Shown: in pieces, positions 1 to 64,000 of the stretch
How positions within the stretch are numbered: the first letter of the stretch is position 1
Layout of the letters: each line of letters begins with the position of its first letter
Source: Candidatus Saccharimonadota bacterium
GTDB taxonomy: Bacteria; Patescibacteriota; Saccharimonadia; Saccharimonadales; Saccharimonadaceae
Assembly (NCBI GenBank): GCA_027492465.1
Contig: JAPUET010000009.1
Span: 15,687-79,686 of the forward strand
Reading direction: 5' to 3'
Length of the DNA: 64,000 nucleotides
Program-made: the position numbers and the translations under genes
The notes under the pieces: generated by a model
The model's input: only the letters and a program-made list of their open reading frames with translations
Told to the model about the DNA's origin: nothing
The model's database searches: none

Positions 1-9
1 ATCACAATA

Positions 10-2562
10 ATGAATCTCGCAAAAGCATATACACCTAACGATTTTGAGCCAAATATCTACGCTTTGTGGGAGCAATCTGGCGTGTTTGACCCTAAGGGTG
101 TAGGTGAACCATATGCGGTAGTTATGCCACCGCCAAATGCCAACGCAAATTTGCATGTTGGCCACGGGCTGGGCTCCGCACTACAAGACATCCTCGTGCG
201 CTACCATCGCATGAAAGGATATGATGCCGTATATATTCCGGGTGCCGATCATGCCGGGTTTGAAACCTGGGTAGTGTACGAAAAAAGCCTGACCGCCGAA
301 GGCAAGTCGCGCTTTGACTACTCGCGCGAGCAACTTTATAGCCAGGTATGGGATTTTGTAGATGCGCGCCGAGGCGACATGGAACTCCAGCTACGCGCGC
401 TTGGGGTAGGGGCAAGCTGGAATAATCTTGTATTTACTCTCGATAAAAAGGTGATTGATACCGTATACGCCACCTTTAAACAAATGTGGGACGATGAACT
501 TATTTATAGGGGTGAACGTATGGTAAATTACTGTACCGTTCACCAAACCAGCTTTTCTGACATTGAGGTGGTTCATAAAAACGAAAAATCGAAGCTGTGG
601 CAAATTGCCTATCCACTACTCGATAAGGTAGGGGAAATTGTCGTGGCGACGACACGCCCCGAAACGCTTCTTGGTGACGTTGCCGTTGCAGTAAACCCCA
701 ATGACGAACGGTACAAAGACATGATTGGGCTGCGCGTTCAGCTGCCGCTAACAGATAGAGAAATTCCGATCATTGCTGACGATTACGTAGACATGAGCTA
801 TGGTAGTGGAGCGGTTAAAATTACTCCTGCCCATGACCCGAACGACTTTGAAATAGGGGAGCGCCACAACCTAGAACCAATTCAGGTGATCGGGTTTGAT
901 GGCACTATGATTAACGTACCGTCGCAGTACACCGGCCTCTCAACAGTAGAAGCTCGCAAAAAAGTCCTCGCAGCCCTTACGGCAGACGAGGTCCTTCGTG
1001 GCGAAAGTGAAATTGAGCATGCCGTTGGTCACTGCTATAAATGCGACAGCATTATCGAACCACTTATCAAAGATCAGTGGTTTATCAAGATGCAGCCACT
1101 CGCTCGGCGAGCAATCGATACCATTCGGTCCGGCGCAATTACGTTTAGCCCAGAAAACAGGGGAGAAGTGCTCGCAAATTATCTTGAAGGCCTTCGTGAC
1201 TGGAATATCAGCCGCCAAATTCCGTGGGGAATTCCTATCCCGGCATTTCGCAATGAAAACGACTCAAGTGACTGGATTTTTGACACCAGGGTAGATGAAG
1301 CAAGTATCGTTGTGAATGGTACAACATATATAAGAGAAGAAGACACCTTTGATACCTGGTTTAGTAGTGGTCAGTGGCCATTTATCGTGACTGATTATCT
1401 AGATAGCGGCGACCTCGCCAAATATTATCCAACGGCAGTCATGGAAACTGGGTACGACATCTTGTATGCGTGGGTTGGCCGCATGATTATGCTCGGGCTT
1501 TACCGCACCGATACAGTGCCGTTTAAACATGTATACTTGCATGGTCTTGTAAATGACGAACACAACCAAAAAATGAGTAAAAGTAAGGGGAATGTTTTAA
1601 ACCCAATGGAAGTGATCGCCGAGTATGGTTCTGACGCTCTAAGAATGGGTATTATTGCGAGCCGGAGTGCCGGACAGAGCCAAGCCTTTAGCACCGGTAA
1701 AGTGGTGGCAGGCCGTAACTTCTGCAACAAACTATGGAACGTCGCCCGGTTTATTATGGCGAACGTAGACGAAACGGCGCCTACCGCCGATCCCGAGCCC
1801 AAGACGCTTGCTGACCACTGGATTATTCGTCAGCTCAACCGAGCCGCTGCGGCCATTGAAGAGCAGCTTGCCGATTACCGTTTTGCCGAGGCGGCCGAAA
1901 CAGTCTACCATGCCCTGTGGGACGATGTTGCCGACTGGTACGTAGAGGTAAGCAAAGTAGAACAAAATGCCGCTATGAGCGCTTATGTGCTTGATACAAT
2001 GCTTCGGATCGCACATCCGTTTGCACCGTTTGTGACCGAAACAATCTGGCAATCATTCAGCTGGCATGACAATTTGTTAGCAGGCGATACGTGGCCTACC
2101 CAAAAAGAATGTAGCGACATTGCCGCCGGTGAATTTAGTCGGCTAAAGCGTCTTGTAACAGAGGCACGGTATGTAATGAGCGAACTACCCGGTAACGAGC
2201 GCTACAGCATTTTGTATATGGACGATTCACTCGTAGCCGACAATACGGAACTGATCGCAAAGCTCGCAAAAGCTAAATCGGTCGATCACGTCGACTCACC
2301 ACGAGGGCTCCGGCTTGCAGCTAGTGGTCGTGACGCGTGGCTCGACCTCGATGCCGACACGTTATACGAACATCAGACTAACCTTGAAAAGCGCCTCGCC
2401 GAAGCGCACGCTAGCGTCAAAGCCCTTTCAGCGCGCCTAAGCAACGAAAATTATGTTGCCAAGGCACCAGCCGAACTTGTAGAAGAGTCTAAGCAGCAAT
2501 TACATTCTCAAGAAGCGCTGGTTGCGCGACTTGAGGCTGAGTTAGAAGTGCTAGAGAAGTAA
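10..2562 (+). CDS. valS: valyl-tRNA synthetase
   Basis: 850-aa uninterrupted ORF. Class-I aaRS motifs read directly: HIGH-type PPPNANANLHVGHG near the N-terminus and KMSKS (QKMSKSKGN). Long CP1/editing insertion and C-terminal coiled coil typical of ValRS. Confidence 0.97.
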   Translation: MNLAKAYTPNDFEPNIYALWEQSGVFDPKGVGEPYAVVMPPPNANANLHVGHGLGSALQDILVRYHRMKGYDAVYIPGADHAGFETWVVYEKSLTAEGKSRFDYSREQLYSQVWDFVDARRGDMELQLRALGVGASWNNLVFTLDKKVIDTVYATFKQMWDDELIYRGERMVNYCTVHQTSFSDIEVVHKNEKSKLWQIAYPLLDKVGEIVVATTRPETLLGDVAVAVNPNDERYKDMIGLRVQLPLTDREIPIIADDYVDMSYGSGAVKITPAHDPNDFEIGERHNLEPIQVIGFDGTMINVPSQYTGLSTVEARKKVLAALTADEVLRGESEIEHAVGHCYKCDSIIEPLIKDQWFIKMQPLARRAIDTIRSGAITFSPENRGEVLANYLEGLRDWNISRQIPWGIPIPAFRNENDSSDWIFDTRVDEASIVVNGTTYIREEDTFDTWFSSGQWPFIVTDYLDSGDLAKYYPTAVMETGYDILYAWVGRMIMLGLYRTDTVPFKHVYLHGLVNDEHNQKMSKSKGNVLNPMEVIAEYGSDALRMGIIASRSAGQSQAFSTGKVVAGRNFCNKLWNVARFIMANVDETAPTADPEPKTLADHWIIRQLNRAAAAIEEQLADYRFAEAAETVYHALWDDVADWYVEVSKVEQNAAMSAYVLDTMLRIAHPFAPFVTETIWQSFSWHDNLLAGDTWPTQKECSDIAAGEFSRLKRLVTEARYVMSELPGNERYSILYMDDSLVADNTELIAKLAKAKSVDHVDSPRGLRLAASGRDAWLDLDADTLYEHQTNLEKRLAEAHASVKALSARLSNENYVAKAPAELVEESKQQLHSQEALVARLEAELEVLEK

Positions 2563-2566
2563 AGCG

Positions 2567-2923
2567 TTACTCTAAAATCGGCAAGTTTGCATTATCGAAC
2601 GCATGGCGAGGCTTGGCAGTGGCCCGGGCAAGTTCTTTTGCGTGCGATTTGCGACGCGGCGCAACACTTGGTGACTGATAGAAAAAGCTCGAAATTAACG
2701 ATTTGTTTGCCGCGTTGTGATCTGGGTGAGTATGAGCATCGCTTGAAACAAAGTCGCTATAACGGCCAGCTACTGCTTTGACCGGTGCGTAGCCGAAGCT
2801 ATTAATACTCGAAAGTGCCGTACTGGTGGCTTTGTCGACACGGCTGTCGTGCATAAACACGCCCATCGCCGTAAAGAGGCTAAGAATGGTCATAAAGTAA
2901 TTAGTAATTGTTTTGATTTTCAT
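2567..2923 (-). CDS. hypothetical small signal-anchored protein
   Basis: 118-aa ORF convergent with valS. N-terminal hydrophobic segment (ILSLFTAMGVFM) followed by a Ser/His-rich tail. No recognisable family. Confidence 0.5.
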   Translation of the reverse strand: MKIKTITNYFMTILSLFTAMGVFMHDSRVDKATSTALSSINSFGYAPVKAVAGRYSDFVSSDAHTHPDHNAANKSLISSFFYQSPSVAPRRKSHAKELARATAKPRHAFDNANLPILE

Positions 2924-3000
2924 GTGGTGGTTTGTTTATTTTGTTACGGTACTGTAGTCAGATTAGCATAAACTTTATTAAAAGTCAAGTATACGACGTA

Positions 3001-3456
3001 CTATTCGTGATGGTAGGGTCGGCCAGCCGCTATCTCTCCAGCCCTATAGAGCTGCTCTGCCAGAATAAGCCGTACGAGCTGATGGGGAAATACTAGGGGT
3101 GAAAGTGACCATACAAGATCGGCGCGAGCGGTGAGGGAATCATCGACACCATAGGCGCCACCAATAACCACCACCGGTGGCTTGCTGGTTGTAAATACGT
3201 GCTCAAGCTGACGCGATAGGGTAGGGGAGTCGAGCAGCTTGCCGCGTTCATCGAGCAAAATCACATAATCCTCAGGCTTAAGGCGCGAAAGTATAGCACC
3301 AGACTCTTCCTGGCGAGCTGCAAGGCCTTCACGGGCGCTATGTGGCAAAAGTATCCATTCGGTATTCCACGGCGCCTGGAGGCGCTTTTGGTAACGTTCC
3401 AGGCCATCCGTAATCCATGACTCGTGTTTGCGACCGATGGCAATAATTTTAATCAT
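3001..3456 (-). CDS. rlmH: 23S rRNA (pseudouridine1915-N3)-methyltransferase RlmH (SPOUT)
   Basis: 151-aa ORF with RlmH-like pattern: MIKIIAIGRK start, LDERGK, VIGGAYG glycine loop and a C-terminal knot helix (HQLVRLILAEQLYRA). Its start overlaps the upstream HIT gene stop by 8 nt. Confidence 0.9.
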   Translation of the reverse strand: MIKIIAIGRKHESWITDGLERYQKRLQAPWNTEWILLPHSAREGLAARQEESGAILSRLKPEDYVILLDERGKLLDSPTLSRQLEHVFTTSKPPVVVIGGAYGVDDSLTARADLVWSLSPLVFPHQLVRLILAEQLYRAGEIAAGRPYHHE

Positions 3457-3850
3457 GAAACGCGAGCTTCTCGGCGAGCGCAGCGAAGGCGATATGATCG
3501 GGCTCGATATCGGTACGCTGCGGGTTGTGCAAATCGGCCGTTACAGCAAAGGGGATGACATGCACGTGCGCATACGGTATATCGGTGCCAACAACGGCCG
3601 AATGAATGTAGGGGTAGGGCAGAACCTCACGGAGGCGAAGCGCAACCTTTTGTACCGTCTCCATAACAGCTTGGTACGTGTCACTATCAAGCTCCCATAC
3701 AAATTCAGCGGGATGTACCTTTGGAATGACGAGCACGTGCCCTTCGTGTTTTGGGTAGATATCGAGCAAAGCCAGGGTTTTCTCATCCTCGTACACCTTA
3801 TGCACGGGAATTTCACCGGCTACAATTTTCGCAAAAATTGAATCTTCCAT
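3449..3850 (-). CDS. HIT-family (Hint-like) nucleotide hydrolase
   Basis: 133-aa ORF. Histidine-triad motif AHVHVIP is present, and the N-terminal IFAKIVAGEIP is typical of HIT proteins. Confidence 0.9.
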   Translation of the reverse strand: MEDSIFAKIVAGEIPVHKVYEDEKTLALLDIYPKHEGHVLVIPKVHPAEFVWELDSDTYQAVMETVQKVALRLREVLPYPYIHSAVVGTDIPYAHVHVIPFAVTADLHNPQRTDIEPDHIAFAALAEKLAFHD

Positions 3851-3913
3851 ACCATTCAGTATACTCCACTCCCTATAATCCCAGTGTTTTTATGGGTAGA
3901 TATCAACTCTTTC

Positions 3914-3926
3914 CGCTATAGCGTAT
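3914..3926. promoter_or_regulatory. candidate operator: CGCTATAGCGTAT (contains perfect 10-bp palindrome CGCTATAGCG), copy 1
   Basis: Lies 10 nt upstream of the ATG of the PaaX-like gene and overlaps a TATACT -10-like hexamer (3924-3929). An identical 13-mer recurs at 4508-4520. Confidence 0.3.
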
Positions 3927-3935
3927 ACTTGTGAT

Positions 3936-4493
3936 ATGAAGCGGGTAACAAAGGCTCGATTGGCGGACGGGTTGCTGCGAGTACTTGTACTCGGATCGGT
4001 GACATCGGCGGCGCTCATTGCGCCCAACGGTTTGCAGCTGCTTGATAAACCTTTGCAGAAATTTATTGCCTCGCTCGATGAAAAAGAGCGAAAACGGAAG
4101 ATCGCCGAGGCGCTGGCGTACTTACGCTACCGCGGATTGGTGCAAGATGATTATCAGCATGGACTACGGTTAACGAAGAAGGCCGAGCATCGATTGCAAC
4201 AACAAGAGGTAGAAGCAATCTGCATTACCCCGGCCAAGCGCTGGGATGGCGTATGGCGAATTGTGTTTTTTGATATTCCCGAACCCATGAAAACGAAACG
4301 CGACCAGTTTGCCGCACGGCTAAAACATCTTGGGTTTGGCGTGCTACAACGAAGCGTATTCATTTGCCCACACCCCTGTAGAGATGAGGTGGTACAGCTT
4401 GCCCGATATTATGCCGTCGATCAGTACACAACATATATCGAAACCTCGTACATCGATAATGACACACCCCTTAAAGAGCATTTTGAGTTATAA
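3936..4493 (+). CDS. PaaX-like / Cas2-fold domain putative transcriptional regulator
   Basis: 185-aa ORF. The C-terminal half (WDGVWRIVFFDIPEPMKTKRDQFAARLKHLGFGVLQRSVFICPHP) matches the PaaX-type W-G-W..fdiPe..R..lr..L...GFg.l pattern. The N-terminal part looks like a winged helix. Confidence 0.6.
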   Translation: MKRVTKARLADGLLRVLVLGSVTSAALIAPNGLQLLDKPLQKFIASLDEKERKRKIAEALAYLRYRGLVQDDYQHGLRLTKKAEHRLQQQEVEAICITPAKRWDGVWRIVFFDIPEPMKTKRDQFAARLKHLGFGVLQRSVFICPHPCRDEVVQLARYYAVDQYTTYIETSYIDNDTPLKEHFEL

Positions 4494-4507
4494 CTATCAC
4501 GTTTATG

Positions 4508-4520
4508 CGCTATAGCGTAT
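4508..4520. promoter_or_regulatory. candidate operator CGCTATAGCGTAT, copy 2
   Basis: Exact repeat of the 13-mer at 3914-3926. Located 15 nt after the PaaX-like gene stop and about 105 nt upstream of tRNA-Ser(CGA). Confidence 0.3.
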
Positions 4521-4626
4521 TTTGTTGGTTAAGAATTTACATTGTCATGTCAATTTCATCTTAGATTGGTAGAGTATACAGGATGCACCCTTTAGGTTCT
4601 CTGATATAATAATCAAGACCTACTTT

Positions 4627-4716
4627 GGAGAGATGTCTGAGTGGTTGAAGGTGCCGCTCTCGAAAAGCGGTGTGGGGTAAAAGCCACCGGGAGTTCGAAT
4701 CTCCCTCTCTCCGCCA
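4627..4716 (+). tRNA. tRNA-Ser (anticodon CGA), CCA encoded
   Basis: Cloverleaf read by hand. Acceptor GGAGAGA/TCTCTCC; anticodon stem CCGCT/AGCGG with loop CTCGAAA; long variable arm; T-loop GGGAGTTCGAATCTCCC; 3' GCCA. Confidence 0.9.
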
Positions 4717-4718
4717 TA

Positions 4719-4751
4719 GAAAATAAGACTAGTCTAACTAGTCTTATTTTC
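4719..4751. terminator. bidirectional hairpin terminator between convergent tRNA genes
   Basis: Perfect 15-bp stem (4719-4733 pairs with 4737-4751, GAAAATAAGACTAGT/ACTAGTCTTATTTTC) with A/T-rich flanks on both strands. Confidence 0.7.
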
Positions 4752-4752
4752 T

Positions 4753-4829
4753 TGGTACACTCGGCGCGATTCGAACGCACGACCTTCGGCTCCGCAAGCC
4801 GACGCTCTATCCAGCTGAGCTACGAGTGC
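4753..4829 (-). tRNA. tRNA-Arg (anticodon GCG as read), CCA encoded
   Basis: Reverse complement is GCACTCGTAGCTCAGCTGGATAGAGCGTCGGCTTGCGGAGCCGAAGGTCGTGCGTTCGAATCGCGCCGAGTGTACCA. It forms a standard 77-nt cloverleaf with anticodon stem TCGGC/GCCGA and loop TTGCGGA. Confidence 0.85.
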
Positions 4830-4884
4830 ATAAATACATACAACTTTGTAAATTTTAGCACATTCTACTACTGTAGGCAAGGTG

Positions 4885-5643
4885 CTATAAGTGAAGCTTG
4901 GCGAGTAATCTATCGATTGCGTCGGGGGTGATCTCTTTCATTGGCAGACGCGAAGCAAGCATATCTACCACTTGCTCGCCAATCTCTTCTGGAAAATAAA
5001 TTGCTTGGCTAATCTGAAATCGTTTACGCGGAATAAGCGCTACCGAATGATGCCCGGCGTGGCTCACAACGCCAAACGCCTTGAAAACGTCATAGGTATA
5101 CAGTTTGTCGTTTACATGGAGTCCTTTACGACTCAATGTATACTGAATCACCTCTGGTGGGCGACGGACATACATCACCAGCGCAAGCGCCATCACGGGC
5201 ACTAAAATAGCAAAAGTAATAGATTTTAGTACCACCACAGCTAATACGGCAGCAAGAACAGCGGCAATACCAAAGAAAATATACCATTTGACACTACGGG
5301 GGCTGTGAATATATTCAGTTCCTTCCCACCGTAATAGAGCGGTATCATCTTCGGAGGGATCGGATTGGATTATGGTCGGATCGGCAACTTGCTCACTGGT
5401 ATCTGGCTGGGTTTCTTCAGGTTGCACAGGCTCTTCTGGCAAAACGACCGGAGAGGGGTCTGTAGCTGGAGCTGTTGAGGCTACAGGTACGGCCGGTACT
5501 ACAGGAACTGCAGGTGGCACCTCGGGCATGGGTTGCGGCGGAACCGGAACAGGTTCGGCCGGCGCCTGATACGGAGCAGCCGAAGGGCTAGGCGTAGGTT
5601 GCTGCCACTGGTCGGCCGGGGGTTGTTGCTGATTGGGTTGCAT
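4885..5643 (-). CDS. hypothetical Pro/Gln-rich membrane protein
   Basis: 252-aa ORF. About 100 aa of N-terminal P/Q/A/V low complexity, then two adjacent TM helices (WYIFFGIAAVLAAVLAVVVL, ITFAILVPVMALALVMYV), then a roughly 90-aa C-terminal globular domain. Confidence 0.7.
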   Translation of the reverse strand: MQPNQQQPPADQWQQPTPSPSAAPYQAPAEPVPVPPQPMPEVPPAVPVVPAVPVASTAPATDPSPVVLPEEPVQPEETQPDTSEQVADPTIIQSDPSEDDTALLRWEGTEYIHSPRSVKWYIFFGIAAVLAAVLAVVVLKSITFAILVPVMALALVMYVRRPPEVIQYTLSRKGLHVNDKLYTYDVFKAFGVVSHAGHHSVALIPRKRFQISQAIYFPEEIGEQVVDMLASRLPMKEITPDAIDRLLAKLHL

Positions 5644-5685
5644 TGCTTTTAGTATACCATGAGCACTATCCGTACTCAGAGCGTT

Positions 5686-6099
5686 TTACTGTGTTGAAGA
5701 ACCGTAGTTTGTACTACTAGAGCTCGATGTACTAGAGAAGCTGTTGATAACAAAGTTAACAGCCGCATAGGCAAGAATTGCAACAATAATACCAACAAGC
5801 GCATAGAGAATGGTGTTTTTTGCCGCTTGGACTTGGGAGGCATCTCCACCAGAAATAACGTAGCGCAAGCCGCCGATTACAATCATAATTACCGCAATTG
5901 CGCCAACAATAAAGAGGAGAACGCTACTAATTTGTGAGAAAACGCCAGAATTACCAAATAAATCACCCGGCTGCTGGTCTGATCGTGCAGAACTAGCGCC
6001 ATCTGAAATATTGCCAAGAGCAAGTACCTGGGAAGCTCCGACTACGCTTACGCTGAGGGCAAGAACGGCAGTGATAATAAGTGGGACGATGCGCTTCAT
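5686..6099 (-). CDS. VirB2/TrbC-architecture T4SS pilin-like protein (paralogue 7, orphan)
   Basis: 137-aa ORF with signal peptide (VLALSVSVVGASQVLA). Core is TM1 + GGLRYVISGGDASQVQAAKNTILYALVGIIVAILAYAAVNFV, shared with the six paralogues at 8279-10657. SD (AAGGAG) lies upstream. Confidence 0.8.
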   Translation of the reverse strand: MKRIVPLIITAVLALSVSVVGASQVLALGNISDGASSARSDQQPGDLFGNSGVFSQISSVLLFIVGAIAVIMIVIGGLRYVISGGDASQVQAAKNTILYALVGIIVAILAYAAVNFVINSFSSTSSSSSTNYGSSTQ

Positions 6100-6268
6100 A
6101 CAATCTCCTTAGAACATGTTGCGTGTTTGTCTAGGTATAGTATACACCGCTCTTGTTCAAACAGGAAAGTATCTAGCCCACCAGGGATAAATGTGATAAA
6201 CTATCGTAGTGTTCAACATCAGCCGTTTGAGAAATATCCAAGTGGCTGATAGTGAAACGTGAACTACT

Positions 6269-6361
6269 GGAGGAGTACCCAAGTGGCTGAAGGGGACGGT
6301 TTGCTAAATCGTTAGTATGGGGAGACCTGTAGCGGGAGTTCGAATCTCCCCTCCTCCGCCA
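6269..6361 (+). tRNA. tRNA-Ser (anticodon GCT), CCA encoded
   Basis: Acceptor GGAGGAG/CTCCTCC; anticodon stem ACGGT/ATCGT with loop TTGCTAA; long variable arm; T-arm GGGAGTTCGAATCTCCC; 3' GCCA. Confidence 0.9.
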
Positions 6362-6401
6362 GAATAAAAATACGACCTGTAAAAGGTCGTATTTTTATTC
6401 T
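6361..6401 (+). terminator. hairpin terminator after tRNA-Ser(GCT)
   Basis: Perfect 17-bp stem (6361-6377 AGAATAAAAATACGACC pairs with 6385-6401 GGTCGTATTTTTATTCT). It begins at the terminal A of the encoded CCA. Confidence 0.65.
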
Positions 6402-6476
6402 GGCTGTAGCGGAAATTTGGACTCCCGCGTTTTGCTTTAGCAAAACCCTCGAGTACACATCTGTACCTATCCCGCC
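6402..6476 (-). other. degenerate tRNA-like cloverleaf (not a functional-looking tRNA)
   Basis: The minus strand folds into three consecutive hairpins: GTACA/TGTAC, GTTTTGC-TAAA-GCAAAAC, and GCGGGA/TTCCGC. A 5/7-paired acceptor-like closing stem is present. It lacks the GG D-loop, TTC T-loop, a 7-nt anticodon loop and CCA. Confidence 0.3.
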
Positions 6477-6510
6477 ATAGAAAATGACCCCAAGCAGGGG
6501 TCATTTTCTA

Positions 6511-6598
6511 TGGCGGAGAGGGCGAGATTCGAACTCGCGGTGAGTTGCCCCACGACGGTTTTCAAGACCGTTACCTTAAACCACTCGGTCACCTCTCC
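6511..6598 (-). tRNA. tRNA-Ser (anticodon TGA), CCA encoded
   Basis: Reverse complement is GGAGAGGTGACCGAGTGGTTTAAGGTAACGGTCTTGAAAACCGTCGTGGGGCAACTCACCGCGAGTTCGAATCTCGCCCTCTCCGCCA. Anticodon loop CTTGAAA, long variable arm. A 17-bp hairpin (6475-6513) overlaps its CCA end. Confidence 0.9.
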
Positions 6599-6660
6599 GT
6601 GTATTTAATAAGTATAACTCAATAGCCTACATCTGTATGGCCTAGTATTGTGGAAAATAA

Positions 6661-6779
6661 CCCTCGTTCCACGGCGATCGAGCGCGCCACCGGCGCCCTC
6701 TCACTATTTCCGCTTGAACTGTTCTCGGCGACAGAACTGTCGCCTGCGAGTAGCTCGGCGCTTCACGGTCACCTCTCCA
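6661..6779 (-). other. GC-rich structured intergenic element (possible ncRNA or decayed tRNA-Ser copy)
   Basis: About 120 nt, visibly GC-richer than the flanks, in a 298-nt ORF-free gap. The minus strand starts with GGAGAGGTGACCG, identical to nt 1-13 of the adjacent tRNA-Ser(TGA). Contains a GGCGAC/GTCGCC stem and repeated GAACTGT / ACAGTTC segments. Confidence 0.3.
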
Positions 6780-6896
6780 ATAAATACCCCCTTATCATAA
6801 CAGATTAACCGCTATGCAGCAAGGTAAGGGTACGAGCCGCAGACGGTTTTACTCCCCTGGCAACAAGGCAAATGCCTGCTACTTTTAGTAACCGCA

Positions 6897-7559
6897 CTAA
6901 TCATCTAACGGCTGGGCGGCCGCCACGGCAACCCACACCTCTTTGGCGCCAGCGTCTAGTAGTGCTTTGGCCGCAGCATTAAGCGTAGAGCCAGTCGTGG
7001 TAATATCATCGATCACCAAATAATAGCCCGAACAGTTGGCGGCCATAAATGCTTGACTGGCCTGCCGCACACGTTGCTTGCGCGTTGCTCCGCGCTGAAT
7101 ACTATTGGTTTTACGCCGAAGGAGGGGAGTGTAACCAAGGCCGCGCAACTTGGCAAACTGGCGAGCTAGCAATACCGTTTGATCATATCCGCGCTGACGG
7201 ATATGTGGCGCTATAGTAGGTATCGGTACAATGATTACGTTAGTAGGTAATAGGGGAAGGGTTGAATGAAGCAGCTCGGCTAAAGGTTTATAGGCCGCCC
7301 GCGTACGCTCAAACTTATATCGGTTTAGGAGTTCTTTTAACCCTTCACTACGACTGCCCACACACCATGCCTTGGTGAACGAGGGCTTGCAACCTGTACA
7401 GATATTTTGCATGGGTAGGGTTAGTTTATGACATAAAATACATGCTTCGAACGGCTCACTAACGATGTTATATTTACAATGCTCGCATAGTAACTCGCCA
7501 ATACGCCCGCAAGAGCTACAGTAGTGAGGCGCGATAAGCTGTATGGGTGAAAACTGCAT
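6897..7559 (-). CDS. comF: ComF-family phosphoribosyltransferase-domain protein
   Basis: 220-aa ORF. N-terminal Cys-rich zinc-finger-like region (CSSCGRIGELLCEHCKYN ... CILCH ... CTGC). C-terminal PRTase motif YYLVIDDITTTGSTLNAAAKAL. Confidence 0.85.
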   Translation of the reverse strand: MQFSPIQLIAPHYCSSCGRIGELLCEHCKYNIVSEPFEACILCHKLTLPMQNICTGCKPSFTKAWCVGSRSEGLKELLNRYKFERTRAAYKPLAELLHSTLPLLPTNVIIVPIPTIAPHIRQRGYDQTVLLARQFAKLRGLGYTPLLRRKTNSIQRGATRKQRVRQASQAFMAANCSGYYLVIDDITTTGSTLNAAAKALLDAGAKEVWVAVAAAQPLDD

Positions 7560-7589
7560 TGTATTTTTTACTCTATAGAACCGTTTTAG

Positions 7590-7618
7590 TTGATTATACC
7601 GCTAGGCTCGTTTATAAT
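7590..7618 (+). promoter_or_regulatory. sigma70-like promoter for the Hsp20 gene
   Basis: TTGATT (7590-7595), 17-nt spacer, TATAAT (7613-7618). Followed about 35 nt later by SD GGAGGA and the ATG at 7666. Confidence 0.45.
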
Positions 7619-7665
7619 AAACTTTAGACATTTGTCAAAGCCAACGAGAAAAGTGGAGGATATCA

Positions 7666-8142
7666 ATGGCACGTAAGCAAAACGACGATCTTTTGATCGA
7701 GGATGAACTCGCTGCAGCATTCCTGAATGACGACAGCCTAGCAGACGACCCTGTGGCCGCTCCTGCTCAACAACCGACCGATGCAGACAACCCTTGGGAA
7801 GAATCAGAAGATGATTTTCCCGGACAGCTTGCTGTTGACGTCTACGAAACCGACGAACAGCTCATCGTGAAAGCACGCACGGCTGGCGTAAACAAAGAAG
7901 ATCTTGATGTAAGCATTTCTGATGGCATCTTGACGATCAGCGGTACGCTTAGTAGCGGCGACGATGCAGTTGCAACCAACTGGCATATCCAGGAATGTTA
8001 TTGGGGCGAATTTAGCCGCACACTTGCACTACCGGTTGCCGTAAAGGAAGATGAGGTTGCTGCTGTACTAAAAGACGGCGTGCTCACCATAACCTTTTCA
8101 AAGATCAAGCAAGAACAGGCTAAGAAAATTACTATTCAGTAG
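7666..8142 (+). CDS. Hsp20/alpha-crystallin family small heat-shock protein
   Basis: 158-aa ORF. Acidic N-terminal arm followed by an alpha-crystallin domain (LAVDVYETDEQLIVKARTAGVNKEDLDVSISDGILTISG ... FSRTLALPVAV ... KDGVLTITFSK). Strong SD. Confidence 0.92.
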   Translation: MARKQNDDLLIEDELAAAFLNDDSLADDPVAAPAQQPTDADNPWEESEDDFPGQLAVDVYETDEQLIVKARTAGVNKEDLDVSISDGILTISGTLSSGDDAVATNWHIQECYWGEFSRTLALPVAVKEDEVAAVLKDGVLTITFSKIKQEQAKKITIQ

Positions 8143-8190
8143 TTATTACCTGCCGGGTAAGAAATACTGCTCCAGGAAACTGGGGCAATA

Positions 8191-8231
8191 TTTTTTTGGA
8201 TTAAGCCCCTAATCGGCTTAATCCAAAAAAA
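8191..8231. terminator. bidirectional rho-independent terminator (Hsp20 gene / pilin operon)
   Basis: Perfect 17-bp stem TTTTTTTGGATTAAGCC / GGCTTAATCCAAAAAAA with a 7-nt loop and T-runs on both strands. A second hairpin AGACTGTCACG/CGTGACAGTCT lies at 8233-8258. Confidence 0.8.
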
Positions 8232-8278
8232 TAGACTGTCACGGAATCGTGACAGTCTACCGAACCTAGAGACGGCTG

Positions 8279-8680
8279 CTATTCGCCGCCAACGAGACTC
8301 TTTACAACAAAGTCGACCGCTGCGTAGGCAAGAATTGCCACAACAAGACCAATGACAGAGTAAAGAATGGTGTTTTTGGCACTGGTTACCGCCGAGCTAT
8401 CGCCCTGCGACACTACATAGCGGAATCCGCCGATAATAAGCATGATCACTGAAACTGCACCAATAACAAACAAGAGCACTTTGGATACGGTTTCAAAGAT
8501 ACCGCCTTGGCCAAATAGTGAGCTTGGTTGTTCAGCACTTTTTGACGAGTTAACTCCGCCTCGTAAAGTAAGGTCGGCAGCCGGATCTTTAGCGGCAAAT
8601 ACCGGCGCTGCACTAACACTCAACACAAAGGCAGGTATTGCTAGAAGAGCAAGGAAGTGCTTTTTAATATTGATTTTCAT
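8279..8680 (-). CDS. VirB2/TrbC-architecture T4SS pilin-like protein (paralogue 1)
   Basis: 133-aa ORF. Signal peptide ending SVSAAPVFA. Core is VLLFVIGAVSVIMLIIGGFRYVVSQGDSSAVTSAKNTILYSVIGLVVAILAYAAVDFVV. Last gene of the pilin operon. Confidence 0.85.
   Translation of the reverse strand: MKINIKKHFLALLAIPAFVLSVSAAPVFAAKDPAADLTLRGGVNSSKSAEQPSSLFGQGGIFETVSKVLLFVIGAVSVIMLIIGGFRYVVSQGDSSAVTSAKNTILYSVIGLVVAILAYAAVDFVVKSLVGGE
8394..8437. repeat. 44-nt block identical to 8859-8902 (within pilin paralogues 1 and 2)
   Basis: GAGCTATCGCCCTGCGACACTACATAGCGGAATCCGCCGATAAT occurs exactly in both genes, while the flanking codons differ at synonymous and non-synonymous sites. Confidence 0.9.
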
Positions 8681-8752
8681 GTATCATAATTCCTTTCGTT
8701 TGATAGAACGTTTACCCTAGTTATAGCAGAAAGCGTGTGCGTTGTTAAGTAG

Positions 8753-9133
8753 TTAGGCGAACTGAGTGACAACAAAGTTAACAATTGCCCAAGCAAAGAT
8801 GGCCACTGCAAGGCCAATAACGGCGTAGAGGATAGTATTTTTAGCACTTGTAACGTTTGAGCTATCGCCCTGCGACACTACATAGCGGAATCCGCCGATA
8901 ATGATCATGATGACCGAAACCGCACCAATAAGATAAAGAAGTGCGTTCACAATTAACTTCACGATATCACCTGGTTTTGTTTGAGTGCCAGTACCACCAG
9001 TTGCATTAAGACCCTTGTTGACACAGTCTTTTGGAGTAGAGCATTGAGCGGCATAGGTAGCAGGCGCATAAGCCATTCCTGCAAGCCCCAAACTTACAAC
9101 AAAACTTGCCACTATAATTTTTATTTTTTTCAT
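8753..9133 (-). CDS. VirB2/TrbC-architecture T4SS pilin-like protein (paralogue 2)
   Basis: 126-aa ORF. Signal peptide (..GMAYAPATYA), Cys pair in the mature head (AAQCSTPKDCVNKG), conserved core GGFRYVVSQGDSSNVTSAKNTILYAVIGLAVAIFAWAIVNFV. SD AGGAG. Confidence 0.85.
   Translation of the reverse strand: MKKIKIIVASFVVSLGLAGMAYAPATYAAQCSTPKDCVNKGLNATGGTGTQTKPGDIVKLIVNALLYLIGAVSVIMIIIGGFRYVVSQGDSSNVTSAKNTILYAVIGLAVAIFAWAIVNFVVTQFA
8859..8902. repeat. 44-nt block identical to 8394-8437
   Basis: Exact copy of the block listed at 8394-8437. Confidence 0.9.
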
Positions 9134-9147
9134 TTTATTCTCCTGTC

Positions 9148-9513
9148 TTATGTAAAGAAGTTATTTACTAACGATATAATTGCCGCCGATAATAGCGCAA
9201 CAGCAAGACCAATAACGGCATAGAGGATAGTATTTTTAGCAGCCGTTACTTTACTGGAATCACCCGCAGAGACGGCATACATAAATCCTCCGATAATAAT
9301 AACAATAAAAGCAACTCCCGCCAAAATGATTAATGCCAAACTGACATAATTCCATACACCCTTTGATAGGTCGGTGTTTGATTTTACCAGCTTACATTGA
9401 CCAGCGTTGCTTGATTGGCAGGGAATGGTAAGCGCAGACGCAGAAGGGGCGAGTGCATAATTTATGGCAAAAAATCCCACAGCAACTAGTAGTCCAATAA
9501 AAAACTGTCGCAT
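9148..9513 (-). CDS. VirB2/TrbC-architecture T4SS pilin-like protein (paralogue 3)
   Basis: 121-aa ORF. Signal peptide (..ALAPSASA), Cys pair (IPCQSSNAGQCKLV), core GGFMYAVSAGDSSKVTAAKNTILYAVIGLAVALLSAAII. Confidence 0.85.
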   Translation of the reverse strand: MRQFFIGLLVAVGFFAINYALAPSASALTIPCQSSNAGQCKLVKSNTDLSKGVWNYVSLALIILAGVAFIVIIIGGFMYAVSAGDSSKVTAAKNTILYAVIGLAVALLSAAIISLVNNFFT

Positions 9514-9515
9514 TA

Positions 9516-9812
9516 CTATGAAGCTCCGCTTATAACTATGCTAGTAATTCCAAATGCCAGTAAAATCACTACAAGACCAATAACCGCTGAAAGAATAGCA
9601 TTTTTAGCCCGGGTAATAAGCTGTTGATTATTAGCCGAAACAACATACATAAATCCAGCAGCAACAATAACAATAACGGCTATTACCGCTGCCCAAAAAT
9701 ATACGGCGTTTAAAATATCTTTTAATTTAAAATCCGAAGCTGCAGGAATACCTGCGGTTTGCTGATTAATGAGTGCAGCAAAGTAAAAGAGGTGAGTATA
9801 GAGCATATTCAT
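9516..9812 (-). CDS. divergent T4SS pilin-like protein (paralogue 4)
   Basis: 98-aa ORF. Two hydrophobic helices separated by the loop FMYVVSANNQQLITRAKNAILSAVIGLVV. No Cys pair and only a weak signal peptide. Its start overlaps the upstream stop (ATGA). Confidence 0.75.
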   Translation of the reverse strand: MNMLYTHLFYFAALINQQTAGIPAASDFKLKDILNAVYFWAAVIAVIVIVAAGFMYVVSANNQQLITRAKNAILSAVIGLVVILLAFGITSIVISGAS

Positions 9813-10243
9813 AGTATACTCGCAATCGTGTTTATTATGGCCGCGGCCAGTAGTACAATAATTAACCCAATAATGGCGTTTGTGATGGTTTTCTTAGCGT
9901 CACTCATGCCATCTGAAGACCCAGCACTCAGCATGTACGTAAAGCCGCCTTTTATAATGAAGAATGCTGCAACATACGCCGCTATACCAAACCCCGCCTG
10001 TAGTACATTTAGTACTATTGTTGTAATGAATTTGCTCAGATCACCTTTACCACTGCCTGGCGATTTAATAACACAAGCTCCATCCTTTTTTTGCTCTTGT
10101 AGGCCACGGTACCACGGGGTGATCCCAAGAATTGGTGCATCGCTACATGCTGCTGCTGCGGGGATCGAAAAGACAACCGATGGCGCAATCATAGCCCCAG
10201 CAAGGCTTAAGATAACGAGTAGAGATGCAAGGAAGCGGCGCAT
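9809..10243 (-). CDS. divergent T4SS pilin-like protein (paralogue 5)
   Basis: 144-aa ORF. Signal peptide (..SVVFSIPAAAA), Cys pair (ACSDAP...DGACVIK), core GGFTYMLSAGSSDGMSDAKKTITNAIIGLIIVLLAAAIIN. AGGAGG SD. Confidence 0.8.
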   Translation of the reverse strand: MRRFLASLLVILSLAGAMIAPSVVFSIPAAAACSDAPILGITPWYRGLQEQKKDGACVIKSPGSGKGDLSKFITTIVLNVLQAGFGIAAYVAAFFIIKGGFTYMLSAGSSDGMSDAKKTITNAIIGLIIVLLAAAIINTIASIL

Positions 10244-10657
10244 TTAGAATATTCCTCCTGGAATTAACCACATAAGTACCACGCCCATGGCGGCAAATAT
10301 CACCAGACCGATAACTGTTTGTAACATAATATCTTTGGCTTTTTTGATCTGTTCACTGTTGCCCCCTGCGCCAGAATACATAATTCCCGCATACACAAAA
10401 GCGCCGATAGCCACGACACCTATACCGGCAGTAAGAACTCCTAATGCCCATTCTAAAATCATGAAAATCGCCGAGTTGCTAGAGTTAGCACGAGTTCCTT
10501 TTGGGGTGTCGTTATCGGCGGCAGCGCAAAAATTATTGTCTAAAATCGCGCAGGTGAGCTTCTCTTTTGCTATAGCTGGTTGAGCTGAGACAAAAATGGT
10601 AGCTACTAATGCGCTGAATATCAAGGAAATTGCAAGTATGGTACGTGTTGATTTCAT
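10244..10657 (-). CDS. divergent T4SS pilin-like protein (paralogue 6, first gene of operon)
   Basis: The ORF track gives 10244..10747. I prefer the internal ATG at 10657 (MKSTRTILAISLIFSALVATIFVSAQPAIA signal peptide). Cys pair (KLTCAILDNNFCAA), core AGIMYSGAGGNSEQIKKAKDIMLQTVIGLVIFAAMGVVL. Confidence 0.75.
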   Translation of the reverse strand: MKSTRTILAISLIFSALVATIFVSAQPAIAKEKLTCAILDNNFCAAADNDTPKGTRANSSNSAIFMILEWALGVLTAGIGVVAIGAFVYAGIMYSGAGGNSEQIKKAKDIMLQTVIGLVIFAAMGVVLMWLIPGGIF

Positions 10658-10762
10658 AATTTTACAATCTTTACCGCTACTAGTGTACCGCCCTAGGTGG
10701 GTAGCTGTAAAGCCATAGGTAAAAATCGTGCGGTTCTTACCGTACATTTTTTAGCATGAGCA

Positions 10763-10791
10763 TTGACTTTTTAAGATAAAAATGGTAAAAT
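10763..10791 (+). promoter_or_regulatory. sigma70-like promoter, apparently leaderless start of VirB6-like gene 1
   Basis: TTGACT (10763-10768), 17-nt spacer, TAAAAT (10786-10791). The ATG at 10801 is only 9 nt after the -10, and there is no SD. Confidence 0.45.
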
Positions 10792-10800
10792 GAATCAGAT

Positions 10801-13731
10801 ATGTGGGAACTGGCAAAAAGGCTCTCGCACGGTAGATATCCGCTGCGACGTTTTTCACTTGTGGTCATGAGCATGTTGATGGCCTTTTTTGTGGCAACAT
10901 TCGCCCTTTCCACCCCAGCCTACGCCGACGACGCCGAGCGCAACGGTACCACGATTTCTTACCAGGAAAATGAATACGCGGTTGCAAGTAGTACAGATAT
11001 GCCAAGTTCAAAACCCGCTCAAGCAAAATCTGCCTATTTTTACTTAGACTCAGCCGCAAATAAAGCCCATTTTATTTTTACCGAAGAAGTAGACCCTGCA
11101 AAAGCCGCAAAAGGTTACTACGTTGTTTACGACTACACGCCGCCCTCGAATTACAGCAACCCCTCACCCCCAACCGACGTTACATTTACTGCCGGAACAA
11201 GTGCCTCGACCTCTGATTGCGACAATCCGAACCTTACGGGAATTAGCTGGTGGGTGTGCCCAACCGTCAATGCACTTGCAAGCGGGATGGACTGGATTTA
11301 CGGCATTATTTCAAACTTTCTTGTCGTAAAAACCGTCACGGGCGATACAGATTCTGCAATTTATCAAATGTGGACAATTGTAAGAGATATTGCAAATATC
11401 TGTTTCGTTATTGCGATTATTGTAATTGTGTACTCTCAGATAACCAGTATCGGTCTGACGAATTACGGTATAAAACATACATTGTCGCGCCTTATTATCG
11501 CCGCGATACTCGTTAATATATCGTACTGGATCTGTGCGCTCGCGGTGGACGCCTCTAACGTCTTGGGCTACGGTATACATAGCCTGTTTATGGGTGTGCT
11601 CGGCCGACTCAGTGTAGGCGCAAATTATAGTGCGCTCGATCCTACATGGTCGAGTGTCGCCACCTGGGCGCTTGGAAGCGGTGCGGCGGTTGGTATCATA
11701 GCTTTCGCCGTTAACCCGGGAGCAATCTTTTTGCTTATACCTCTTTTACTCGGAGCTGTCACCGCGGCGCTTATTGCGTTGATTGTTCTTGCGGCCCGCC
11801 AAGCACTCATTACGGTGCTTATTATCGTCGCCCCACTTGCCTTTGTGGCCTATATTCTTCCAAATACCGAAAAATGGTTCACCAAATGGCGTGAAACATT
11901 TACAACCATGTTGTTGCTGTTTCCAATCTTTTCGGCAATATTCAGTGGCGCCCAGCTAACAGGTATGGCGATTATTCAAACAGCCGACGGCAATGCTATT
12001 ACCGTTATTCTTGGGTTAGCCGTGCAGGTTGCCCCAATTGTTGTTACGCCACTGCTCGTGAAGTTTAGCGGCAGCATAATTGGGCGCATTGCCGGCATGG
12101 TGAACAACCCAAACAAGGGATTAATTGATCGTTCACGCAAAATGGCCCAAGGGTGGGCTGATGAAACCAAAAAGCGTGCCCTCACTGGTCGAAATATCTC
12201 TGGCACTCTTGCTAAGCGAAAGGGGCTCGGGTGGCTTAATGCCCGCAACCGCGCCACTCAGGGTGTTGATAGTTTCTTCCGTAACCAAGAGGCGCGGCGC
12301 AAAAACCTTGATACTGGTGCCGAGAACCGTTTCGCAGCAACAAACATAGGCCAAAAACGCACCATTGAAGCAGGTAATTTGGGAGTTGATAAAACCGATA
12401 TCGAAACCAGGACCATGGATACCGAATCGGGTAGGGCACTCATGCATCGCCAGGGCATGTCAGAGGTGTATAAAACCAATATGCAGAATCGTTTTGGCGA
12501 ACACACCCTTGGTAAAGACCTTGATATGGAAAAACGAAAGGCCGAACAAAACAAAAAGCGTATTGAAAACGACCATCAAACACATTGGGATAATGCGGTT
12601 CGTACCGACGCCTCACTACTTGAACTAGACCTCAGTGTTAAAAAAAGCGAAAGCAGCGCGGCGCTCGCAAAAGAAAAACTCGAAAAAATGCACGCCGAAA
12701 TTGTCGCCCAGGGCCATAATTCTGAATATATCCTAAACCTACGCGGTATCGATGCGCACTCCCAGGGTACGATGCTCAACATTGCTCACGATTTGAACAA
12801 ACAGGCGATGGAAACAACCTTTGCAAAAGCCGCCAAGACAGAGGCAGAGCACGCACTTACCAGCGCTACAAATGATGTCTTGCTAAAGAACTCTATAAAG
12901 TTTGACGGTGTGGATGCACGAAAATATGCAGCTGGCATTGGTAGTGAAGCGGCCGTGCTTGCAAGCGCTGTGGCGCGCGAACGCAAAGAGTTTGGCGAGG
13001 CAGTCGGGTACCAAAAAGAACTGGCAAGTCACTTTAAGCTTAATGCCGGGCAGATTGAAGAGCTTGCTATGGCAAAGGGTAACGTAACGGTGACCGACGA
13101 TCATGGCAACTCACACACCTTTAGTGTCAACGATGATTACGCCCGTGATATGGCCGTAGAAGAAATCTTTACCGTCGGTTCACATGGCCAAAAGATGGCT
13201 GTGTTGAAATCGACCGGAGCAGGAGAAATCAACTACAGCAACCGACGCACCATTCAGCAGGCGGCTATTAAGAGTGGCTTTAGCAAAGCTGCGCCCGCAA
13301 TCAATGACAAAACGCTCGACGACATCATTAACGGTAGGTTTAAGGGCGACGAAAGCTGGCAGTACCATTCGCTACGCGAAGTACTTGAAGGACGCCTTAA
13401 CCCACAATCTCTCTCGACAGCCAATGTCGCCTCGCTTGAATTCCTATTTGCTGATCCGACCGATCCTAGCAACGCGCTTGCGGCCGCTCAGTTTAACCAA
13501 TTGCTTGCCGATTCAATTCCTGGCGAACTTGCCAACTTACGAAGAAGCAACCCTGCGGCAACCAACGCCGATGCAAGAGCAAGTCTTTTGGGCAAGTTTA
13601 ACGCTGAGCGCGATAAGCTACAACGCATGGCTGCCAGCGTACTCGATACGCCAACTATTCGTCAAAATACTAACGCTCAATCTGCCGACGAACTCAAGCG
13701 GTTTGCCGGAGGTTACTATACGGGCCCGTAG
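10801..13731 (+). CDS. TrbL/VirB6-like polytopic T4SS channel protein with long cytoplasmic tail (paralogue A)
   Basis: 976-aa ORF. Signal peptide (..STPAYA), about 130-aa exported head ending in ISWWVCP, roughly 6-7 TM helices (IANICFVIAIIVIVYSQITSIG.. to ..LAVQVAPIVVTPLLV), then about 540 aa of charged, coiled-coil-like tail. Confidence 0.8.
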   Translation: MWELAKRLSHGRYPLRRFSLVVMSMLMAFFVATFALSTPAYADDAERNGTTISYQENEYAVASSTDMPSSKPAQAKSAYFYLDSAANKAHFIFTEEVDPAKAAKGYYVVYDYTPPSNYSNPSPPTDVTFTAGTSASTSDCDNPNLTGISWWVCPTVNALASGMDWIYGIISNFLVVKTVTGDTDSAIYQMWTIVRDIANICFVIAIIVIVYSQITSIGLTNYGIKHTLSRLIIAAILVNISYWICALAVDASNVLGYGIHSLFMGVLGRLSVGANYSALDPTWSSVATWALGSGAAVGIIAFAVNPGAIFLLIPLLLGAVTAALIALIVLAARQALITVLIIVAPLAFVAYILPNTEKWFTKWRETFTTMLLLFPIFSAIFSGAQLTGMAIIQTADGNAITVILGLAVQVAPIVVTPLLVKFSGSIIGRIAGMVNNPNKGLIDRSRKMAQGWADETKKRALTGRNISGTLAKRKGLGWLNARNRATQGVDSFFRNQEARRKNLDTGAENRFAATNIGQKRTIEAGNLGVDKTDIETRTMDTESGRALMHRQGMSEVYKTNMQNRFGEHTLGKDLDMEKRKAEQNKKRIENDHQTHWDNAVRTDASLLELDLSVKKSESSAALAKEKLEKMHAEIVAQGHNSEYILNLRGIDAHSQGTMLNIAHDLNKQAMETTFAKAAKTEAEHALTSATNDVLLKNSIKFDGVDARKYAAGIGSEAAVLASAVARERKEFGEAVGYQKELASHFKLNAGQIEELAMAKGNVTVTDDHGNSHTFSVNDDYARDMAVEEIFTVGSHGQKMAVLKSTGAGEINYSNRRTIQQAAIKSGFSKAAPAINDKTLDDIINGRFKGDESWQYHSLREVLEGRLNPQSLSTANVASLEFLFADPTDPSNALAAAQFNQLLADSIPGELANLRRSNPAATNADARASLLGKFNAERDKLQRMAASVLDTPTIRQNTNAQSADELKRFAGGYYTGP

Positions 13732-13756
13732 ACTTTTACTAACAGAATGTTGGCCT

Positions 13757-16447
13757 TTATGGACGAGGTCCTCTTCCGGCGTAATAGTCTAGCCATGCAC
13801 GGTTATTTCCTATATTCTTACTAATCTCATGGCTTCCAAGAGCATCCTGAGCACGGTCACGCATAGGAGTAGGGACGGTTCCTCCGTTTGAATCTGCAAC
13901 GTACTGCAGCTCCTCATTAGAGGTTTTTGAGATTGACTCAGCAGAATAGCGACCGACCCCCACCTGAGCCTGGGTTTCCAAGTGTAAAGAATTACCGCTC
14001 ATATCTACATTACTGCCCTCGCGCAAGCTTTGTAGAGACCCTTGTCCGATAAAGCCCGGTTTAGCATTCGATCTTGCAGTTGCATTTGCCACGATTCGTT
14101 TTGTCTCTTTACTATTTCTATCATCTCCACCATCAACTACAGAGTTCCATGACGCCTGCGCCCCTTCGTAATCTCCGCGCGTGAACTGCTCGGTAATAGC
14201 GGCTGCACGCATTGCGGAATCTTTTCCATTTATACCTTTAATACTCTCGCCGTTTGCGACTTGTCGTAATTCCGCCCGCGTAAGGTTCGCCTGTTCAATT
14301 TGCGCACGCGAGGCTTCAACGTTCTCTGCCTCAAGCTTATTCACAATTTGTGCCGCCTGTTGTGCGGTACGCGTCCCCAATTGACCAGTGATAGAGCTTG
14401 AATTAAGACGCTTATTCACGCCACTTGCAGCGCGTGCTACTAGGCCTTTTCCTTGATACACGCCACCTTGTATCTGGGCCCTTTTAATCTGCTGATTACG
14501 GTCCCACGCCTTCTTGTACGCGCCTAATTGAGAATGTTCGCCAACGTTTTTACGAACCATTTGTCTCGACTTATCTGCCCAACCACTTAACTTTGCCCCA
14601 AAATCACCAAATCCATCGTTTGCTTTCTGCAGGGCTTTTGGCACTACAAAGAAGGGGAGTGCCGCCACACCTAGTGCGGCCCACTGCAGCACGTTGTTGC
14701 CAGTCTTACCTGCCACATCGTTAAGAATATTCGCCGCCAAGGCACTGGCTCCAAAAATGACCGCAATAATGGGAAAGAGCACCAATAAAGAAACGAACGC
14801 TTTGCGCCACTTTTTAAACCACTCTTCCGTATTTGGTAGCAAATAGGCCACAAAGGCAAGCGGGGCTATAGCTACCAGTAACACAATCAGGGCCTGGCGA
14901 GCAATGAGTATTAGTACTATCATAGCGATTGCCAAAAAGGTTGAAAGCAGTACAGGCACGCTTAGCGCCAGAAATAAAACCCCAGCACCCGCAATGGCTG
15001 CTACCGTTACTCCAGTATAAGTAAGCCCAGTTCCAACACTGAACTGGGATGAGTCAGAAGGAGTGTCACCTATGCTAATGGTATTCACGAAAAAGTGACT
15101 TAAACCGTATCCTAAGATATTACTAACATCCACCGCAAGCTGACATATAATAAACGATGTATTTACCAATAATGCCGCCACGACAATGCGTGGCAACATA
15201 CGCTTAATGCCATAATTACTAATACCAATTGAGGTAATTTGTGAATACACTACAAAAAGTAGGGCAATCACAAAACAAATATTCGCAACGTCGCGAAACT
15301 TCGACCAAGCGTCATTGGCATTCTTTACAAGATTAGGGTCGACACTTAAAAAATTACTTGCAAGAAAGCTATACGCTGCGTCGTTTATACCGGCAACGAA
15401 TGTAAGCGCAGGGCATATAAGCCAACCAACCCCTTCAATGGTGCAGGTGGGCGTGTCTTCGTCGGCGCAGGTTTTAGTTTCCTCGTTCCAGGTGGGACTG
15501 TTTTCATTACAGTCGTCAGATCGATCCGTAGCAGCACTGCTCGTTACGGCATTTTCTGGGTTTTTATTATTCCATTCGGCAATCGACCCCGCCATACCGT
15601 TTATCTTCTCTAGTAGTTTTTCGCATGTCGTACTCTGTCCATCCCAGTCGTAGTTATCGATAGGATATTTAGCCCTATTGGCAATAGATTGCGTATTAGT
15701 AAACTCTACCTCAACATCTTTAGTTATAAATTTACCCGCTTTTGCAGGATCTTCAATGACTTGCTTGTAAGTAGCTTTAGCGCCTTTGCCCGTAGGTGGT
15801 ATTGAGAGATTGCATGTTGCGCTAAGAATACGGATATAATTATAATATTGCGCGGCACTAATTTGCTGATTCTTATCAACTATATCGTTAGCCGTGTCTC
15901 TGTCATTTACACGGTTATAGATATTTAGGGTTGCATTATAGAACCCTGTTGAGCACTGGCCATTACTAATGGTGCCGTCACATTTTTTAATTTCTTTTGT
16001 ACTTTGCTGGTAGCCAATCTTTAATAAATAGTCACCGACAGAGCTAAATCCAAGCGACTGAAGGGCAGTGTTTACTTTATCGCCGTCATTACAATTTGTA
16101 CGACCACTGTCTGGCTGGAACCACATACCTATACTTACACCCGTAGGGCTAACGCCAGTGGTACCAGCAAGCATTTGGTCTGCAGAGCCTTCAGGAATGG
16201 ATTTTTTAGCATCTCCCTTCTGAGCAAGACAGTCACGTAAGAAACGTGCACCATAATACCTGTCGTTAATCGGACCAAGAAAACTAGCTGCATCCGCCGA
16301 AGCAGGAGTGGGGGCAAAAAGTTGTACAACCGTAGCCAGCATAAATACCACTGCCACTAGGGGCATAGTCCACCGGCTATGCTTTTTTATTGTAACCATA
16401 ACTGGTATACATTGTGGCATACACCCATCGAATATACCAGCCTCCAA
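13757..16447 (-). CDS. TrbL/VirB6-like polytopic T4SS channel protein with Cys-rich exported head (paralogue B)
   Basis: 896-aa ORF (alternative start M17 at 16399). The TM core is clearly paralogous to 10801-13731 (VANICFVIALLFVVYSQITSIGISNYGIKRMLPRIVVAALLVNTSFIICQLAVDVSNILGYG). The exported head is about 330 aa with about 12 Cys. The cytoplasmic tail is about 300 aa. Confidence 0.8.
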   Translation of the reverse strand: MEAGIFDGCMPQCIPVMVTIKKHSRWTMPLVAVVFMLATVVQLFAPTPASADAASFLGPINDRYYGARFLRDCLAQKGDAKKSIPEGSADQMLAGTTGVSPTGVSIGMWFQPDSGRTNCNDGDKVNTALQSLGFSSVGDYLLKIGYQQSTKEIKKCDGTISNGQCSTGFYNATLNIYNRVNDRDTANDIVDKNQQISAAQYYNYIRILSATCNLSIPPTGKGAKATYKQVIEDPAKAGKFITKDVEVEFTNTQSIANRAKYPIDNYDWDGQSTTCEKLLEKINGMAGSIAEWNNKNPENAVTSSAATDRSDDCNENSPTWNEETKTCADEDTPTCTIEGVGWLICPALTFVAGINDAAYSFLASNFLSVDPNLVKNANDAWSKFRDVANICFVIALLFVVYSQITSIGISNYGIKRMLPRIVVAALLVNTSFIICQLAVDVSNILGYGLSHFFVNTISIGDTPSDSSQFSVGTGLTYTGVTVAAIAGAGVLFLALSVPVLLSTFLAIAMIVLILIARQALIVLLVAIAPLAFVAYLLPNTEEWFKKWRKAFVSLLVLFPIIAVIFGASALAANILNDVAGKTGNNVLQWAALGVAALPFFVVPKALQKANDGFGDFGAKLSGWADKSRQMVRKNVGEHSQLGAYKKAWDRNQQIKRAQIQGGVYQGKGLVARAASGVNKRLNSSSITGQLGTRTAQQAAQIVNKLEAENVEASRAQIEQANLTRAELRQVANGESIKGINGKDSAMRAAAITEQFTRGDYEGAQASWNSVVDGGDDRNSKETKRIVANATARSNAKPGFIGQGSLQSLREGSNVDMSGNSLHLETQAQVGVGRYSAESISKTSNEELQYVADSNGGTVPTPMRDRAQDALGSHEISKNIGNNRAWLDYYAGRGPRP

Positions 16448-16492
16448 TGGACTGGTATATTTATATACTAGCTAAACTCTATTTCAAGGTCG

Positions 16493-17356
16493 CTACGAGT
16501 TTTCGGGTGCCTTACTTATGAAAGATGTGGGTTTCATCGTTTTATCTTTAGTATCGTAATGTAGCCCCTTTAGGATTCCCCGGTAAAGTCCTGGGTCCTG
16601 TACTGCAACAGGGTGCTTCAGTCCAAGACTATTGGTAAGCATCTCAGCCATATCTGCATCAATAGTGTCCTGTATCGTATACTCGAACTCTGCGCCATCC
16701 GATGTTGCCTTAACATCTTTAATGGTATGTGTAACTCGATATTCTGGCACGTTGAGACCCTGCTCGCGAGCAAAATGCACGATCCACGCTGCGTTTACGT
16801 AACTATGTATACCGTTATCGCCCTTGGTATCGAATTCACCAATAAGCTGCCGAAGGGCTGGCTGAATTTTTTTGAACATCATCTCGGTAAAGTCGTTAGA
16901 TGTAACTGCGTTACTGCCACCCATCTCGTTACCCTCAATTGCTCGCCACTTTTCTAGGTTTTTGCTTGATCCTATTGAGTTAAGGAGCTTATCCTCAATC
17001 TCTGGATAGTATTTCTCGGCCCACTCTTCTGGCGAAGTACCTTCCGGAACTCGGGTAGCCTCCATTATGCCCCTTGGCGTCATATCATAGATTGCTTCCG
17101 ATGTAAGATTGGGAAACATTTCTGGTTTTTGACTCGATGTTTCGGGTGCTGAAGGCGGTACGTTTTCACTTGGGCTGGCTGCTTGGGGGTTATTTGGAGA
17201 TGCACAGCTCGCTAAAAGAAAACCAGCTGTCGTTCCTAAAATCATTGTACGACGACTAACTAGGGGTTCGCTTGTATCTGTATCTGTATCTGTAATTGAA
17301 TTGGTCGGTTCGGTCGGTTCGCCGCCGGGTTTACGCCGAAAAAATGATAGTGCCAT
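16493..17356 (-). CDS. putative secreted lipoprotein (twin-arginine-like signal)
   Basis: 287-aa ORF. Contains ...VSRRTMILGTTAGFLLASCASP (RR motif, hydrophobic region, lipobox LASC). Short tandem repeats encode TDTDTDT and EPTEPT. Co-oriented with and 45 nt downstream of VirB6-like B. Confidence 0.7.
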   Translation of the reverse strand: MALSFFRRKPGGEPTEPTNSITDTDTDTSEPLVSRRTMILGTTAGFLLASCASPNNPQAASPSENVPPSAPETSSQKPEMFPNLTSEAIYDMTPRGIMEATRVPEGTSPEEWAEKYYPEIEDKLLNSIGSSKNLEKWRAIEGNEMGGSNAVTSNDFTEMMFKKIQPALRQLIGEFDTKGDNGIHSYVNAAWIVHFAREQGLNVPEYRVTHTIKDVKATSDGAEFEYTIQDTIDADMAEMLTNSLGLKHPVAVQDPGLYRGILKGLHYDTKDKTMKPTSFISKAPENS

Positions 17357-17475
17357 AATGGATTGATTCTCCTTGTAGTAGCTGTGAGTTATTTCTATTC
17401 GCTACGGATTATATTAAAAACCATTTATGTTTATGCTCTTTATTATATCAAACATTAGCGAAAATGTCAATATGC

Positions 17476-17505
17476 TTGTGGATAGAAATAATCAGGTGCT
17501 ATACT
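17476..17505 (+). promoter_or_regulatory. sigma70-like promoter, apparently leaderless start of prgI-virB4 operon
   Basis: TTGTGG (17476-17481), 18-nt spacer, TATACT (17500-17505). The ATG at 17514 is 8 nt after the -10, and there is no SD. Confidence 0.4.
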
Positions 17506-17513
17506 AAAGACAA

Positions 17514-18503
17514 ATGGCAGTCTATAAGGTGGCGCAGGATGTCGAGGCGGACGATAAATTAATCGGGCCGTTTAGTTTTCGCCAGTTTATTTACCTTATT
17601 ATTGTAGCGATTTCGATTCTTATTGGGTGGGGGTTAGCGCATTTGTTTGTATTGCTGGCAATCTTGCCACTACCGGTTATTGTGTTTTTTGGCGCACTAG
17701 CTCTACCGCTTCGTAAAGATCAGCCAATGGAAGTGTATATGGCTGCGCTCGTTTCGTTTTATCTAAAGCCACGTAAGCGCCTATGGATACCAGACGGCAT
17801 AGAGTCGCTCATTGAAATCACTGCTCCAAAGGTAGTGGAAGTACGGCGTGTGAAGGATATTGATGAACTAGAGGCAGAGCGGCGACTTTCGTACCTTGCC
17901 GATATTGCCGATACTCGCGGGTGGGCGGTTCGTCATGCGGCACAGCCAATGGCGGAGAGCTCGATGATAAGCGACGCGTATTTTGAAGCACAGCAAGCAC
18001 CCGATGTACTCGATAGCAATAGCGGAGTGGCTCAGTCATTTAATGCAATGATAAACGAAGCAGATGCCAAGCGACGTAAAGAGGCGACAGAACGTATGCA
18101 TAGCATTGCCGTGCCGTCGCGACCAGAGGCTCAGGTAAGTACACCTGCTCCTCAGACAGTTCCTCAACCTCAGCCACAGCCGCAAATGCAACTGCAAACA
18201 CCGGCGGCGAGCGACGATTCAACTGGCCTACATCCGCTTTACAATCCGTATCCAAGTTCGATTCATCAATCTGTTATTCAGCCGCTCGGAGCGTCGGGGC
18301 GAGTGCCTGGGCACTTGAACGATCCTGCAAAGACTGAGAATCCGACAGAATCTCCCGCAACTACTAGCGAAAAACAGATTTCACCTGATATAATTAATCT
18401 TGCAAGCAATACCGATTTATCGATAGAGACGATTCAACACGAGGCACACCGTATCCAGCAAAAAGCTGAAGACGACGGCGAAGTGTTTGTACCGCTTCGA
18501 TAA
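17514..18503 (+). CDS. PrgI/VirB3-like T4SS membrane protein with long P/Q-rich C-terminal extension
   Basis: 329-aa ORF. The N-terminus (VAQDVEADDKLIGPFSFRQFIYLIIVAISILIGWGL + second TM) fits the PrgI-family pattern found next to VirB4 in monoderm T4SSs. The C-terminal ~200 aa is low complexity (PQPQPQPQMQLQTP). Confidence 0.7.
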   Translation: MAVYKVAQDVEADDKLIGPFSFRQFIYLIIVAISILIGWGLAHLFVLLAILPLPVIVFFGALALPLRKDQPMEVYMAALVSFYLKPRKRLWIPDGIESLIEITAPKVVEVRRVKDIDELEAERRLSYLADIADTRGWAVRHAAQPMAESSMISDAYFEAQQAPDVLDSNSGVAQSFNAMINEADAKRRKEATERMHSIAVPSRPEAQVSTPAPQTVPQPQPQPQMQLQTPAASDDSTGLHPLYNPYPSSIHQSVIQPLGASGRVPGHLNDPAKTENPTESPATTSEKQISPDIINLASNTDLSIETIQHEAHRIQQKAEDDGEVFVPLR

Positions 18504-18534
18504 TTGGGAGCAATATCAGAGTTAGGGAGGGGAC

Positions 18535-19410
18535 GTGCCACCAAACACGCAACAAGCCAATCAAATGCAGCCGCAACCAAGTGTCGGTATGCCTGGGCCA
18601 GAACAGCAGTTTGTTCCGCCTACCCAAATGCCAGCCGCCCAGCCAGCAGGAAGTGCTCAAGGCAATCAAAAGCCAGTAGAGCGAAAGGCTAATTCAACCC
18701 AAAACTCACTACTCTTAAGCGAGCTACGTGACAGCATGGTAATTATGGCTGACGGTAGTTTTCGAGCAGTAATTGCGTGTAAATCGATCAACTTTGACCT
18801 TATGAGTTCGCGTGAACGCGAGGGTGTAGAATTTAGCTACCAAAATTTCTTGAACGCCCTGTACTTTCCGGTACAGATTTTTATTCGTTCACAGCGGGTT
18901 GATATTGGGCCGTACCTGGATAAGCTGGAAGAGACTCGTCGCGGACAAGATAATATGCTTTTGAATGTGCTAATGGACGATTATATTGGGTTTATTGACG
19001 CACTTGCACAAGAGGCGAATATTATGGATAAAAGCTTTTTTATCGTGGTACCGTTTTTTCCGGCCGGCGACGTAGCAAATGTTGTTGAGCAGGGTAAGGG
19101 CTTCTTTACCAAGATACTTGGGGGTGGCGCACCTGTAAATCCTATAACAAAAATCGATAAAGCCTCGTATGAAAAAGCGAAGGAAGAGATTAAGAACCGA
19201 GTTGATGCCGTGATGAGCGGACTTATGCAGGTAGGAGTGCAGTCGATGCAATTGAACACAAAACAGCTTGGGGAGTTGTATTACAACGTGTATAACCCCG
19301 ATACGGCCGTGCGTGAACCACTGGGTGACTTTTCAAATGTAACATCAACCTATGTACGGAAGGCTGAACCGGCACCAACCGAAGTGGCACCGACAGGGGG
19401 TAATGCATAA
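18535..19410 (+). CDS. VirB4 N-terminal-domain-like protein (separate ORF)
   Basis: 291-aa ORF with about 60 aa of P/Q-rich N-terminus. It then has LSELRDSMVIMADGSFRAVIACKSINFDLMSSREREGVEFSYQNFLNALYFPVQIFIRSQRVDIGPYL, resembling the CagE/TrbE/VirB4 N-domain. Its stop overlaps the next start (TAATG). Confidence 0.6.
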   Translation: MPPNTQQANQMQPQPSVGMPGPEQQFVPPTQMPAAQPAGSAQGNQKPVERKANSTQNSLLLSELRDSMVIMADGSFRAVIACKSINFDLMSSREREGVEFSYQNFLNALYFPVQIFIRSQRVDIGPYLDKLEETRRGQDNMLLNVLMDDYIGFIDALAQEANIMDKSFFIVVPFFPAGDVANVVEQGKGFFTKILGGGAPVNPITKIDKASYEKAKEEIKNRVDAVMSGLMQVGVQSMQLNTKQLGELYYNVYNPDTAVREPLGDFSNVTSTYVRKAEPAPTEVAPTGGNA

Positions 19411-21251
19411 TGGCAAAGAAACTTGACCCGATTGATATTGCAGCTCAACAGCGTGCCCGCGAACAGGCCGAGGTAGAGCAAGCCTTTCTAAAGGGCATGA
19501 CGACGCTGCGCGACCTCATTGCGCCGAGTAGCCTCGAGATCCACAGCAGCCACTTTAGGGTTGGTACAAAGTACGGTCGAACATTATATATTTACGGATA
19601 CCCGCGAGAACTCTATACCGGTTGGCTTTCGGGGCTCATTAATATTGATCAGGTGATCGATATTAGTATGTTTATTTACCCCGTAGAAACAGAGGTAGTG
19701 CTAAATAATCTTCGCAAGAAGGTAACGCAGCTCGAAGCTGATATGAGCATTTTAAACGATAAGGGCCGAACACGCGATCCCGCAAAAGAAGCCGCGCTGG
19801 CAGATGCCGAGGAACTACGCGACCAACTACAGGTGGGCGCAGAGCGATTCTTCCGTTATGGCTTATATGTAACTATTTATGCCGATAGCCTGGAAGAGCT
19901 TGGGTTTGTGCAGCACGCTATTGAAACGCTATTTGGCCAGCAACTGGTATATAGCAAAGTCGCCTCGAGCCAGCAAGAGCAAGGGCTTAATAGTACGATT
20001 CCGCAAATGGCCGACCAATTGCAAATTCGTCGTAACATGAATACCGGTGCTATTAGTACGAGTTTTCCATTTACCAGTGCCGACTTAACTCAAGAAAAGG
20101 GCGTGTTATATGGCATAAATATGCACAATAACGGCTTGGTGATTTTTGACCGCTACAGCTTAGAGAACGCCAACATGGTAGTATTCGCAAAGTCGGGTGC
20201 CGGTAAGTCGTTTACCGTGAAACTTGAGGCGCTGCGCAGTATGATGCTCGGTGCTGATATTTTGATTATCGACCCAGAAAACGAATATCAGAAACTGAGC
20301 GATGCGGTAGGGGGCAGTTATATTCGCCTTAGCCTTAATAGTGATACGCGTATTAATCCGTTTGATTTACCACAGGTTATTGATAGCGACGAGGCTGATG
20401 ATGCGCTGCGAGCGAACCTCGTAACTCTGCATGGATTGCTACGTTTGATGTTGGGCGGGAGCCAGATGGCGGCGAATGGCCAGCTAATGGCTGGTCTCAC
20501 ACCCGCCGAAGAAGCCGATCTTGACCAAGGATTGATTGACACCTACGCGCGCGTGGGTATTACCAGCGACCCGCTAACACATAACTCTACACCGCCAACA
20601 ATTAGCGATTTATATGACACATTGCTCCATATGGGCGGAACCGGCCCACAACTGGCGCAGCGACTCCGTAAATACACCAGCGGGACGTTTGCGGGAATCT
20701 TTAGCCAGCAGAGTAATATCGATATTAATAACAATATGGTGGTGTTTAATATTCGCGACCTTGAGGACGAACTGCGCCCCGTGGCGATGTATATTGTGCT
20801 CTCGCATATCTGGAATATTACCCGCACAGTGAAAAAGAAGCGTATGTTGATTGTGGACGAGGCATGGCAACTAATGAAATATGACGACAGCGCAAACTTT
20901 TTATTCAGCCTCGCTAAACGCGCTCGAAAATACGCTCTTGGTCTTACTACCATTACCCAAGACGTTGAAGATTTCATGGGAAGCAAGATGGGGCGCGCAA
21001 TTGTCGCGAACAGTTCAATGCAGTTACTGCTAAAACAATCTTCGAGTGCAGTGGATGTGCTTGCTGATATTTTCAAGCTTACTGAAGAGGAGCGAAAACG
21101 GCTTGCCAACTTCCCGGTTGGGCAGGGGTTGTTCTTTGCCGGGCAAAACCATGTACATATTCAAATTATTGCCAGCCAGACAGAAACGGAACTTATTACT
21201 ACCAACCCGCAAACGGCGCTCACCCAAGGACAACAAGGTACAGGAGCCTAG
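19410..21251 (+). CDS. virB4: VirB4-family T4SS ATPase
   Basis: 613-aa ORF. Walker A VVFAKSGAGKSFTVK, Walker B KKRMLIVDEAWQL, TTITQDVEDF. The N-terminal part (YGRTLYIYGYPRELYTGWLSGLI) is like monoderm VirB4 (PrgJ/TcpF type). Confidence 0.92.
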   Translation: MAKKLDPIDIAAQQRAREQAEVEQAFLKGMTTLRDLIAPSSLEIHSSHFRVGTKYGRTLYIYGYPRELYTGWLSGLINIDQVIDISMFIYPVETEVVLNNLRKKVTQLEADMSILNDKGRTRDPAKEAALADAEELRDQLQVGAERFFRYGLYVTIYADSLEELGFVQHAIETLFGQQLVYSKVASSQQEQGLNSTIPQMADQLQIRRNMNTGAISTSFPFTSADLTQEKGVLYGINMHNNGLVIFDRYSLENANMVVFAKSGAGKSFTVKLEALRSMMLGADILIIDPENEYQKLSDAVGGSYIRLSLNSDTRINPFDLPQVIDSDEADDALRANLVTLHGLLRLMLGGSQMAANGQLMAGLTPAEEADLDQGLIDTYARVGITSDPLTHNSTPPTISDLYDTLLHMGGTGPQLAQRLRKYTSGTFAGIFSQQSNIDINNNMVVFNIRDLEDELRPVAMYIVLSHIWNITRTVKKKRMLIVDEAWQLMKYDDSANFLFSLAKRARKYALGLTTITQDVEDFMGSKMGRAIVANSSMQLLLKQSSSAVDVLADIFKLTEEERKRLANFPVGQGLFFAGQNHVHIQIIASQTETELITTNPQTALTQGQQGTGA

Positions 21252-21254
21252 CGC

Positions 21255-24200
21255 ATGACTAAGGTTGATGATCCAAGAAATATTCAGGCAGCCTATGATG
21301 ATTTAGGCAATCCAGCCCAAGAGTATCGAGCCGATAGTTACGGGACGATGACACCAGGGGAACGAGCAAAATTAGACCAAATAGATGCCGGAGAACGTGA
21401 TCGATCGGCAAACGAAGTCGTACGCGACGGCGAACAGCCGAGCAACGCATGGATCGACAACACTAAACCCAACGATGGAATAAAAAAAGGTACTGACGGA
21501 ATTCCAATGAGCCGCGGTGCAGTTATAAAACTCCTTGTAAAGCGAGGCGGTCCTGTAGGTCTAGTGATTGCCCTGCTAGTATTCGCGGCGGGATTCTTTG
21601 GCGGACCAGCAACACTATTTTTAAGCCTAAAAGAAAACCTCACTATTAATTGGGACCAGCAGAACTTTACCGCCGAGAGACGATCGCAGCGAATACTTGC
21701 TAAGCGTTTAGGTAACGATGGTACGACCGGTAAGTGTGGTGCAATAAAGTTTGCTTGCCGGTACGAAAAACCTTCGACGCGGCAATTAAACAGCTTAGAT
21801 GAAGCTGGCATTAAGGCGCTTCGAAAAGATGGCTCGATTATTTCTAAACAAAAAATTATTAATGGCGAGCGCCCAGCTTATTACTATTTCGGGGAGGTTA
21901 CCGATGAGGCGGGGATTAAAAAAATTGTCTCTTCTAAAACTGCCCTGCAGCAGAAACTAGTTCCTGCAAGTGGGTTTTTGAAAGAGTTGCGCTCTAACGC
22001 CGATTTTAGAAGTGCATTTAGGCGTGCTTACAATCCTCGATGGGTGAATTTTGTAGATAGTAAGGCCTTAAGCTTTTTGCAAAGTCTTGGGATTTCAAAA
22101 TCTGTTAATAAAGCAGTCTCCGAAGCAGTCGATGCCGATGCGGCACAAAAAGCAATCCAAGAAATTGCCGATGGAAAGTCAAGCGCCCTTGGAGATGACG
22201 CTGAAAAGGCAGTAAAAGAGATGGTCGAAAAAGAATCAAAGTCATTCGCCGCATCAACCGCTAAACAGATATCAAAGGCAGATGATTCGCTTATGTGGGC
22301 CGTCGCGCTTTGTGCCGGCACCAAGGTGCCTGGTGTTTATACAACGGTATTCAGAAATTATAGAACTGCCCAAATGGGAGCGGCAGTGTTTTCTAGCGTT
22401 TTAACACCGACCGACGCAATTAAAGCGAATAAGGGAACCCCTAAAATGGCGGAAAATATTGGCAACTTACTGACAAAAAAGGATGTTAATGGTAAAACGG
22501 CCATGGATTCCGGTGCTATTAAATATGGCATGCTTGGCGATCGTGCCGCAGCCCGGCAATCGACGACGCTGAAAAAATATATACCTGGATATACAGGCAA
22601 CTCATTGCTGAATTACGCGGCCTCGTTTGGAAATAATGGTGCTGTCAAGAACACTTGCAGCGCCCTAACGAGCGGCGAGGCTCAAATTGCCGCTTTGTCG
22701 ATCGATGCCGTACGAGCGTCTAATCCGGCTGGCTGGCTATCGCTTGCTCTGGGGGTGGGAGTCGAACTTCTATCTAGAACGGGAGCACTTGACGCTATAC
22801 TTACTCAAATGATCTCTGGGGCCATGAGCGCGATTAATGGTATGGTCGACTGGAAGAGTGTCCTTGGAATGATGGCAGGTGACTTTATGAAAGACGCCGA
22901 AGGCGAACAGTTTGGCGATATGGTCGGTGTCACTGCGGCAGTACTAGGAAACCTTGCAAACCAAGCCGGCAATATACCATTGACAGCGAGCCAAAAAGCC
23001 GCCTTTGACAACGATGTTGCAACCCCTACAAAACTTGCGTGGGCCGAGGAAGATAGGCTAACGCATAGTCCATTTGACGCCTCAAATCCAAACACTTTTA
23101 TGGGTTCAATTTTTTCGAAATTTGTTGGAACGTACGGTATCGCCCCTTCTATTACGAACATTCTCTCGGGCTCTTTGTCACTCATGGGAGCATTTCCAAG
23201 AGCGTTCTTTGCGCCCGCCCACGCCACATCATCAACTGCCGAAGATTGGAGAAATCAGTGCCCAAGCGATGGCGACTATGCTATCGCGAATGCGGATGTG
23301 GCGGCCGGTCCACTGTGCGATGTACAGTACGCAGTACCAGCAAAATATATCAATCTCGACCCTGTTGAGGTTGCGACAAGTCTATATACTTCTCACCAGA
23401 TTGATGCCGAGGGAGAAGTGGTAAGTAATAGTGATCTTGCTAACTATATCGCTCAGTGCAATACCAGTAATACCTACTCTCTGGATGAGTGTAAGATTAA
23501 TGATAGTGATTCGAAAGAAGCGAAAGTCACGACAAGTCTATATACTTCTCACCAGATTGATGCCGAGGGAGAAGTGGTAAGTAATAGTGATCTTGCTAAC
23601 TATATCGCTCAGTGCAATACCAGTAATACCTACTCTCTGGATGAGTGTAAGATTAATGATAGTGATTCGAAAGAAGCGAAACAAAGAAAAGCTTATTTTG
23701 CAGCATATAATGACTCGAAAGAAGACGAGAAAAAAGCCTATTACGCCCTATACCAGATTGATAAACGTACAATTGACGGAATGGATAACGACCCGCCCAC
23801 ACCTGGTGGTGGCGACGGGGGTGATGGCAGTGGTGATGGTAGCGGTACTACCGAAGATACCGGGCCCTGCTTTACACCAGGCACGATAAATATGGGTATT
23901 TACGACAATGCACACGATGCCGGCAAAAAAACTTCTGTCCGTATATGCGCGGTAACCAACCTTTCGGCACCCGGCTATAAAGGTAGCCCGTATTACAGTA
24001 GCATCAAAGCCGAAAACCCTGCCGAGCAATCGCAAGCCGAAGGTAAGGCACTCGTCAATGCACGTGCATCGGCCGCAGCCTATAAAATGGTAGATGATGC
24101 TAAAAAAGATGGCGTAGACCTCAACCTTGGCGGCTATTTTGCCTTTCGTACATACGAACACCAAGTAGCGTTACGCAAGCAATGGTGTGCTAAAGGAAAT

Positions 24201-24395
24201 TGTGACGGTGCGGCCGAACCCGGTACCTCCAACCATGAAATGGGGCTAGCCATAGACTTTAATCTCCCAGGCACCAATAAAAGCGCTGTAAGAAATGCTA
24301 GTAAAGAACTGCAGTGGCTGCGCGCCAACGCCGGTAAGTATAGTTTTAAGGAAACCGTCAGTAGTGAGGATTGGCACTGGGCATATCGACCATGA
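21255..24395 (+). CDS. large membrane-anchored T4SS-associated protein with C-terminal M15 (VanY-like) peptidase domain
   Basis: 1046-aa ORF. One TM (GLVIALLVFAAGFFGGPATLFLSL), a large exported region, a Gly/Asp linker (GGGDGGDGSGDGSG), and a C-terminal zinc peptidase signature SNHEMGLAIDF (H-x6-D) plus EDWHWAY (E-x-x-H). Confidence 0.85.
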   Translation: MTKVDDPRNIQAAYDDLGNPAQEYRADSYGTMTPGERAKLDQIDAGERDRSANEVVRDGEQPSNAWIDNTKPNDGIKKGTDGIPMSRGAVIKLLVKRGGPVGLVIALLVFAAGFFGGPATLFLSLKENLTINWDQQNFTAERRSQRILAKRLGNDGTTGKCGAIKFACRYEKPSTRQLNSLDEAGIKALRKDGSIISKQKIINGERPAYYYFGEVTDEAGIKKIVSSKTALQQKLVPASGFLKELRSNADFRSAFRRAYNPRWVNFVDSKALSFLQSLGISKSVNKAVSEAVDADAAQKAIQEIADGKSSALGDDAEKAVKEMVEKESKSFAASTAKQISKADDSLMWAVALCAGTKVPGVYTTVFRNYRTAQMGAAVFSSVLTPTDAIKANKGTPKMAENIGNLLTKKDVNGKTAMDSGAIKYGMLGDRAAARQSTTLKKYIPGYTGNSLLNYAASFGNNGAVKNTCSALTSGEAQIAALSIDAVRASNPAGWLSLALGVGVELLSRTGALDAILTQMISGAMSAINGMVDWKSVLGMMAGDFMKDAEGEQFGDMVGVTAAVLGNLANQAGNIPLTASQKAAFDNDVATPTKLAWAEEDRLTHSPFDASNPNTFMGSIFSKFVGTYGIAPSITNILSGSLSLMGAFPRAFFAPAHATSSTAEDWRNQCPSDGDYAIANADVAAGPLCDVQYAVPAKYINLDPVEVATSLYTSHQIDAEGEVVSNSDLANYIAQCNTSNTYSLDECKINDSDSKEAKVTTSLYTSHQIDAEGEVVSNSDLANYIAQCNTSNTYSLDECKINDSDSKEAKQRKAYFAAYNDSKEDEKKAYYALYQIDKRTIDGMDNDPPTPGGGDGGDGSGDGSGTTEDTGPCFTPGTINMGIYDNAHDAGKKTSVRICAVTNLSAPGYKGSPYYSSIKAENPAEQSQAEGKALVNARASAAAYKMVDDAKKDGVDLNLGGYFAFRTYEHQVALRKQWCAKGNCDGAAEPGTSNHEMGLAIDFNLPGTNKSAVRNASKELQWLRANAGKYSFKETVSSEDWHWAYRP
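23374..23681 (+). repeat. perfect in-frame tandem duplication (unit 156 bp = 52 aa, two copies)
   Basis: 23374-23525 is identical to 23530-23681 (152 of 156 nt per unit; only the 4-nt junction differs). Encodes TSLYTSHQIDAEGEVVSNSDLANYIAQCNTSNTYSLDECKINDSDSKEAK twice. Confidence 0.95.
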
Positions 24396-26377
24396 TAAAG
24401 CATATATTCAAAAAACTACTATTATATACCGTAGCCGTCACGCTATTCGTGCAGGCAGTGGCGCCACCGGTACTCGCCAAGGATGGCTATGACCCCAAAT
24501 TTTACTCTGGTAATGATATTCTATACTACGACCCACGCGACCAGTGTATTCACGGTGGAGATAGCAGTACTCCTAGCGCATCAATACCAACTAGCACCGA
24601 CTTAAATGAAAATCTTAAGAATATATTTCTTTACTTTAAAAATAAAGGGTTAAGTAACGTCCAAGCTGCGGGTATCATAGGTAATATATCTCAAGAATCT
24701 GGCGGCGATCCCACACTACTGCAGGGTGGAAAAAAACTCAAAGATCCGAGCTCACTTGGTACGGCCGTAGGCATTGGTAAAGCGTGGGGACTTATTCAGT
24801 GGGATGCCGGCGGCCGTGCTGTAGAATACGCAAAAAAGGCAGGGATAAGCGGCGCTATCTACGAAATGGGGACACAGCTCGACCTGATCTACTGGCATAT
24901 GAGCGTAGAGTCGCCAACCAGCCATAAGAATATGCTCCAGGACTGGAAGGGCGACGATGCGACAGACGTCAAAAAGGCGACGCTGTACTTTGAGCATACT
25001 ATGGAGGGCGCCGGTAGGCCAATGATGGCGAACCGTTACGCTGCCGCTGAGGCTGCGTTGAAAAAATTTGGCAGCCTAGAGGGAAATCCAGACCTTGGCC
25101 CTGCCGAAAATGCCTGCACCTGCACGCCGTCATTACCAAAAAAGGGCGACAACACCATAGTCCTCGACCCAGGACACACCGCGAAAGGTAAAGGTGAACG
25201 CGACAGCGAAACCGGCCTATGGATAGGTGAATACTCAAACGGACAAGAAGATAAGGATGCTTGGGAAGTTGCTAATAAAGTAAAGGCGAAGCTCAGCGAG
25301 GATGGCTATACGGTTATTCTGACAAAGTCGGCCGTTGATAGCTACACCAACCTCAAATTACGTGCCGAGGTTGCCAACAAAGCCAATGCAGCTCTAGCCA
25401 TCAGTATCCACACCACTGCCGGTAAGTTTACCGATTCTAGCACCGCGCGCAGTAACCCGAACTGGGCTACGCCACAAAGAATGAATGGCTGGCGCGAAGG
25501 TACAAAAGGCCGCGTTACCTTTACTAACCACGAACTGGCCGATAAAAGCGCCGAGTATGCTAAGAAGATAGCCGAAGCGCGCGCTAAAGCTATCGGTGGT
25601 AAAGCCGTAGTGACAACGACTCTGTTCAATGAAGGGAACTTCGACCGCGGCGGCAATATGTCTAAGGGTAATATCGCTATAAATCAGCTATTTGCGAAGG
25701 TTCCGTGGGTCTATAACGAAGCAGGACAGAGCGGGCTTAATCTCGATCAGTACGCCGATGGGTTAATTGAGGGTATCAAAGCCGCCGTACCCCTAGTTCC
25801 GACCTCGTCGCCAACTGATGCAACCCAAGATGACCCCCAGCCGGGCGGTTGCGCAGATGATGGCATTGCCGATACAAGCAGTCTGGCAGCCACTATTCGG
25901 TCGTACACTTGGCCCGACTATAAAGGACGCGGATATACGAAAGCCAAGCCGGCTTATACAGAAGCAACCAAAGTGGCAGCCAAAGCCAATCTTTACATCG
26001 GTAATAACGGTATCGACTGCGGTGGCTATATAACACGACTCATGCAAAATAGTGGACTCGATAAGGACTACAATAATCTTCCGGGTCTAAAAGGCCCTAC
26101 AGATGTACAGCGACAATACCTAATAAAAAGTGGTAAGTACACTAAACTCAACCCTAAAGACACAAGTGAACTACGATTGGGCGATATTGCTATAACTACC
26201 AGCAAAGGGCACACCTACATGTGGGTGGGTAGTCTAGAAGGTATTAACTCTAAGAGCGTTTCCGCATCGAATGGTAGTCGCGCACCTATGGCTGACGAAG
26301 CCTACTATGCAAGGCTGGGTATCAAAACGGACGGACTTAGCTATGAATGGTATCGCCTAAAACAGGCTGCTACATAG
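24392..26377 (+). CDS. secreted three-domain peptidoglycan hydrolase (lysozyme-like + MurNAc-L-Ala amidase + NlpC/P60-like)
   Basis: The ORF track starts at a TTG at 24371. I prefer the ATG at 24392, which overlaps the upstream stop (ATGA). Signal peptide present. Domain 1: AAGIIGNISQESGGDP...WGLIQWDAGGR (phage-tail-lysozyme-like). Domain 2: IVLDPGHTAKG...AISIHTTAG (Amidase_3-like). Domain 3: GIDCGGYITRL...GHTYMWVG (Cys/His NlpC/P60-like). Confidence 0.85.
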   Translation: MIKHIFKKLLLYTVAVTLFVQAVAPPVLAKDGYDPKFYSGNDILYYDPRDQCIHGGDSSTPSASIPTSTDLNENLKNIFLYFKNKGLSNVQAAGIIGNISQESGGDPTLLQGGKKLKDPSSLGTAVGIGKAWGLIQWDAGGRAVEYAKKAGISGAIYEMGTQLDLIYWHMSVESPTSHKNMLQDWKGDDATDVKKATLYFEHTMEGAGRPMMANRYAAAEAALKKFGSLEGNPDLGPAENACTCTPSLPKKGDNTIVLDPGHTAKGKGERDSETGLWIGEYSNGQEDKDAWEVANKVKAKLSEDGYTVILTKSAVDSYTNLKLRAEVANKANAALAISIHTTAGKFTDSSTARSNPNWATPQRMNGWREGTKGRVTFTNHELADKSAEYAKKIAEARAKAIGGKAVVTTTLFNEGNFDRGGNMSKGNIAINQLFAKVPWVYNEAGQSGLNLDQYADGLIEGIKAAVPLVPTSSPTDATQDDPQPGGCADDGIADTSSLAATIRSYTWPDYKGRGYTKAKPAYTEATKVAAKANLYIGNNGIDCGGYITRLMQNSGLDKDYNNLPGLKGPTDVQRQYLIKSGKYTKLNPKDTSELRLGDIAITTSKGHTYMWVGSLEGINSKSVSASNGSRAPMADEAYYARLGIKTDGLSYEWYRLKQAAT

Positions 26378-26386
26378 GAGGATCAT

Positions 26387-27031
26387 ATGGATAAACGTGT
26401 AAAAATTATTATTACAGCATTCGTCGCTATCACCCTAGGACTCATCGTATGGGCGATAGTAGACAACGTGAATCGCATCGGTAAACTTGCGGTCACCGTA
26501 GAAGTTTACCCCAAGGACGCTAAGGTATCTGTAGATGGTGAACGTATATCTAGTGGTCAGCACTATATTACTCCTGGTAAGCACACTTTCACTGCTTCAC
26601 GTAGCGGTTTTGCCGACGCCAAACAAGACGTTACGATATCTGAGGATATCACCTACGCTGGGCTCGTCTTGCAGCCGCAATCCGACGAGGCTAAAAAGTT
26701 TGTTGAAGACGACCCCAATAGCCTCGATATTGAAGCAATTACCGGTAAAATGTTCACTAATGAGGGGATAGAGGTAGTAGGCAACTACCCAGTCATTGGA
26801 AAGCTACCATATTACGACCTCACTGCGCCATTTTCGATAGATTACGGCCAAGATGAAAAAACCCCCGACCGCCCGTATATTGTTATCAGCTATTCGGTAG
26901 CTAACAGCCGACCACTGGCACTAAAGTGGTTATACGAGAATAATAATGGTAGCCTAAGTAACCTTGATATACGATTTAAAGATGAGTCGCGCATACAATC
27001 CGAGCAGTATAGGGGTCAATCTAATGAATAA
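26387..27031 (+). CDS. bitopic membrane protein with PEGA-like domain
   Basis: 214-aa ORF with SD GGAGGA. N-terminal TM (IIITAFVAITLGLIVWAIV), then VEVYPKDAKVSVDGERISSGQHYITPGKHTFTASRSGFADAKQDVTI (PEGA-like beta domain). Confidence 0.7.
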   Translation: MDKRVKIIITAFVAITLGLIVWAIVDNVNRIGKLAVTVEVYPKDAKVSVDGERISSGQHYITPGKHTFTASRSGFADAKQDVTISEDITYAGLVLQPQSDEAKKFVEDDPNSLDIEAITGKMFTNEGIEVVGNYPVIGKLPYYDLTAPFSIDYGQDEKTPDRPYIVISYSVANSRPLALKWLYENNNGSLSNLDIRFKDESRIQSEQYRGQSNE

Positions 27032-27695
27032 TCGCAATAGAAAACTTTTTTTCCTACTAGTAGGCATTGTTGCTATAGTCGCCATAGCGCTTTATGTTGT
27101 ATGGCAATTTTACGCCAATAGTAGACATGTCACAATTACGTACAACAATATATCATCGGTACGGCTTGTCGAGGTTGAGCACGAACGGGAGGTGGGTGAG
27201 GTGTCGGGTGTTGGTGCTATTTCATCCGGCAGCACTATCACTATAGATAAGCATAAGCAATATGTCCTTAATTATACCGGCAATAAAGGGTACGAATCGG
27301 GACAAGTACCTATTAATGAAGATGATACAGAGATCACTATTAATCCCGATTACTCTAAAGATAATAAAAAGTCGCTCATTGATGAGCGCAGGCCCATGCT
27401 AGACGAGGTAATACGAAACGGGTTTGCTGATTATGAACTGTACAATATAGAACGTGGTGTATTATACAACAAAGATAGCTGGTATTTTACAAAACTTACC
27501 TACAAAGACACTGAAGATGAGATTAATTCTGACACGTTAATTGTTGGTCTACAAAAGGAGCCTTCAGGGAGCTATAAGATGATATTAAAGCCATACGTAT
27601 ACTTCAGTAAACTCATGTACCCGAATGTTGCAGATGATGTACTTGATATCGCTAATCGATACGCCGTGGGATTGGACGGCGAGCTAGAAGAGTAG
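27024..27695 (+). CDS. bitopic membrane protein, unknown function (last gene of T4SS operon)
   Basis: The ORF track gives 26964..27695. I prefer the ATG at 27024 (MNNRNRKLFFLLVGIVAIVAIALYV), which overlaps the upstream gene by 8 nt. The exported domain is about 190 aa. Confidence 0.65.
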   Translation: MNNRNRKLFFLLVGIVAIVAIALYVVWQFYANSRHVTITYNNISSVRLVEVEHEREVGEVSGVGAISSGSTITIDKHKQYVLNYTGNKGYESGQVPINEDDTEITINPDYSKDNKKSLIDERRPMLDEVIRNGFADYELYNIERGVLYNKDSWYFTKLTYKDTEDEINSDTLIVGLQKEPSGSYKMILKPYVYFSKLMYPNVADDVLDIANRYAVGLDGELEE

Positions 27696-27712
27696 AGCTG
27701 CCAGTGAGCGTA

Positions 27713-28756
27713 CTAATCGATTCGTATGGTACGCATTGCCGCATTGGTAATTGTATCGGTAACGCTAACACTTGTCATAATTACCTGGTTGTCATGAAAT
27801 TCTGCCAGTAGACGTTTTTGCCGCGCTTCGTCCAATTCGCTGAACACATCGTCTAACAGTATAATTGGCTTACTTTCGGTGCGTTCGGCGATTAGTGCGG
27901 CCTCAACAAACTTAAGGGCCAGCGTAACAGTGCGCAGCTCACCGCGCGAACCAGTTTCGTTGGCCGGTGAATCATTAAAAAATATCGCGAGGTCATGACG
28001 GTGCGGGCCAACACTCGTGCTACCAACAATACGGTCGCGCTCATAGTTATGCTCAAGCTCTGTAAGCAACTGCTGCGAGCTGAGCGGCGTAGTGCGTGTA
28101 TACTGCAGTGTCACCGTATCGCTTGTCGGTGCGATGGTACGGTAAGTGGCCTCGGTATATTCATTTAGATGCTCTACTAGTGATTGGCGCGCCTGAGTAA
28201 TCTCGGCACCGTAGCGGCTAAGTGCAATATTCCATGCGAATAACTCATCTTTTGTATGACCCGGCCGCTTTAATAACTTATTGCGCTGTAGCAAGGCACG
28301 CTCGTAGCGGCTGATAATAGTAGAGTACTGCGGGTAATACTGTGCGATAATTGTGTCCATATAGCGGCGACGGCGCGACGGACTGCCGGTTATCATCAAT
28401 AGGTCATCCGGCTCGAACAACACCACAGGATATTTATCATGTGCAGGCATGCGGACATGCTGCTTACCATCTATAGTATGGGTTTTCTTTTTGCGCTCAG
28501 TACGTACATCATAAACAGTAGTGCGATCACCGGCAGTAGTGTGTACATCTATCCGATACCATTCATTCTGGCGGCGTAATATTGCATCATCCGAATCTTT
28601 AAACGATTTACCGCGCAGGGCAATATATATTGCCTCTAACAATGTCGTCTTGCCGCTACCATTTTTGCCAATAATTAAAGTGATATTGCTATCAAACTGC
28701 ACCTGCGTAGACTCGTGCGTGCGCACATTTTTTACCGAAAGCGCCGTCACCCTCAT
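27713..28756 (-). CDS. recF: DNA replication and repair protein RecF
   Basis: Start chosen at MRVTALSVKNVRTHE (28756), just after the dnaN stop. Walker A GKNGSGKTTLLEAIY, signature-like GSRGELRTVTLALKF, Walker B ILLDDVFSELD. Confidence 0.92.
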   Translation of the reverse strand: MRVTALSVKNVRTHESTQVQFDSNITLIIGKNGSGKTTLLEAIYIALRGKSFKDSDDAILRRQNEWYRIDVHTTAGDRTTVYDVRTERKKKTHTIDGKQHVRMPAHDKYPVVLFEPDDLLMITGSPSRRRRYMDTIIAQYYPQYSTIISRYERALLQRNKLLKRPGHTKDELFAWNIALSRYGAEITQARQSLVEHLNEYTEATYRTIAPTSDTVTLQYTRTTPLSSQQLLTELEHNYERDRIVGSTSVGPHRHDLAIFFNDSPANETGSRGELRTVTLALKFVEAALIAERTESKPIILLDDVFSELDEARQKRLLAEFHDNQVIMTSVSVTDTITNAAMRTIRID

Positions 28757-28761
28757 AGCTA

Positions 28762-29862
28762 CTAGCTCTTTAGCGGCATGATAATATGTGTATAGTTCGG
28801 CGACTTCTCCACTGTCGTCAGCACACACGGACTCAGTTTACCACTGAAGCGGAACTGTATCATATCGGCATCCAACACTCCGAGCGCATCGCTGATATAA
28901 CGCGAGTTTAATGTCACCTGACCGCTTGCCGTCACCGTGGCATCAGCGCTACTGGTATTTTCACCTAATTCGCTCGCGATACTATGAATACTAAGCGTTT
29001 TCGCATCGGCGTCGGCGTTAAGAGTCACACTACCTCCTGAATCACGTGCAAATAGCCCAGCCACCTTCACGATGCGGGCAAACTCATCGGTTTTGAGTGT
29101 AACCACTGTCTCAGACTCATTTGGGATGAGTTGACGATAGTCGGGATAACTGCCATCGATAAGACGACTGGTTATTTCAGCTTCACCAACCCTAAAACGT
29201 ACCTGCGTATCGTCAAATAAGACTTCAATCTCTTCAATTCCATCACTAAGCGTCCGCAATACCTCATTAAGGCTTGAGGCAGGAACAATCGCCTGAATAG
29301 TGCTTTTTGTCTTCATGAGTCGGCGTTCAGCGAGACGATATCCATCCGTTCCGGCTAAATATAGATCGCCATCTATCGAATGCCAGTAAACACCGGTCAA
29401 GACTGGGCGCGATGTATCGCTACTACTTGCAATTACCGTTTGATTCACCGATTGCTTAAAGTCTGTCGCTGCAATTTTATAAATGACGGCTTCTTTCTCG
29501 TCAATTGAAGGTAATTCCGGAAACTCAGTAGCTTCTACGCCGCTCATAATTGACGAGAACTTCCCGGATGAGAGTGTCATTGAAGTACCCTTTGCAACAA
29601 TATCGATCGTCCCCTTTGGAAGACTAGCGATAAATTCCGCTACGAGGCGAGCGGGAAGGGTGAGTTCACCTTGTTTAGTGACTTTTGCGCCAATATAGCA
29701 GGTAGTAGCAATTTCTAGGTTTGTTGCTGCGACAAGTAGTCGATTGCCTTCGGTTCGAAGCAAGATATTACTCAAAATTGGTAGAGTTGCACGACTACTT
29801 GCTACTCGTCCAACTACGGTAAGTGCTCGAGTAAGATTTTCTTGGGTGACTGACAGTTCCAT
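28762..29862 (-). CDS. dnaN: DNA polymerase III beta sliding clamp
   Basis: 366-aa ORF in the conserved dnaA-dnaN-recF order. N-terminus MELSVTQENLTRAL...LPILSNILL and C-terminus ..YTHIIMPLKS are typical of DnaN. Confidence 0.93.
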   Translation of the reverse strand: MELSVTQENLTRALTVVGRVASSRATLPILSNILLRTEGNRLLVAATNLEIATTCYIGAKVTKQGELTLPARLVAEFIASLPKGTIDIVAKGTSMTLSSGKFSSIMSGVEATEFPELPSIDEKEAVIYKIAATDFKQSVNQTVIASSSDTSRPVLTGVYWHSIDGDLYLAGTDGYRLAERRLMKTKSTIQAIVPASSLNEVLRTLSDGIEEIEVLFDDTQVRFRVGEAEITSRLIDGSYPDYRQLIPNESETVVTLKTDEFARIVKVAGLFARDSGGSVTLNADADAKTLSIHSIASELGENTSSADATVTASGQVTLNSRYISDALGVLDADMIQFRFSGKLSPCVLTTVEKSPNYTHIIMPLKS

Positions 29863-30140
29863 AATAGTATTATCCTTTTTTAAATGAATTGGTTGTGATG
29901 ATTATAGGTACTGTGGAAAGTGGGGATAGTTGGGAGTGCAACAGAGACAAAAGTGCAGTACGGGCTGTGGAAATGAGTGTCGATAGATGAGTGGACTCAG
30001 TGAGGGAAAGTCGAGTAATTATCCACGTATATTCAGACGGCTGACGGCGGGTAGTAAAAAATGGGGAAGAGTGAGCACATTTTTTACCCGCATCTTTTCG
30101 CAGGTTTTGCACGAAATTTCCACAGATCAATTGAGTAAGG

Positions 30141-31505
30141 TTATGCATAGAGTTTCTCCCGGATTTCGGCAACTTGTTCACGGATCATGAAATCAAGTTT
30201 GATAGATTTTTCTATCTTTTCAACCGAGTGAATAGCGGTGGTGTGATCTTTACGGCCTAGTTCTTGTGCAATTCGCGGAAAACTCATATGAAGCTCACTT
30301 CGAAGAAGATACATCGCAATCTGGCGCGGTGTAACGATGTGCTTATCGCGTTTAGCGCCGCAAATCTCTTTGCTGTCGATCTGAAAGTGGCGAGCAGTTT
30401 TGTCGATAATCTGCTTGGCGGTAACGTGCTGCGGACGCGAATGACGGACATTGCCAAGCAATCCTTCGGCAGTAGTAATATCTGGGGCGACCCCGCGCAT
30501 TTCGGCGTAAGCAAGAAGTTGATTTAAAGCTCCCTCAAGCTCGCGAATGTTCGTCTTGATATTTTTAGCCAAATATTCAACCGTTTCGCGCTCAAGTGTT
30601 ACACCGGAAAGCCCGGCTTTTGTCTCGATAATTGCACATCGCGTTTCGAAATCAGGCATCTGAATATCGATGGCCATACCCCATTCAAACCGACTTCTTA
30701 GGCGCTCGGTAAGGGTGGGGATGCTGCGAGGCGGCTTATCACTACTAATAATAATCTGTTTATTCGCTTGATGAAGGGCGTTAAAGGTATGGAAAAATTC
30801 TTCTTGAGTTTTTTCTTTACCAGCGATGAATTGCATATCGTCAACGATCAACACGTCGGCAGTGCGGTATTTGTCGGATACTTTCTTTTTAAACCGAATT
30901 GCATCGGTGAATTCTTTAACGAACGTATCGGTATTTATATATACCACCTGAGCACTAGGGTTGTGCTGAATAATTTCGTTTCCGACCGCCTGCATAAGAT
31001 GAGTTTTACCGAGGCCAACGCCACCATACAGAAAGAGCGGATTGTATTTAGTACCGGGATTCGCTGCAACTGCCTGACAGGCGGCATAGGCAAGATCGTT
31101 ACTTGAGCCAACAATGAAGTTCTCGAGAGTATAGCGAGGGTTGAGAGTGTTTGACGAGGCGCCATTTGTTGCCATGCTATGGGGCACTGGAGAGAGGAGG
31201 CTTTCGGCGCGCGATGGACTAGGGTCGGACCCGGTAGTCTCGCGACTGATAACACTCCGCTTTACAGCGTGAACACGATATTCAACGCTTGGCGACGGAA
31301 TACCATTGTGTTCTAGAATCTCACGAATCTTGACATCAAAACGTTTTTCGAACTGTGATTTTGCAAAGATGTTAGAGACACCAATGACAAGGGAGTTATC
31401 GGTACAATCAAGCAGTACCGTATTCTTAAACCACGCTTCGAATTGACCGTGGGGTATGCTCAGTTCCATTTCGCCGAGCACGCTCTGCCATAGTGCGTTC
31501 TGCAT
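30141..31505 (-). CDS. dnaA: chromosomal replication initiator DnaA
   Basis: Start chosen at MQNALWQSVL (31505), preceded by SD GAGGGAG. AAA+ Walker A LFLYGGVGLGKTHLMQA, Walker B VLIVDDMQF. C-terminal DNA-binding helix ..DHTTAIHSVEKI. Confidence 0.95.
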   Translation of the reverse strand: MQNALWQSVLGEMELSIPHGQFEAWFKNTVLLDCTDNSLVIGVSNIFAKSQFEKRFDVKIREILEHNGIPSPSVEYRVHAVKRSVISRETTGSDPSPSRAESLLSPVPHSMATNGASSNTLNPRYTLENFIVGSSNDLAYAACQAVAANPGTKYNPLFLYGGVGLGKTHLMQAVGNEIIQHNPSAQVVYINTDTFVKEFTDAIRFKKKVSDKYRTADVLIVDDMQFIAGKEKTQEEFFHTFNALHQANKQIIISSDKPPRSIPTLTERLRSRFEWGMAIDIQMPDFETRCAIIETKAGLSGVTLERETVEYLAKNIKTNIRELEGALNQLLAYAEMRGVAPDITTAEGLLGNVRHSRPQHVTAKQIIDKTARHFQIDSKEICGAKRDKHIVTPRQIAMYLLRSELHMSFPRIAQELGRKDHTTAIHSVEKIEKSIKLDFMIREQVAEIREKLYA

Positions 31506-31552
31506 CCATCTCCCTCTCTTTAGACTATCTTCTATGATAGCGATATTTCGAG

Positions 31553-31681
31553 TTTTCCACAACCGTGCAAGTGTTGTGGATTTTTACCTCTACACTACCC
31601 GCAAGACAGAGGTTGAATTTATCCACAAACAGCATCTACATCTGTTAAAACTGTGGATAAAAAAGCCCCCAGTGTGGATAA
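31553..31681. promoter_or_regulatory. oriC DnaA-box cluster (dnaA-rpmH intergenic)
   Basis: Perfect boxes: TTATCCACA at 31619-31627, and TGTGGATAA at 31652-31660 and 31673-31681. Near-consensus boxes: TTTTCCACA at 31553-31561 and TGTGGATTT at 31575-31583. Confidence 0.8.
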
Positions 31682-31724
31682 AAGAAATTGTAGGCTACAA
31701 TTTGGACAAAGTTTCAAGGACATA

Positions 31725-31753
31725 TTGATTAAAGTGGTGATAAGGGGTATAAT
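31725..31753 (+). promoter_or_regulatory. sigma70-like promoter of rpmH (apparently leaderless)
   Basis: TTGATT (31725-31730), 17-nt spacer, TATAAT (31748-31753). The rpmH ATG at 31763 is 9 nt after the -10, and there is no SD. Confidence 0.5.
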
Positions 31754-31762
31754 GACAAAGAT

Positions 31763-31900
31763 ATGCCAAAGCGAACATACCAACCACATACCCGTCACCG
31801 CGCAAAGACACATGGCTTTCGTGCGCGTGTGGCATCAAAGGCTGGCCGACTTGTACTCAAGCGTCGCCGTGCGAAAGGTCGCGCTAAGATAGCCATCTAA
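31763..31900 (+). CDS. rpmH: 50S ribosomal protein L34
   Basis: Not in the ORF track (45 aa). Translated by hand: [45 protein letters not shown], a canonical L34 sequence, in the conserved position upstream of rnpA. Confidence 0.93.
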
Positions 31901-31915
31901 AGCTACGATAGAAAA

Positions 31916-31946
31916 AGAGGCTCGCTGGGACGAGGCTCTTTTTTTG
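31916..31946 (+). terminator. rho-independent terminator/attenuator after rpmH
   Basis: Stem AGAGGCTCG / CGAGGCTCT (8 of 9 paired), loop CTGGGA, followed by a T7 run. Confidence 0.65.
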
Positions 31947-31992
31947 TTGGTCTTTCGTAAGGCACTAATAGATACGGTATACTAAAGTAACA

Positions 31993-32346
31993 ATGATTGC
32001 CTCTCAATTTCGTTTTCACGGTCACGGAAGCCTGCGCTATCTATTTAAGAATGCTCAGGCCATCCGTTCGCGTCATGTAACGGTGAAATATATAAAAAAC
32101 CCGCACCGAAAAAAATCACGATTTGCAGTAGTGGTAAGTAAGAAGGTACATAAAAGTGCCGTGGGCCGTAACCGTATGCGTCGGCGGTTGTATGAGATCG
32201 TGCGGAACGAGCAGGTTCGGTTTGATGGCATATATGATGTGGCGATCATTGTTACGAGCGCCGAAGTAATAAGTGTGGAACATGCTGATTTAAAACGGGC
32301 AATACGAGAAGTTTTTACTCGTGCAGGTATGTATAACTCACTCTAG
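31993..32346 (+). CDS. rnpA: ribonuclease P protein component
   Basis: 117-aa basic ORF between rpmH and yidC. Contains the RNR-like motif (KKVHKSAVGRNRMRRRLYEIVR). Confidence 0.9.
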   Translation: MIASQFRFHGHGSLRYLFKNAQAIRSRHVTVKYIKNPHRKKSRFAVVVSKKVHKSAVGRNRMRRRLYEIVRNEQVRFDGIYDVAIIVTSAEVISVEHADLKRAIREVFTRAGMYNSL

Positions 32347-32381
32347 TAATGGTACAATAGTAAAGATATAGTGGAGTTTTT

Positions 32382-33311
32382 ATGTTTGATACGATAATCG
32401 TAAAGCCTATCTTTAACGCCCTCATGCTACTGTATAGTATTATTCCTGGTGGCGATTTTGGAGTTGCAATTATTCTCTTTACAATTTTTATCCGTGTCCT
32501 TATTTACCCGCTTGTTCGTAAACAGTTACACCAGACAAAATTGATGCGCAAACTGCAGCCAGAACTTGCCAAAATTAAAAAGGCGGCTAACGGTAATCGT
32601 CAACTTGAAGCAACAATGCAAATGGAGCTATATAAAAAGAATGGTGTTAGCCCATTTCAGTCTATTTTTGTCTTACTAATACAGTTACCGATCTTTATTG
32701 GGCTTTACCATGTGATTCAGGTAATTACATTGCACCGTGATGAAGTAGTGAAATTGGCGTATGGTCCAATTCAGCAACTTGAACCGATTAAAAAAATCAT
32801 CGAAAATCCTGACAATTTCAATCACACCATGCTTGGATTTATCGATCTCACAAAGACAGCATTTAGTAATGGTCAAATAAACGTCGTTCTATTGGTGCTG
32901 GCGCTGATTTCGGCTGTTACACAGTACATTATGAGCAAGCAAACCTTGCCATCTAGCGATAAACCAAAGAAACGTTTCCGTGACATTATGAAAGAGGCGG
33001 CCGAAGGAAAGCAATCTGACGCTCAGGAAATGAGCGCTGCAATGATGACAAATATGGTGAAAATTATGCCAATCATGATGTTCTTTATTATGGTGAATCT
33101 ACCTGGGGCGCTCGCCTTGTATTATACTGTTTCAAACCTTGTTGCAACCGCTCAACAGCACTACCTTCTTAATAAAGATACCGAAGAGATGGATGAGCTT
33201 GCAGATGAAATTATCGAAAAACCGGAAGCTAAATCATCGCGTAAAAAAGCGGGACAGCGTGCTAAAAAAGCCGCCGAAGGTAATATTACGCGTATAAAGG
33301 CGAAAGGCTAG
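32382..33311 (+). CDS. yidC: membrane protein insertase YidC (short, monoderm-type)
   Basis: 309-aa ORF. Contains FGVAIILFTIFIRVLIYPL...KQ...M..LQPE...I..K and a conserved hydrophilic-groove helix pattern, with a basic C-terminal tail. Conserved position after rnpA. Confidence 0.9.
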   Translation: MFDTIIVKPIFNALMLLYSIIPGGDFGVAIILFTIFIRVLIYPLVRKQLHQTKLMRKLQPELAKIKKAANGNRQLEATMQMELYKKNGVSPFQSIFVLLIQLPIFIGLYHVIQVITLHRDEVVKLAYGPIQQLEPIKKIIENPDNFNHTMLGFIDLTKTAFSNGQINVVLLVLALISAVTQYIMSKQTLPSSDKPKKRFRDIMKEAAEGKQSDAQEMSAAMMTNMVKIMPIMMFFIMVNLPGALALYYTVSNLVATAQQHYLLNKDTEEMDELADEIIEKPEAKSSRKKAGQRAKKAAEGNITRIKAKG

Positions 33312-33320
33312 GAGAAAGCG

Positions 33321-33782
33321 ATGGATCAGACACAGTCAATTGAATTTGCACGTAAATTTTTACAAGATATTATTTCGTTTTTTGGTGAAAATATAGAGGT
33401 GACGGCTAAGTTAGAAGAAGATGTTATTGAGTTATACGTTGAGAGTAGCGATAGTAACAGTATTTTGATTGGCCGTAATGCTGAGACGCTTCGTAGCTTG
33501 CAATATCTTGTAAGCACGGCGCTTCGTAATAATAATGGCGAACTGGTGCGAGTTAACGTAGACATCGCTGATTACAAAAAACAGCGCGAAGAGAAAATTG
33601 CCGAAAAGGCTCGAGGGTGGATTGAAGAAGTTCGCGCTACGGGTGATTCGTATATTGCCCATATCAACGCCGCTGATCGTCGCATTGTGCACCGTGTTGC
33701 GCAGGAATATAGCGATATTCGCACGTACTCAGAGGGTGAGGGCCGCGACCGCCGCATTGTAATTGCACAGGCAAGCTCATAA
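33321..33782 (+). CDS. jag: Jag/KhpB-type RNA-binding protein (KH + R3H)
   Basis: 153-aa ORF after yidC. The C-terminal R3H region has ADRRIVHRVAQEYSDIRTYSEGEGRDRRIVI. Confidence 0.85.
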   Translation: MDQTQSIEFARKFLQDIISFFGENIEVTAKLEEDVIELYVESSDSNSILIGRNAETLRSLQYLVSTALRNNNGELVRVNVDIADYKKQREEKIAEKARGWIEEVRATGDSYIAHINAADRRIVHRVAQEYSDIRTYSEGEGRDRRIVIAQASS

Positions 33783-33795
33783 CTACATAGCATAG

Positions 33796-35214
33796 ATGAA
33801 GAGACCAATGTGGGCGAGGTTGATGCTCGCGAAGATAAGGCGGCATAAATGGTTTATTATTGCGTGTGTCGTTGGATTTACTTGCTACTTTGTTTCAGCG
33901 TTATATAAACATCTTCACTTCAGTAGCACGGGGTTTGACCTTGTTATTTTTGACCAAGCTGTTCGTCATTATAGCGAATTTATGGCGCCAGCGAGTAGCT
34001 TTCGCGGCTTTTCCAATCTTCTAGGTGACCATTTTCACCCGATACTAATCCTTCTGGCGCCGCTTTATTGGATATACGACTCGCCAATTACATTACTTTT
34101 TGCGCAGGCACTCCTTGTTGCGTCCGCGGCTATACCGATATATCGTTTCGGGTTAAAAAAGATTGGGAAAATGCCAGCGACTTTTGTGGTTATTGCTTTT
34201 CTTTTTAGCGGCGCGGTTCTGCGGATGGTGTACTTTGATTTCCATGAAATAGCCTTTGCTATACCGTTGATTGCCTGGGCGATTTATTTTATGGAAACGA
34301 ACAAGTGGCTTCCAATGTATATTTCGTTGGCACTACTACTTTTAACAAAAGAAAGTTTTGGTATGCTTGTCGTATTTTTCGGAATTTATCTGTTGACGCG
34401 TCGAAAGATTATTCATGGCATTAGTTTGGTTATAGGAGGCGTTACGGCATTCTTAGTTACAACAAAAATCGTTATACCTTTTTTTGCTGGTGGGGGCGAG
34501 TTCATGTATTGGTCGTATGATCAGCTAGGTAAAGACCTCGGTTCGTCGCTCGTAACAATTATGACAAATCCGTTATTTGCGCTTTCCCTACTATTTTTTC
34601 CTGTGGTGAAGGTGGTAACCCTCATTAAGACATTTGGAGTTTACTTGGGAATTAATTTTCTTTCGCCACTTATGATTTTAGCAGTTCCGCTATTACTTGA
34701 GCGGTTTTTGTCGTCGACCGAAAACTATTGGCAATTTACCTATCATTATGGTGCAACGCTCATGCCAATCACTGCTATGGCGCTTATTGATGGTTTGCCA
34801 CGACTCTATAAGTTTAGGTTTATGAAACGATTTAAAAAGGAAAATGTCTATCAGTATATAACGGCAAGTATCGCTGTTGTCATAAGTCTGCTATTTTTCG
34901 TTTCTCCGCTTAATACTATAATGACACCATCAACCTATACTTTGAGTGGTGATGAGAAAAAAGGCTACGCGCTCCTAGATTCTATAAATGATGACGCGTC
35001 GCTATGTGTTACGAATCATATCGCGCCGCATGTAGGAAAACACGAGTTAACACACATAGGAATAACAGAGGTAAAAAAGCTGTCGTGCGATACGATAATT
35101 ACCTCTATACAATACGACCAATCGCCATTACTTAGTAAAACGATTACTATGGCCAAGAATCAGGGGTATTCTTTGAAACAAACTTCTGGTAGTTGGTTGG
35201 TGTATAAAAAGTAG
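33796..35214 (+). CDS. DUF2079-like polytopic membrane protein (GT-C-like)
   Basis: 472-aa ORF with more than 10 predicted TM helices. The N-terminal loop GFDLVIFDQAVRHY matches the DUF2079 hallmark. Confidence 0.75.
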   Translation: MKRPMWARLMLAKIRRHKWFIIACVVGFTCYFVSALYKHLHFSSTGFDLVIFDQAVRHYSEFMAPASSFRGFSNLLGDHFHPILILLAPLYWIYDSPITLLFAQALLVASAAIPIYRFGLKKIGKMPATFVVIAFLFSGAVLRMVYFDFHEIAFAIPLIAWAIYFMETNKWLPMYISLALLLLTKESFGMLVVFFGIYLLTRRKIIHGISLVIGGVTAFLVTTKIVIPFFAGGGEFMYWSYDQLGKDLGSSLVTIMTNPLFALSLLFFPVVKVVTLIKTFGVYLGINFLSPLMILAVPLLLERFLSSTENYWQFTYHYGATLMPITAMALIDGLPRLYKFRFMKRFKKENVYQYITASIAVVISLLFFVSPLNTIMTPSTYTLSGDEKKGYALLDSINDDASLCVTNHIAPHVGKHELTHIGITEVKKLSCDTIITSIQYDQSPLLSKTITMAKNQGYSLKQTSGSWLVYKK

Positions 35215-35215
35215 A

Positions 35216-36310
35216 CTACTGATCGAGCACTTTTATGTATAGCGCATGGGTTTCAATAGCCATTTTTTTCCAGGAGAATTTTTTTACTTGTTCAAAGCCT
35301 TTGGCTGAAAGTCGCTTTTGGAGCTCAGGGTCGCTTATTACGGTATCGATCGCCTCGGCCATCTCGTTTACGTTTGTGGGGTCAAAATAGTACGCTGCAT
35401 CTTCGTAGACTTCGGGAAGGCAGGTCGCATTACTGCTAACAACAGGGGTTCCGTATCCCATTGCTTCAAGCCCAGGAAGGCCGAACCCCTCCATGAGGGA
35501 AGGGAAAACATACGCTTTTGCTTGAGTGAAGAGCCAGTCTCGTTCGGGGTTTGATATTCGGCCGGGAAAAAAAATATTTTTGTAATTTTTTTCCTTGAAG
35601 TAGGCTTCGGTATTTAAGGTTGCTTTATTTTTTGCACCTACCAACACGAGCCCCAGATCTGGATATTTTTCGAGTAGCAATTGATGAGCATCGCCTAGCC
35701 TCTTTATATTTTTATAATCACTTTCTTTACCCACGTACATGATGAATTGTTTGAAAGGAATTTTTACCTCTATTAAATCCTTGATTTCAATAGCGAGTGA
35801 CGCCTCGTAGATAAGATGTACCTTATCTTTTGGCACGCCCAGCTTTGCGAGCATTTCTTGTTGTACATAATCTGTCGGTACGATAATAGCGTCTGATAGT
35901 TGAGTGATTTTACGAAAGGCATACTGACCAACCAGCTGTTTGAATCGGTACATCAACCAATTTTTATCAGAGTTGTAGGTGTTGAGTAAAATAAGGTCGT
36001 GAAATGTTGTGACCCGCTTGCCTCTATAGAGAAGCGGTTGCTGCGGAAGGCAGAAATGTACTAAATCGGCATGTAAACTATTTAAGAACCGTCGAAACTC
36101 TAGCTGTTCGGCGAGAGAATAAAGTTTTACATCACAGGTGACAATAGTAAAGTTTGGATTTTGTGGCGTATAAAATGTTTTATCTTTTGAGGGAACAATA
36201 ACAATATACTCATTTATGTCGTCTACTAGTTCAAGCTCTCGTAGCAGTTCCTGAATGTACGTGCCAGTTGATGAGTTAATAATTCGAGCATCAATAGCGA
36301 TTTTTGCCAT
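35216..36310 (-). CDS. glycosyltransferase family 4 (GT-B)
   Basis: 364-aa ORF. C-terminal E-x7-E region: FPSLMEGFGLPGLEAMGYGTPVVSSN. Confidence 0.88.
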   Translation of the reverse strand: MAKIAIDARIINSSTGTYIQELLRELELVDDINEYIVIVPSKDKTFYTPQNPNFTIVTCDVKLYSLAEQLEFRRFLNSLHADLVHFCLPQQPLLYRGKRVTTFHDLILLNTYNSDKNWLMYRFKQLVGQYAFRKITQLSDAIIVPTDYVQQEMLAKLGVPKDKVHLIYEASLAIEIKDLIEVKIPFKQFIMYVGKESDYKNIKRLGDAHQLLLEKYPDLGLVLVGAKNKATLNTEAYFKEKNYKNIFFPGRISNPERDWLFTQAKAYVFPSLMEGFGLPGLEAMGYGTPVVSSNATCLPEVYEDAAYYFDPTNVNEMAEAIDTVISDPELQKRLSAKGFEQVKKFSWKKMAIETHALYIKVLDQ

Positions 36311-36314
36311 ACTA

Positions 36315-37325
36315 TTACCTATGAAATATCCTTTTATAAAATGGTCTTGTGCTGGTCGGCAATCCCTGGTGGATAATTGACTTTAGGTAGCCAATACTCA
36401 CTTTTCGGCGCTGTTGAATCCTACGTCTTTCGCGTAAGGCATGAGGAAATAAGCCAATACTTTTTATCATTCCTTTCGTTGCAACTCCTGCCTGGCCATT
36501 AACGATACTTCGTATATACATTAATCCATAGCAAGCATAAAAACGGATTGCGGTTCCAAAAAAGAGCTGAATTGGTACGTTTTTCCAAAGAAAGACAGGC
36601 TGATTTTTGAATGTCTGAAAGAGGGTAAAACCCGGCATCTTGCCGCTTGTCGTACCATGGTCATGGTAGGCGAGGGCATCTTTTTCGTAATACGCTTTGT
36701 AGCCAGCGAGCTGAGCCCGATAGCTTATATCGGTATCTTCAAAATAGGCAAAGAACGTTTCGTCGAAAAGGCCGATATCTTTAAATAGCGATGTTTTATA
36801 TATTGATGCGCCGGCAGTTCCGCCAAATACATACCCGGAGCTTTGGGCTTTTGTGACATGCTCACCACGTTGTCTTGGGAAGGGGAGTCCATACGAAGAA
36901 TACGAATCGCCCGTACTCTCAATCAATTCACCGGTACTTTCAAGCAGCAGTCCGGTAACAACAGCGATTGTTTTGTCTTTGCTAAATATTGCTTTAAGCT
37001 GGGCGAGCCATGGTTTTGTTAGTGTAGCATCGTTATTTAGTAGGACAATGTACTCAAAGTCCTCTTTAATAGCTTTTCTAATACCCACATTCACGCCGCC
37101 CGCAAAACCGAGGTTAACTGGCTCTTTATGAAAGGTGACGAGAGGGTCGTTATTGTATTTTCTAAGTTTTTCTAAAGACTCATCGTGAGATCCGTTATCG
37201 ATCAATAAAATACGAAAGTCCTTATCCGACTGAGCTTTGATTGAGTCGATACAGACGAGAGTTTCCTGCCAGCCATTAAAGTTTAAAACGACAAAGAGTG
37301 TCGAGTTTTTACGAGTTGTGGACAT
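36315..37325 (-). CDS. glycosyltransferase family 2 (rhamnosyltransferase-like)
   Basis: 336-aa ORF. Contains FVVLNFNGWQET, LIDNGSHDES, LLNNDA and YFEDTD motifs of GT-A GT2 enzymes. Confidence 0.88.
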   Translation of the reverse strand: MSTTRKNSTLFVVLNFNGWQETLVCIDSIKAQSDKDFRILLIDNGSHDESLEKLRKYNNDPLVTFHKEPVNLGFAGGVNVGIRKAIKEDFEYIVLLNNDATLTKPWLAQLKAIFSKDKTIAVVTGLLLESTGELIESTGDSYSSYGLPFPRQRGEHVTKAQSSGYVFGGTAGASIYKTSLFKDIGLFDETFFAYFEDTDISYRAQLAGYKAYYEKDALAYHDHGTTSGKMPGFTLFQTFKNQPVFLWKNVPIQLFFGTAIRFYACYGLMYIRSIVNGQAGVATKGMIKSIGLFPHALRERRRIQQRRKVSIGYLKSIIHQGLPTSTRPFYKRIFHR

Positions 37326-37340
37326 AGAAGTATTATATCA

Positions 37341-37775
37341 CTAAGAGGTAGGTTTGGATTTTTTGAAGACAACTCGCGAATACAGCAAGTAGTTCCAAGT
37401 TAGGGAAGCGACCGTGGCGAGGAGCTTAGCTGCAAAGAGTCCAAGCCCCGAGTTGTGGAAGAGTGCCGTAAGCGGCGGTTCGGCTATTACTATAATGGCG
37501 GTTTGAATGACCCAAAGTCCGACTAGCGTCACGATAATAAAAAGAATGAGCTCACGCATGACGTTCGTGCCAGTTGTCTTAAACGTATATTTTTTATTAG
37601 CAAAAAAGCTAAATATAAACGCTATACCGGTTGAAAAAATATTCGCTAATTCAACTGGTACGCCAAGTGCCTTGAAGCCGAATAGTAGTCCGAAATCAAG
37701 CGCCGTGTTAGCACCGCCCACAAGCCCGAACCTAAGGAGCTGAGGGTTATTTTTTATCTTTTCGATGAGATTCAT
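37341..37775 (-). CDS. GtrA-family membrane protein
   Basis: 144-aa ORF with 4 TM helices. Contains LLRFGLVGGANTALDFGLLF and a C-terminal NYLLYSRVVFK pattern typical of GtrA. Overlaps the upstream GT2 gene. Confidence 0.85.
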   Translation of the reverse strand: MNLIEKIKNNPQLLRFGLVGGANTALDFGLLFGFKALGVPVELANIFSTGIAFIFSFFANKKYTFKTTGTNVMRELILFIIVTLVGLWVIQTAIIVIAEPPLTALFHNSGLGLFAAKLLATVASLTWNYLLYSRVVFKKSKPTS

Positions 37776-38697
37776 GATACTCCTCTATGAAGTAAGGTGG
37801 TCGACGTTTTGTTTCGTTAAAAATGCGTCCGATATATTCCCCGATAACACCAATGCTGAGCAATTGTACACCGCCGAGGAACAGAACGGCCGCCATAATC
37901 GATGAATATCCGGCACCTGTTGAAACACCGAATAATGGGCGAACTAAAAGGTAAAGAATGTAAATAAAAGCAACAATTGACACGAGCGCACCAACATAGG
38001 TTGAGGTGCGTAGCGGAGCGGTTGTAAAGCTTGTAATGCCGTCGATGGCAAGATTAATGAGCTTTGCATAATTCCATTTCGTTTCACCGGCGGCGCGAGG
38101 GTCGCGGTTATAAAGGATCTCTTTTTTGTGGTAGCCGATCCAGCTAAACATACCTTTCGTATAGCGTTCCGATTCGCGGAATTGCTTTAATGCCTCAATG
38201 CAACGTCGATCGAGCAGGCGAAAATCACCGGTATCAATTTGAATAGGAATACGCGTCGAATTTTGCAGAATTTTATAATACCACTGACTCGTTTTCTTTT
38301 TGAGCCAACTTTCACCGGCGCGCGATCGGCGTTTTGCAAAGACATCATCATAGCCTTCTTCCCAATATTTGATCATCTTGGGAATGAGTTCCGGTGGATC
38401 TTGCAGATCAGCGTCAATAATTACCATCGCATCCCCGCGCACGTGATCAAATCCGGCAAGCATTGCAGTTTCTTTACCAAAATTACGACTTAGGTTTATG
38501 TACGCAACACGCTTATCTGTTTTGGCGTAGTCACGAATAATCTCGTAGGTTTTATCGCGGCTGCCGTCATTAACAAAAAAGAATTCAAAATCGTACATAT
38601 CGTTACTTGCTGCCAATTTGTCGAGACGTTCGAATAGCATACCCAGCACCTCTTCTTCGTTGTAGGCTGGAATAAGGATAGAAATAAGTTTTTTCAT
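37747..38697 (-). CDS. polyprenol-phosphate glycosyltransferase (GT2, GtrB/DPM1-like)
   Basis: 316-aa ORF. Contains ILIPAYNEEEVL, VNDGSRDKT, IDADLQDPPELI and two C-terminal TM helices. Confidence 0.9.
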   Translation of the reverse strand: MKKLISILIPAYNEEEVLGMLFERLDKLAASNDMYDFEFFFVNDGSRDKTYEIIRDYAKTDKRVAYINLSRNFGKETAMLAGFDHVRGDAMVIIDADLQDPPELIPKMIKYWEEGYDDVFAKRRSRAGESWLKKKTSQWYYKILQNSTRIPIQIDTGDFRLLDRRCIEALKQFRESERYTKGMFSWIGYHKKEILYNRDPRAAGETKWNYAKLINLAIDGITSFTTAPLRTSTYVGALVSIVAFIYILYLLVRPLFGVSTGAGYSSIMAAVLFLGGVQLLSIGVIGEYIGRIFNETKRRPPYFIEEYHESHRKDKK

Positions 38698-38709
38698 CTT
38701 TTTATAATA

Positions 38710-39582
38710 CTACGTAATCTTGGATATGAGCTGAGTAATACTATCGGCAACGGTTGCACCAGAGTTTTTGAGATATTCAGTCTTTGCCCCGGCAGATTCA
38801 AGGCTATTGGTGCCCAGAATTGCGCCGGCGTGCCCCATTTGCACGCCAACCGGGGCACTATGCCCGGCCACGTATGCGTACACGGGCTTGGTTACAGAGT
38901 CGCGAATGTAATGCCCCGCGGCAACTTCATCTGTGCCACCAATCTCACCAATCATTACAATGCGCTTTACCTCTGGATCTCGTTCAAACATTTCGAGACA
39001 CTCGATAAACCCGGTCCCGCGTACCATGTCGCCACCTATACCTATGATGTACTTTTGGCCGAATCCTGCTTTTGTGAGTAGATCCATCGCTTCGTAGGTG
39101 AGCGTACCGCTACGGCTGACGACTGCTGTATCACCAGGGGTGGCAAGGCGAGCAGGAATAATACCGAGCAAGTGTTTGCTGGGCACTAATACTCCAGGGC
39201 AGTTCGGTCCAATAAGAACACTACTACTACTACTACTACTACCGTAAAGCCTTCTGCGAATGGCAAGCATGTCATGAACTGGTATATGCTCGGTAATGCA
39301 AACGATGAGCGGCACCTCGGCGTCAATTGCCTCGAAGATCGCTGCTTTGGCGAAAGCGGCCGGTACGAATATCACCGAAATATCAACCGTAAATTCTTTT
39401 TGAATGTCCTTTACTGAGCTATATACGGGGATTTCATCAATTTTGCTTCCTGCTTTATTCGGTGAAGTGCCGGCAACAATATGTGTGCCGTATGCCACCA
39501 TGTTGCGGGTATGAAACGTGCCTTGAGAGCCGGTAATTCCTTGAACAATGACGTTTTTTCCAGTAAAAATAGTGTTATTCAT
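38710..39582 (-). CDS. sucD: succinyl-CoA ligase (ADP/GDP-forming) alpha subunit
   Basis: 290-aa ORF. Contains VIVQGITGSQGTFH, IGPNCPG, SRSGTLTYE, and the phosphohistidine loop MGHAGAI. Contains a poly-Ser insertion (GSSSSSSSV). Confidence 0.93.
   Translation of the reverse strand: MNNTIFTGKNVIVQGITGSQGTFHTRNMVAYGTHIVAGTSPNKAGSKIDEIPVYSSVKDIQKEFTVDISVIFVPAAFAKAAIFEAIDAEVPLIVCITEHIPVHDMLAIRRRLYGSSSSSSSVLIGPNCPGVLVPSKHLLGIIPARLATPGDTAVVSRSGTLTYEAMDLLTKAGFGQKYIIGIGGDMVRGTGFIECLEMFERDPEVKRIVMIGEIGGTDEVAAGHYIRDSVTKPVYAYVAGHSAPVGVQMGHAGAILGTNSLESAGAKTEYLKNSGATVADSITQLISKIT
39220..39240 (-). repeat. (AGT)7 trinucleotide microsatellite inside sucD (Ser7)
   Basis: The plus strand reads ACT x7 exactly. 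In frame, it encodes SSSSSSS just before the conserved IGPNCPG motif. Confidence 0.95.
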
Positions 39583-40630
39583 GAGTTAACTCCGTTATAC
39601 AAGAGGGGAGGTCGGGGTAGAGTGTTAGCTGTTCTTCGCCGAGCAATACTTTCGCTTCATCGCTTCGGGTTCCACTGAGGCGAATATAAAGTCTTGGCAG
39701 GCTGTTAAATTGTTTTCGTGCCTCTATGATCGCTTTTGCCACGTCGTCGCAGCGGACAATGCCACCAAAAATATTAATAATAATGGCGTTTACTCGTGTA
39801 AACGTAATAATTTTCTCGAAACTCTTTATGATTCCTTCTATCGTCGCACCACCACCGATATCAAGGAAGTTTGCAGGTTCTAGGTCTGCGGCTTTGACTG
39901 CATCAACCGTTGCCATGGCCAGTCCAGCACCATTTGCGATAGTCGCCACCGTTCCTTCGGGATTGAGGGTAACAAAATTAGCATTTGTAGACATCTGTTC
40001 AAACCGCCACTCGGGGTGACGAAATGCAGCGGCTAAATCTAGGGTCATTTTACAGTCACCGGCCACTAGGGTATCGGAGGTTGTAAGGACGAAAGGGTTG
40101 ATCTCAAGTAGTAAAGTATCATTTTTTACGAAGCAATTGTAGAGTTTTTCGAGCAAATCTTGCAACGCAAAACTTTTTTCAGGAATGGCTAGATAATCTG
40201 CGAGCGTATCACCAAGAACGGCGATGGTGTTGGGGGTTATTTCATGTCGAAAGAATTCCTCTGCAGCGCGCGATTCTACCTCTATACCACCCTCTTTATG
40301 AGCGACCAGTTCTATTACCGCACTACTTCGGTTTACAAGAAGGGAAAGGTAAAATTCATTCCGTATCGTTAATAGCTCTTCGGCAAGTAAGCTACGAGGC
40401 AGTTCCCCCTTTATGGCAAGGGCAAAAAGTTCATTTGTCGTAGCGCTAGTATCACCTTCTTTGATTAGTCGTATACCGCCGGCTTTACCGCGACCACCGC
40501 TATGGACTTGCGACTTGAGTACGATCGGTGCTTCTGGTACTGGATCAGCAGGGTGGAGTAAAGAACTACTAGGTACGGCAACACCAAACTGCGCAAGAAT
40601 TGCCTTTGCTTCATATTCAAGTAAATCCAT
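39575..40630 (-). CDS. sucC: succinyl-CoA ligase beta subunit (ATP-grasp)
   Basis: Start chosen at MDLLEYEAKAILAQFGV (40630; the ORF track extends to 40690). ATP-grasp N-domain and a C-terminal CoA-ligase domain (NIFGGIVRCDDVA). Overlaps the sucD start by 8 nt. Confidence 0.9.
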   Translation of the reverse strand: MDLLEYEAKAILAQFGVAVPSSSLLHPADPVPEAPIVLKSQVHSGGRGKAGGIRLIKEGDTSATTNELFALAIKGELPRSLLAEELLTIRNEFYLSLLVNRSSAVIELVAHKEGGIEVESRAAEEFFRHEITPNTIAVLGDTLADYLAIPEKSFALQDLLEKLYNCFVKNDTLLLEINPFVLTTSDTLVAGDCKMTLDLAAAFRHPEWRFEQMSTNANFVTLNPEGTVATIANGAGLAMATVDAVKAADLEPANFLDIGGGATIEGIIKSFEKIITFTRVNAIIINIFGGIVRCDDVAKAIIEARKQFNSLPRLYIRLSGTRSDEAKVLLGEEQLTLYPDLPSCITELTHE

Positions 40631-40759
40631 AGGTATATTGTACCGCAAATAACTGACCGGTCGTTCCCCGCGGTGTACTCTCTGAAGCATTAAGTCCCCA
40701 ACAACGGCTCCGTCTAGCTATGATTTGCCGCCACTCTAGCCTATAATGAAGGGCAGAAT

Positions 40760-41569
40760 ATGAAATTACCAAACATTTTTAGCAGGCGAAACCGCATTTT
40801 ACTTCGCGAGCTCATAGTGACTGATTTTAAGCTTCGCTATCAAGGTTCCGTTCTTGGCTATGCTTGGAGTATTTTAAAACCGCTGTTTTTATTCGTTATC
40901 CTTTACATTATTTTTGAAAAATTCTTAAAACTTGGTCGAGATATCGAGCACTTTCCGGTTTATTTGCTCCTCGGCGTCGTGTTGTGGCAGTTTTTTACAG
41001 AATCTACCATTCAAGGTCTACAATCGATTGTTAACAGGGGTGAATTAATTCGAAAAGTTAATTTCCCGAAAGCTATTATTGTCATGTCTGGAACGGTTTC
41101 AGCGCTTATTAATCTTGTTATAAATCTGTTTGTTGTATTGATATTTTGCGCCATTAATGGTGTGGTCATTCGTCCGGAAGCCATTCTAGCGCTTCCTTTA
41201 ATTGCAGAGCTATACATCTTTGCCCTTGCGATTGCGTTTTTCTTGGCGTCGATTAATGTGAAGTTTCGAGATATAGGTTATCTTTGGGAAATATTCCTCC
41301 AGGCAGCCTTTTACGCTACACCAATCATTTATCCTATTCAAATGGTAATAGCCGAAGCACCCGAGGCCGCAAAATGGTTGCTACTAAACCCCGTGACGCA
41401 AATAATACAAGATCTGCGCCAGGTTTTGGTGACACCAGAGACTATCCAGTTGTACGATTTAGTCCATGGCTGGAAAGTCGCAATACCATTTATGATTATC
41501 ATCGCTACCGTTTTATTAGCAAGCTGGTATTTTAAACGTAACCAGAAGTATTTCGCGGAGCAAATTTAA
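40760..41569 (+). CDS. ABC-2 type polysaccharide/teichoic-acid exporter permease (Wzm/TagG-like)
   Basis: 269-aa ORF. Contains LRELIVTDFKLRYQGSVLGYAWSILKPL, the hallmark start of Wzm/TagG permeases. Six TM helices. Confidence 0.9.
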   Translation: MKLPNIFSRRNRILLRELIVTDFKLRYQGSVLGYAWSILKPLFLFVILYIIFEKFLKLGRDIEHFPVYLLLGVVLWQFFTESTIQGLQSIVNRGELIRKVNFPKAIIVMSGTVSALINLVINLFVVLIFCAINGVVIRPEAILALPLIAELYIFALAIAFFLASINVKFRDIGYLWEIFLQAAFYATPIIYPIQMVIAEAPEAAKWLLLNPVTQIIQDLRQVLVTPETIQLYDLVHGWKVAIPFMIIIATVLLASWYFKRNQKYFAEQI

Positions 41570-41570
41570 T

Positions 41571-42740
41571 ATGAAGTCTTCTGAAAGTATGGTTTCGGCG
41601 CATAATCTTACAAAGTCGTTTAGAATTCCTATTGAGGCGAGCAGTGGTATTAAGCAGAGGCTCATAAATGTATTGAAAGGTCGTAAAGGATACCGAACCT
41701 TTACCCCATTGAACGGCATTTCTTTAGAAATAAAGAAAGGTGAATTTTTTGGAATAGTTGGGCGTAACGGATCGGGAAAGAGTACATTACTAAAAACGAT
41801 TGCCGGAATCTACACACCTAATAAAGGTTCAGTTCAGGTAAATGGAACACTGGTGCCTTTTATTGAACTAGGCGTCGGGTTTAACCCTGAATTAACGGGT
41901 AGGGAAAACGTTTTTCTTAATGGGGCACTGCTTGGATTTAGCCATAAGCAAATGGAGGCAATGTATACCGATATTGTAGAATTTGCCGAACTTGAAAACT
42001 TTATGGAAGAACGCCTAAAGAACTATTCAAGTGGGATGCAGGTTCGTTTGGCGTTTTCGATCGCTATTAAAGCTGAAGGTGATATTTTACTGCTTGATGA
42101 AGTGCTTGCGGTAGGTGATGCGGCGTTCCAGCAAAAATGTTATCACTACTTTGACGAATTAAAGGAAAAGAAAAAGACCGTTATTTTGGTGACGCACGAT
42201 ATGGCAGCGGTATCACGATTTTGTGACAGAGCGTTATACCTTGAAAACGGAAAGGTATCTCTGATTGGGCCAACCCGAGATATCGCAAATAAATATCTTG
42301 AAGATAACTATAATCGTATCTCGAAGGATTCAAGTAAGGCAGGCAGCGGTGAGCAAAAGCGCGCGACAATCGAAAAAATAGAGCTTAATGCTAAAACGTT
42401 TGAAATAGGCGATAAACTCGAGGCTATTATGAGTTATGCAAACCCAGAGAAACTACCTTTACACTTTGGTTTTCAAATATTTGGTCAAGACGGAGCGTAT
42501 GTTTTTGGTACAAATACGAAAGTTGGTGATAAAAATCCCGTTACCCATGAAGCGGGTGAGGTGCGTATATCGACAAAACTTCAGCTTGTACCTGGTCTCT
42601 ACTATCTTACGGTTGCAACGATGAACAAGGGCGCCACAGAGGTATATGATTACCGAACGAACATCGAAAAGATTATTATTAAAAATTCATCGGATGTTGG
42701 CGGCATAGCATTTCTTGATTATGACTGGGATGTAGAGTAA
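41571..42740 (+). CDS. ABC exporter ATP-binding protein (Wzt/TagH-like) with C-terminal extra domain
   Basis: 389-aa ORF. Walker A GRNGSGKST, signature YSSGMQVRLAF, Walker B ILLLDEVLAVGD. An extra C-terminal beta domain of about 140 aa resembles Wzt glycan-binding modules. Confidence 0.9.
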   Translation: MKSSESMVSAHNLTKSFRIPIEASSGIKQRLINVLKGRKGYRTFTPLNGISLEIKKGEFFGIVGRNGSGKSTLLKTIAGIYTPNKGSVQVNGTLVPFIELGVGFNPELTGRENVFLNGALLGFSHKQMEAMYTDIVEFAELENFMEERLKNYSSGMQVRLAFSIAIKAEGDILLLDEVLAVGDAAFQQKCYHYFDELKEKKKTVILVTHDMAAVSRFCDRALYLENGKVSLIGPTRDIANKYLEDNYNRISKDSSKAGSGEQKRATIEKIELNAKTFEIGDKLEAIMSYANPEKLPLHFGFQIFGQDGAYVFGTNTKVGDKNPVTHEAGEVRISTKLQLVPGLYYLTVATMNKGATEVYDYRTNIEKIIIKNSSDVGGIAFLDYDWDVE

Positions 42741-42745
42741 AGATC

Positions 42746-44425
42746 ATGAACATCATAAAAGTAATGGGGAAAACTTTAAACGTTCATTCAAAAAGACGTA
42801 TTAAACGATTTATTCTAAAAAATATACATTTTGATCGCTTGATCGATACGTACGATAGTTGGATTGTAGAGAATTTCCCCGATGCACTAGAAATTTTACG
42901 CGAAAAAGAGCAAATCAAAACCTTTGCTTATCAGCCGCTTATATCAATCACGGTTCCTACTTACAATACGCCGGCAGACTTTTTGCATGAATGTATTCGA
43001 TCGGTACTTGTGCAGAGCTATGAAAATTGGGAGCTGGTATTGGTTGATGATGCCTCGCCAGATTCAACCGTGCGTGACATTATAAAAGAGTACTCTCATG
43101 CCGATACGCGTATAAAATATAAGTTTTTGAAGCAGAATCACCATATTGCCGGAGCAACCAATGAAGCTATTAAACTTTCAACCGGAGAGTTTGTCGGCTT
43201 ATTCGATCATGACGATATTCTTTGGCCAAACGCTCTTTTTGAGGTGGTGAAAGTATTAAATAAAGAGCAAAATGCAGACTTTATCTACACGGATGAAGAT
43301 AAAATTATAGAAACAAAGTCAAGGCACGCCGAGCCCTTCTTTAAACCTGACTGGAGTCCGGCCCTTCTTAGAACTTGTAATTATATTACGCACTTTTCGG
43401 TATTTAAACGCGATCTTCTAGATAAAGTCGGGTACGAGGATGGTGCCTATAATGGTGCACAAGATTGGGAAATGATTTTGCGTGCTACGCGTGAGGCAAA
43501 AAATATTCAGCACATTCCTAAAATTGTATATAGTTGGCGAGTCCACGATAACTCAACGGCAAAAACGATGGAGTCAAAACCATACGTGGTTGCCGCTCAA
43601 CAAGCCACAATTGCCGCGGACATGTTGGCTCGAGGGTATGCTGCCGATCAATTTATGGCTGCTCCCCATAAAAAATATTTTTCGTTTTGGAATACAACCA
43701 TCACTACCGTGGAAAATACGAAAGTAAGCATAGTCACGCTGGATCACGCGCAGGCTCGCCAGATAGCCGCTAAAACATCTTACAAGAATTATGAACTTAT
43801 CGTTGCTCCGTCGTACCAAGAAGGTGTAGAAAAATCTACGGGCGAATACATAGCACTTTTTGAACCGAATATACGCGTTAGCTCGGCACGGTGGATAGAG
43901 GTATTAATTAACACTGCAGCCCAGGCGGATACGGGTATTGTGGGTGGTCTCACAACCTATTCAAATGACGGTTTTATCTATAGCGCTGGTATTACAGTTA
44001 ACCAGGATCAAAAATTTGTCCGGGTACTCAGTGGGGGGGTTAACAAAAATCACCTAAAAACACTAACGCGCACGCTCTATGTTAATGCCAGGCGTAATAC
44101 CACAGCCGTTACTGGCGGCGTAATGATTAAACGGGACCTGCTCAAAGACTATCGTTTTAAAAGCGGCACTCCTCTAGAGCAGTTGATATATCTTGGCGCG
44201 GATCTCATTGAAAAGGGCTACTATAATGTCTACGAACCCGAGTTTATAACGAAAGTCCCCTTGCACTACAAAGAAAAGAAAAAACATGTCAACAAAGACC
44301 GTAAAAGTAGCTACGCGGACATAGAAGTTGAAATGAGCCTTCGGCAAGAAGATTTTCCGAAAGTACTGCAAACCTGCTATTTTTACGACGATCTGGTAAG
44401 TTATCCAGAGAGCGATGTATTATAA
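42746..44425 (+). CDS. glycosyltransferase family 2, two-module
   Basis: 559-aa ORF. N-module has ISITVPTYNTP, LVDDASPD, FDHDD. A second, degenerate GT-A-like module spans about aa 330-480. Confidence 0.85.
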   Translation: MNIIKVMGKTLNVHSKRRIKRFILKNIHFDRLIDTYDSWIVENFPDALEILREKEQIKTFAYQPLISITVPTYNTPADFLHECIRSVLVQSYENWELVLVDDASPDSTVRDIIKEYSHADTRIKYKFLKQNHHIAGATNEAIKLSTGEFVGLFDHDDILWPNALFEVVKVLNKEQNADFIYTDEDKIIETKSRHAEPFFKPDWSPALLRTCNYITHFSVFKRDLLDKVGYEDGAYNGAQDWEMILRATREAKNIQHIPKIVYSWRVHDNSTAKTMESKPYVVAAQQATIAADMLARGYAADQFMAAPHKKYFSFWNTTITTVENTKVSIVTLDHAQARQIAAKTSYKNYELIVAPSYQEGVEKSTGEYIALFEPNIRVSSARWIEVLINTAAQADTGIVGGLTTYSNDGFIYSAGITVNQDQKFVRVLSGGVNKNHLKTLTRTLYVNARRNTTAVTGGVMIKRDLLKDYRFKSGTPLEQLIYLGADLIEKGYYNVYEPEFITKVPLHYKEKKKHVNKDRKSSYADIEVEMSLRQEDFPKVLQTCYFYDDLVSYPESDVL

Positions 44426-44430
44426 AAAGT

Positions 44431-45759
44431 ATGAACACAGCCTTTTTTGACCGCCATAAAAAAACAATTGATATATTGTTCATACTTTTTATTGCGGCCG
44501 CATTTTTATGTTGGTCATTTCGTATTACAGCAGATCTTACGAGTATGCTAGCCGGTCCTGACGAGGGGATGCGCTATATTCTGCCGAACTTTATTTATGA
44601 ACACGGACGGCTCCCTACCGGCTACGAGACCGGTATTCATGGTAACTGGTCGTATGCGTTTTACCCACAGGTTCTTGGCGCGATTATTAGCGCCGGTTTT
44701 ATAAAAATAGCGTCGATATTTACTCAAGACCTTTTCTGGTTGGTTCATGCCGCCAGACTCACAAGTATTATATTTGGGGTGATTGCCGCAATATTTATTC
44801 GACGTTCGGCACGTCTATTATTTGATGGCCATAAACACCAGATGCTTATTGGTAATATGGCACTTGTATTCTTTGCTCTTTTGCCGCAGGTGACGTTTTT
44901 ATCTTCCTATGTAAATAATGACATTATTGCTCTTGCGGGAGTATCGATGATTATCTACGCCTGCCTTTTTGTCTACAAGAGAAAAATCACTACGGCACCT
45001 TTGGTATGGTTCGGTATGGGTACGGTGTGTGCGGTGCTCGGTTATCTGAATTCCTACGGATTTGTGCTTGTTGGCGCGCTTTATCTTCTTATACGCTTAA
45101 TTCAACAATACAAAAAAACGAAGGACGGTAAGGCTTTGGCGATCCAGATTGCACTTGCTGCCGGAATCCCGCTACTTATTTGTCTTCCGTTTTTAATTCG
45201 CAATATGCTGCTATATCACGGTGATATCCTGGGCATGGCGACCTTCCGTGCCGAATATACGAAATGGGTAGAGCAGACCGGAATTATTCTACAAAACCCC
45301 TATAAAGAGGGATTACTTTACCTCATAACGCATACTCTATGGATACCTGATACTATCAAATCGTTTATTCTTGGATATTTTGGCGGCTGGAGTAGGGGTG
45401 TTGCTCTCGTGCAGTACTGGCCATATTATTTGCTTATTGTAAGTGGTTTGATAGGATTCGTGGCTCGCCTACGTAAAGCTAGAAAGAGCCATGAGCGAAA
45501 AGTGCTTATATGGTTAATGGTTACCGGCATAACTATTACAATTGCTCTAAACTTTTATTACACACTCATGATTGATTACCAGCCGCAGGGTAGATATATT
45601 ATTTATCTTGCGGTCCCGCTCATACTTGCCATTACAGCGGGTATCTATCACTTTATAGAGAAAGTTATTAAACCTGCGCATGTATCGATTGTTCTTGTGG
45701 TGTTGATGGCCTTATATACCATACTCCACTTGAGTGTTGTTTATCAAACGCTATTTTAG
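44431..45759 (+). CDS. GT-C-like polytopic membrane protein (ArnT/PMT_2/DUF2142-like)
   Basis: 442-aa ORF with more than 10 TM helices. The first exported loop carries AGPDEGMRY, comparable to GPDEGAHF in the neighbouring DUF2142-like gene. Confidence 0.7.
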   Translation: MNTAFFDRHKKTIDILFILFIAAAFLCWSFRITADLTSMLAGPDEGMRYILPNFIYEHGRLPTGYETGIHGNWSYAFYPQVLGAIISAGFIKIASIFTQDLFWLVHAARLTSIIFGVIAAIFIRRSARLLFDGHKHQMLIGNMALVFFALLPQVTFLSSYVNNDIIALAGVSMIIYACLFVYKRKITTAPLVWFGMGTVCAVLGYLNSYGFVLVGALYLLIRLIQQYKKTKDGKALAIQIALAAGIPLLICLPFLIRNMLLYHGDILGMATFRAEYTKWVEQTGIILQNPYKEGLLYLITHTLWIPDTIKSFILGYFGGWSRGVALVQYWPYYLLIVSGLIGFVARLRKARKSHERKVLIWLMVTGITITIALNFYYTLMIDYQPQGRYIIYLAVPLILAITAGIYHFIEKVIKPAHVSIVLVVLMALYTILHLSVVYQTLF

Positions 45760-47181
45760 AAGAATATCTTTAACACCATCTGCTGGCGTGTAAAAGAAAA
45801 TATATGTCAATATAACATACGTCGTAAGACTGAATGCGGCAGTGGCTGTGACAATTTTTGTTAAAAGGCCCTGGTTGATCTTAATTGCCACAAATTGCTT
45901 CAGATACCCGAATACGGGAATGAGAAGTATTAAAAGCGGTGTAAAATAACGTCCCTGCATGCCTTGAATGTACGTCGCGCTTGATCCGGCAACGAACGGG
46001 AGCAGTGTCCACTGGAAATACATACCTATAGTAATACCAAGTATGGAGAGTATGAAAGCGCTACCGCAGATAACAGCAAACCGTTTTTGTACAACTGGTG
46101 TTTTGGCGCCTAGTAATACAAGAGCCAGTACCGATAGTTGTAAAAAGACAATCCACGCCGGTAGCCTGTACCAAAGCCAGGCAAAGTTGCCGACTATACC
46201 GCTAGTAAGTATGGAGTCGAGTTGTCCATTCACTTCGGGTCTAAAAAACGTATTAAAGAATACGCCTATAAATTTGAACGTTCCAATTCCGTGTGAACCC
46301 AGATATCTGTCAAACAAGAATAACAATCCGACAGCGACGAGCGCGCCAATTACGAAAAGTAATACCCGAAATTTCTTTACGTAATCAAAAGCCAAGCTCT
46401 TCCACTGAATAACCTTGCTGGCAACTCGGGGTTTACAATAAAGGTTGGGCGAAAGGAACGGGAGAATTGCAAATAGTATGATATTTGAGCGCTTATTCAC
46501 TACTAAAAGTATGGCGAGAGCGAGTAAAACGATAACCTGCTTTTTTGAAAGACGTGTTTTTTGCAATGAGAGATTAATCATTAGTCCCACCCAGGCAAAT
46601 ATTGCCACCATATTCATTACGTCATACGAGAGAGATCCCGCCTGCTGAATCATCATAGGAAACAATGCTATAAAGGCAAACGCTAATTTTCCGTACCGCA
46701 CGTACTTAATCACGAAATAAATAGCGGCTACATACACAGCGAGGTTTGCAAGCCGTCCAAACAGTACCATCACTCCAATCGATGGATGAATGAGACGGCC
46801 TAGCAGTATGCCAAGTGCCTGAGGAAGGTGGGTTATATCCAACGTACTTGTTTGTCGGCTATCGTTTACTGAATTAATGTCGACGTCTTTAGTGTAGTTG
46901 AGCTTAATGTCATCACCCTCTAGGTCGGCAGTTTCTCCAAATAGATCGTTGATGTAGTTTCCATTATTTACTTCTTTCACCGAGTCTTCGGCGGAAACAA
47001 GTAAATCCTGAGGAATCTGCTTATTTTTCGTGAACATACTATAGCTCACCCAAAAATGAGCGCCTTCATCTGGCCCTGTGAGAATGGGGAGCGTGAAAGC
47101 ACTTACAATACCAAAGAAGAGACTGATAACAAGAAAAAGTCTTTCGGGTTGCTTTAAAAACTGCTTAGTGTTGAATTTCAT
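45751..47181 (-). CDS. DUF2142-like polytopic membrane protein (GT-C-like)
   Basis: 476-aa ORF that is multi-TM. The first loop has the TGPDEGAHFW motif typical of DUF2142. Confidence 0.72.
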   Translation of the reverse strand: MKFNTKQFLKQPERLFLVISLFFGIVSAFTLPILTGPDEGAHFWVSYSMFTKNKQIPQDLLVSAEDSVKEVNNGNYINDLFGETADLEGDDIKLNYTKDVDINSVNDSRQTSTLDITHLPQALGILLGRLIHPSIGVMVLFGRLANLAVYVAAIYFVIKYVRYGKLAFAFIALFPMMIQQAGSLSYDVMNMVAIFAWVGLMINLSLQKTRLSKKQVIVLLALAILLVVNKRSNIILFAILPFLSPNLYCKPRVASKVIQWKSLAFDYVKKFRVLLFVIGALVAVGLLFLFDRYLGSHGIGTFKFIGVFFNTFFRPEVNGQLDSILTSGIVGNFAWLWYRLPAWIVFLQLSVLALVLLGAKTPVVQKRFAVICGSAFILSILGITIGMYFQWTLLPFVAGSSATYIQGMQGRYFTPLLILLIPVFGYLKQFVAIKINQGLLTKIVTATAAFSLTTYVILTYIFFYTPADGVKDILLK

Positions 47182-47200
47182 TTTAGTACATCAGTAAATA

Positions 47201-49399
47201 TTACTTCTGTACTAATTTTACTACGATCGCTTCAATTGGCCTATTCGAGTCGGGTGTTCCAGCTTGTTCACCGTTTTTTACCCAGTCTTGCCAACCTACA
47301 TACGAGACATGTGCTCTATAGTAGATATCATATCGGCTGGCAGCCTCTCCGCCTAGAGATAATTTTATAGCCTCTAGCGATTTAGATTGCCCCGTTGTAC
47401 CACAGGTAGCGCTTTGTGCTATGTCATTTACCCAACCGGTAGATTTTACATAGGCTGAACATGTAATTGCGAGCGTACCAAATAATGAGCTAGAAGTATC
47501 GAAACGAAGTGCTTCCATGGGTCTACCTTGTCCGGTAGTGCCTCCAGTGCTATTGGGGCCAGTACCCCCAACCCAGCCAATGTAACTGAGATGGGTAGAG
47601 TAGGATAGTGTATAGTTATCGGGGAGTCCTACGCTTTGTGGATTATAAAGACTGCCATTATCGGATAAACCTGATGGCGTAGTACCCTTCGGTACTAGTC
47701 TTGTTTCAACTGCCTCTAGCTGACGACCAGCGCCCATAGAGCCGGCCGTGCTGCCATTTTTAGTCCACCCAAGCCAGCCCATGTACTGAACATAGCCTCG
47801 GTACCAAACGTCGTAATTGTCATTGAGGTTTCCGGTAAGACTGATGCGAATTGCCTCCATGCGACGCTCTTGCCCTGTGGTGCCGGCAATTTGGTCATTC
47901 GATTTAAATTCCTGCCAGCCGATATTTGCAAGATAGCCAGCATAAGAGATGCCCCCACTAATACCGGTGGTGTTAGTGATATTTAGTTTTATTGCCTCGA
48001 TTCGCTTACTTTGCTCGGTGGTGCCACTCACCATGCCATCGGTTACCGTAGGCTGCCACCCCCTATCGGCAATATGTGAACTGATATTCAACGAAAGCGT
48101 AGGACTGGAACTTACAACGCCACCGTTTCGGTAGATGTCGGTAGTTGGCGAAGGTGCGGTGGAATTTTTTGGCACTAAGCGTAGCTCGATAGCCTCAATG
48201 TTGCTTGTGCTGCTGCCTGATATACCAGCAGTCTGTCCATTTTTTGCCCATCCTAGCCAACCGATGCCGCTAATATGTGTGCGGTAATAAAGGTCAAATC
48301 GACTAGCGAGTGACCCGGTTGGGTTAATCTTTATCGCTTGGATTGGCTTACTTTGGCCAGTGGTGCCGCTCACCATCCCGTTATTTACCGTTGGCTGCCA
48401 GCCATCCGTGTAGTTGTAGGAAGCATATTCTACTTCGCCAACAATTTGAATTGCCTGCATAGACTTGCTTTGTCCAGTAAAACCAGTAATGCCATTATTA
48501 GTGACAGACGATGTCCATCCATAGTTGCTAATGTGCGACTTATAGCTTAGAAGAGACTCATTGCCCGTGGTTGGCCCGAACCAATCAGTGAAGTAGCTAT
48601 AAAAATTCAGGTTGCCAAAAGCGCCACAGTTTGGATAGGCCGAACTTGTTCCGCCACCTAGAGCGTAAGAATTTGGTTGGTACGGTGTGTAGTTGTATAG
48701 TGCTTGAGTAGCTCGCGTTTCTATGTAAACTGTACTGCCGCCACAGCTTGCCGACGGATTATACTGTATATAGTTATTTCCTAATACGTAAGGTGTATAC
48801 CACTGGTTTTGCGGTACATTATCGAGGATAGCACGAAACATTTTCGCGGCACGATCAATTTGGTTGACAAGACCGTAGTACTGCGAATCGCAGGCTGCAG
48901 TGTCGGGGCATCCATAGCCAGTGGCGCTGCGATATTGAATGTTGAGCGGCCAGGTATCTGTAACAAGAGACTGCTCTTTTTGTAATAAAACCAGGATCAC
49001 TTGGGGATTAATGCTGTACTTTTGTGCCGCATCGTAAATAACCTGTGCTGCACTGCGCCCATCACTAACGGTGTAATCTTTTAGGCACGGGAAGGTGGAC
49101 TGGCCATACTTACCCTGAGCCCATTCCCACCGTTGTACGCGACCATCACCGTTTAGATCGGATCCACCATATTCTGAGTTTTGCTGGCCATTAGTGTCGC
49201 AGGTGGCCACCTTGGCATTCAAAAAGTTTTGAATGTCGCCTGCGTTCATTGTGCTTTTATTGGCCATCACCGAGTCGTCAATAATTCGACCAGCCGAGAA
49301 CCCGGCAGTATATGCGCTCGACCGGCTGGCCAGTCCAACAGAAAAGAGCACCGAAGTGATGGCGGTGAGTGTAATAAACCGCGAAAAACTCTTTTTCAC
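47201..49399 (-). CDS. secreted surface protein with nine ChW (clostridial hydrophobic W) repeats
   Basis: 732-aa ORF with a signal peptide. The N-terminal domain is about 260 aa (..INPQVILVLLQKEQSLV..). Nine repeats of roughly 45-50 aa follow the pattern (H/Y)xxxxGWxxxxxNGxxxGTTGQSKxxEAIxIxL. Confidence 0.85.
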   Translation of the reverse strand: MKKSFSRFITLTAITSVLFSVGLASRSSAYTAGFSAGRIIDDSVMANKSTMNAGDIQNFLNAKVATCDTNGQQNSEYGGSDLNGDGRVQRWEWAQGKYGQSTFPCLKDYTVSDGRSAAQVIYDAAQKYSINPQVILVLLQKEQSLVTDTWPLNIQYRSATGYGCPDTAACDSQYYGLVNQIDRAAKMFRAILDNVPQNQWYTPYVLGNNYIQYNPSASCGGSTVYIETRATQALYNYTPYQPNSYALGGGTSSAYPNCGAFGNLNFYSYFTDWFGPTTGNESLLSYKSHISNYGWTSSVTNNGITGFTGQSKSMQAIQIVGEVEYASYNYTDGWQPTVNNGMVSGTTGQSKPIQAIKINPTGSLASRFDLYYRTHISGIGWLGWAKNGQTAGISGSSTSNIEAIELRLVPKNSTAPSPTTDIYRNGGVVSSSPTLSLNISSHIADRGWQPTVTDGMVSGTTEQSKRIEAIKLNITNTTGISGGISYAGYLANIGWQEFKSNDQIAGTTGQERRMEAIRISLTGNLNDNYDVWYRGYVQYMGWLGWTKNGSTAGSMGAGRQLEAVETRLVPKGTTPSGLSDNGSLYNPQSVGLPDNYTLSYSTHLSYIGWVGGTGPNSTGGTTGQGRPMEALRFDTSSSLFGTLAITCSAYVKSTGWVNDIAQSATCGTTGQSKSLEAIKLSLGGEAASRYDIYYRAHVSYVGWQDWVKNGEQAGTPDSNRPIEAIVVKLVQK

Positions 49400-49959
49400 T
49401 ACTGAACCTCCACACTTGTTGTATAGGAAGAAGTGAGAGTTTCATTTTCGAAACTAACTTTAATTGACCATGATCCTGCCGCGAGGCTTGAACGGGGTAC
49501 GTCAAAGCCTTTGCAGGTAGTGTAGGAGGGCTGAGCTTGTACTTCGGCCGTGGCGGTGTATGTTTTGCCACTTGGCCCGGTCATTACGAGCGTACAGGTG
49601 CCAGAGGAGCTAACAGTTTGAATAATACTTCGAATATATACTCCGTTTGTGTCTTGGCTTAGAGAAGCGCTATATGAATTGACGGATGATTTGCCGCCAT
49701 TTGGTGATTCAATCGGGGCTGGCGTAGGGTCGCTTCCCGTATTGGATTTGCCGTTTTCATCCTGAGATATAACATCGTTTTTTATTTTTTCGGATGTTCC
49801 TTTCTGCTCTTCAGAAAGTTGATCGCTACTTTGGTCGGTGCGCTGGAATGGCCATGTTTTGGTGAAATATAACGCTGCAAGAGCGGCAAAGATGACAATA
49901 GCAACAATGCTTATGTATAGATAAGGTCGTTTCTTGTTAGTGCGCGTGTTTATTTTCAT
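49399..49959 (-). CDS. bitopic membrane-anchored protein, unknown function
   Basis: 186-aa ORF. N-terminal TM (YLYISIVAIVIFAALAALYF), a low-complexity linker, and a C-terminal beta-rich domain with 2 Cys. Its stop abuts the start of the ChW gene. Confidence 0.65.
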   Translation of the reverse strand: MKINTRTNKKRPYLYISIVAIVIFAALAALYFTKTWPFQRTDQSSDQLSEEQKGTSEKIKNDVISQDENGKSNTGSDPTPAPIESPNGGKSSVNSYSASLSQDTNGVYIRSIIQTVSSSGTCTLVMTGPSGKTYTATAEVQAQPSYTTCKGFDVPRSSLAAGSWSIKVSFENETLTSSYTTSVEVQ

Positions 49960-50101
49960 AGATGTACCTTGCTACAATTTAAGCATAAACGACAATGTTT
50001 TACAACAAACCACACTATTATGTTCTGAATATAACAACAAGCAGTAATGAAGCGTACCGAAACATTTCTTAATAGACTCCAGACTGCTATAGTTTATAGA
50101 G

Positions 50102-51346
50102 ATGGCTTCGACAATAAAAAAGGATTACTTTTGGAATACACTGGGAGTGTTTCTTCAGAACGCACTATCTCCGCTGCTGCTGATTGTAGTCACCCGTATC
50201 AATGGTATCGATGATTCAGGAATCTTTTCCTACGCCTTTTCGGTCGCTATTATATTTTGGGCTATTGCAATGTGGGGAGGGCGAACCTATCAGGTCTCCG
50301 ATACAACCAAACGCTTTCAAGTACAGAGCTACATTGCAGTAAGATTAATTCTAGGCATTTTAGTGCTTATTTCAGCTTTAATTTTCTGTATATCAAATGG
50401 TTATGATGTCGAAAAGTCAAGCATTATAGTTACGCTTGTATGTGTAAAAATTATTGAGTCTATAGCCGACTCTATATACGGCGTACTACAAACAAACGAC
50501 CGGCTGTATGTAGCGGGCAGGTCGCTCATGTACAAATCAATTGGCGGGCTGGCGCTTTTCTTGATAATAAATGCTCTTTCGCAAGACATCTTTCTAAGTT
50601 GTCTAGGCCTTGTAATTGTTAACGCCATGCTTGTTGTCGCCTATGATATACCAGCCGTACAAAAACTCCAAAACATAGTTCCCCTAAGAGGGGAAGTAAA
50701 AGTATATATGATTGAATCCTTTGAAATTATGAGGCAAACTCTTGCGGTTTGTATGGTCTCTTTTTTAGCTGCATTTTCGCTTAATATCCCGCGCTACTAT
50801 CTGGATCTGAGCCATCCCGATCAGATAGGATACTTTGGTATAATTGCCATGCCAGTGACTTTAGTTGTGCTAGTTATAACCTTTATTCTCCAACCAAATA
50901 TCGTCAATCTTTCTCGCCAGCTTAAGATAAAGGAGTATACTCAATTTAATAAGACGGTCAATAGAATTATGGCTGTCACTTTCTTAGTAGGGTTGGTAGT
51001 CACCATACTCACCTATATGGTCGGTGTTCAGTTGTTGGATATAATATTTGGGTTGAACTTTTCCGCATATAAGACGGCACTAATGACGATAATAATTGGC
51101 GCAAGCTCGAGCGCCCTCGTTGCCATACTCATCAATATGCTCACTATTATGCGAAAGCTATGGATACAGGCTTTCGTACTTTTTATCAGTAACTTCTTTC
51201 TTGTTTTAGTATATATATTTTTTGCTAAAAATAGTGATATTGTTGGGAGTGTTATTATGTTCACAATAACAGCTACAGTACAAGCGCTTGTATTTTATAT
51301 GGTCTACTTTTATGAGATAAGGAAACTGAGGAATGAAAAAACTTAG
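50102..51346 (+). CDS. polysaccharide flippase (Wzx/MOP superfamily)
   Basis: 414-aa ORF with about 12 TM helices. N-terminus KKDYFWNTLGVFLQNALSPLLLIVVTRI is typical of Wzx/PST-type transporters. Confidence 0.8.
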   Translation: MASTIKKDYFWNTLGVFLQNALSPLLLIVVTRINGIDDSGIFSYAFSVAIIFWAIAMWGGRTYQVSDTTKRFQVQSYIAVRLILGILVLISALIFCISNGYDVEKSSIIVTLVCVKIIESIADSIYGVLQTNDRLYVAGRSLMYKSIGGLALFLIINALSQDIFLSCLGLVIVNAMLVVAYDIPAVQKLQNIVPLRGEVKVYMIESFEIMRQTLAVCMVSFLAAFSLNIPRYYLDLSHPDQIGYFGIIAMPVTLVVLVITFILQPNIVNLSRQLKIKEYTQFNKTVNRIMAVTFLVGLVVTILTYMVGVQLLDIIFGLNFSAYKTALMTIIIGASSSALVAILINMLTIMRKLWIQAFVLFISNFFLVLVYIFFAKNSDIVGSVIMFTITATVQALVFYMVYFYEIRKLRNEKT

Positions 51347-52322
51347 CATCATAATTCCGATATACAATGGTGAGCATTATGTTAAGAAGTGTGTCGACTC
51401 GGTCATTTCTCAACAAGGAGTTGATCTAAATGAGGTTGAGATACTGCTTATTAACGACGGGTCGAGGGACGGATCACTTACCGTAGCACAATATTATGAA
51501 AAGAGATTCCCAAATATTGTTAGGGTTATTGACCGTGCAAATAAAGGGGCAGCGTATACACGCAATCAGGGTATTAGGCGCGCCGTAGGAAAATACATCA
51601 TTTTACTTGATCAAGATGATTGGATAGACGAAGATTACTGTGCGGTGTTATTGCAAGCCATTGAGAAAGAGGACTGTGAAGTGGTGCAATCAGGCTTTAA
51701 GCTTGTTGATAAAAATAGTGAAACTATCAAGTCGGTAAAACCAGTTTCTACTGATTTTGGCCGACTCCTTGCCATACCGGCCTGGGCAAAAATTTATCGA
51801 GCCGATTTTCTTAAAAATCACGACATTTCCTTTTTCGAAAATAATATAGGTGAAGACAGTTTATTTACTTTAAAAGTAGCACTTCACGCAAGAAAGTATC
51901 AGACTATCGATTATTGTGGGTATAATAACTATTTCGATAACACTGATAATGTGACCAATACCCTCCATAAAGGACTTTCAGAGAAGGTAGATATTATAAA
52001 GCTGATGGACGCGATGAATTGTGTCCGAGCTAGTACTGTCGACCAGCGGCGTCTCCTTGACTATAATATGATACGGACCTGTATGTATTACCTACTGTCG
52101 TATGGTAAGTATGCCACGTCTCAGAGATTTGTTGAGGTGAACGAAACCCTTTTTAATTGGATGCAAGCAAATATTAAAAACTTTAAAATGAATCATTATG
52201 TTTGGAATAGACCAAAAGGAGAGCACCTATCTGCAAGTTTGGGGATAAAATTGATGATAATGGTGAATTCTCTGAACGTCGCCAGCTTGTTTGCTAAAAT
52301 ATATTGCAAAGGACGAGTCTAG
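51333..52322 (+). CDS. glycosyltransferase family 2
   Basis: 329-aa ORF. Contains LSIIIPIYNGEHYV, LINDGSRDGS and LLDQDDW motifs. Confidence 0.88.
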   Translation: MKKLSIIIPIYNGEHYVKKCVDSVISQQGVDLNEVEILLINDGSRDGSLTVAQYYEKRFPNIVRVIDRANKGAAYTRNQGIRRAVGKYIILLDQDDWIDEDYCAVLLQAIEKEDCEVVQSGFKLVDKNSETIKSVKPVSTDFGRLLAIPAWAKIYRADFLKNHDISFFENNIGEDSLFTLKVALHARKYQTIDYCGYNNYFDNTDNVTNTLHKGLSEKVDIIKLMDAMNCVRASTVDQRRLLDYNMIRTCMYYLLSYGKYATSQRFVEVNETLFNWMQANIKNFKMNHYVWNRPKGEHLSASLGIKLMIMVNSLNVASLFAKIYCKGRV

Positions 52323-52332
52323 AAGAATTTAT

Positions 52333-53367
52333 ATGCAAAAGATCTTAAATATACTTCATCAAAGCAACGACACCTATACCATGGTATGTGCTACCTCAAT
52401 AGTTTCATTGCTTGAAAATAATCGAACGCTCGATGAGATTAATATCTACTATTTAGGCTATAAGATATCTGCTCAAAATAGACAGTGGCTGGAAGAGACG
52501 ACCGCTCCATACGAAAATACGAAACTATATTTTATTAACGCCGACAAATATCATCGCCAACTAGAAGAGTTAGGGGTGAGTTCATGGCGCGGACTGTATG
52601 TCACCTGGTTGAAGTTACTTGCCATCAATGATTTGCAACTAAAGACCGATCGAATCCTTTACGTTAATGCGCATACTATCGTTAACGCTGCGCTTGATGG
52701 GCTGATTGATGTTGATTTTGAAGGTAACGTCTTAGGGCTTTCTTACGACTGCCTGCTCAACGACCATAAGGAAACGATTGGATTAAAGCCCACCGACGGT
52801 TATTACAACTGTGGTGTAATGCTGTTTAATCATAAAAAATGGCTAGAAGACGGGATTGATTCAGAAATTCGAACACAACTAAAGAAGAAAAGCGACTACC
52901 TTATTGTCGATCAAGACTTTTGTAATGTTCTATTTCGGGATCGAATTAAGCTTCTTGATTCAACGTATAATTTCTCGAGCGCATACTACGGCTATAATTT
53001 GAAAGGTCTCCTAAAGACAAACAATCTTCAGTCATCTTATTTTTACACCTACGAGAATCTGATGGCAAATTACTACGCGCCAAAAATAATCCATTCACTG
53101 TTTGGCATAACGGGCAAGCCCTGGGAGCATGGTACTAAACATCCACAACGCCAATTGTGGCGAAAATATATAGACATGACTCCATGGAAAGACACAGAGA
53201 TGCCACAAGCGCACTACAACATCAACTGGCTTTTGTATGATATATTACCTCAACGTCTATTCTTGGTGGTATATAAAATAGCAGTGAAAAGCAAATATGG
53301 TCAGAAAAAACGAAACAAGCTGATCGTCATCATTCTCGATAAGTTTACGCCCCAAAAAGGAACCTAG
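52333..53367 (+). CDS. glycosyltransferase family 8
   Basis: Start chosen at MQKILNILHQSNDTY (the ORF track starts at 52291). Contains YLNAHTIV, YYNCGVMLFNHKKW and DQDFCNVLF, typical GT8 (RfaJ/GspA-like) motifs. Confidence 0.82.
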   Translation: MQKILNILHQSNDTYTMVCATSIVSLLENNRTLDEINIYYLGYKISAQNRQWLEETTAPYENTKLYFINADKYHRQLEELGVSSWRGLYVTWLKLLAINDLQLKTDRILYVNAHTIVNAALDGLIDVDFEGNVLGLSYDCLLNDHKETIGLKPTDGYYNCGVMLFNHKKWLEDGIDSEIRTQLKKKSDYLIVDQDFCNVLFRDRIKLLDSTYNFSSAYYGYNLKGLLKTNNLQSSYFYTYENLMANYYAPKIIHSLFGITGKPWEHGTKHPQRQLWRKYIDMTPWKDTEMPQAHYNINWLLYDILPQRLFLVVYKIAVKSKYGQKKRNKLIVIILDKFTPQKGT

Positions 53368-53369
53368 CG

Positions 53370-54179
53370 TTATTTAGAGAGAAAGCTGTGGATTCTGGAA
53401 ATTACTCGAAGTCTAGCGGCTCGACTTGCTTTATGCCATCCAAGTTTTTTGAATATGCTAGCGAAATAATCATAGACGACATCTTCTTCATTGAAACGTA
53501 CGCCGGTTTTTTCTTTGCTCGAGAGTGAGTTGGCCGAGCGGCGATATTGAAAGGTTTCGGCATCATCCAAGTATAGTGTTCCACCGGCGCAGATGATATT
53601 GAATTCTACATCTACATCCTCGACTATCTTGTAGTCGGGATTGAAGGGATATTTCTTCAGTGTTTCTGTTTTCCATAGGATAGATGGAAAGTAGAGCCAA
53701 TTACCTCGACTGAGTGAGGCGGCGAGGGCTTCGCCTGAATAGATGCCAGGTTTTTTAGGTCGTAACACGCGTTTAATTTTATCGACAAGCGGTAAGTATT
53801 CTGAATCATTTTCGTCGATTACTTGAACGCCTGGCTGATAAAAATCTGCGGTACCAACTTTTTCGAGCGCTCTTTCTAAGTAGTGTGGGAGTAGCTTGTC
53901 GTCGCATCCGAGCAATACGCAGTACGGCGCAGATGCCTGACTGACGGCATAGTTAAAATTATTAGTAATGCCAATGTTTTTTTCGTGACGATAATAAGTT
54001 ACGCGCGGATCTTTAAGTTTTTCAAAGTATGCTGCGGCTGCACCAGAAGGATAGCAGTCGTCTACAACAAGGAGTCGCCAGTCTTGATATGTTTGAGCTA
54101 TGACCGATTCGGTAGCTTTTTTGAGTAACTCGAAATCTCCCCAATAAGTGAGAAGGATATCAACCGTTGGTTGTTTCAT
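53370..54179 (-). CDS. glycosyltransferase family 2
   Basis: 269-aa ORF. Contains VDILLTYWGDFELL, VVDDCYP and LLGCDDKL motifs. Confidence 0.85.
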   Translation of the reverse strand: MKQPTVDILLTYWGDFELLKKATESVIAQTYQDWRLLVVDDCYPSGAAAAYFEKLKDPRVTYYRHEKNIGITNNFNYAVSQASAPYCVLLGCDDKLLPHYLERALEKVGTADFYQPGVQVIDENDSEYLPLVDKIKRVLRPKKPGIYSGEALAASLSRGNWLYFPSILWKTETLKKYPFNPDYKIVEDVDVEFNIICAGGTLYLDDAETFQYRRSANSLSSKEKTGVRFNEEDVVYDYFASIFKKLGWHKASRAARLRVISRIHSFLSK

Positions 54180-54525
54180 TGGTTGCCAACTTTATAGAGA
54201 GTTCTTGGTGAAGATCGCGAAGGCGTCGCTCGGTTTGTTCGTGTTTTTGGCGTTGGTCGTTGATAACGTATATAAGAAATACAATAGCAGTGGTTTGAAC
54301 GATGTCAAATGCGCTGAGCGCAATGGAATCAAGCGCTGGGTGACCAACAATAAGGTTATAAACAGGGAATGACCCAACCAACACGATAAGAATTATTACC
54401 CACAGAATACACTGCTTTACGAAGCGCTGCTTCGGTATGCGCCCCATCTTGTACTTAGTAAGGATGTTTAGCAGAGCAAGGCCAATGACCGGCAGATTTA
54501 GTAATACAAGAATAATGTATCTCAT
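54160..54525 (-). CDS. small 4-TM membrane protein (DUF2304-like)
   Basis: 121-aa ORF. It overlaps both neighbouring GT2 genes (by 4 and 20 nt). Hydrophobic helices followed by a charged C-terminal helix (QRQKHEQTERRLRDLHQEL). Confidence 0.6.
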   Translation of the reverse strand: MRYIILVLLNLPVIGLALLNILTKYKMGRIPKQRFVKQCILWVIILIVLVGSFPVYNLIVGHPALDSIALSAFDIVQTTAIVFLIYVINDQRQKHEQTERRLRDLHQELSIKLATNETTNG

Positions 54526-55232
54526 TCAAATATCTCCACAAGACGCCGACGGACAAGGCTCTTTAAAATGTTAACCCCGTTCCAGTTGTTCTGACCTTTT
54601 GCTTTTGAATAATCGGTGTAAATAACGGTAATCGGATACTCTCCAATTGTGAGTTTTAGCTGGTTTGCCCGCCAAATCATTTCTGAGCAAAATTCATAGC
54701 CACTTGTTTTCCATCGAAGTTGCTCAAGAGCTTTACGCGAATAAATTCGCATGCCTGATTGAGAATCGCTTGTGTAAACGCCAAATAACACCATGGTAAT
54801 AAAACTTAGTCCCCAGTTGCCAATACGCTTTAGTAGGGACATTTCTTTTGCGGAGGTATCGATTAAGCGGCTTCCGATTAAAAGATCGGCGTTCTGAGCT
54901 TGAATTTCTTTAATGCCTCGTACTATATCTTTAGAACTATGCTGACCATCGGCGTCCATGGTTGCGGCGATATCGTAGCCCATTTGGTTTGCATAACTTA
55001 GCCCGGTGGCGGTTGCCGCCCCTGCGCCACTATTTAGAATATGATCGATAACTTTTGCTCCGCCGAGCCGTGCCTGCTGAGCAGTATTGTCTTTTGAGCC
55101 GTCGTTGACTACTACGACATCGGCGTCGTATTTTTTGGACTTTAGCTGGGACTTAATATCTTTAACGACCTCAGCAATAACCTTGCCTTCGTTAAAGGCA
55201 GGTATGACAATACATACTCGCAAAGACTTCAT
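54522..55232 (-). CDS. glycosyltransferase family 2 (polyprenol-phosphate sugar transferase-like, soluble)
   Basis: 236-aa ORF. Contains CIVIPAFNEGKVI, VVNDGSKDNT and TMDADGQH motifs. Confidence 0.87.
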   Translation of the reverse strand: MKSLRVCIVIPAFNEGKVIAEVVKDIKSQLKSKKYDADVVVVNDGSKDNTAQQARLGGAKVIDHILNSGAGAATATGLSYANQMGYDIAATMDADGQHSSKDIVRGIKEIQAQNADLLIGSRLIDTSAKEMSLLKRIGNWGLSFITMVLFGVYTSDSQSGMRIYSRKALEQLRWKTSGYEFCSEMIWRANQLKLTIGEYPITVIYTDYSKAKGQNNWNGVNILKSLVRRRLVEIFE

Positions 55233-55257
55233 ATAGCTCTATTATAGCAAATCGAAA

Positions 55258-56109
55258 CTATCTTAAGAGGTAGTTTCCGTAGCCGGATTTTTTTAGTGGT
55301 TCTGCGAGGGCGGCAAGTTCATCTTTTGTAATGAATCCTTGTTGGCAGGCAACCTTTTCTGGGCTACCAATAATCTGACCGGTACGTTTTTGAATGACTC
55401 GTACGAAATCGGCTGCGTCGGTCATACTATCGATAGTACCCGTATCGAGCCAGACATCGCCGTTATCAAGTGCTTGAACAGACAGCTTACTGCGGCGAAG
55501 GTATTCGGCATTAACGGCAGTTATTTCTAGTTCGCCGCGCTCGCTTGGCTGTATGTTTTTAGCAATTTCCACTACGTCGTTGTCATAGAAGTAAAGGCCA
55601 ACGACCGCAAAGTTGCTTTTTGGCTCTTGTGGCTTTTCTTCAATAGAAATTGCCTGATTTTCGGCATTAAATTCTACGACACCGTAGCGTTCAGGGTCTG
55701 AGACTTCATAGGCAAATACAATGCCACCATCTGGGTCGGTGGATGCCTTCAATGATTCGTCGAGCTCGTCGCCATAGAAAATATTGTCACCTAGTACAAG
55801 TGCTACTTTATCGCCGCCGATAAACTCTTCGCCAATAATAAAGGCTTGCGCCAGACCATCGGGGCTCGGCTGGACAGCGTAAGATAGGGAAATGCCCCAC
55901 TGTGAGCCATCGCCAAGTAAACGCTTAAAACTCTCGGAATCCTCGGGTGTGGTAATAATAAGGATGTCCCGAATTCCCGCTTGCATAAGCGTGGTTAGGG
56001 GGTAATAGATCATCGGCTTATCGTAAATCGGCATCAGCTGCTTAGAAATACCTTTTGTAATTGGCCAAAGCCGCGTGCCGGACCCACCGGCTAAAATAAT
56101 ACCTTTCAT
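55258..56109 (-). CDS. rfbA: glucose-1-phosphate thymidylyltransferase
   Basis: Start chosen at [18 protein letters not shown] (56109), overlapping the rfbD stop (ATGA). Contains [16 protein letters not shown] and further RmlA motifs. Confidence 0.95.
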
Positions 56110-56963
56110 GATTGTTGCTCCTTTGCAATATAGGCTTTTAATTCGTCTTGCCAATTCTTACTTTCGAATCCAGTTGCCTGTAACTTTTCTAGGCTCATGA
56201 TGCTGCCTAGTGGTCGAGGTGCGATACCTTCTTTGCCGGCAAAATACTCGGCGGTTGTGGTATCGGTGACGTTACTGTCCGTATAGCCTGCATACGAGAA
56301 TATCTGACGGGTAATTTCCGCCCAGCTTGCTGCGGGGCCATCGTTGGTGACGTTGTAGGTGCCAAACGGCGCATCACTTGTAAGTAGGTGGTCGATGGCA
56401 CGTGCCAGTTCGCTAGTGAATGTAAGACGTCCAACCTGATCGCTCACTACAGAGGGAGAAATGCCCCTTTTTGCAAGGTCTAACATGGTTCGAACAAAAT
56501 TCTTGCCCTCGCCAATTACCCAGGTGGTGCGGAGTAGGTAATAGTTCGGCAGTATTGCCACCGCTAAATCGCCGGCTGCCTTGCTCGCTCCATACACACT
56601 TAATGGACTGAACGGCTCATCTTCAGTATGGAGTTCTTTTGTACCGTCAAATACATAGTCGCTGGAAATGTGCACGAGGGTGATATTGTACTTTTTGGCA
56701 ATTCTTACAAGATTGGCTACGGCTATCGCATTCACTTTCCAAGCGGCAACACGGCCTTCTGGAGTTTCGGCCCCATCAACATTCGTATATGCGGCCGCGT
56801 TGAGGATGGTAGTAATGCCAGACCAATCAAAATTCTCTACCGATTCGCGACTGGTTATGTCGAGCTCGGCGATATCGGCAGATCGAGCCGTGGGGTACTG
56901 AGCGCGAAGTGCGGTGCCCAGCTGGCCGTTTGCACCGACAATAAAAATATGAGAATGGTCCAT
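56106..56963 (-). CDS. rfbD: dTDP-4-dehydrorhamnose reductase
   Basis: 285-aa ORF. Rossmann [11 protein letters not shown] and SDYVFDG...YGASK (YxxxK) typical of RmlD. Confidence 0.93.
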
Positions 56964-57064
56964 CTAAGTGCTCCTTTCAAGGTGTTGTTCAAGAATAGCG
57001 GCGACTTGCTGGTATGCCTTTTGATTTTGGATACTACTGGTGGAAACTATACAGGTCATATCGT

Positions 57065-57652
57065 TTACTGCTCCGCACTAGAATTGATAGGGCTAACATC
57101 GGTAAGAAACGGATGACTGGCGTCCTTGTCAGAGATAACGGCATCTTCTTTAGGGATTGGCCACTGAATAGCTGCTGTTGGGTCGAATAAGTTAACAAAT
57201 GTATATTTGGCGTCAGCAGACCAATGAGCGTTAACAAGGTAGGTGTAGGTAACGTTATCTTCAAGTGTTTGGTAGCCGTTAGCTACTCCCCGAGGGACAA
57301 ACACGGCTACACCGGGATTAATCTCTATGCTAAAAGTTGTGCCGAAACTTGAGCCTTCGCGTAGGTCAACCCATGCGCCAAATACAGATCCGTTCGCGAC
57401 AGAAATAAATTTTTCCCATGGCTCTGCGTGAAGGCCGCGTGTGGCGCCGCACTTATCGTTAAAACTAAAGTTATTCTGTACAACCTCAAAGTGAGGAAGA
57501 CCGAGCGCTTCCATTTTTTCTTGCTGATAATTTTCCTTAAACCATCCACGATTGTCGCCGTGGACCGGTAGGTGTATGACATATAGACCGGGAATTGGTG
57601 ACTCGGTGACGGTGAGATCATTGTATTGACTAGGATCGAATTGAGAAGACAT
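57065..57652 (-). CDS. rfbC: dTDP-4-dehydrorhamnose 3,5-epimerase
   Basis: 195-aa ORF. Contains DNRGWFKE, RGLHAEPW and FVPRGVANGYQTL, cupin-type RmlC motifs. Confidence 0.93.
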   Translation of the reverse strand: MSSQFDPSQYNDLTVTESPIPGLYVIHLPVHGDNRGWFKENYQQEKMEALGLPHFEVVQNNFSFNDKCGATRGLHAEPWEKFISVANGSVFGAWVDLREGSSFGTTFSIEINPGVAVFVPRGVANGYQTLEDNVTYTYLVNAHWSADAKYTFVNLFDPTAAIQWPIPKEDAVISDKDASHPFLTDVSPINSSAEQ

Positions 57653-57654
57653 TA

Positions 57655-58674
<1,020 letters not shown>

Positions 58675-58792
58675 CTATTTCGTCTATTGTGGTTTTTGCT
58701 CATGTTACTTTATGTAAAAATAACAACACCCTGTTACGGTATATACTGTCAGCAAGATGAGATATAATTTAGGAAACAGCAAGGAGTAAAAA

Positions 58793-59245
58793 ATGAAGCG
58801 AGTTATTGTAAGCGGCTATTTTAATCCCCTCCATGGTGGACATCTTGATATGATTGAGGCTGCAAAGAAGCTTGGCGACTATCTTATTGTGGTAGTAAAT
58901 AATGACGTACAGGCAGTCATGAAGAAGGGAAAAATCATTCTTGATGAGCAAAATCGCCTGCGGCTCATTGGCGCTCTGCGCGATGTTGATGAAGCAATAT
59001 TGTCGATTGATACGGCAGATACATCGCAAACACAAACGTTAGGGATAATTCGCAGGAAGTATCCTGATGATGTATTAATATTCGGCAATGGTGGTGACCG
59101 CCGCGAGGGGCTTTCGCTGCCCGAAAATGAATATGCTGCTTGTAAAGAGTGCGACATAGAGATGGTATTTGGTGTAGGGAGTGATGCTGTTGAAAAGCGT
59201 GACTCATCAACACGTATTAACGTAGCATCCGGACACGAATCGTAA
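58793..59245 (+). CDS. cytidylyltransferase-family nucleotidyltransferase (TagD / RfaE-II-like)
   Basis: 150-aa ORF with an AAGGAG SD. Contains VIVSGYFNPLHGGHLDMIEAA (HxGH motif) and a C-terminal ..SSTRI.. region. Confidence 0.8.
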   Translation: MKRVIVSGYFNPLHGGHLDMIEAAKKLGDYLIVVVNNDVQAVMKKGKIILDEQNRLRLIGALRDVDEAILSIDTADTSQTQTLGIIRRKYPDDVLIFGNGGDRREGLSLPENEYAACKECDIEMVFGVGSDAVEKRDSSTRINVASGHES

Positions 59246-59257
59246 CCACGCTATTCT

Positions 59258-60391
59258 CTAAGAAGATTTTGTTACGTAGCCAGAGACAATCTTGCGCATC
59301 TTGGTGATAAATAATCCTCTATCGAATCGTTTTGCAGTGCGTTGCAGTTTTGATGGAAAGAACTTAAGTTTTTCGGCGCGTTTTATAGCACCGATTACAT
59401 CCTCAACGGTTTGGTGGCGGAATAGAACACCTACTTCTTCACTATCGACAATCTCAAGCGTGCCTGCTTTGCCGTAGGCGATGACAGGTGCCCCGGCGGC
59501 AAGCGCTTCTACCGTCACGATACCAAAATCTTCCTCGGCTGCATAGATGAAGCCCTTAGCCGAGTTAATTGCTTTTTCGAGCTCGGCATCTGATGCGTTG
59601 CCGTAGCGATCGGTGAGGAATTCTATTGTAGCACCGGCGGTTTTAACCAATTTGTCGTGCATTGGGCCGTTGCCGAACACTTTGAGCGGTAGATTAAGAC
59701 GGGTACACGCCTCAACGGCTAGGTCGTAGCGCTTATAGGGGAGCTGTCGACCCATGGTAACGTAGTAGTCGCCTCGTTTACGTGCAGGTGAGAAACGGCC
59801 AGTATCGACGGACGGATACACCACAATACTTTTACGACCATAATATTTTTCAATTCGTTTTGCGGTTGCGGACGAATTGGCAATAAAAAGGTCTACTTTT
59901 CTTGCAGCCTGTAAGTCTAGCTTGCGCTGGCGTGGCACCATGAGTGGCATGAGTGCTCGAATGGCTGGATTTAGCTTGCCGTAGCCCGGGTCTTTGCGGT
60001 ACTCATCGTAGTGACTCCAGTAGTAACGCGGCGGCGTATGACAGTAGGCGATCAGCGTTTGGTCGGGACGTGTTTTGGTGATTTGGTGGCCATGAAGGTA
60101 GGTGCTGGCAATAATAATGTCAAATTCCGATAGGTCGAGCTTCCGCATAGCCTTTATAGCCATAGTAGGGAACAGTTTGTAGTAGCCGCGGAGCTTTTTA
60201 GGTAGTTTTTGTAATCTTGAGGTTCGGACATCGAGCTGATGAAAAGCGGGCATTTTATCTTTGTTGTAAATGGCTGTGTAAATTGGCGCACCCGGAAACG
60301 CTTCGGCGAGAGCATGCACCACTGTCTCCGCTCCGCCCATAACAGTGAGAAAGTCGCAGACAATGGCAATTTTTGGTTTCTGAGCGGTCAT
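59258..60391 (-). CDS. glycosyltransferase family 4 (GT-B)
   Basis: 377-aa ORF. N-terminus IAIVCDFLTVMGGAE. C-terminal AAEEDFGIVTVEALAAGAPVIAYG (E-x7-E). Confidence 0.88.
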   Translation of the reverse strand: MTAQKPKIAIVCDFLTVMGGAETVVHALAEAFPGAPIYTAIYNKDKMPAFHQLDVRTSRLQKLPKKLRGYYKLFPTMAIKAMRKLDLSEFDIIIASTYLHGHQITKTRPDQTLIAYCHTPPRYYWSHYDEYRKDPGYGKLNPAIRALMPLMVPRQRKLDLQAARKVDLFIANSSATAKRIEKYYGRKSIVVYPSVDTGRFSPARKRGDYYVTMGRQLPYKRYDLAVEACTRLNLPLKVFGNGPMHDKLVKTAGATIEFLTDRYGNASDAELEKAINSAKGFIYAAEEDFGIVTVEALAAGAPVIAYGKAGTLEIVDSEEVGVLFRHQTVEDVIGAIKRAEKLKFFPSKLQRTAKRFDRGLFITKMRKIVSGYVTKSS

Positions 60392-60472
60392 AATACTCTA
60401 TTATACCTGTTTTTAGTAGAAAAAATTGGAAGCTGTATATGCTTGTCTATCTGAAAAACAGCTGGTACTATC

Positions 60473-63274
60473 TTGAATAAAAGAAAGTTTGTGAGGTTTG
60501 AAATTGTGACGAAAGTAGTGTTGCGCCCCATAAATACGATTCGTTACTTCTTGCTGATAGCACTTACTTTTGCTGTTTGCGTGCCTGGCTTTACGGCTCG
60601 CGCCGAGGCGGTGGATTGGATTAACGGCACAATTGTAGGCGAGAAAGATGAAGCCGATACCCACTACAAGCTGTATGGTGATTGCGGGTATGAAGTAGTT
60701 TCCGTTGAGGTGAGTCTTGGAGCATATCGCCCAGTCACTGATTGCGTTTTTACCGCAAAGTCGTTTCGCTATGCAATTATTGACGGAAGATTGTTTATCC
60801 AGGCCGCAAACGATACCGCCATGCGACCGTTGGTTGATTGGGGCTTTGCCTCTAGGAATAATGTCATTCCTTCTCCGGAAACTGACGATTTTATATTTGG
60901 TAGCCTTATCGTAAGGGATCTTTTACAAAGCACCACACTCGTTACCAACACACCCTCGCTTCATTACGTTGAAAATATTGGCTCCTCGTACAACATTGTA
61001 AGGGATGAAAATGGCAATGTCGGATATACACTTCAGGGGACTGGGGTTTCTCGTAATGGCAAATGGCTCGTGGTGAATGTTAAAAATATTGGGCTTGTAA
61101 AGTTTAATCTTGCCACCATGGGAGCAATCAGGATTGCGCCGTACTCGTCTCAGCTTACAATGCTTGCAATTAGTAACGACGGCAATTCCGTTGCCGAATC
61201 TTCTGATGCAAACCATAATCAGTCGGTAGTATATCGTGCAGATGGATGTGGTGAGAGCGGCGCAACTTTGCAGAGCACGTGGTATAACGCCTCCCTTTTG
61301 AATCCCTGCCAATCTCGAAGTTTATATAGCGATATTAACGATGTACTTGGTGTTGATTTTAGTACAACATACGATAAGCCTGCATTTACCGATGACGGTA
61401 AACTAGAGTTTTACACATTTGGCTACGGTGCAAGCGAGGCGACAAAGGTAACGTTGCGCATAGCGAATCAAGACACCATACCACGGCTTGATTATCTTGC
61501 TTTAGGAGATTCATTCTCAAGTGGAGAGGGCGATCTTAGTAGAGACCAAGGGACCAATCTTAAGTTTTATCGCGACCATACAGATGACGACGGTACGGCA
61601 CTGGTAGATGGAGTTATTAGTAAGGTAAGACCTAAGGAAAAGTGTCATATAAGCACAAATTCATATCCCTATCGCTTAGCGTTAGGTATGGAATTTGGCG
61701 AGCCAACCATCAACACGACCACCACTAAGTGGCAATCCGTTGCTTGTTCTGGAGCGACGGCTTGGGATGTAAAAGAGCAGGGTTCTGCAGACTATCAAGG
61801 ACAGAATGATGGGAATAAGCCACGACTCGAAGGCTACGATGTTTCGAATCTTAAAATTCAAGCGTTGAATGAGTTTATACCGGGTCGCCAAAAACAGATT
61901 GAGTTTGTTAAAAAGTATCAGCCAAAGGTTATTACGCTGACGATGGGCGGGAATGATGTTAATTTTGGTGGGAAAATGAGCGAATGTGTCTCGTGGGTAA
62001 CAACATGCTCTTATGCTGAAATAGGATCGAGAGGAAAACTGAAGAATGAAATATATGATCAGTTTGATAACTTAAGCAGTCTATATAAGGAACTAAAAAG
62101 AGCAACTGGGGACAAGGCAAAAATTTATGTGCTTGGGTATCCGATATATGTCAATGCCGACCCAAGAGCGAAGTGCTCCTCGAAAGTACTTTTTCTGAAT
62201 TTAGAAGAGCGCGAGATGATTGTAAATTCAATTATTTACCTAAATAATATTATAAAAGCAGCTGCGGAGAGCGCGGGTGTAAAATATATCGATGTAGAAA
62301 ATGCCTTTGGAAGCCACCGTCAATGCGACAATGAAGAGGCGCATGTTAATGCGGTAACAGGGGTGAAAGGGTATAGAGGTAACGAGGAGCAGGAGAGTTT
62401 CCACCCGAATAAGGAAGGGCAAGCTGACATAGCTATTGCCGTATGGGATCGGGTAGGCGGTCAAAGTTTGCTTGATTATGTAACTTGCCCACAGGCTCCG
62501 ACGCAAAGAGTATGTCCCAATACAGAATTAACGGCAGACCGGGCAGCCGTACCACCCTATTTCCAGGATGCCAAGGAAGATGACACAGTTGTAAGATACT
62601 ACACTCTTACGAACGGTACTTTAATTAAATCAACTTCGTACTATGACGTAAAAACCGAGCGGTACCAGTTTGAACCGGAATCGGCAGTTGATATTACGCT
62701 TTATTCCAAACCAACTCATATAGGAACTTATCAGGCGGGCGGGGATGGGATGCTTAGTGCGAGCATCTCCATACCGACTACTATCTCAGCGGGTTACCAT
62801 CGTCTTGTTCTGAGCGGAAAGTCTTCTCAAGGTCGACACGTGGAGGTGTACCAAACCGTTCTTATCCTAGGAGTCGACCCGAGCGATCTGGATGAAGATG
62901 GTGTTTTGGATTCACAAGACGGCTGTCTTTTTGGGGCGGTGCGGGATGATGTGGTTGATATAAGCACTAGATCCGGATGTGTTGGCAGCGAGCTGTATTC
63001 CGACCCTGCTAAAAAAGCACAGCCAGTATCACTGATTTCTGACAAGCATACTGATGACAATAGTACGAACCTTATGTCAAAAAACAATGGCAACGCTATC
63101 CGCATTGGAATAAATAACGAAACTTCAGATCAAATTGTCGAAAACTATAGTGTTACATCGATGGCAGAAAATTCAGCAAATAAAACAACACAGAATGACA
63201 ATGGTGTTATTTTGCTCATCCTAGCACTTGCTTTACTGATTATTGCAAAATACACTAGAAGCAGGAAAGCTTAA
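60473..63274 (+). CDS. large secreted, C-terminally anchored SGNH/GDSL hydrolase
   Basis: 933-aa ORF. There is no ATG at the 5' end (TTG at 60473; alternative GTG at 60506). Signal peptide present. SGNH blocks: LALGDSFSSGEG, CSGAT, TMGGNDVNF, SFHPNKEG. Contains a TSP3-like Ca-binding motif DLDEDGVLDSQDGC. C-terminal TM + basic tail (VILLILALALLIIAKYTRSRKA). Confidence 0.8.
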   Translation: MNKRKFVRFEIVTKVVLRPINTIRYFLLIALTFAVCVPGFTARAEAVDWINGTIVGEKDEADTHYKLYGDCGYEVVSVEVSLGAYRPVTDCVFTAKSFRYAIIDGRLFIQAANDTAMRPLVDWGFASRNNVIPSPETDDFIFGSLIVRDLLQSTTLVTNTPSLHYVENIGSSYNIVRDENGNVGYTLQGTGVSRNGKWLVVNVKNIGLVKFNLATMGAIRIAPYSSQLTMLAISNDGNSVAESSDANHNQSVVYRADGCGESGATLQSTWYNASLLNPCQSRSLYSDINDVLGVDFSTTYDKPAFTDDGKLEFYTFGYGASEATKVTLRIANQDTIPRLDYLALGDSFSSGEGDLSRDQGTNLKFYRDHTDDDGTALVDGVISKVRPKEKCHISTNSYPYRLALGMEFGEPTINTTTTKWQSVACSGATAWDVKEQGSADYQGQNDGNKPRLEGYDVSNLKIQALNEFIPGRQKQIEFVKKYQPKVITLTMGGNDVNFGGKMSECVSWVTTCSYAEIGSRGKLKNEIYDQFDNLSSLYKELKRATGDKAKIYVLGYPIYVNADPRAKCSSKVLFLNLEEREMIVNSIIYLNNIIKAAAESAGVKYIDVENAFGSHRQCDNEEAHVNAVTGVKGYRGNEEQESFHPNKEGQADIAIAVWDRVGGQSLLDYVTCPQAPTQRVCPNTELTADRAAVPPYFQDAKEDDTVVRYYTLTNGTLIKSTSYYDVKTERYQFEPESAVDITLYSKPTHIGTYQAGGDGMLSASISIPTTISAGYHRLVLSGKSSQGRHVEVYQTVLILGVDPSDLDEDGVLDSQDGCLFGAVRDDVVDISTRSGCVGSELYSDPAKKAQPVSLISDKHTDDNSTNLMSKNNGNAIRIGINNETSDQIVENYSVTSMAENSANKTTQNDNGVILLILALALLIIAKYTRSRKA

Positions 63275-63291
63275 AAGCTATAATCAATTCT

Positions 63292-63597
63292 ATGTATAAA
63301 AAGTACATAAGACTTTTTGTCATTTGTTTAGCTTATGGCGGCTTGATATCGTCTATTGTTTTATATGTAATTATGAATTACGTTAGTTCTCATTATTATG
63401 GCCTAGGCATACGTCCGTTACGGCCTATCATCATAACCAGTTTCATACTATCTCTACTGGCTTTAGTGTCTAATATTATGATAGCGGTAAAGTATAAAAA
63501 TCCTTTACGTGTTATTTCGATTGTTGGATTACTCCTAAGTCTTGCAGTAGCTGCTTTATTGATTGTGCCCCTAGCTTTTAGCTCCGGTACCTACTAA
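63292..63597 (+). CDS. small 3-TM membrane protein
   Basis: 101-aa hydrophobic ORF, 17 nt after the SGNH hydrolase stop. No recognisable family. Confidence 0.55.
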   Translation: MYKKYIRLFVICLAYGGLISSIVLYVIMNYVSSHYYGLGIRPLRPIIITSFILSLLALVSNIMIAVKYKNPLRVISIVGLLLSLAVAALLIVPLAFSSGTY

Positions 63598-63843
63598 TCA
63601 TATATAGACTCTAGTTCGAATACCTAGATGCTGGACGAGATTTGATCTTCTCGTATACGATGAAAATGGCGAAACATACAAAGACCAGGCTAAAGGAGTT
63701 CACGGTCTGGTTCGGCTTATCGGCAGGAAAGTATTAGATAATAGGCAAGCTACTTGCTCGGCCCTAGCTGCCTATCGACCCCTATGTTTAATCTCTCAGC
63801 AAAATCTATGCTATCATAAGCCATAACATTATGGAGGGGTGCG

Positions 63844-64000
63844 ATGTTCTGGTTTGTAGTGGCGATGGTTTTTCTGATCATTTGGCTGAGTGAGCGATCA
63901 CGGGCAAAAAAAGACAATAACAATCGATACAATCAGGGGTGGTGGGACGCTTACGCTTATGTGCGAGATAAGATTGAGAAACTTCCCCACACTGATCAAC
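63844..64000 (+). CDS. hypothetical small membrane protein (5' part, runs off window)
   Basis: ATG at 63844 preceded by a strong SD (GGAGGGG, 5 nt upstream). Encodes MFWFVVAMVFLIIWLSERSRAKKDNNNRYNQGWWDAY... and is still open at the window end. Confidence 0.4.
   Translation, partial: MFWFVVAMVFLIIWLSERSRAKKDNNNRYNQGWWDAYAYVRDKIEKLPHTDQ

Follow-up and report, generated by a model that had tools for sequence, protein, structure and literature searches.

One cultivated Saccharibacteria species needs a type IV secretion system (T4SS) for growth on its bacterial host (Wang et al. 2023, Cell; PMC10633639). Tn-seq in Southlakia epibionticum ML1 revealed that epibiotic growth requires nearly all orthologues of the cluster described here; within the machine, the lipoprotein between the VirB6 genes and the outlying pilin are the exceptions. 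No coupling protein or relaxase was recognisable in the ML1 cluster (Wang et al. 2023; PMC10633639). Across Patescibacteria, Quinonero-Coronel et al. (2025) surveyed pilin arrays in monoderm-type T4SSs, the TrsD ORF, the proximity to dnaA, the absence of a relaxase and the distant or absent coupling protein (T4CP), that is, every unusual feature that an earlier note had listed for the present locus. The origin-adjacent chromosomal T4SS is real and was already known from Saccharibacteria; the description in the note is therefore accurate but not new.

Positions 5686-27695 of the 64 kb of DNA analysed (the window) encode seven pilins of the VirB2 type, two VirB6-like paralogues of ~900 aa, a lipoprotein, a PrgI/VirB3 protein, a TrsD/TraC-like ORF, a VirB4 ATPase, two large peptidoglycan hydrolases and two bitopic proteins. 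We have established this parts list, the family assignments and the gene order in the present analysis. Pfam/NCBIfam profile matches, transmembrane (TM) maps and synteny bore out the earlier view of a T4SS-like machine with these parts abutting the origin. Taken as one with the mechanism proposed below, the cluster is very probably the conserved chromosomal T4SS of Saccharibacteria, a gene-for-gene orthologue of SEML1_0004-0024 of Southlakia epibionticum. The features of the locus and its borders are the following.

5686..6099, minus strand: outlying VirB2-type pilin, seventh copy (PF18895, E 3.9e-9; signal peptide and two TM helices)
6897..7559, minus: ComFC-like phosphoribosyltransferase (Pribosyltran and a weak double zinc ribbon match)
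7666..8142, plus: Hsp20 small heat-shock protein, conserved neighbour of the pilin array (PF00011, E 5.4e-18)
8230..8261, minus: terminator-like hairpin closing the pilin operon (14-pair stem and T run)
8279..10747, minus: six divergent pilin genes of the VirB2 type in a tandem array, at 8279-8680, 8753-9133, 9148-9513, 9516-9812, 9809-10243 and 10244-10747 (PF18895, topology, identity)
10801..13731, plus: extended VirB6-like polytopic protein A, 976 aa (TrbL, weak TrbL_3, paralogy with B, TM map)
13757..16447, minus: extended VirB6-like polytopic protein B, 896 aa, or 869 aa with a start at 16366 (TrbL, TrbL_3)
16493..17356, minus: fast-evolving lipoprotein with SRR motif and lipobox (Cys51)
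17442..17470, minus: perfect sigma-70 consensus promoter-like site (12/12, extended -10) in the lipoprotein/prgI divergent spacer
17514..18503, plus: PrgI/VirB3-like membrane protein whose long tail is rich in Pro/Gln (PF12666, E 4.8e-11; one strong TM segment)
18535..19410, plus: TrsD/TraC-like ORF, free-standing homologue of the VirB4 N-terminal domain (TrsD, PF26593, Foldseek)
19410..21251, plus: VirB4 ATPase, CD1110/MPF-FATA-like, lacking the canonical N-domain (NF045971; P-loop_TraG, E 1.4e-27)
21255..24395, plus: 1046-aa protein anchored in the membrane, VanY/M15 peptidase domain at the C-terminus, putative VirB1-like role (PF02557)
23374..23681, plus: perfect in-frame tandem duplication within the VanY gene (repeat family D2; visible in the translation)
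24371..26377, plus: 668-aa exported hydrolase with Phage_lysozyme2 (PF18013, E 1.1e-22), Amidase_3 (PF01520, E 2.7e-15) and a Cys/His-containing C-terminal domain
26387..27031, plus: bitopic PEGA-domain protein (PF08308, E 2.1e-4; one TM helix)
26964..27695, plus: bitopic protein without family (one TM helix)
27713..31562, minus: recF-dnaN-dnaA, chromosomal context outside the machine (from translations)
31619..31681, no strand: putative oriC with three perfect DnaA boxes (TTATCCACA), no other perfect box occurring in the window

The cluster and SEML1_0004-0024 share the same gene order with near-identical gene sizes: recF, a hypothetical protein, PEGA, lysozyme, M15, VirB4, TrsD-like, PrgI, VirB6/lipoprotein/VirB6, six pilins, Hsp20, comFC, tRNA-Ser and a pilin. 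The essentiality data were obtained in ML1, another species than the present genome, and comprise as essential the counterparts of PrgI (SEML1_0010), the 1046-aa VanY/M15 protein (SEML1_0007), the 668-aa hydrolase (SEML1_0006), the PEGA protein (SEML1_0005), Hsp20 (SEML1_0020) and all six members of the pilin array (SEML1_0014-0019). The ML1 genes at the positions of the outlying pilin (SEML1_0024, also a pilin) and of the ComFC-like gene (SEML1_0021, K02242) are non-essential. The bitopic protein without family is the counterpart of SEML1_0004, equal in size and position.

The VirB4 translation carries the GAGKSF and LIVDEAW motifs. Its homologues at 93-96% identity number in the thousands, and it falls within the Patescibacteria VirB4 clade, kin to the MPF-FATA machinery of monoderms. 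It matched NCBIfam NF045971 (conju_CD1110) with an E of 8.9e-112 and 374.7 bits (cut-off 325), the match covering only model positions 172-733 of 752. The upstream ORF matched TrsD and is translationally coupled to virB4, its stop overlapping the virB4 start (TAATG). This agreed with the earlier proposal of a VirB4 accompanied by a separate VirB4-N-domain-like ORF. The NCBIfam TrsD match was under the cut-off (E 1e-4), the same ORF also matching positions 234-279 of the VirB4_plasma model and having a precomputed PF26593 “TraC-like” match. The top 14 Foldseek PDB matches of its low-confidence model (pLDDT 54.8) were all R388 TrwK/VirB4, with E from 1.6e-3 and a TM-score of about 0.3.

The seven pilin ORFs all matched T4SS_pilin in Pfam (PF18895, E 1.2e-12 to 1.6e-5), six of them exceeding the gathering cut-off of 26.6 bits and the one at 10244-10747 scoring 25.3 bits. 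Six display a signal-peptide-like helix followed by two TM helices, and the 98-aa product of 9516-9812 only the two TM helices. Their pairwise identity is 26-56% (n = 7), and the conserved core of the array recurs at the DNA level (repeat families D1, D3 and D4). The hairpin begins 18 nt past the stop of the last pilin gene. VirB2 pilins had rightly been flagged as anomalous in a monoderm-type system, a point made before in the literature. The outlying pilin is separated from the array by two tRNA-Ser genes, by comFC and by hsp20; the four tRNA genes at 4627-6598 were absent from the earlier note, and the outlying pilin is located beyond two of them. comFC adjoins hsp20 and pilins in 8 loci of the synteny survey, and its product is probably a conserved neighbour rather than part of the machine. 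Hsp20 is 76-80% identical across 8 loci.

VirB6-like proteins A and B are paralogues whose polytopic cores are 39% identical over 375 aa (E 2e-64). Protein A comprises a signal/TM helix, an extracellular N-domain, about 6 TM helices and a long hydrophilic C-terminal half. Direct Pfam TrbL matches were weak (E 0.0057 for B and 0.075 for A), 15 of the 44 homologues of B matched TrbL (best E 3.2e-6), and precomputed PF19590 TrbL_3 matches are recorded for both proteins, that of A marked weak; sequence searches of solved structures returned no match. Based on these sub-threshold or precomputed matches, we designate both as VirB6-like. Profile searches within the 64 kb supported the VirB2, VirB3 and VirB4 families, with TrbL weak directly and stronger via homologues. 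The A and B genes are convergent, that of A being preceded by a promoter-like site (10/12 matches, 10763-10791) and that of B being inverted relative to nearly all other surveyed loci. The lipoprotein was confirmed, the lipobox Cys51 being invariant in 7/7 family members and preceded by the SRR motif. It had only 6 homologues among 1.84 billion representatives, and hhalign gave 95.8% probability over 47 columns. In 20 loci, signal-peptide ORFs lie between both VirB6 genes; a lipobox Cys is present in most of these ORFs and an RR motif in several. The positional counterpart in ML1, SEML1_0012, is annotated with a Tat signal and an NTF2-like/VirB8-like domain. Foldseek matches of the AF2 model (pLDDT 75) to NTF2/TraE-like folds were weak (best E 0.019, TraE probability 0.75), and a VirB8-like fold is not established by this model.

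In the VanY protein, PF02557 covers residues 933-1045 (E 4.5e-15), with a TM helix near residue 100. The duplication in its gene consists of two 152-nt copies with a period of 156 nt; together with the inverted VirB6B-lipoprotein module, this perfect 52-codon repeat is a minor local peculiarity. Three short-read contigs terminate within the repeat. ATG starts at 24392 and 27024 are probable for the 668-aa hydrolase and for the last bitopic protein, respectively, the latter matching no Pfam or NCBIfam family.

We have surveyed synteny in 80 other Saccharibacteria species, counting dnaN and dnaA when within 10 kb of virB4. TrsD was present in 79/80, PrgI in 74/80, VirB6-like proteins in 58/80, dnaN in 58/80 and dnaA in 56/80, with the same order beside dnaN/dnaA in most species. 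Identity across loci was 84-95% for VirB4, 57-79% for TrsD, 27-58% for VirB6, 22-45% for the hydrolases and 26-64% for the pilins, the lipoprotein being barely detectable. Such a gradient, from a conserved cytoplasmic motor to divergent exposed parts, is the pattern expected of a host-contact surface. The close VirB4 homologues (84-95%) came almost entirely from Saccharibacteria/Saccharimonadales genomes, in line with the Saccharibacteria-like cell previously suggested. The constant place by dnaN/dnaA, combined with the VirB4 identity, indicates vertical inheritance and not a mobile island.

This conservation weighs against a decayed or cryptic integrative conjugative element (ICE) with relaxase, T4CP and integrase beyond the window, which we consider extremely improbable. 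Such an element would be compatible with the four tRNA genes at the left edge, typical integration targets, with a 21-nt copy of a tRNA-Ser 5' end that precedes the tRNA at 6269 by 41 nt (repeat family D5), and with the derivation of the VirB4 clade from conjugative MPF-FATA systems (PMC12102498). However, the flanks are housekeeping genes (about 16 kb left and 36 kb right), GC content has no step where the cluster begins or ends, and Patescibacteria seldom encode relaxases (109 across the entire survey; PMC12102498). On the right, recF-dnaN-dnaA follow directly, as the earlier note had described, and the three DnaA boxes lie between dnaA and rnpA. The Pfam scan of 61 ORFs, comprising nearly every ORF of 100 aa or more in the 64 kb, gave no T4CP, relaxase, integrase or partition family, and chromosomal dnaA as the only replication initiator; the repeat search of the window found no flanking direct or att-like repeats. 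The absences previously claimed for the 64 kb hence stood, and they extended over a further ~10 kb to the left, where housekeeping genes lie but neither a coupling protein, a relaxase, an integrase nor an att-like repeat. The absence of a coupling protein applies to about 74 kb, and a T4CP could be encoded elsewhere in the genome, as in ML1: VirD4-like genes often occur at other sites of Patescibacteria genomes, and ML1 carries a distant, non-essential one (PMC12102498). The conserved locus, the missing mobile-element genes and the essential ML1 orthologues supported the idea of a domesticated, non-conjugative device possibly central to epibiosis.

Could the machine serve mainly for adhesion, VirB4 building a variable-pilin VirB2 pilus for different hosts with nothing translocated? 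The seven divergent pilins would fit, arrays of 2-11 pilin genes have been proposed to help adaptation to differing host strains, and a PrgB-type adhesin is undetected in Patescibacteria (PMC12102498). Type IV pili, however, already serve Saccharibacteria adhesion and motility (literature), and the fact that both large VirB6-like channel proteins and a pair of wall hydrolases are retained, with essential orthologues in ML1, suggests a trans-envelope conduit; we thus regard adhesion alone as unlikely. The export of effectors or toxins into or onto the host, keeping it permissive, is a possibility that we hold tentatively. It would require no dedicated coupling protein, similarly to the Bordetella Ptl and Brucella VirB systems; T4CP-less exporters exist (PMC12102498; PMC12857230), Wang et al. 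lean towards the export of proteins “or an alternative capacity” (PMC10633639), and the fast-evolving surface parts fit a host-specific interface. Yet the Pfam scans recognised no candidate gene for an effector, a chaperone or a secretion signal, whether within the cluster or next to it, and export leaves unexplained the import need of a cell that lacks nucleotide synthesis and in which ComEC is dispensable.

In the mechanism that we favour, a VirB4 hexamer would receive its N-domain from the separately encoded TrsD/TraC-like protein and be tethered to the membrane by PrgI/VirB3, with one or both extended VirB6-like proteins forming the channel above it. The two large hydrolases would open the peptidoglycan in a VirB1-like role, and VirB4 would pull VirB2-type pilins from the membrane for polymerisation into a pilus or conduit reaching the host cell. 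Tubular structures at the parasite-host interface have been suggested to be T4SS pili (bioRxiv 10.64898/2026.06.21.733656). Transport would be independent of a coupling protein, and the machine would therefore be other than a conjugation apparatus. We infer that the conduit would exchange macromolecules with the host, most likely by taking up nucleic acid or other building blocks derived from the host, effector export being the main alternative. Since comEC is dispensable (literature), the essential role of the T4SS is not via natural competence. A machine working in uptake would be comparable to the archaeal Ced and the H. pylori ComB systems.

The cluster at 5686-27695 corresponds to the already known T4SS of Saccharibacteria (Wang et al. 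2023; Quinonero-Coronel et al. 2025). An earlier note, made from the sequence without database searches, had listed as its parts seven VirB2-type pilins, two VirB6-like proteins of ~900 aa, a lipoprotein, a PrgI/VirB3-like protein, a VirB4 ATPase preceded by a separate ORF resembling the VirB4 N-domain, two peptidoglycan hydrolases and two bitopic proteins. ORF translation and profile searches bore out nearly all of this list, as set out below and detailed in the following paragraphs.

Components of the T4SS-like cluster (window coordinates; strand where assigned)
5686-6099, VirB2-type pilin, outlying (PF18895)
8279-8680, VirB2-type pilin (PF18895)
8753-9133, VirB2-type pilin (PF18895)
9148-9513, VirB2-type pilin (PF18895)
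9516-9812, VirB2-type pilin, 98 aa (PF18895)
9809-10243, VirB2-type pilin (PF18895)
10244-10747, VirB2-type pilin (PF18895)
10801-13731, + strand, VirB6-like A, 976 aa, paralogue of VirB6-like B
13757-16447, - strand, VirB6-like B, 896 aa, paralogue of VirB6-like A
16493-17356, - strand, lipoprotein
17514-18503, PrgI/VirB3 (PF12666, E 4.8e-11)
18535-19410, TrsD/TraC-like ORF upstream of virB4 (TrsD, PF26593, Foldseek)
19410-21251, VirB4, CD1110 family (NF045971, E 8.9e-112)
21255-24395, + strand, M15/VanY protein
24371-26377, + strand, lysozyme protein

All seven small ORFs matched the Pfam family T4SS_pilin (PF18895) with E values from 1.2e-12 to 1.6e-5; six exceeded the curated cut-off and the seventh scored 25.3 bits against 26.6. 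The VirB2 architecture, a signal-peptide-like helix plus two TM helices, was present in six copies, with the 98-aa copy having the two helices alone, and pairwise identity between copies was 26-56%. The two VirB6-like proteins are paralogues, 39% identical in a polytopic core of 375 residues (E 2e-64), and have 5-7 predicted TM helices. Their direct Pfam matches to TrbL (PF04610) were weak (E 0.0057 and 0.075, 16.9 and 13.2 bits for B and A, respectively, below the gathering score of 25.9). TrbL was also matched by 15 of 44 VirB6-like homologues from other species (best E 3.2e-6), and precomputed annotation records TrbL_3 (PF19590) for both proteins, weakly for the 976-aa one, our own Pfam scan having returned the weak PF04610 alone. 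Searching solved structures with the sequence of VirB6-like B gave no meaningful match, and none of the VirB6-like, PrgI, PEGA and bitopic proteins had a corresponding model in NCBIfam.

PrgI scored 43.5 bits against the PF12666 cut-off of 27, and VirB4 scored 374.7 bits against the cut-off of 325 for the NCBIfam model conju_CD1110 (NF045971), supporting membership of the MPF-FATA-related clade. The VirB4 ORF aligned only to positions 172-733 of the 752 in this model, hence the usual N-terminal domain is missing from it. The ORF at 18535-19410 matched TrsD in NCBIfam (E 1e-4, below the cut-off), aligned to positions 234-279 of a VirB4 model and carries the precomputed assignment PF26593, "TraC-like"; the stop codon of this ORF and the start codon of virB4 overlap (TAATG). 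We have also obtained an AlphaFold model of this ORF, using 43 close homologues, for which the top 14 Foldseek matches in the PDB were all R388 TrwK/VirB4 entries (E from 1.6e-3). Given the low confidence of the model (mean pLDDT of only 54.8), these matches are suggestive and not proof. Sequence searches of solved structures with this ORF, and with a 29-sequence TrsD profile, yielded no meaningful match. Taken together, the data point to the preceding ORF as the source of the missing VirB4 N-domain.

Immediately downstream of virB4, Pfam located a VanY/M15 peptidase domain at the end of the 1046-aa protein and Phage_lysozyme2 and Amidase_3 domains in the 668-aa protein; two single-pass proteins follow, one of them with a PEGA domain. 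The M15/VanY gene contains a perfect in-frame tandem duplication at 23374-23681 (two 152-nt copies, period of 156 nt, or 52 codons). Among contigs on record with an exact match (5.9-14.5 kb), three independent short-read contigs with an identical virB4 all stop inside this repeat. The duplication is either very recent or of a copy number that the assembly possibly left unresolved.

In the lipoprotein, the lipobox cysteine is invariant and comes after an SRR motif. Its family is extremely small or fast-evolving: exhaustive HMMER searches found six homologues among 1.84 billion representative proteins, a word-indexed database gave one, and tblastn gave a single match in a comparison of 80 species loci. 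In 20 of these loci, the slot between the two VirB6 genes is taken by an ORF (211-364 aa) that encodes a signal peptide, mostly together with a lipobox cysteine and in several cases with an RR motif. A profile of these ORFs from other species matched four of the lipoprotein homologues, not the window protein itself, and hhalign joined the two families over only 47 columns. The AF2 model of the lipoprotein was confident for residues 80-287 (pLDDT mostly above 90) and had no significant Foldseek neighbour in the PDB. The weak matches were NTF2-like, that of highest probability (0.75) being the VirB8 homologue TraE (5wio_D; TM-score 0.38, 93 columns, E 0.3). The counterpart in Southlakia epibionticum ML1 is annotated as NTF2-like (e4ec6D1) with a VirB8-like label (Wang et al. 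2023, PMC10633639).

We have then examined the genomic surroundings. Pfam analysis of 61 ORFs, which include nearly every ORF of 100 aa or more within the 64 kb, detected none of the families for coupling ATPases, relaxases, integrases, partition or plasmid replication, and a repeat search found no direct repeats flanking the cluster, in line with what the earlier note had reported as absent. The ~10 kb beyond the left end of the window encodes FemAB-type, Mur ligase, FtsX/ABC, TsaD and Sua5 proteins, and no relaxase (MOB) or VirD4/TcpA-type coupling ATPase was found in the resulting 74 kb. GC content shows no step at the cluster borders. The proposed adjacency to the origin held as well: dnaA and dnaN are neighbours, and the window has only three perfect DnaA boxes, all at 31619-31681 in the dnaA-rnpA interval, so that some 4 kb separate the end of the cluster from the likely origin.

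The left edge of the cluster holds four tRNA genes absent from the earlier note (4627-6598; Ser-CGA, Arg-GCG, Ser-GCT and Ser-TGA), embedded in housekeeping DNA and with housekeeping genes also beyond them. A 21-nt copy of a tRNA-Ser 5' end occupies 6229-6249, ending 41 nt short of the scored tRNA-Ser at 6269, and no matching repeat occurs at the far end of the cluster. We have considered an integrative conjugative element and rejected it on the grounds of missing att repeats and integrase in the window, housekeeping flanks and class-wide synteny. Simple scans identified a perfect sigma-70 consensus between the divergent lipoprotein and prgI genes, and a strong hairpin right after the pilin array. 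These fit the operon picture proposed earlier, with the amendment that counting the outlying pilin makes five transcription units and not four.

Other genes of the window were also recorded. Adjoining the outlying pilin gene, 4885-5643 encodes a protein of 252 aa that matches no Pfam family, is Pro-rich in its N-terminal half and has a single TM helix, and 3936-4493 encodes a 185-aa protein with a PaaX central, Cas2-like domain (PF20803, E 8.9e-25), with no CRISPR array or cas genes nearby. The right-hand 36 kb carries rnpA-yidC-jag, glycosyltransferases, a Wzm/Wzt transporter, the rhamnose pathway and surface proteins. Two large surface-type proteins lie within this polysaccharide-synthesis region (47201-49399 and 60473-63274), one of 732 aa with eight ChW repeats (E 4.9e-93) and the other, of 933 aa, carrying a GDSL lipase/acylhydrolase domain; either may serve in host interaction or in modification of the wall. 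Succinyl-CoA synthetase alpha and beta genes (sucD/sucC-like, 38710-40690) are found among the glycosyltransferase genes, and the genome looks like a reduced Saccharibacteria genome.

Homologues of VirB4 at 93-96% identity number in the thousands, the named ones belonging to Saccharimonas or Saccharimonadales. We have compared one genome per species, giving 80 loci, nearly all labelled Saccharibacteria. As judged by tblastn with the window proteins, gene order and orientation around virB4 were the same in the large majority, and the position by dnaN/dnaA was shared by most, so that the comparison across related genomes proposed in the earlier note came out in favour of its reading.

Conservation of the cluster (tblastn matches within 10 kb of virB4, n=80, and identity to the window proteins)
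VirB4: identity 84-95%
TrsD-like: 79/80 loci, identity 57-79%
PrgI: 74/80 loci, identity 44-78%
VirB6-like: 58/80 loci, identity 27-58%
Hydrolases: M15 protein 60/80 loci, lysozyme protein 53/80 loci, identity 22-45%
Pilins: identity 26-64%
dnaN: 58/80 loci
dnaA: 56/80 loci

Identity thus declines from the cytoplasmic motor to the exposed parts. The conserved order, this gradient and the lipoprotein slot kept in 20 loci argue for a cluster that is inherited vertically and evolves fast at the cell surface, and not for a mobile island. One module departs from the common arrangement: VirB6-like B and the lipoprotein (13757-17356) lie on the opposite strand relative to nearly all other Saccharibacteria loci and to ML1, an orientation common to one other locus only (L023). 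Inverted repeats that might have mediated this inversion were limited to short chance-level matches.

The class-wide synteny and the absences in the 74 kb support the earlier proposal of a domesticated, non-conjugative device derived from a T4SS. In such a machine, a VirB4 hexamer would receive its N-domain from the TrsD-like protein, be anchored by PrgI/VirB3 and sit below a channel of the extended VirB6-like proteins; the hydrolases would breach the wall, and VirB4 would extract pilins from the membrane to build a pilus or conduit to the host. With no relaxase and no VirD4-type coupling protein (T4CP) in the 74 kb, its function would not be conjugation. By analogy, the machine may export effectors, like Ptl or Brucella VirB, or import nucleic acid or other building blocks, like ComB or Ced. 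The archaeal Ced system (CedA/A1/A2/CedB) and H. pylori ComB, both cited as precedents in the literature, combine a VirB4-family ATPase with a polytopic protein resembling VirB6 and small membrane proteins resembling VirB2, and are chromosomal, without coupling protein or relaxase. Their parts list parallels that of the window cluster; both import DNA, which for the window cluster is a possibility only. The VirB4 of the window does not qualify as a CedB-type ATPase (48.4 bits with NF041017, cut-off 700).

We lean slightly towards import over export, because nucleotide synthesis is lacking, ComEC-dependent uptake is dispensable in ML1 and the parts list resembles these T4CP-less import systems. 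The specific version, a VirB4-driven VirB2 pilus and VirB6 channel pulling in host DNA/RNA or other macromolecules, is a tentative suggestion that we hold to be possible and rather improbable; if true, it would explain both the essentiality of the system and the absence of relaxase and coupling protein. The import idea has already been raised in the literature, and a 2026 preprint describing tubular structures, possibly T4SS pili, at the patescibacterial parasite-host interface argues for host RNA acquisition (bioRxiv 10.64898/2026.06.21.733656).

Few machines besides the Saccharibacterial T4SS have been shown to be essential for the epibiosis of ultra-small bacteria, and the system itself is important. 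There is no new biology here, the raw sequence having independently led back to Wang et al. 2023 and Quinonero-Coronel et al. 2025. The analysis contributes a cleanly annotated case of this locus, figures for the gradient between a highly conserved cytoplasmic motor and rapidly diverging surface parts, and a record of lineage-specific rearrangements in exposed components.

The closest described system is the "apparent T4SS (SEML1_0006-0019)" of S. epibionticum, found essential by Tn-seq; pilins are predicted in it, which is unusual for a system of the Gram-positive type, and neither coupling nor relaxase proteins were recognised (Wang et al. 2023, Cell, PMC10633639); essentiality on the host is known for ML1 only. 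There, the genes run dnaA, dnaN, recF, a 750-bp hypothetical gene, a 636-bp PEGA gene, the 1932-bp lysozyme and 3342-bp M15 proteins, 1839-bp VirB4, an 882-bp ORF, PrgI, two VirB6-like genes (2997 and 3267 bp) separated by an 837-bp gene for a Tat-signal/NTF2-like protein, then six pilins, Hsp20, comFC, tRNA-Ser and one more pilin (PMC10633639 supplement). Read from 27695 down to 5686, the window has the same genes in the same order and at near-identical lengths as SEML1_0004-0019 plus the outlying pilin SEML1_0024, at the same position directly after dnaA-dnaN-recF. It likewise has six tandem pilins and one past a tRNA-Ser, Hsp20 and comFC as neighbours, and no relaxase or T4CP in the cluster. 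Besides the inverted module, it differs from ML1 by the 52-codon duplication and by an Amidase_3 middle domain in the lysozyme protein, which is a second lysozyme-like domain in ML1; its surface proteins share only about 25-45% identity with other lineages.

A phylum survey of Patescibacteria (Quinonero-Coronel et al. 2025, PMC12102498) described an MPF-FATA-related VirB4 clade with TrsD as the commonest companion, PrgI and VirB6, low-identity VirB2 arrays of 2-11 genes, especially in Saccharimonadia, rare relaxases, T4CP homologues usually far from virB4 (non-essential in ML1) and proximity to dnaA, dnaN and rnpA. The window agrees, its VirB6 assignment being a probable one, with no difference of substance, and represents one more Saccharimonadia example. 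For these same features, a 2025 review considered Patescibacteria T4SSs unique among monoderms. The monoderm MPF-FATA systems (pCF10 Prg, pGO1 Trs, C. difficile CTn) also have a CD1110-family VirB4, PrgI, a TrsD-type ORF and a large multi-domain wall hydrolase, and equally no outer-membrane core complex. Unlike them, the window cluster lacks a T4CP (PcfC-like), a relaxase and oriT-linked genes, possesses VirB2-type pilins, which they do not have, and is chromosomal, origin-proximal and, judging from its synteny, vertically inherited.

Follow-up and report, generated by a model that had tools for sequence, protein, structure and literature searches.

Six tandem genes of a Saccharimonadia chromosome probably form a conserved array of VirB2-like pilins beside a type IV secretion locus

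Classical Gram-negative type IV secretion systems (T4SS) have one major pilin and a VirB5 tip protein. The locus analyzed here, in a 64-kb stretch of DNA from Candidatus Saccharimonadota (the window), instead has six pilin paralogues and no recognizable VirB5. Are these six genes variable alternatives of one pilin, or distinct parts of one machine? An earlier note had described them as six minus-strand open reading frames (ORFs) of 98-144 aa, and all of them are present. Our ORF and Pfam analysis places the six genes in tandem on the minus strand at 8279-10657 and a solo seventh pilin gene at 5686-6099. They are listed below in array order, F to A, followed by the solo gene G.

10244..10657, minus strand: pilin F, array position 1, 137 aa; signal peptide, CAILDNNFC head, helical hairpin, C-terminal WLIPGGIF
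9809..10243, minus strand: pilin E, position 2, 144 aa; head with two Cys 24 residues apart; PF18895 E=1.6e-9
9516..9812, minus strand: pilin D, position 3, 98 aa (96 aa from the second ATG); PF18895 E=3.8e-7, TrbC PF04956 E=0.0028
9148..9513, minus strand: pilin C, position 4, 121 aa; PCQSSNAGQC head; PF18895 E=1.1e-8
8753..9133, minus strand: pilin B, position 5, 126 aa; QCSTPKDC head; PF18895 E=1.2e-12
8279..8680, minus strand: pilin A, position 6, 133 aa; no Cys in the window copy; PF18895 E=2.9e-8
5686..6099, minus strand: solo seventh pilin G, 137 aa; Ser-rich C-terminal tail; PF18895 E=3.9e-9

The longest ORF would start F at 10747. We discarded this start and preferred 10657, because a conserved, promoter-like TACACT (of -10 type) falls within the extension.

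The seven proteins belong to one pilin family. Against the curated cut-off of PF18895 (T4SS_pilin), which is 26.6 bits, A scores 34.1, B 48.1, C 35.4, D 30.5, E 38.1 and G 36.9, with F slightly under it at 25.3 bits; all 144 aligned pilins (the 7 of the window, F included, and 137 from relatives) match at E<=0.01. The TrbC/VirB2 family PF04956 is matched at E<=0.01 by 42 of these 144 (best 1.9e-6), and sub-threshold matches to DUF4134 as well as TrbC/VirB2 recur among the pilins of relatives. No window protein reaches the PF04956 cut-off (27.9 bits) and only D matches the family at all (18.3 bits), hence a relation to PF04956 is plausible at the superfamily level only. Taken with the T4SS neighbours described below, these matches bear out the VirB2-like pilin identity proposed from the first reading of the locus.

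The AlphaFold2 model of A is a helical hairpin (helices 61-90 and 95-130, pLDDT 81-90), and the alignment of the seven pilins has the same layout of two hydrophobic helices and a short polar loop. Pairwise identity between the paralogues is 24-48%, and only G85, Y88, A101, K102 and G111 (A numbering) are invariant in all seven. The common architecture that the earlier note had described is thus real, as PF18895 matches throughout, with one exception: D is headless and Cys-free and has no canonical signal peptide. Since D lacks a basic n-region, the statement that each gene product has a signal peptide is false for it. Likewise, only A, B, C and G have the loop motif in clean form.

Searches of known structures were less telling. 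A profile made from the alignment of pilin A, run on PDB sequences, found no pilin, just a chance signal-peptide match (E=0.13), and Foldseek of the A model against the PDB gave 0 matches at E<=0.001, only generic hairpins, all at E>1, the fold being too simple to discriminate. Among these hairpins are ATP synthase subunit c, a chemoreceptor and CHMP4B. An hhalign comparison of the 144-pilin alignment with the single PrgF sequence of pCF10 had a probability of 3% and E=0.014 over 38 columns; this alignment, which is not significant, places helix 1 and the loop in register.

The genes nevertheless resemble known systems in other respects. They have in common with VirB2/TrbC/TraA (PF04956) a small size, a leader peptide, a two-helix hairpin with a short loop, and co-encoded VirB3, VirB4 and VirB6, although the envelope is single-membrane here, unlike in those Gram-negative systems. 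PrgF is also a small two-helix protein of a single-membrane T4SS, one belonging to the same broad class, and is encoded beside PrgH (VirB6), PrgI (VirB3), PrgJ (VirB4) and PrgK (lysozyme), but it has 75 aa and neither signal peptide nor head. Among Gram-positive VirB2-like proteins, each plasmid has just one candidate that models as a pilus, and PrgF-type proteins are now reported to be pilus-forming (ter Beek et al., bioRxiv 10.64898/2025.12.18.695078).

The pilin genes adjoin VirB6-, VirB3-, VirB4- and VirB8-like genes and cell-wall hydrolases, and dnaA is around 20 kb away. The VirB6/TrbL-like, PrgI/VirB3, VirB4-like and hydrolase genes all lie within 17 kb of the array.

10801..13731, plus strand: extended VirB6/TrbL-like membrane protein (976 aa), divergent from the pilin array; weak TrbL match
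13757..27031, mixed strands: rest of the T4SS cluster, from Pfam matches; order as in SEML1_0006-0012
13757-16447, minus strand: second TrbL_3-like protein, from a TrbL_3 match on the orthologue in genome L082
16493-17356, minus strand: VirB8-like protein, assigned by position
17514-18503, plus strand: PrgI/VirB3, Pfam match
19410-21251, plus strand: VirB4-like ATPase, Pfam match
21255-24395, plus strand: VanY-domain protein, Pfam match
24371-26377, plus strand: lysozyme/amidase, Pfam match
27713-31562: recF, dnaN and dnaA, adjoining the T4SS cluster

The 976-aa protein has a product of the same length in L001, which matches TrbL_3 (PF19590), as do the orthologues in L082 and L083. Downstream of the array come Hsp20 and then ComFC, and this layout (six pilins, divergent VirB6-like gene, Hsp20, ComFC) is repeated in L082 and L083.

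Such arrays are already known. Quinonero-Coronel et al. (2025, Microb Genom; PMC12102498) reported 441 arrays of 2-11 VirB2 genes near virB4 in Patescibacteria, abundant in Saccharimonadia, without relaxase and near the replication origin, with a within-array identity that averages 25%. The idea that several pilins in one T4SS would be unusual or undescribed has therefore to be dropped: with a six-pilin array already published for this bacterial class, the window is a further case of a known kind of system.

In gene order and gene sizes, and down to the Hsp20 and ComFC that follow the array, the locus matches SEML1_0006-0021 of Southlakia epibionticum ML1. Both genomes have six tandem PF18895 genes (132/185/103/126/127/138 aa in S. 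epibionticum, 137/144/98/121/126/133 aa here), a divergent VirB6-like gene upstream (the 976-aa gene is the positional counterpart of SEML1_0013), a solo seventh pilin nearby and a cluster adjoining dnaA. The match is one of synteny, gene count and gene size between different species; gene 2 is shorter in the window, and the solo pilin is on the array strand here but on the opposite strand in S. epibionticum. The six pilins of S. epibionticum were scored essential by Tn-seq (GD/ES/ES for SEML1_0014-0019), among them SEML1_0019, annotated as pilin, the positional counterpart of A; the solo seventh pilin SEML1_0024 tolerates insertions and is non-essential (Wang et al. 2023, Cell; PMC10633639). 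The scores of the upstream array genes could stem from polar effects on the last gene. In Nanosynbacter lyticus TM7x the corresponding array is transcribed, with three of its six genes up in stable symbiosis. We consider it probable that the six genes of the window are a conserved VirB2-like pilin array of the origin-proximal chromosomal T4SS of Saccharimonadia (Saccharibacteria/TM7), in one-to-one correspondence with SEML1_0014-0019.

The earlier note had recommended surveying copy number in related genomes. Among 81 loci (80 related species representatives and the window), 65 have exactly six tandem pilins, a recurrence well above chance. The top foreign match of a gene is at the same array position for 382 of 390 genes, and still for 327 of 390 with targets limited to genomes under 55% identity at position 6. 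As the 64 comparison genomes include many that are closely related to each other, these counts overstate the independent observations. Positions 1, 2, 3, 5, 6 and 7 stay distinct at long distance, and position 4 blurs into position 5. For F and for E the top foreign match is at the gene's own position in 65 of 65 cases. The orthologues of F keep C-x-[IV]-L-P...C and WLIPGG[VI]F motifs, and position-3 pilins have a median length of 98 aa across genomes. Pilin A, with more than 3000 homologues, is the best-conserved member (median identity 55% across genomes, the highest in the array). The solo G forms a separate orthologous group and is found near 43 of the 65 six-gene arrays.

Selection was assessed, as had been advised, for heads and cores separately. 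Against the closest relative, dN/dS is 0.086 in heads and 0.059 in cores, i.e., purifying in both. At the amino-acid level heads diverge around 1.7-2 times faster than cores (dN of 0.31-0.40 versus 0.18-0.20). For the more distant L083, L002 and L003 we used dN only and set dN/dS aside, because synonymous sites are saturated. These sequence comparisons favour the view that the six genes encode ancient, non-interchangeable subunits, and not spare or variable copies.

The heads carry a further position-specific feature. B, C, E and F have exactly two Cys each, all in the N-terminal head, as the earlier note had pointed out; A, D and G have none, and the core is free of Cys in all seven window pilins. 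A regular-expression count on the longest ORFs was discarded, as over-long starts and signal-peptide Cys confounded it, and conservation was taken from per-position alignments, with 58-63 distinct orthologues for positions 1, 2 and 4. There, Cys-pair conservation is 95-100%. Both Cys are kept in 100% of the 63 orthologues of F (position 1), and at 100% and 95% in those of E (position 2), where they flank a conserved P-[AW]-W-Y-x-G-L motif. For C (position 4) the first is kept at 97% and the second at 62%, plus 34% in the adjacent column. The pair of position 5 (B) occurs in just 35-40% of orthologues, pairs at positions 5 and 6 are gained or lost between species, and the position-3 alignment has no Cys column. 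We ruled out that the first Cys of E is a lipoprotein Cys, because the second Cys is 95% conserved and no lipobox-like sequence stands at residues -3 to -1. The conservation at positions 1, 2 and 4 supports the disulfide-constrained heads first suggested, and we propose that the external heads of F, E, C and B are stapled by one disulfide each. That stapled heads persist over long distances suggests that they are exposed and bear load or serve recognition.

How the genes may be expressed can be read from their junctions. In the window F and E abut, E and D overlap by ATGA, D and C are separated by 2 nt, C and B by 14 nt (with AGGAG 8 nt before the B ATG) and B and A by 72 nt; across genomes the spacing is conserved (-4, -1, -4, 14 and 79 nt). 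The junctions are as previously described, except that the ATGA overlap depends on the chosen start of D: gene callers on relatives start it at an ATG 6 nt downstream, giving 96 aa. Overlapping or abutting genes that are conserved, purifying selection and essential S. epibionticum orthologues agree with the earlier proposal of co-expression, and not with decay or switching. The following regulatory elements were found.

10682..10711, minus strand: candidate primary array promoter; TTTACA, 18 nt, TACACT; from a consensus scan
8720..8748, minus strand: candidate internal promoter of pilin A; TTAACA, 17 nt, (TGc)TATAAC; extended -10 type
8230..8261, minus strand: intrinsic terminator-like hairpin after pilin A; 14-bp stem with 6 G-C pairs, then TTTTT

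Diverse genomes keep a TTTACA/TTGCA ... TACACT/TATACT motif 25-30 nt ahead of the MK start codon. Of 64 arrays, 47 have the extended -10 motif in the spacer between positions 5 and 6; its spacing is 17 nt in every case and its TG never varies, for around 0.004 expected per spacer. In the arrays compared, positions 1 and 7 lack the motif upstream, and the site before A is one of just two such in the window. A simple six-gene operon, as first proposed, does not account for a conserved promoter-like motif preceding the last gene. The array is probably made of five coupled genes and one separately promoted gene.

These elements can be combined in a model of how the array may work. A Sec signal peptide would export five of the six pilins, and all six would sit in the membrane as two-helix hairpins whose N-terminal head and C-terminus face outward and whose short basic loop faces inward, the external head of F, E, C and B being held by one disulfide. 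A promoter in the divergent region common to the VirB6-like gene would transcribe the coupled F, E, D, C and B, and the second, conserved promoter directly before A would raise the expression of A, so that A would be the major subunit. The pilins would be pulled from the membrane by the VirB4 ATPase and the VirB6-like platform and built into a pilus or conduit that crosses the wall in the direction of the host bacterium. In this structure the minor paralogues F, E, D and C would fill fixed, non-redundant places, e.g., in initiation, at the tip or at the base. The comparative data favour a pilus or conduit of several components, one of them a major subunit with boosted expression. That all six proteins make up one heteromeric T4SS pilus or conduit, with A as major subunit and F, E, C and the headless D in initiation, tip or adaptor roles (VirB5's elsewhere), is possible, and we put it forward tentatively.

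One might instead expect the six to be alternative, functionally equivalent pilins that serve host-range adaptation or surface variation, as proposed for the VirB2 arrays of Bartonella and Anaplasma and suggested for Patescibacteria (PMC12102498). The high divergence of the paralogues, both in the window and in the published survey, the faster evolution of heads and the Cys pairs of positions 5 and 6 that vary between species fit this model. Anaplasma and Bartonella are also host-associated bacteria with several tandem divergent virB2 copies (an analogy made in PMC12102498). Their arrays are read as antigenic or host-interaction variants, whereas the window copies are ancient, order-fixed and constrained: they form old orthologous groups and not lineage-specific expansions. 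While the survey stresses variability and suggests host-range versatility, we found orthology that is fixed by position, Cys pairs that are invariant, and purifying selection, in the heads as well, where it is neither relaxed nor diversifying. In addition, positions 1-3 have features of their own (conserved motifs for 1 and 2, a short protein without a head for 3), translation of the genes is coupled, no switching elements came to notice, and all six were scored essential in one host pairing of S. epibionticum. We thus judge equivalent pilins quite unlikely. A single functional gene among decaying duplicates, the outcome that the earlier note had named as contrary to its reading, has nothing in its favour other than the low identity between paralogues. 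We discarded it as scarcely credible, given that every ORF is intact, dN/dS is 0.06-0.09, each paralogue is kept in 65 species-level genomes and the orthologous genes were scored essential.

The proteins may also be pilin-like without making an extracellular filament, either as parts of a channel spanning membrane and wall (cf. the channel role of VirB2) or as unrelated, co-opted small membrane proteins. In line with this, no T4SS pilus is reported in the literature for any Patescibacterium, structure and PDB searches gave no specific match to solved pilins, and the comparison with the one PrgF sequence was not significant. However, all members match PF18895, sub-threshold TrbC/VirB2 and DUF4134 matches are repeated, conserved disulfide-stapled heads suggest exposed surfaces, and PrgF-type Gram-positive proteins are reported to form pili, which leaves this alternative unlikely. 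That the proteins are Sec-secreted effectors bound for the host is, in our view, very improbable. The equivalent genes of TM7x were first read in this way: they were termed "six putative effector genes", half of which are up in stable symbiosis; signal peptides in 5 of 6 proteins and the adjoining T4SS agree with it. Yet the TM7x array was later reclassified as VirB2 pilins (PMC12102498), and two long hydrophobic helices behind the signal peptide, together with the pilin-family match, lead one to expect retention in the membrane and not soluble release. Soluble effectors were discarded on these grounds.

While the array itself was already known, its positional orthology, purifying selection, 95-100% conserved Cys pairs of genes 1, 2 and 4 and promoter-like motif before gene 6 are new here, and they shift the balance from variable alternatives towards one machine with six distinct parts. 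The named residues, motifs and candidate promoter are testable in the genetically tractable S. epibionticum. Saccharibacteria are tiny bacteria living on other bacteria; their T4SS is essential for growth on the host bacterium, and the six-pilin array is its main distinction from other single-membrane T4SSs. If the heteromeric pilus proves true, it would be the first multi-pilin T4SS filament, and one essential to the epibiotic lifestyle.

The six minus-strand ORFs that an earlier note had proposed as an operon of pilin genes were all recovered, with exactly the boundaries proposed. They lie beside genes of a type IV secretion system (T4SS):

5686-6099, minus strand, solo seventh pilin G
6897-7559, ComFC, downstream of the array
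7666-8142, Hsp20, downstream of the array
8279-8680, minus strand, pilin A, 133 aa
8753-9133, minus strand, pilin B, 126 aa
9148-9513, minus strand, pilin C, 121 aa
9516-9812, minus strand, pilin D, 98 aa
9809-10243, minus strand, pilin E, 144 aa
10244-10657, minus strand, pilin F, 137 aa
10801-13731, VirB6/TrbL-like protein of 976 aa, divergent from the pilin array
13757-16447, second TrbL_3-like protein
17514-18503, PrgI/VirB3 protein
19410-21251, VirB4-like ATPase
21255-26377, VanY-, lysozyme- and amidase-domain proteins
27713-31562, recF, dnaN and dnaA, beyond the T4SS genes

The tight junctions were also confirmed: the F stop abuts the E start, E and D have an ATGA in common, and 2 nt separate D from C. 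The C/B spacer is 14 nt long and contains AGGAG, the B/A spacer is 72 nt long, and 3' of A comes a hairpin with a 14-bp stem and then a T-run (8261-8230). Across arrays, the median distances are -4, -1, -4, 14 and 79 nt, the coupling of the first four genes is universal, and the last gene is always preceded by a larger spacer. The public MAG contig L001 (GCA_032229805.1) is 99.2% identical to window 8161-15181, and the close relatives are all Saccharibacteria/Saccharimonadia MAGs. Typical Saccharimonadia arrays also occur in MAGs labelled Acidobacteriota, Verrucomicrobiia and Magnetospirillaceae (loci L002, L009 and L033), whose contigs are probably mis-binned. Elsewhere in the window, the 185-aa product of 3936-4493 (plus strand) matches the Cas2-like PaaX central domain (E=9e-25) and, weakly, CRISPR_Cas2.

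Wang et al. have already described this T4SS locus, in Southlakia epibionticum ML1 (PMC10633639). There, SEML1_0014-0019 are six PF18895 genes of 399, 558, 312, 381, 384 and 417 nt, each graded GD/ES/ES, and are followed by Hsp20 (SEML1_0020) and ComFC (SEML1_0021) (PMC10633639). The gene order of SEML1_0014-0021 is identical to that of the window and the sizes are nearly equal. More broadly, 441 VirB2 arrays of 2-11 genes, with a mean identity within arrays of 25%, have been found among 383 Patescibacteria assemblies (Quinonero-Coronel et al. 2025, PMC12102498). Hence, the six-pilin array is real but not new: the earlier note regarded it as unusual, and it has already been described for this bacterial class.

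All seven pilins of the window match PF18895 (T4SS_pilin), six of them above the curated cut-off (F scores 25.3 against 26.6 bits). Their alignment shows a common hairpin and only five invariant residues (G85, Y88, A101, K102 and G111, A numbering), so the long loop motif claimed for every protein applies to A, B, C and G, with D, E and F carrying degenerate versions. Likewise, D falls outside the proposed design of signal peptide plus head, because it lacks a basic n-region and is essentially headless. The two-cysteine heads are as claimed: B, C, E and F have exactly two Cys each, all within the N-terminal head, while A, D and G have none and the hydrophobic core is Cys-free in all seven. AlphaFold2 modeled A, from 19 homologues, as a hairpin (helices 61-90 and 95-130 at pLDDT 81-90; mean 72.5). 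With this model, Foldseek returned only generic hairpins from the PDB, every one at E>1, as a two-helix fold is barely discriminating, and no pilin emerged when PDB sequences were searched with a profile. No window protein reaches the TrbC/VirB2 (PF04956) cut-off (D has E=0.0028); among relatives, 42 of 144 match this family at E<=0.01, with DUF6112 matched in 31 and DUF4134 in 3. PrgF of pCF10, which a recent study reports to be a VirB2-like pilus protein of Gram-positive bacteria (bioRxiv 10.64898/2025.12.18.695078), aligns in register with the pilins by hhalign, though not significantly (probability 3%, E=0.014).

We collected 80 loci from species-representative genomes using aligned orthologues of pilin A, and scanned their ORFs with a profile made from the seven window pilins. 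This survey of copy number, which the earlier note had suggested, gave exactly six tandem pilins with the same length pattern in 65 of 81 loci, window included; many of these genomes are near kin, so such counts overstate independence. The third gene is always around 98 aa, and a solo seventh pilin lies within the flanks of 43 of the 65. For 382 of 390 array genes, numbered in transcription order from F (1) to A (6), the best foreign match occupies the identical position. With targets limited to genomes whose position-6 identity is under 55%, agreement was 327/390, with position 4 alone blurring into position 5. Position 1 is marked by C-x-[IV]-L-P-x-x-[FI]-C and, at the C-terminus, by WLIPGG[VI]F (window 10244-10270), position 2 by P-[AW]-W-Y-x-G-L between its two Cys (10090-10120), position 3 by the missing head, and position 7, the solo pilin, by a Ser/Gly-rich tail. 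WLIPGG[VI]F and P-[AW]-W-Y-x-G-L are candidate interaction surfaces. The Cys pair is conserved at 100%/100% in position 1, 100%/95% in position 2, and 97% and around 96% in position 4, where the second Cys is divided between two adjacent alignment columns; pairs vary at 5 and 6, and positions 3 and 7 lack them.

The proposed comparison of heads with cores indicated purifying selection. Comparison with the nearest relative, L082 (94-100% protein identity), gave Nei-Gojobori dN/dS values of 0.059 in cores, 0.086 in heads and 0.28 in signal peptides. In more distant comparisons dS was saturated, and dN was 0.31-0.40 in heads versus 0.18-0.20 in cores. Separately, the cores of A and B have in common a 137-nt tract of around 83% nucleotide identity (8330-8466 and 8796-8931). 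Both read GGFRYVV, where the position-6 orthologues of the other species examined, except L082 (P0002), have GGIRYT or GGVRYT, a pattern suggestive of local gene conversion between these neighbors.

Promoters are treated here as sequence motifs. Ahead of the last pilin gene, the spacer contains TTAACA-N17-TATA[AT][AC], in which a TG that never varies precedes the -10 by one base. Of 64 arrays, 47 have this extended -10 motif (around 0.004 expected per spacer), its spacing is 17 nt in every one, and it was never found upstream of positions 1 or 7 in the arrays compared. The 64-kb window has only two sites:

8748-8720, minus strand, TTAACA-N17-TGnTATAAC, in the B/A spacer before pilin A
17470-17442, minus strand, perfect consensus TTGACA-17-TGaTATAAT, in the divergent VirB8-like/PrgI-VirB3 region, before the VirB8-like/TrbL_3 genes

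The spacer motif suggests that pilin A is expressed separately and more strongly. Upstream of gene 1, TTTACA/TTGCA ... TACACT (window 10711-10682) is kept 25-30 nt before an MK start codon; we therefore placed the F start at 10657 and rejected 10747. Further upstream, AAAAGTCAAT (10757-10768) is kept in nearly all relatives (L002-L080), and its opposite strand provides the TTGACT -35 of a site (10763-10791, plus strand) that resembles a promoter for the divergent VirB6-like gene.

The C-terminal tail of the solo pilin G is rich in Ser (SSTSSSSSTNYGSSTQ), and orthologues of G terminate in YG[AT]STR or GGTNV. The S. epibionticum counterpart, SEML1_0024, is insertion-tolerant and non-essential, and adjoins an STT3/PglB-like glycosyltransferase (PMC10633639), which hints at glycosylation of the tail. 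Directly downstream of G, a 252-aa ORF (4885-5643, minus strand) has no Pfam match. A solo pilin followed by a 242-252-aa gene also occurs in L082 and in another related locus, L083, and the two genes may form a conserved pair.

The observation is thus confirmed and its interpretation supported in part. The reading with the best support makes the six gene products non-redundant, VirB2-like subunits of a single T4SS-associated structure. Decaying copies are excluded by the comparative results on copy number, orthology, motifs, cysteines and selection. Adaptation to different hosts has been proposed as the role of such arrays (PMC12102498), yet positional orthology, conserved Cys pairs and purifying selection speak against interchangeable antigenic variants, and we disfavor host-range variation among the pilins. 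We also disfavor soluble effectors. In TM7x, this set of six was originally labelled putative effectors; the genes are transcribed there, and half of them are up in stable symbiosis. As the chief alternative, the pilin-like proteins could stay membrane or channel components; no filament from this T4SS has been reported in the literature.

If the six are indeed distinct subunits, a coupled transcript would yield F, E, D, C and B, and A, probably the major subunit, would additionally be driven by its own promoter. Outside the cell, a disulfide would hold the heads of F, E, C and B. From what is known of their families, VirB4 and the VirB6-like proteins would assemble the pilins into a pilus or conduit, which may serve to acquire host material. 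To what was known of the locus, this analysis adds a testable increment: orthology by array position, Cys pairs that are almost invariant, purifying selection and a promoter motif inside the array.
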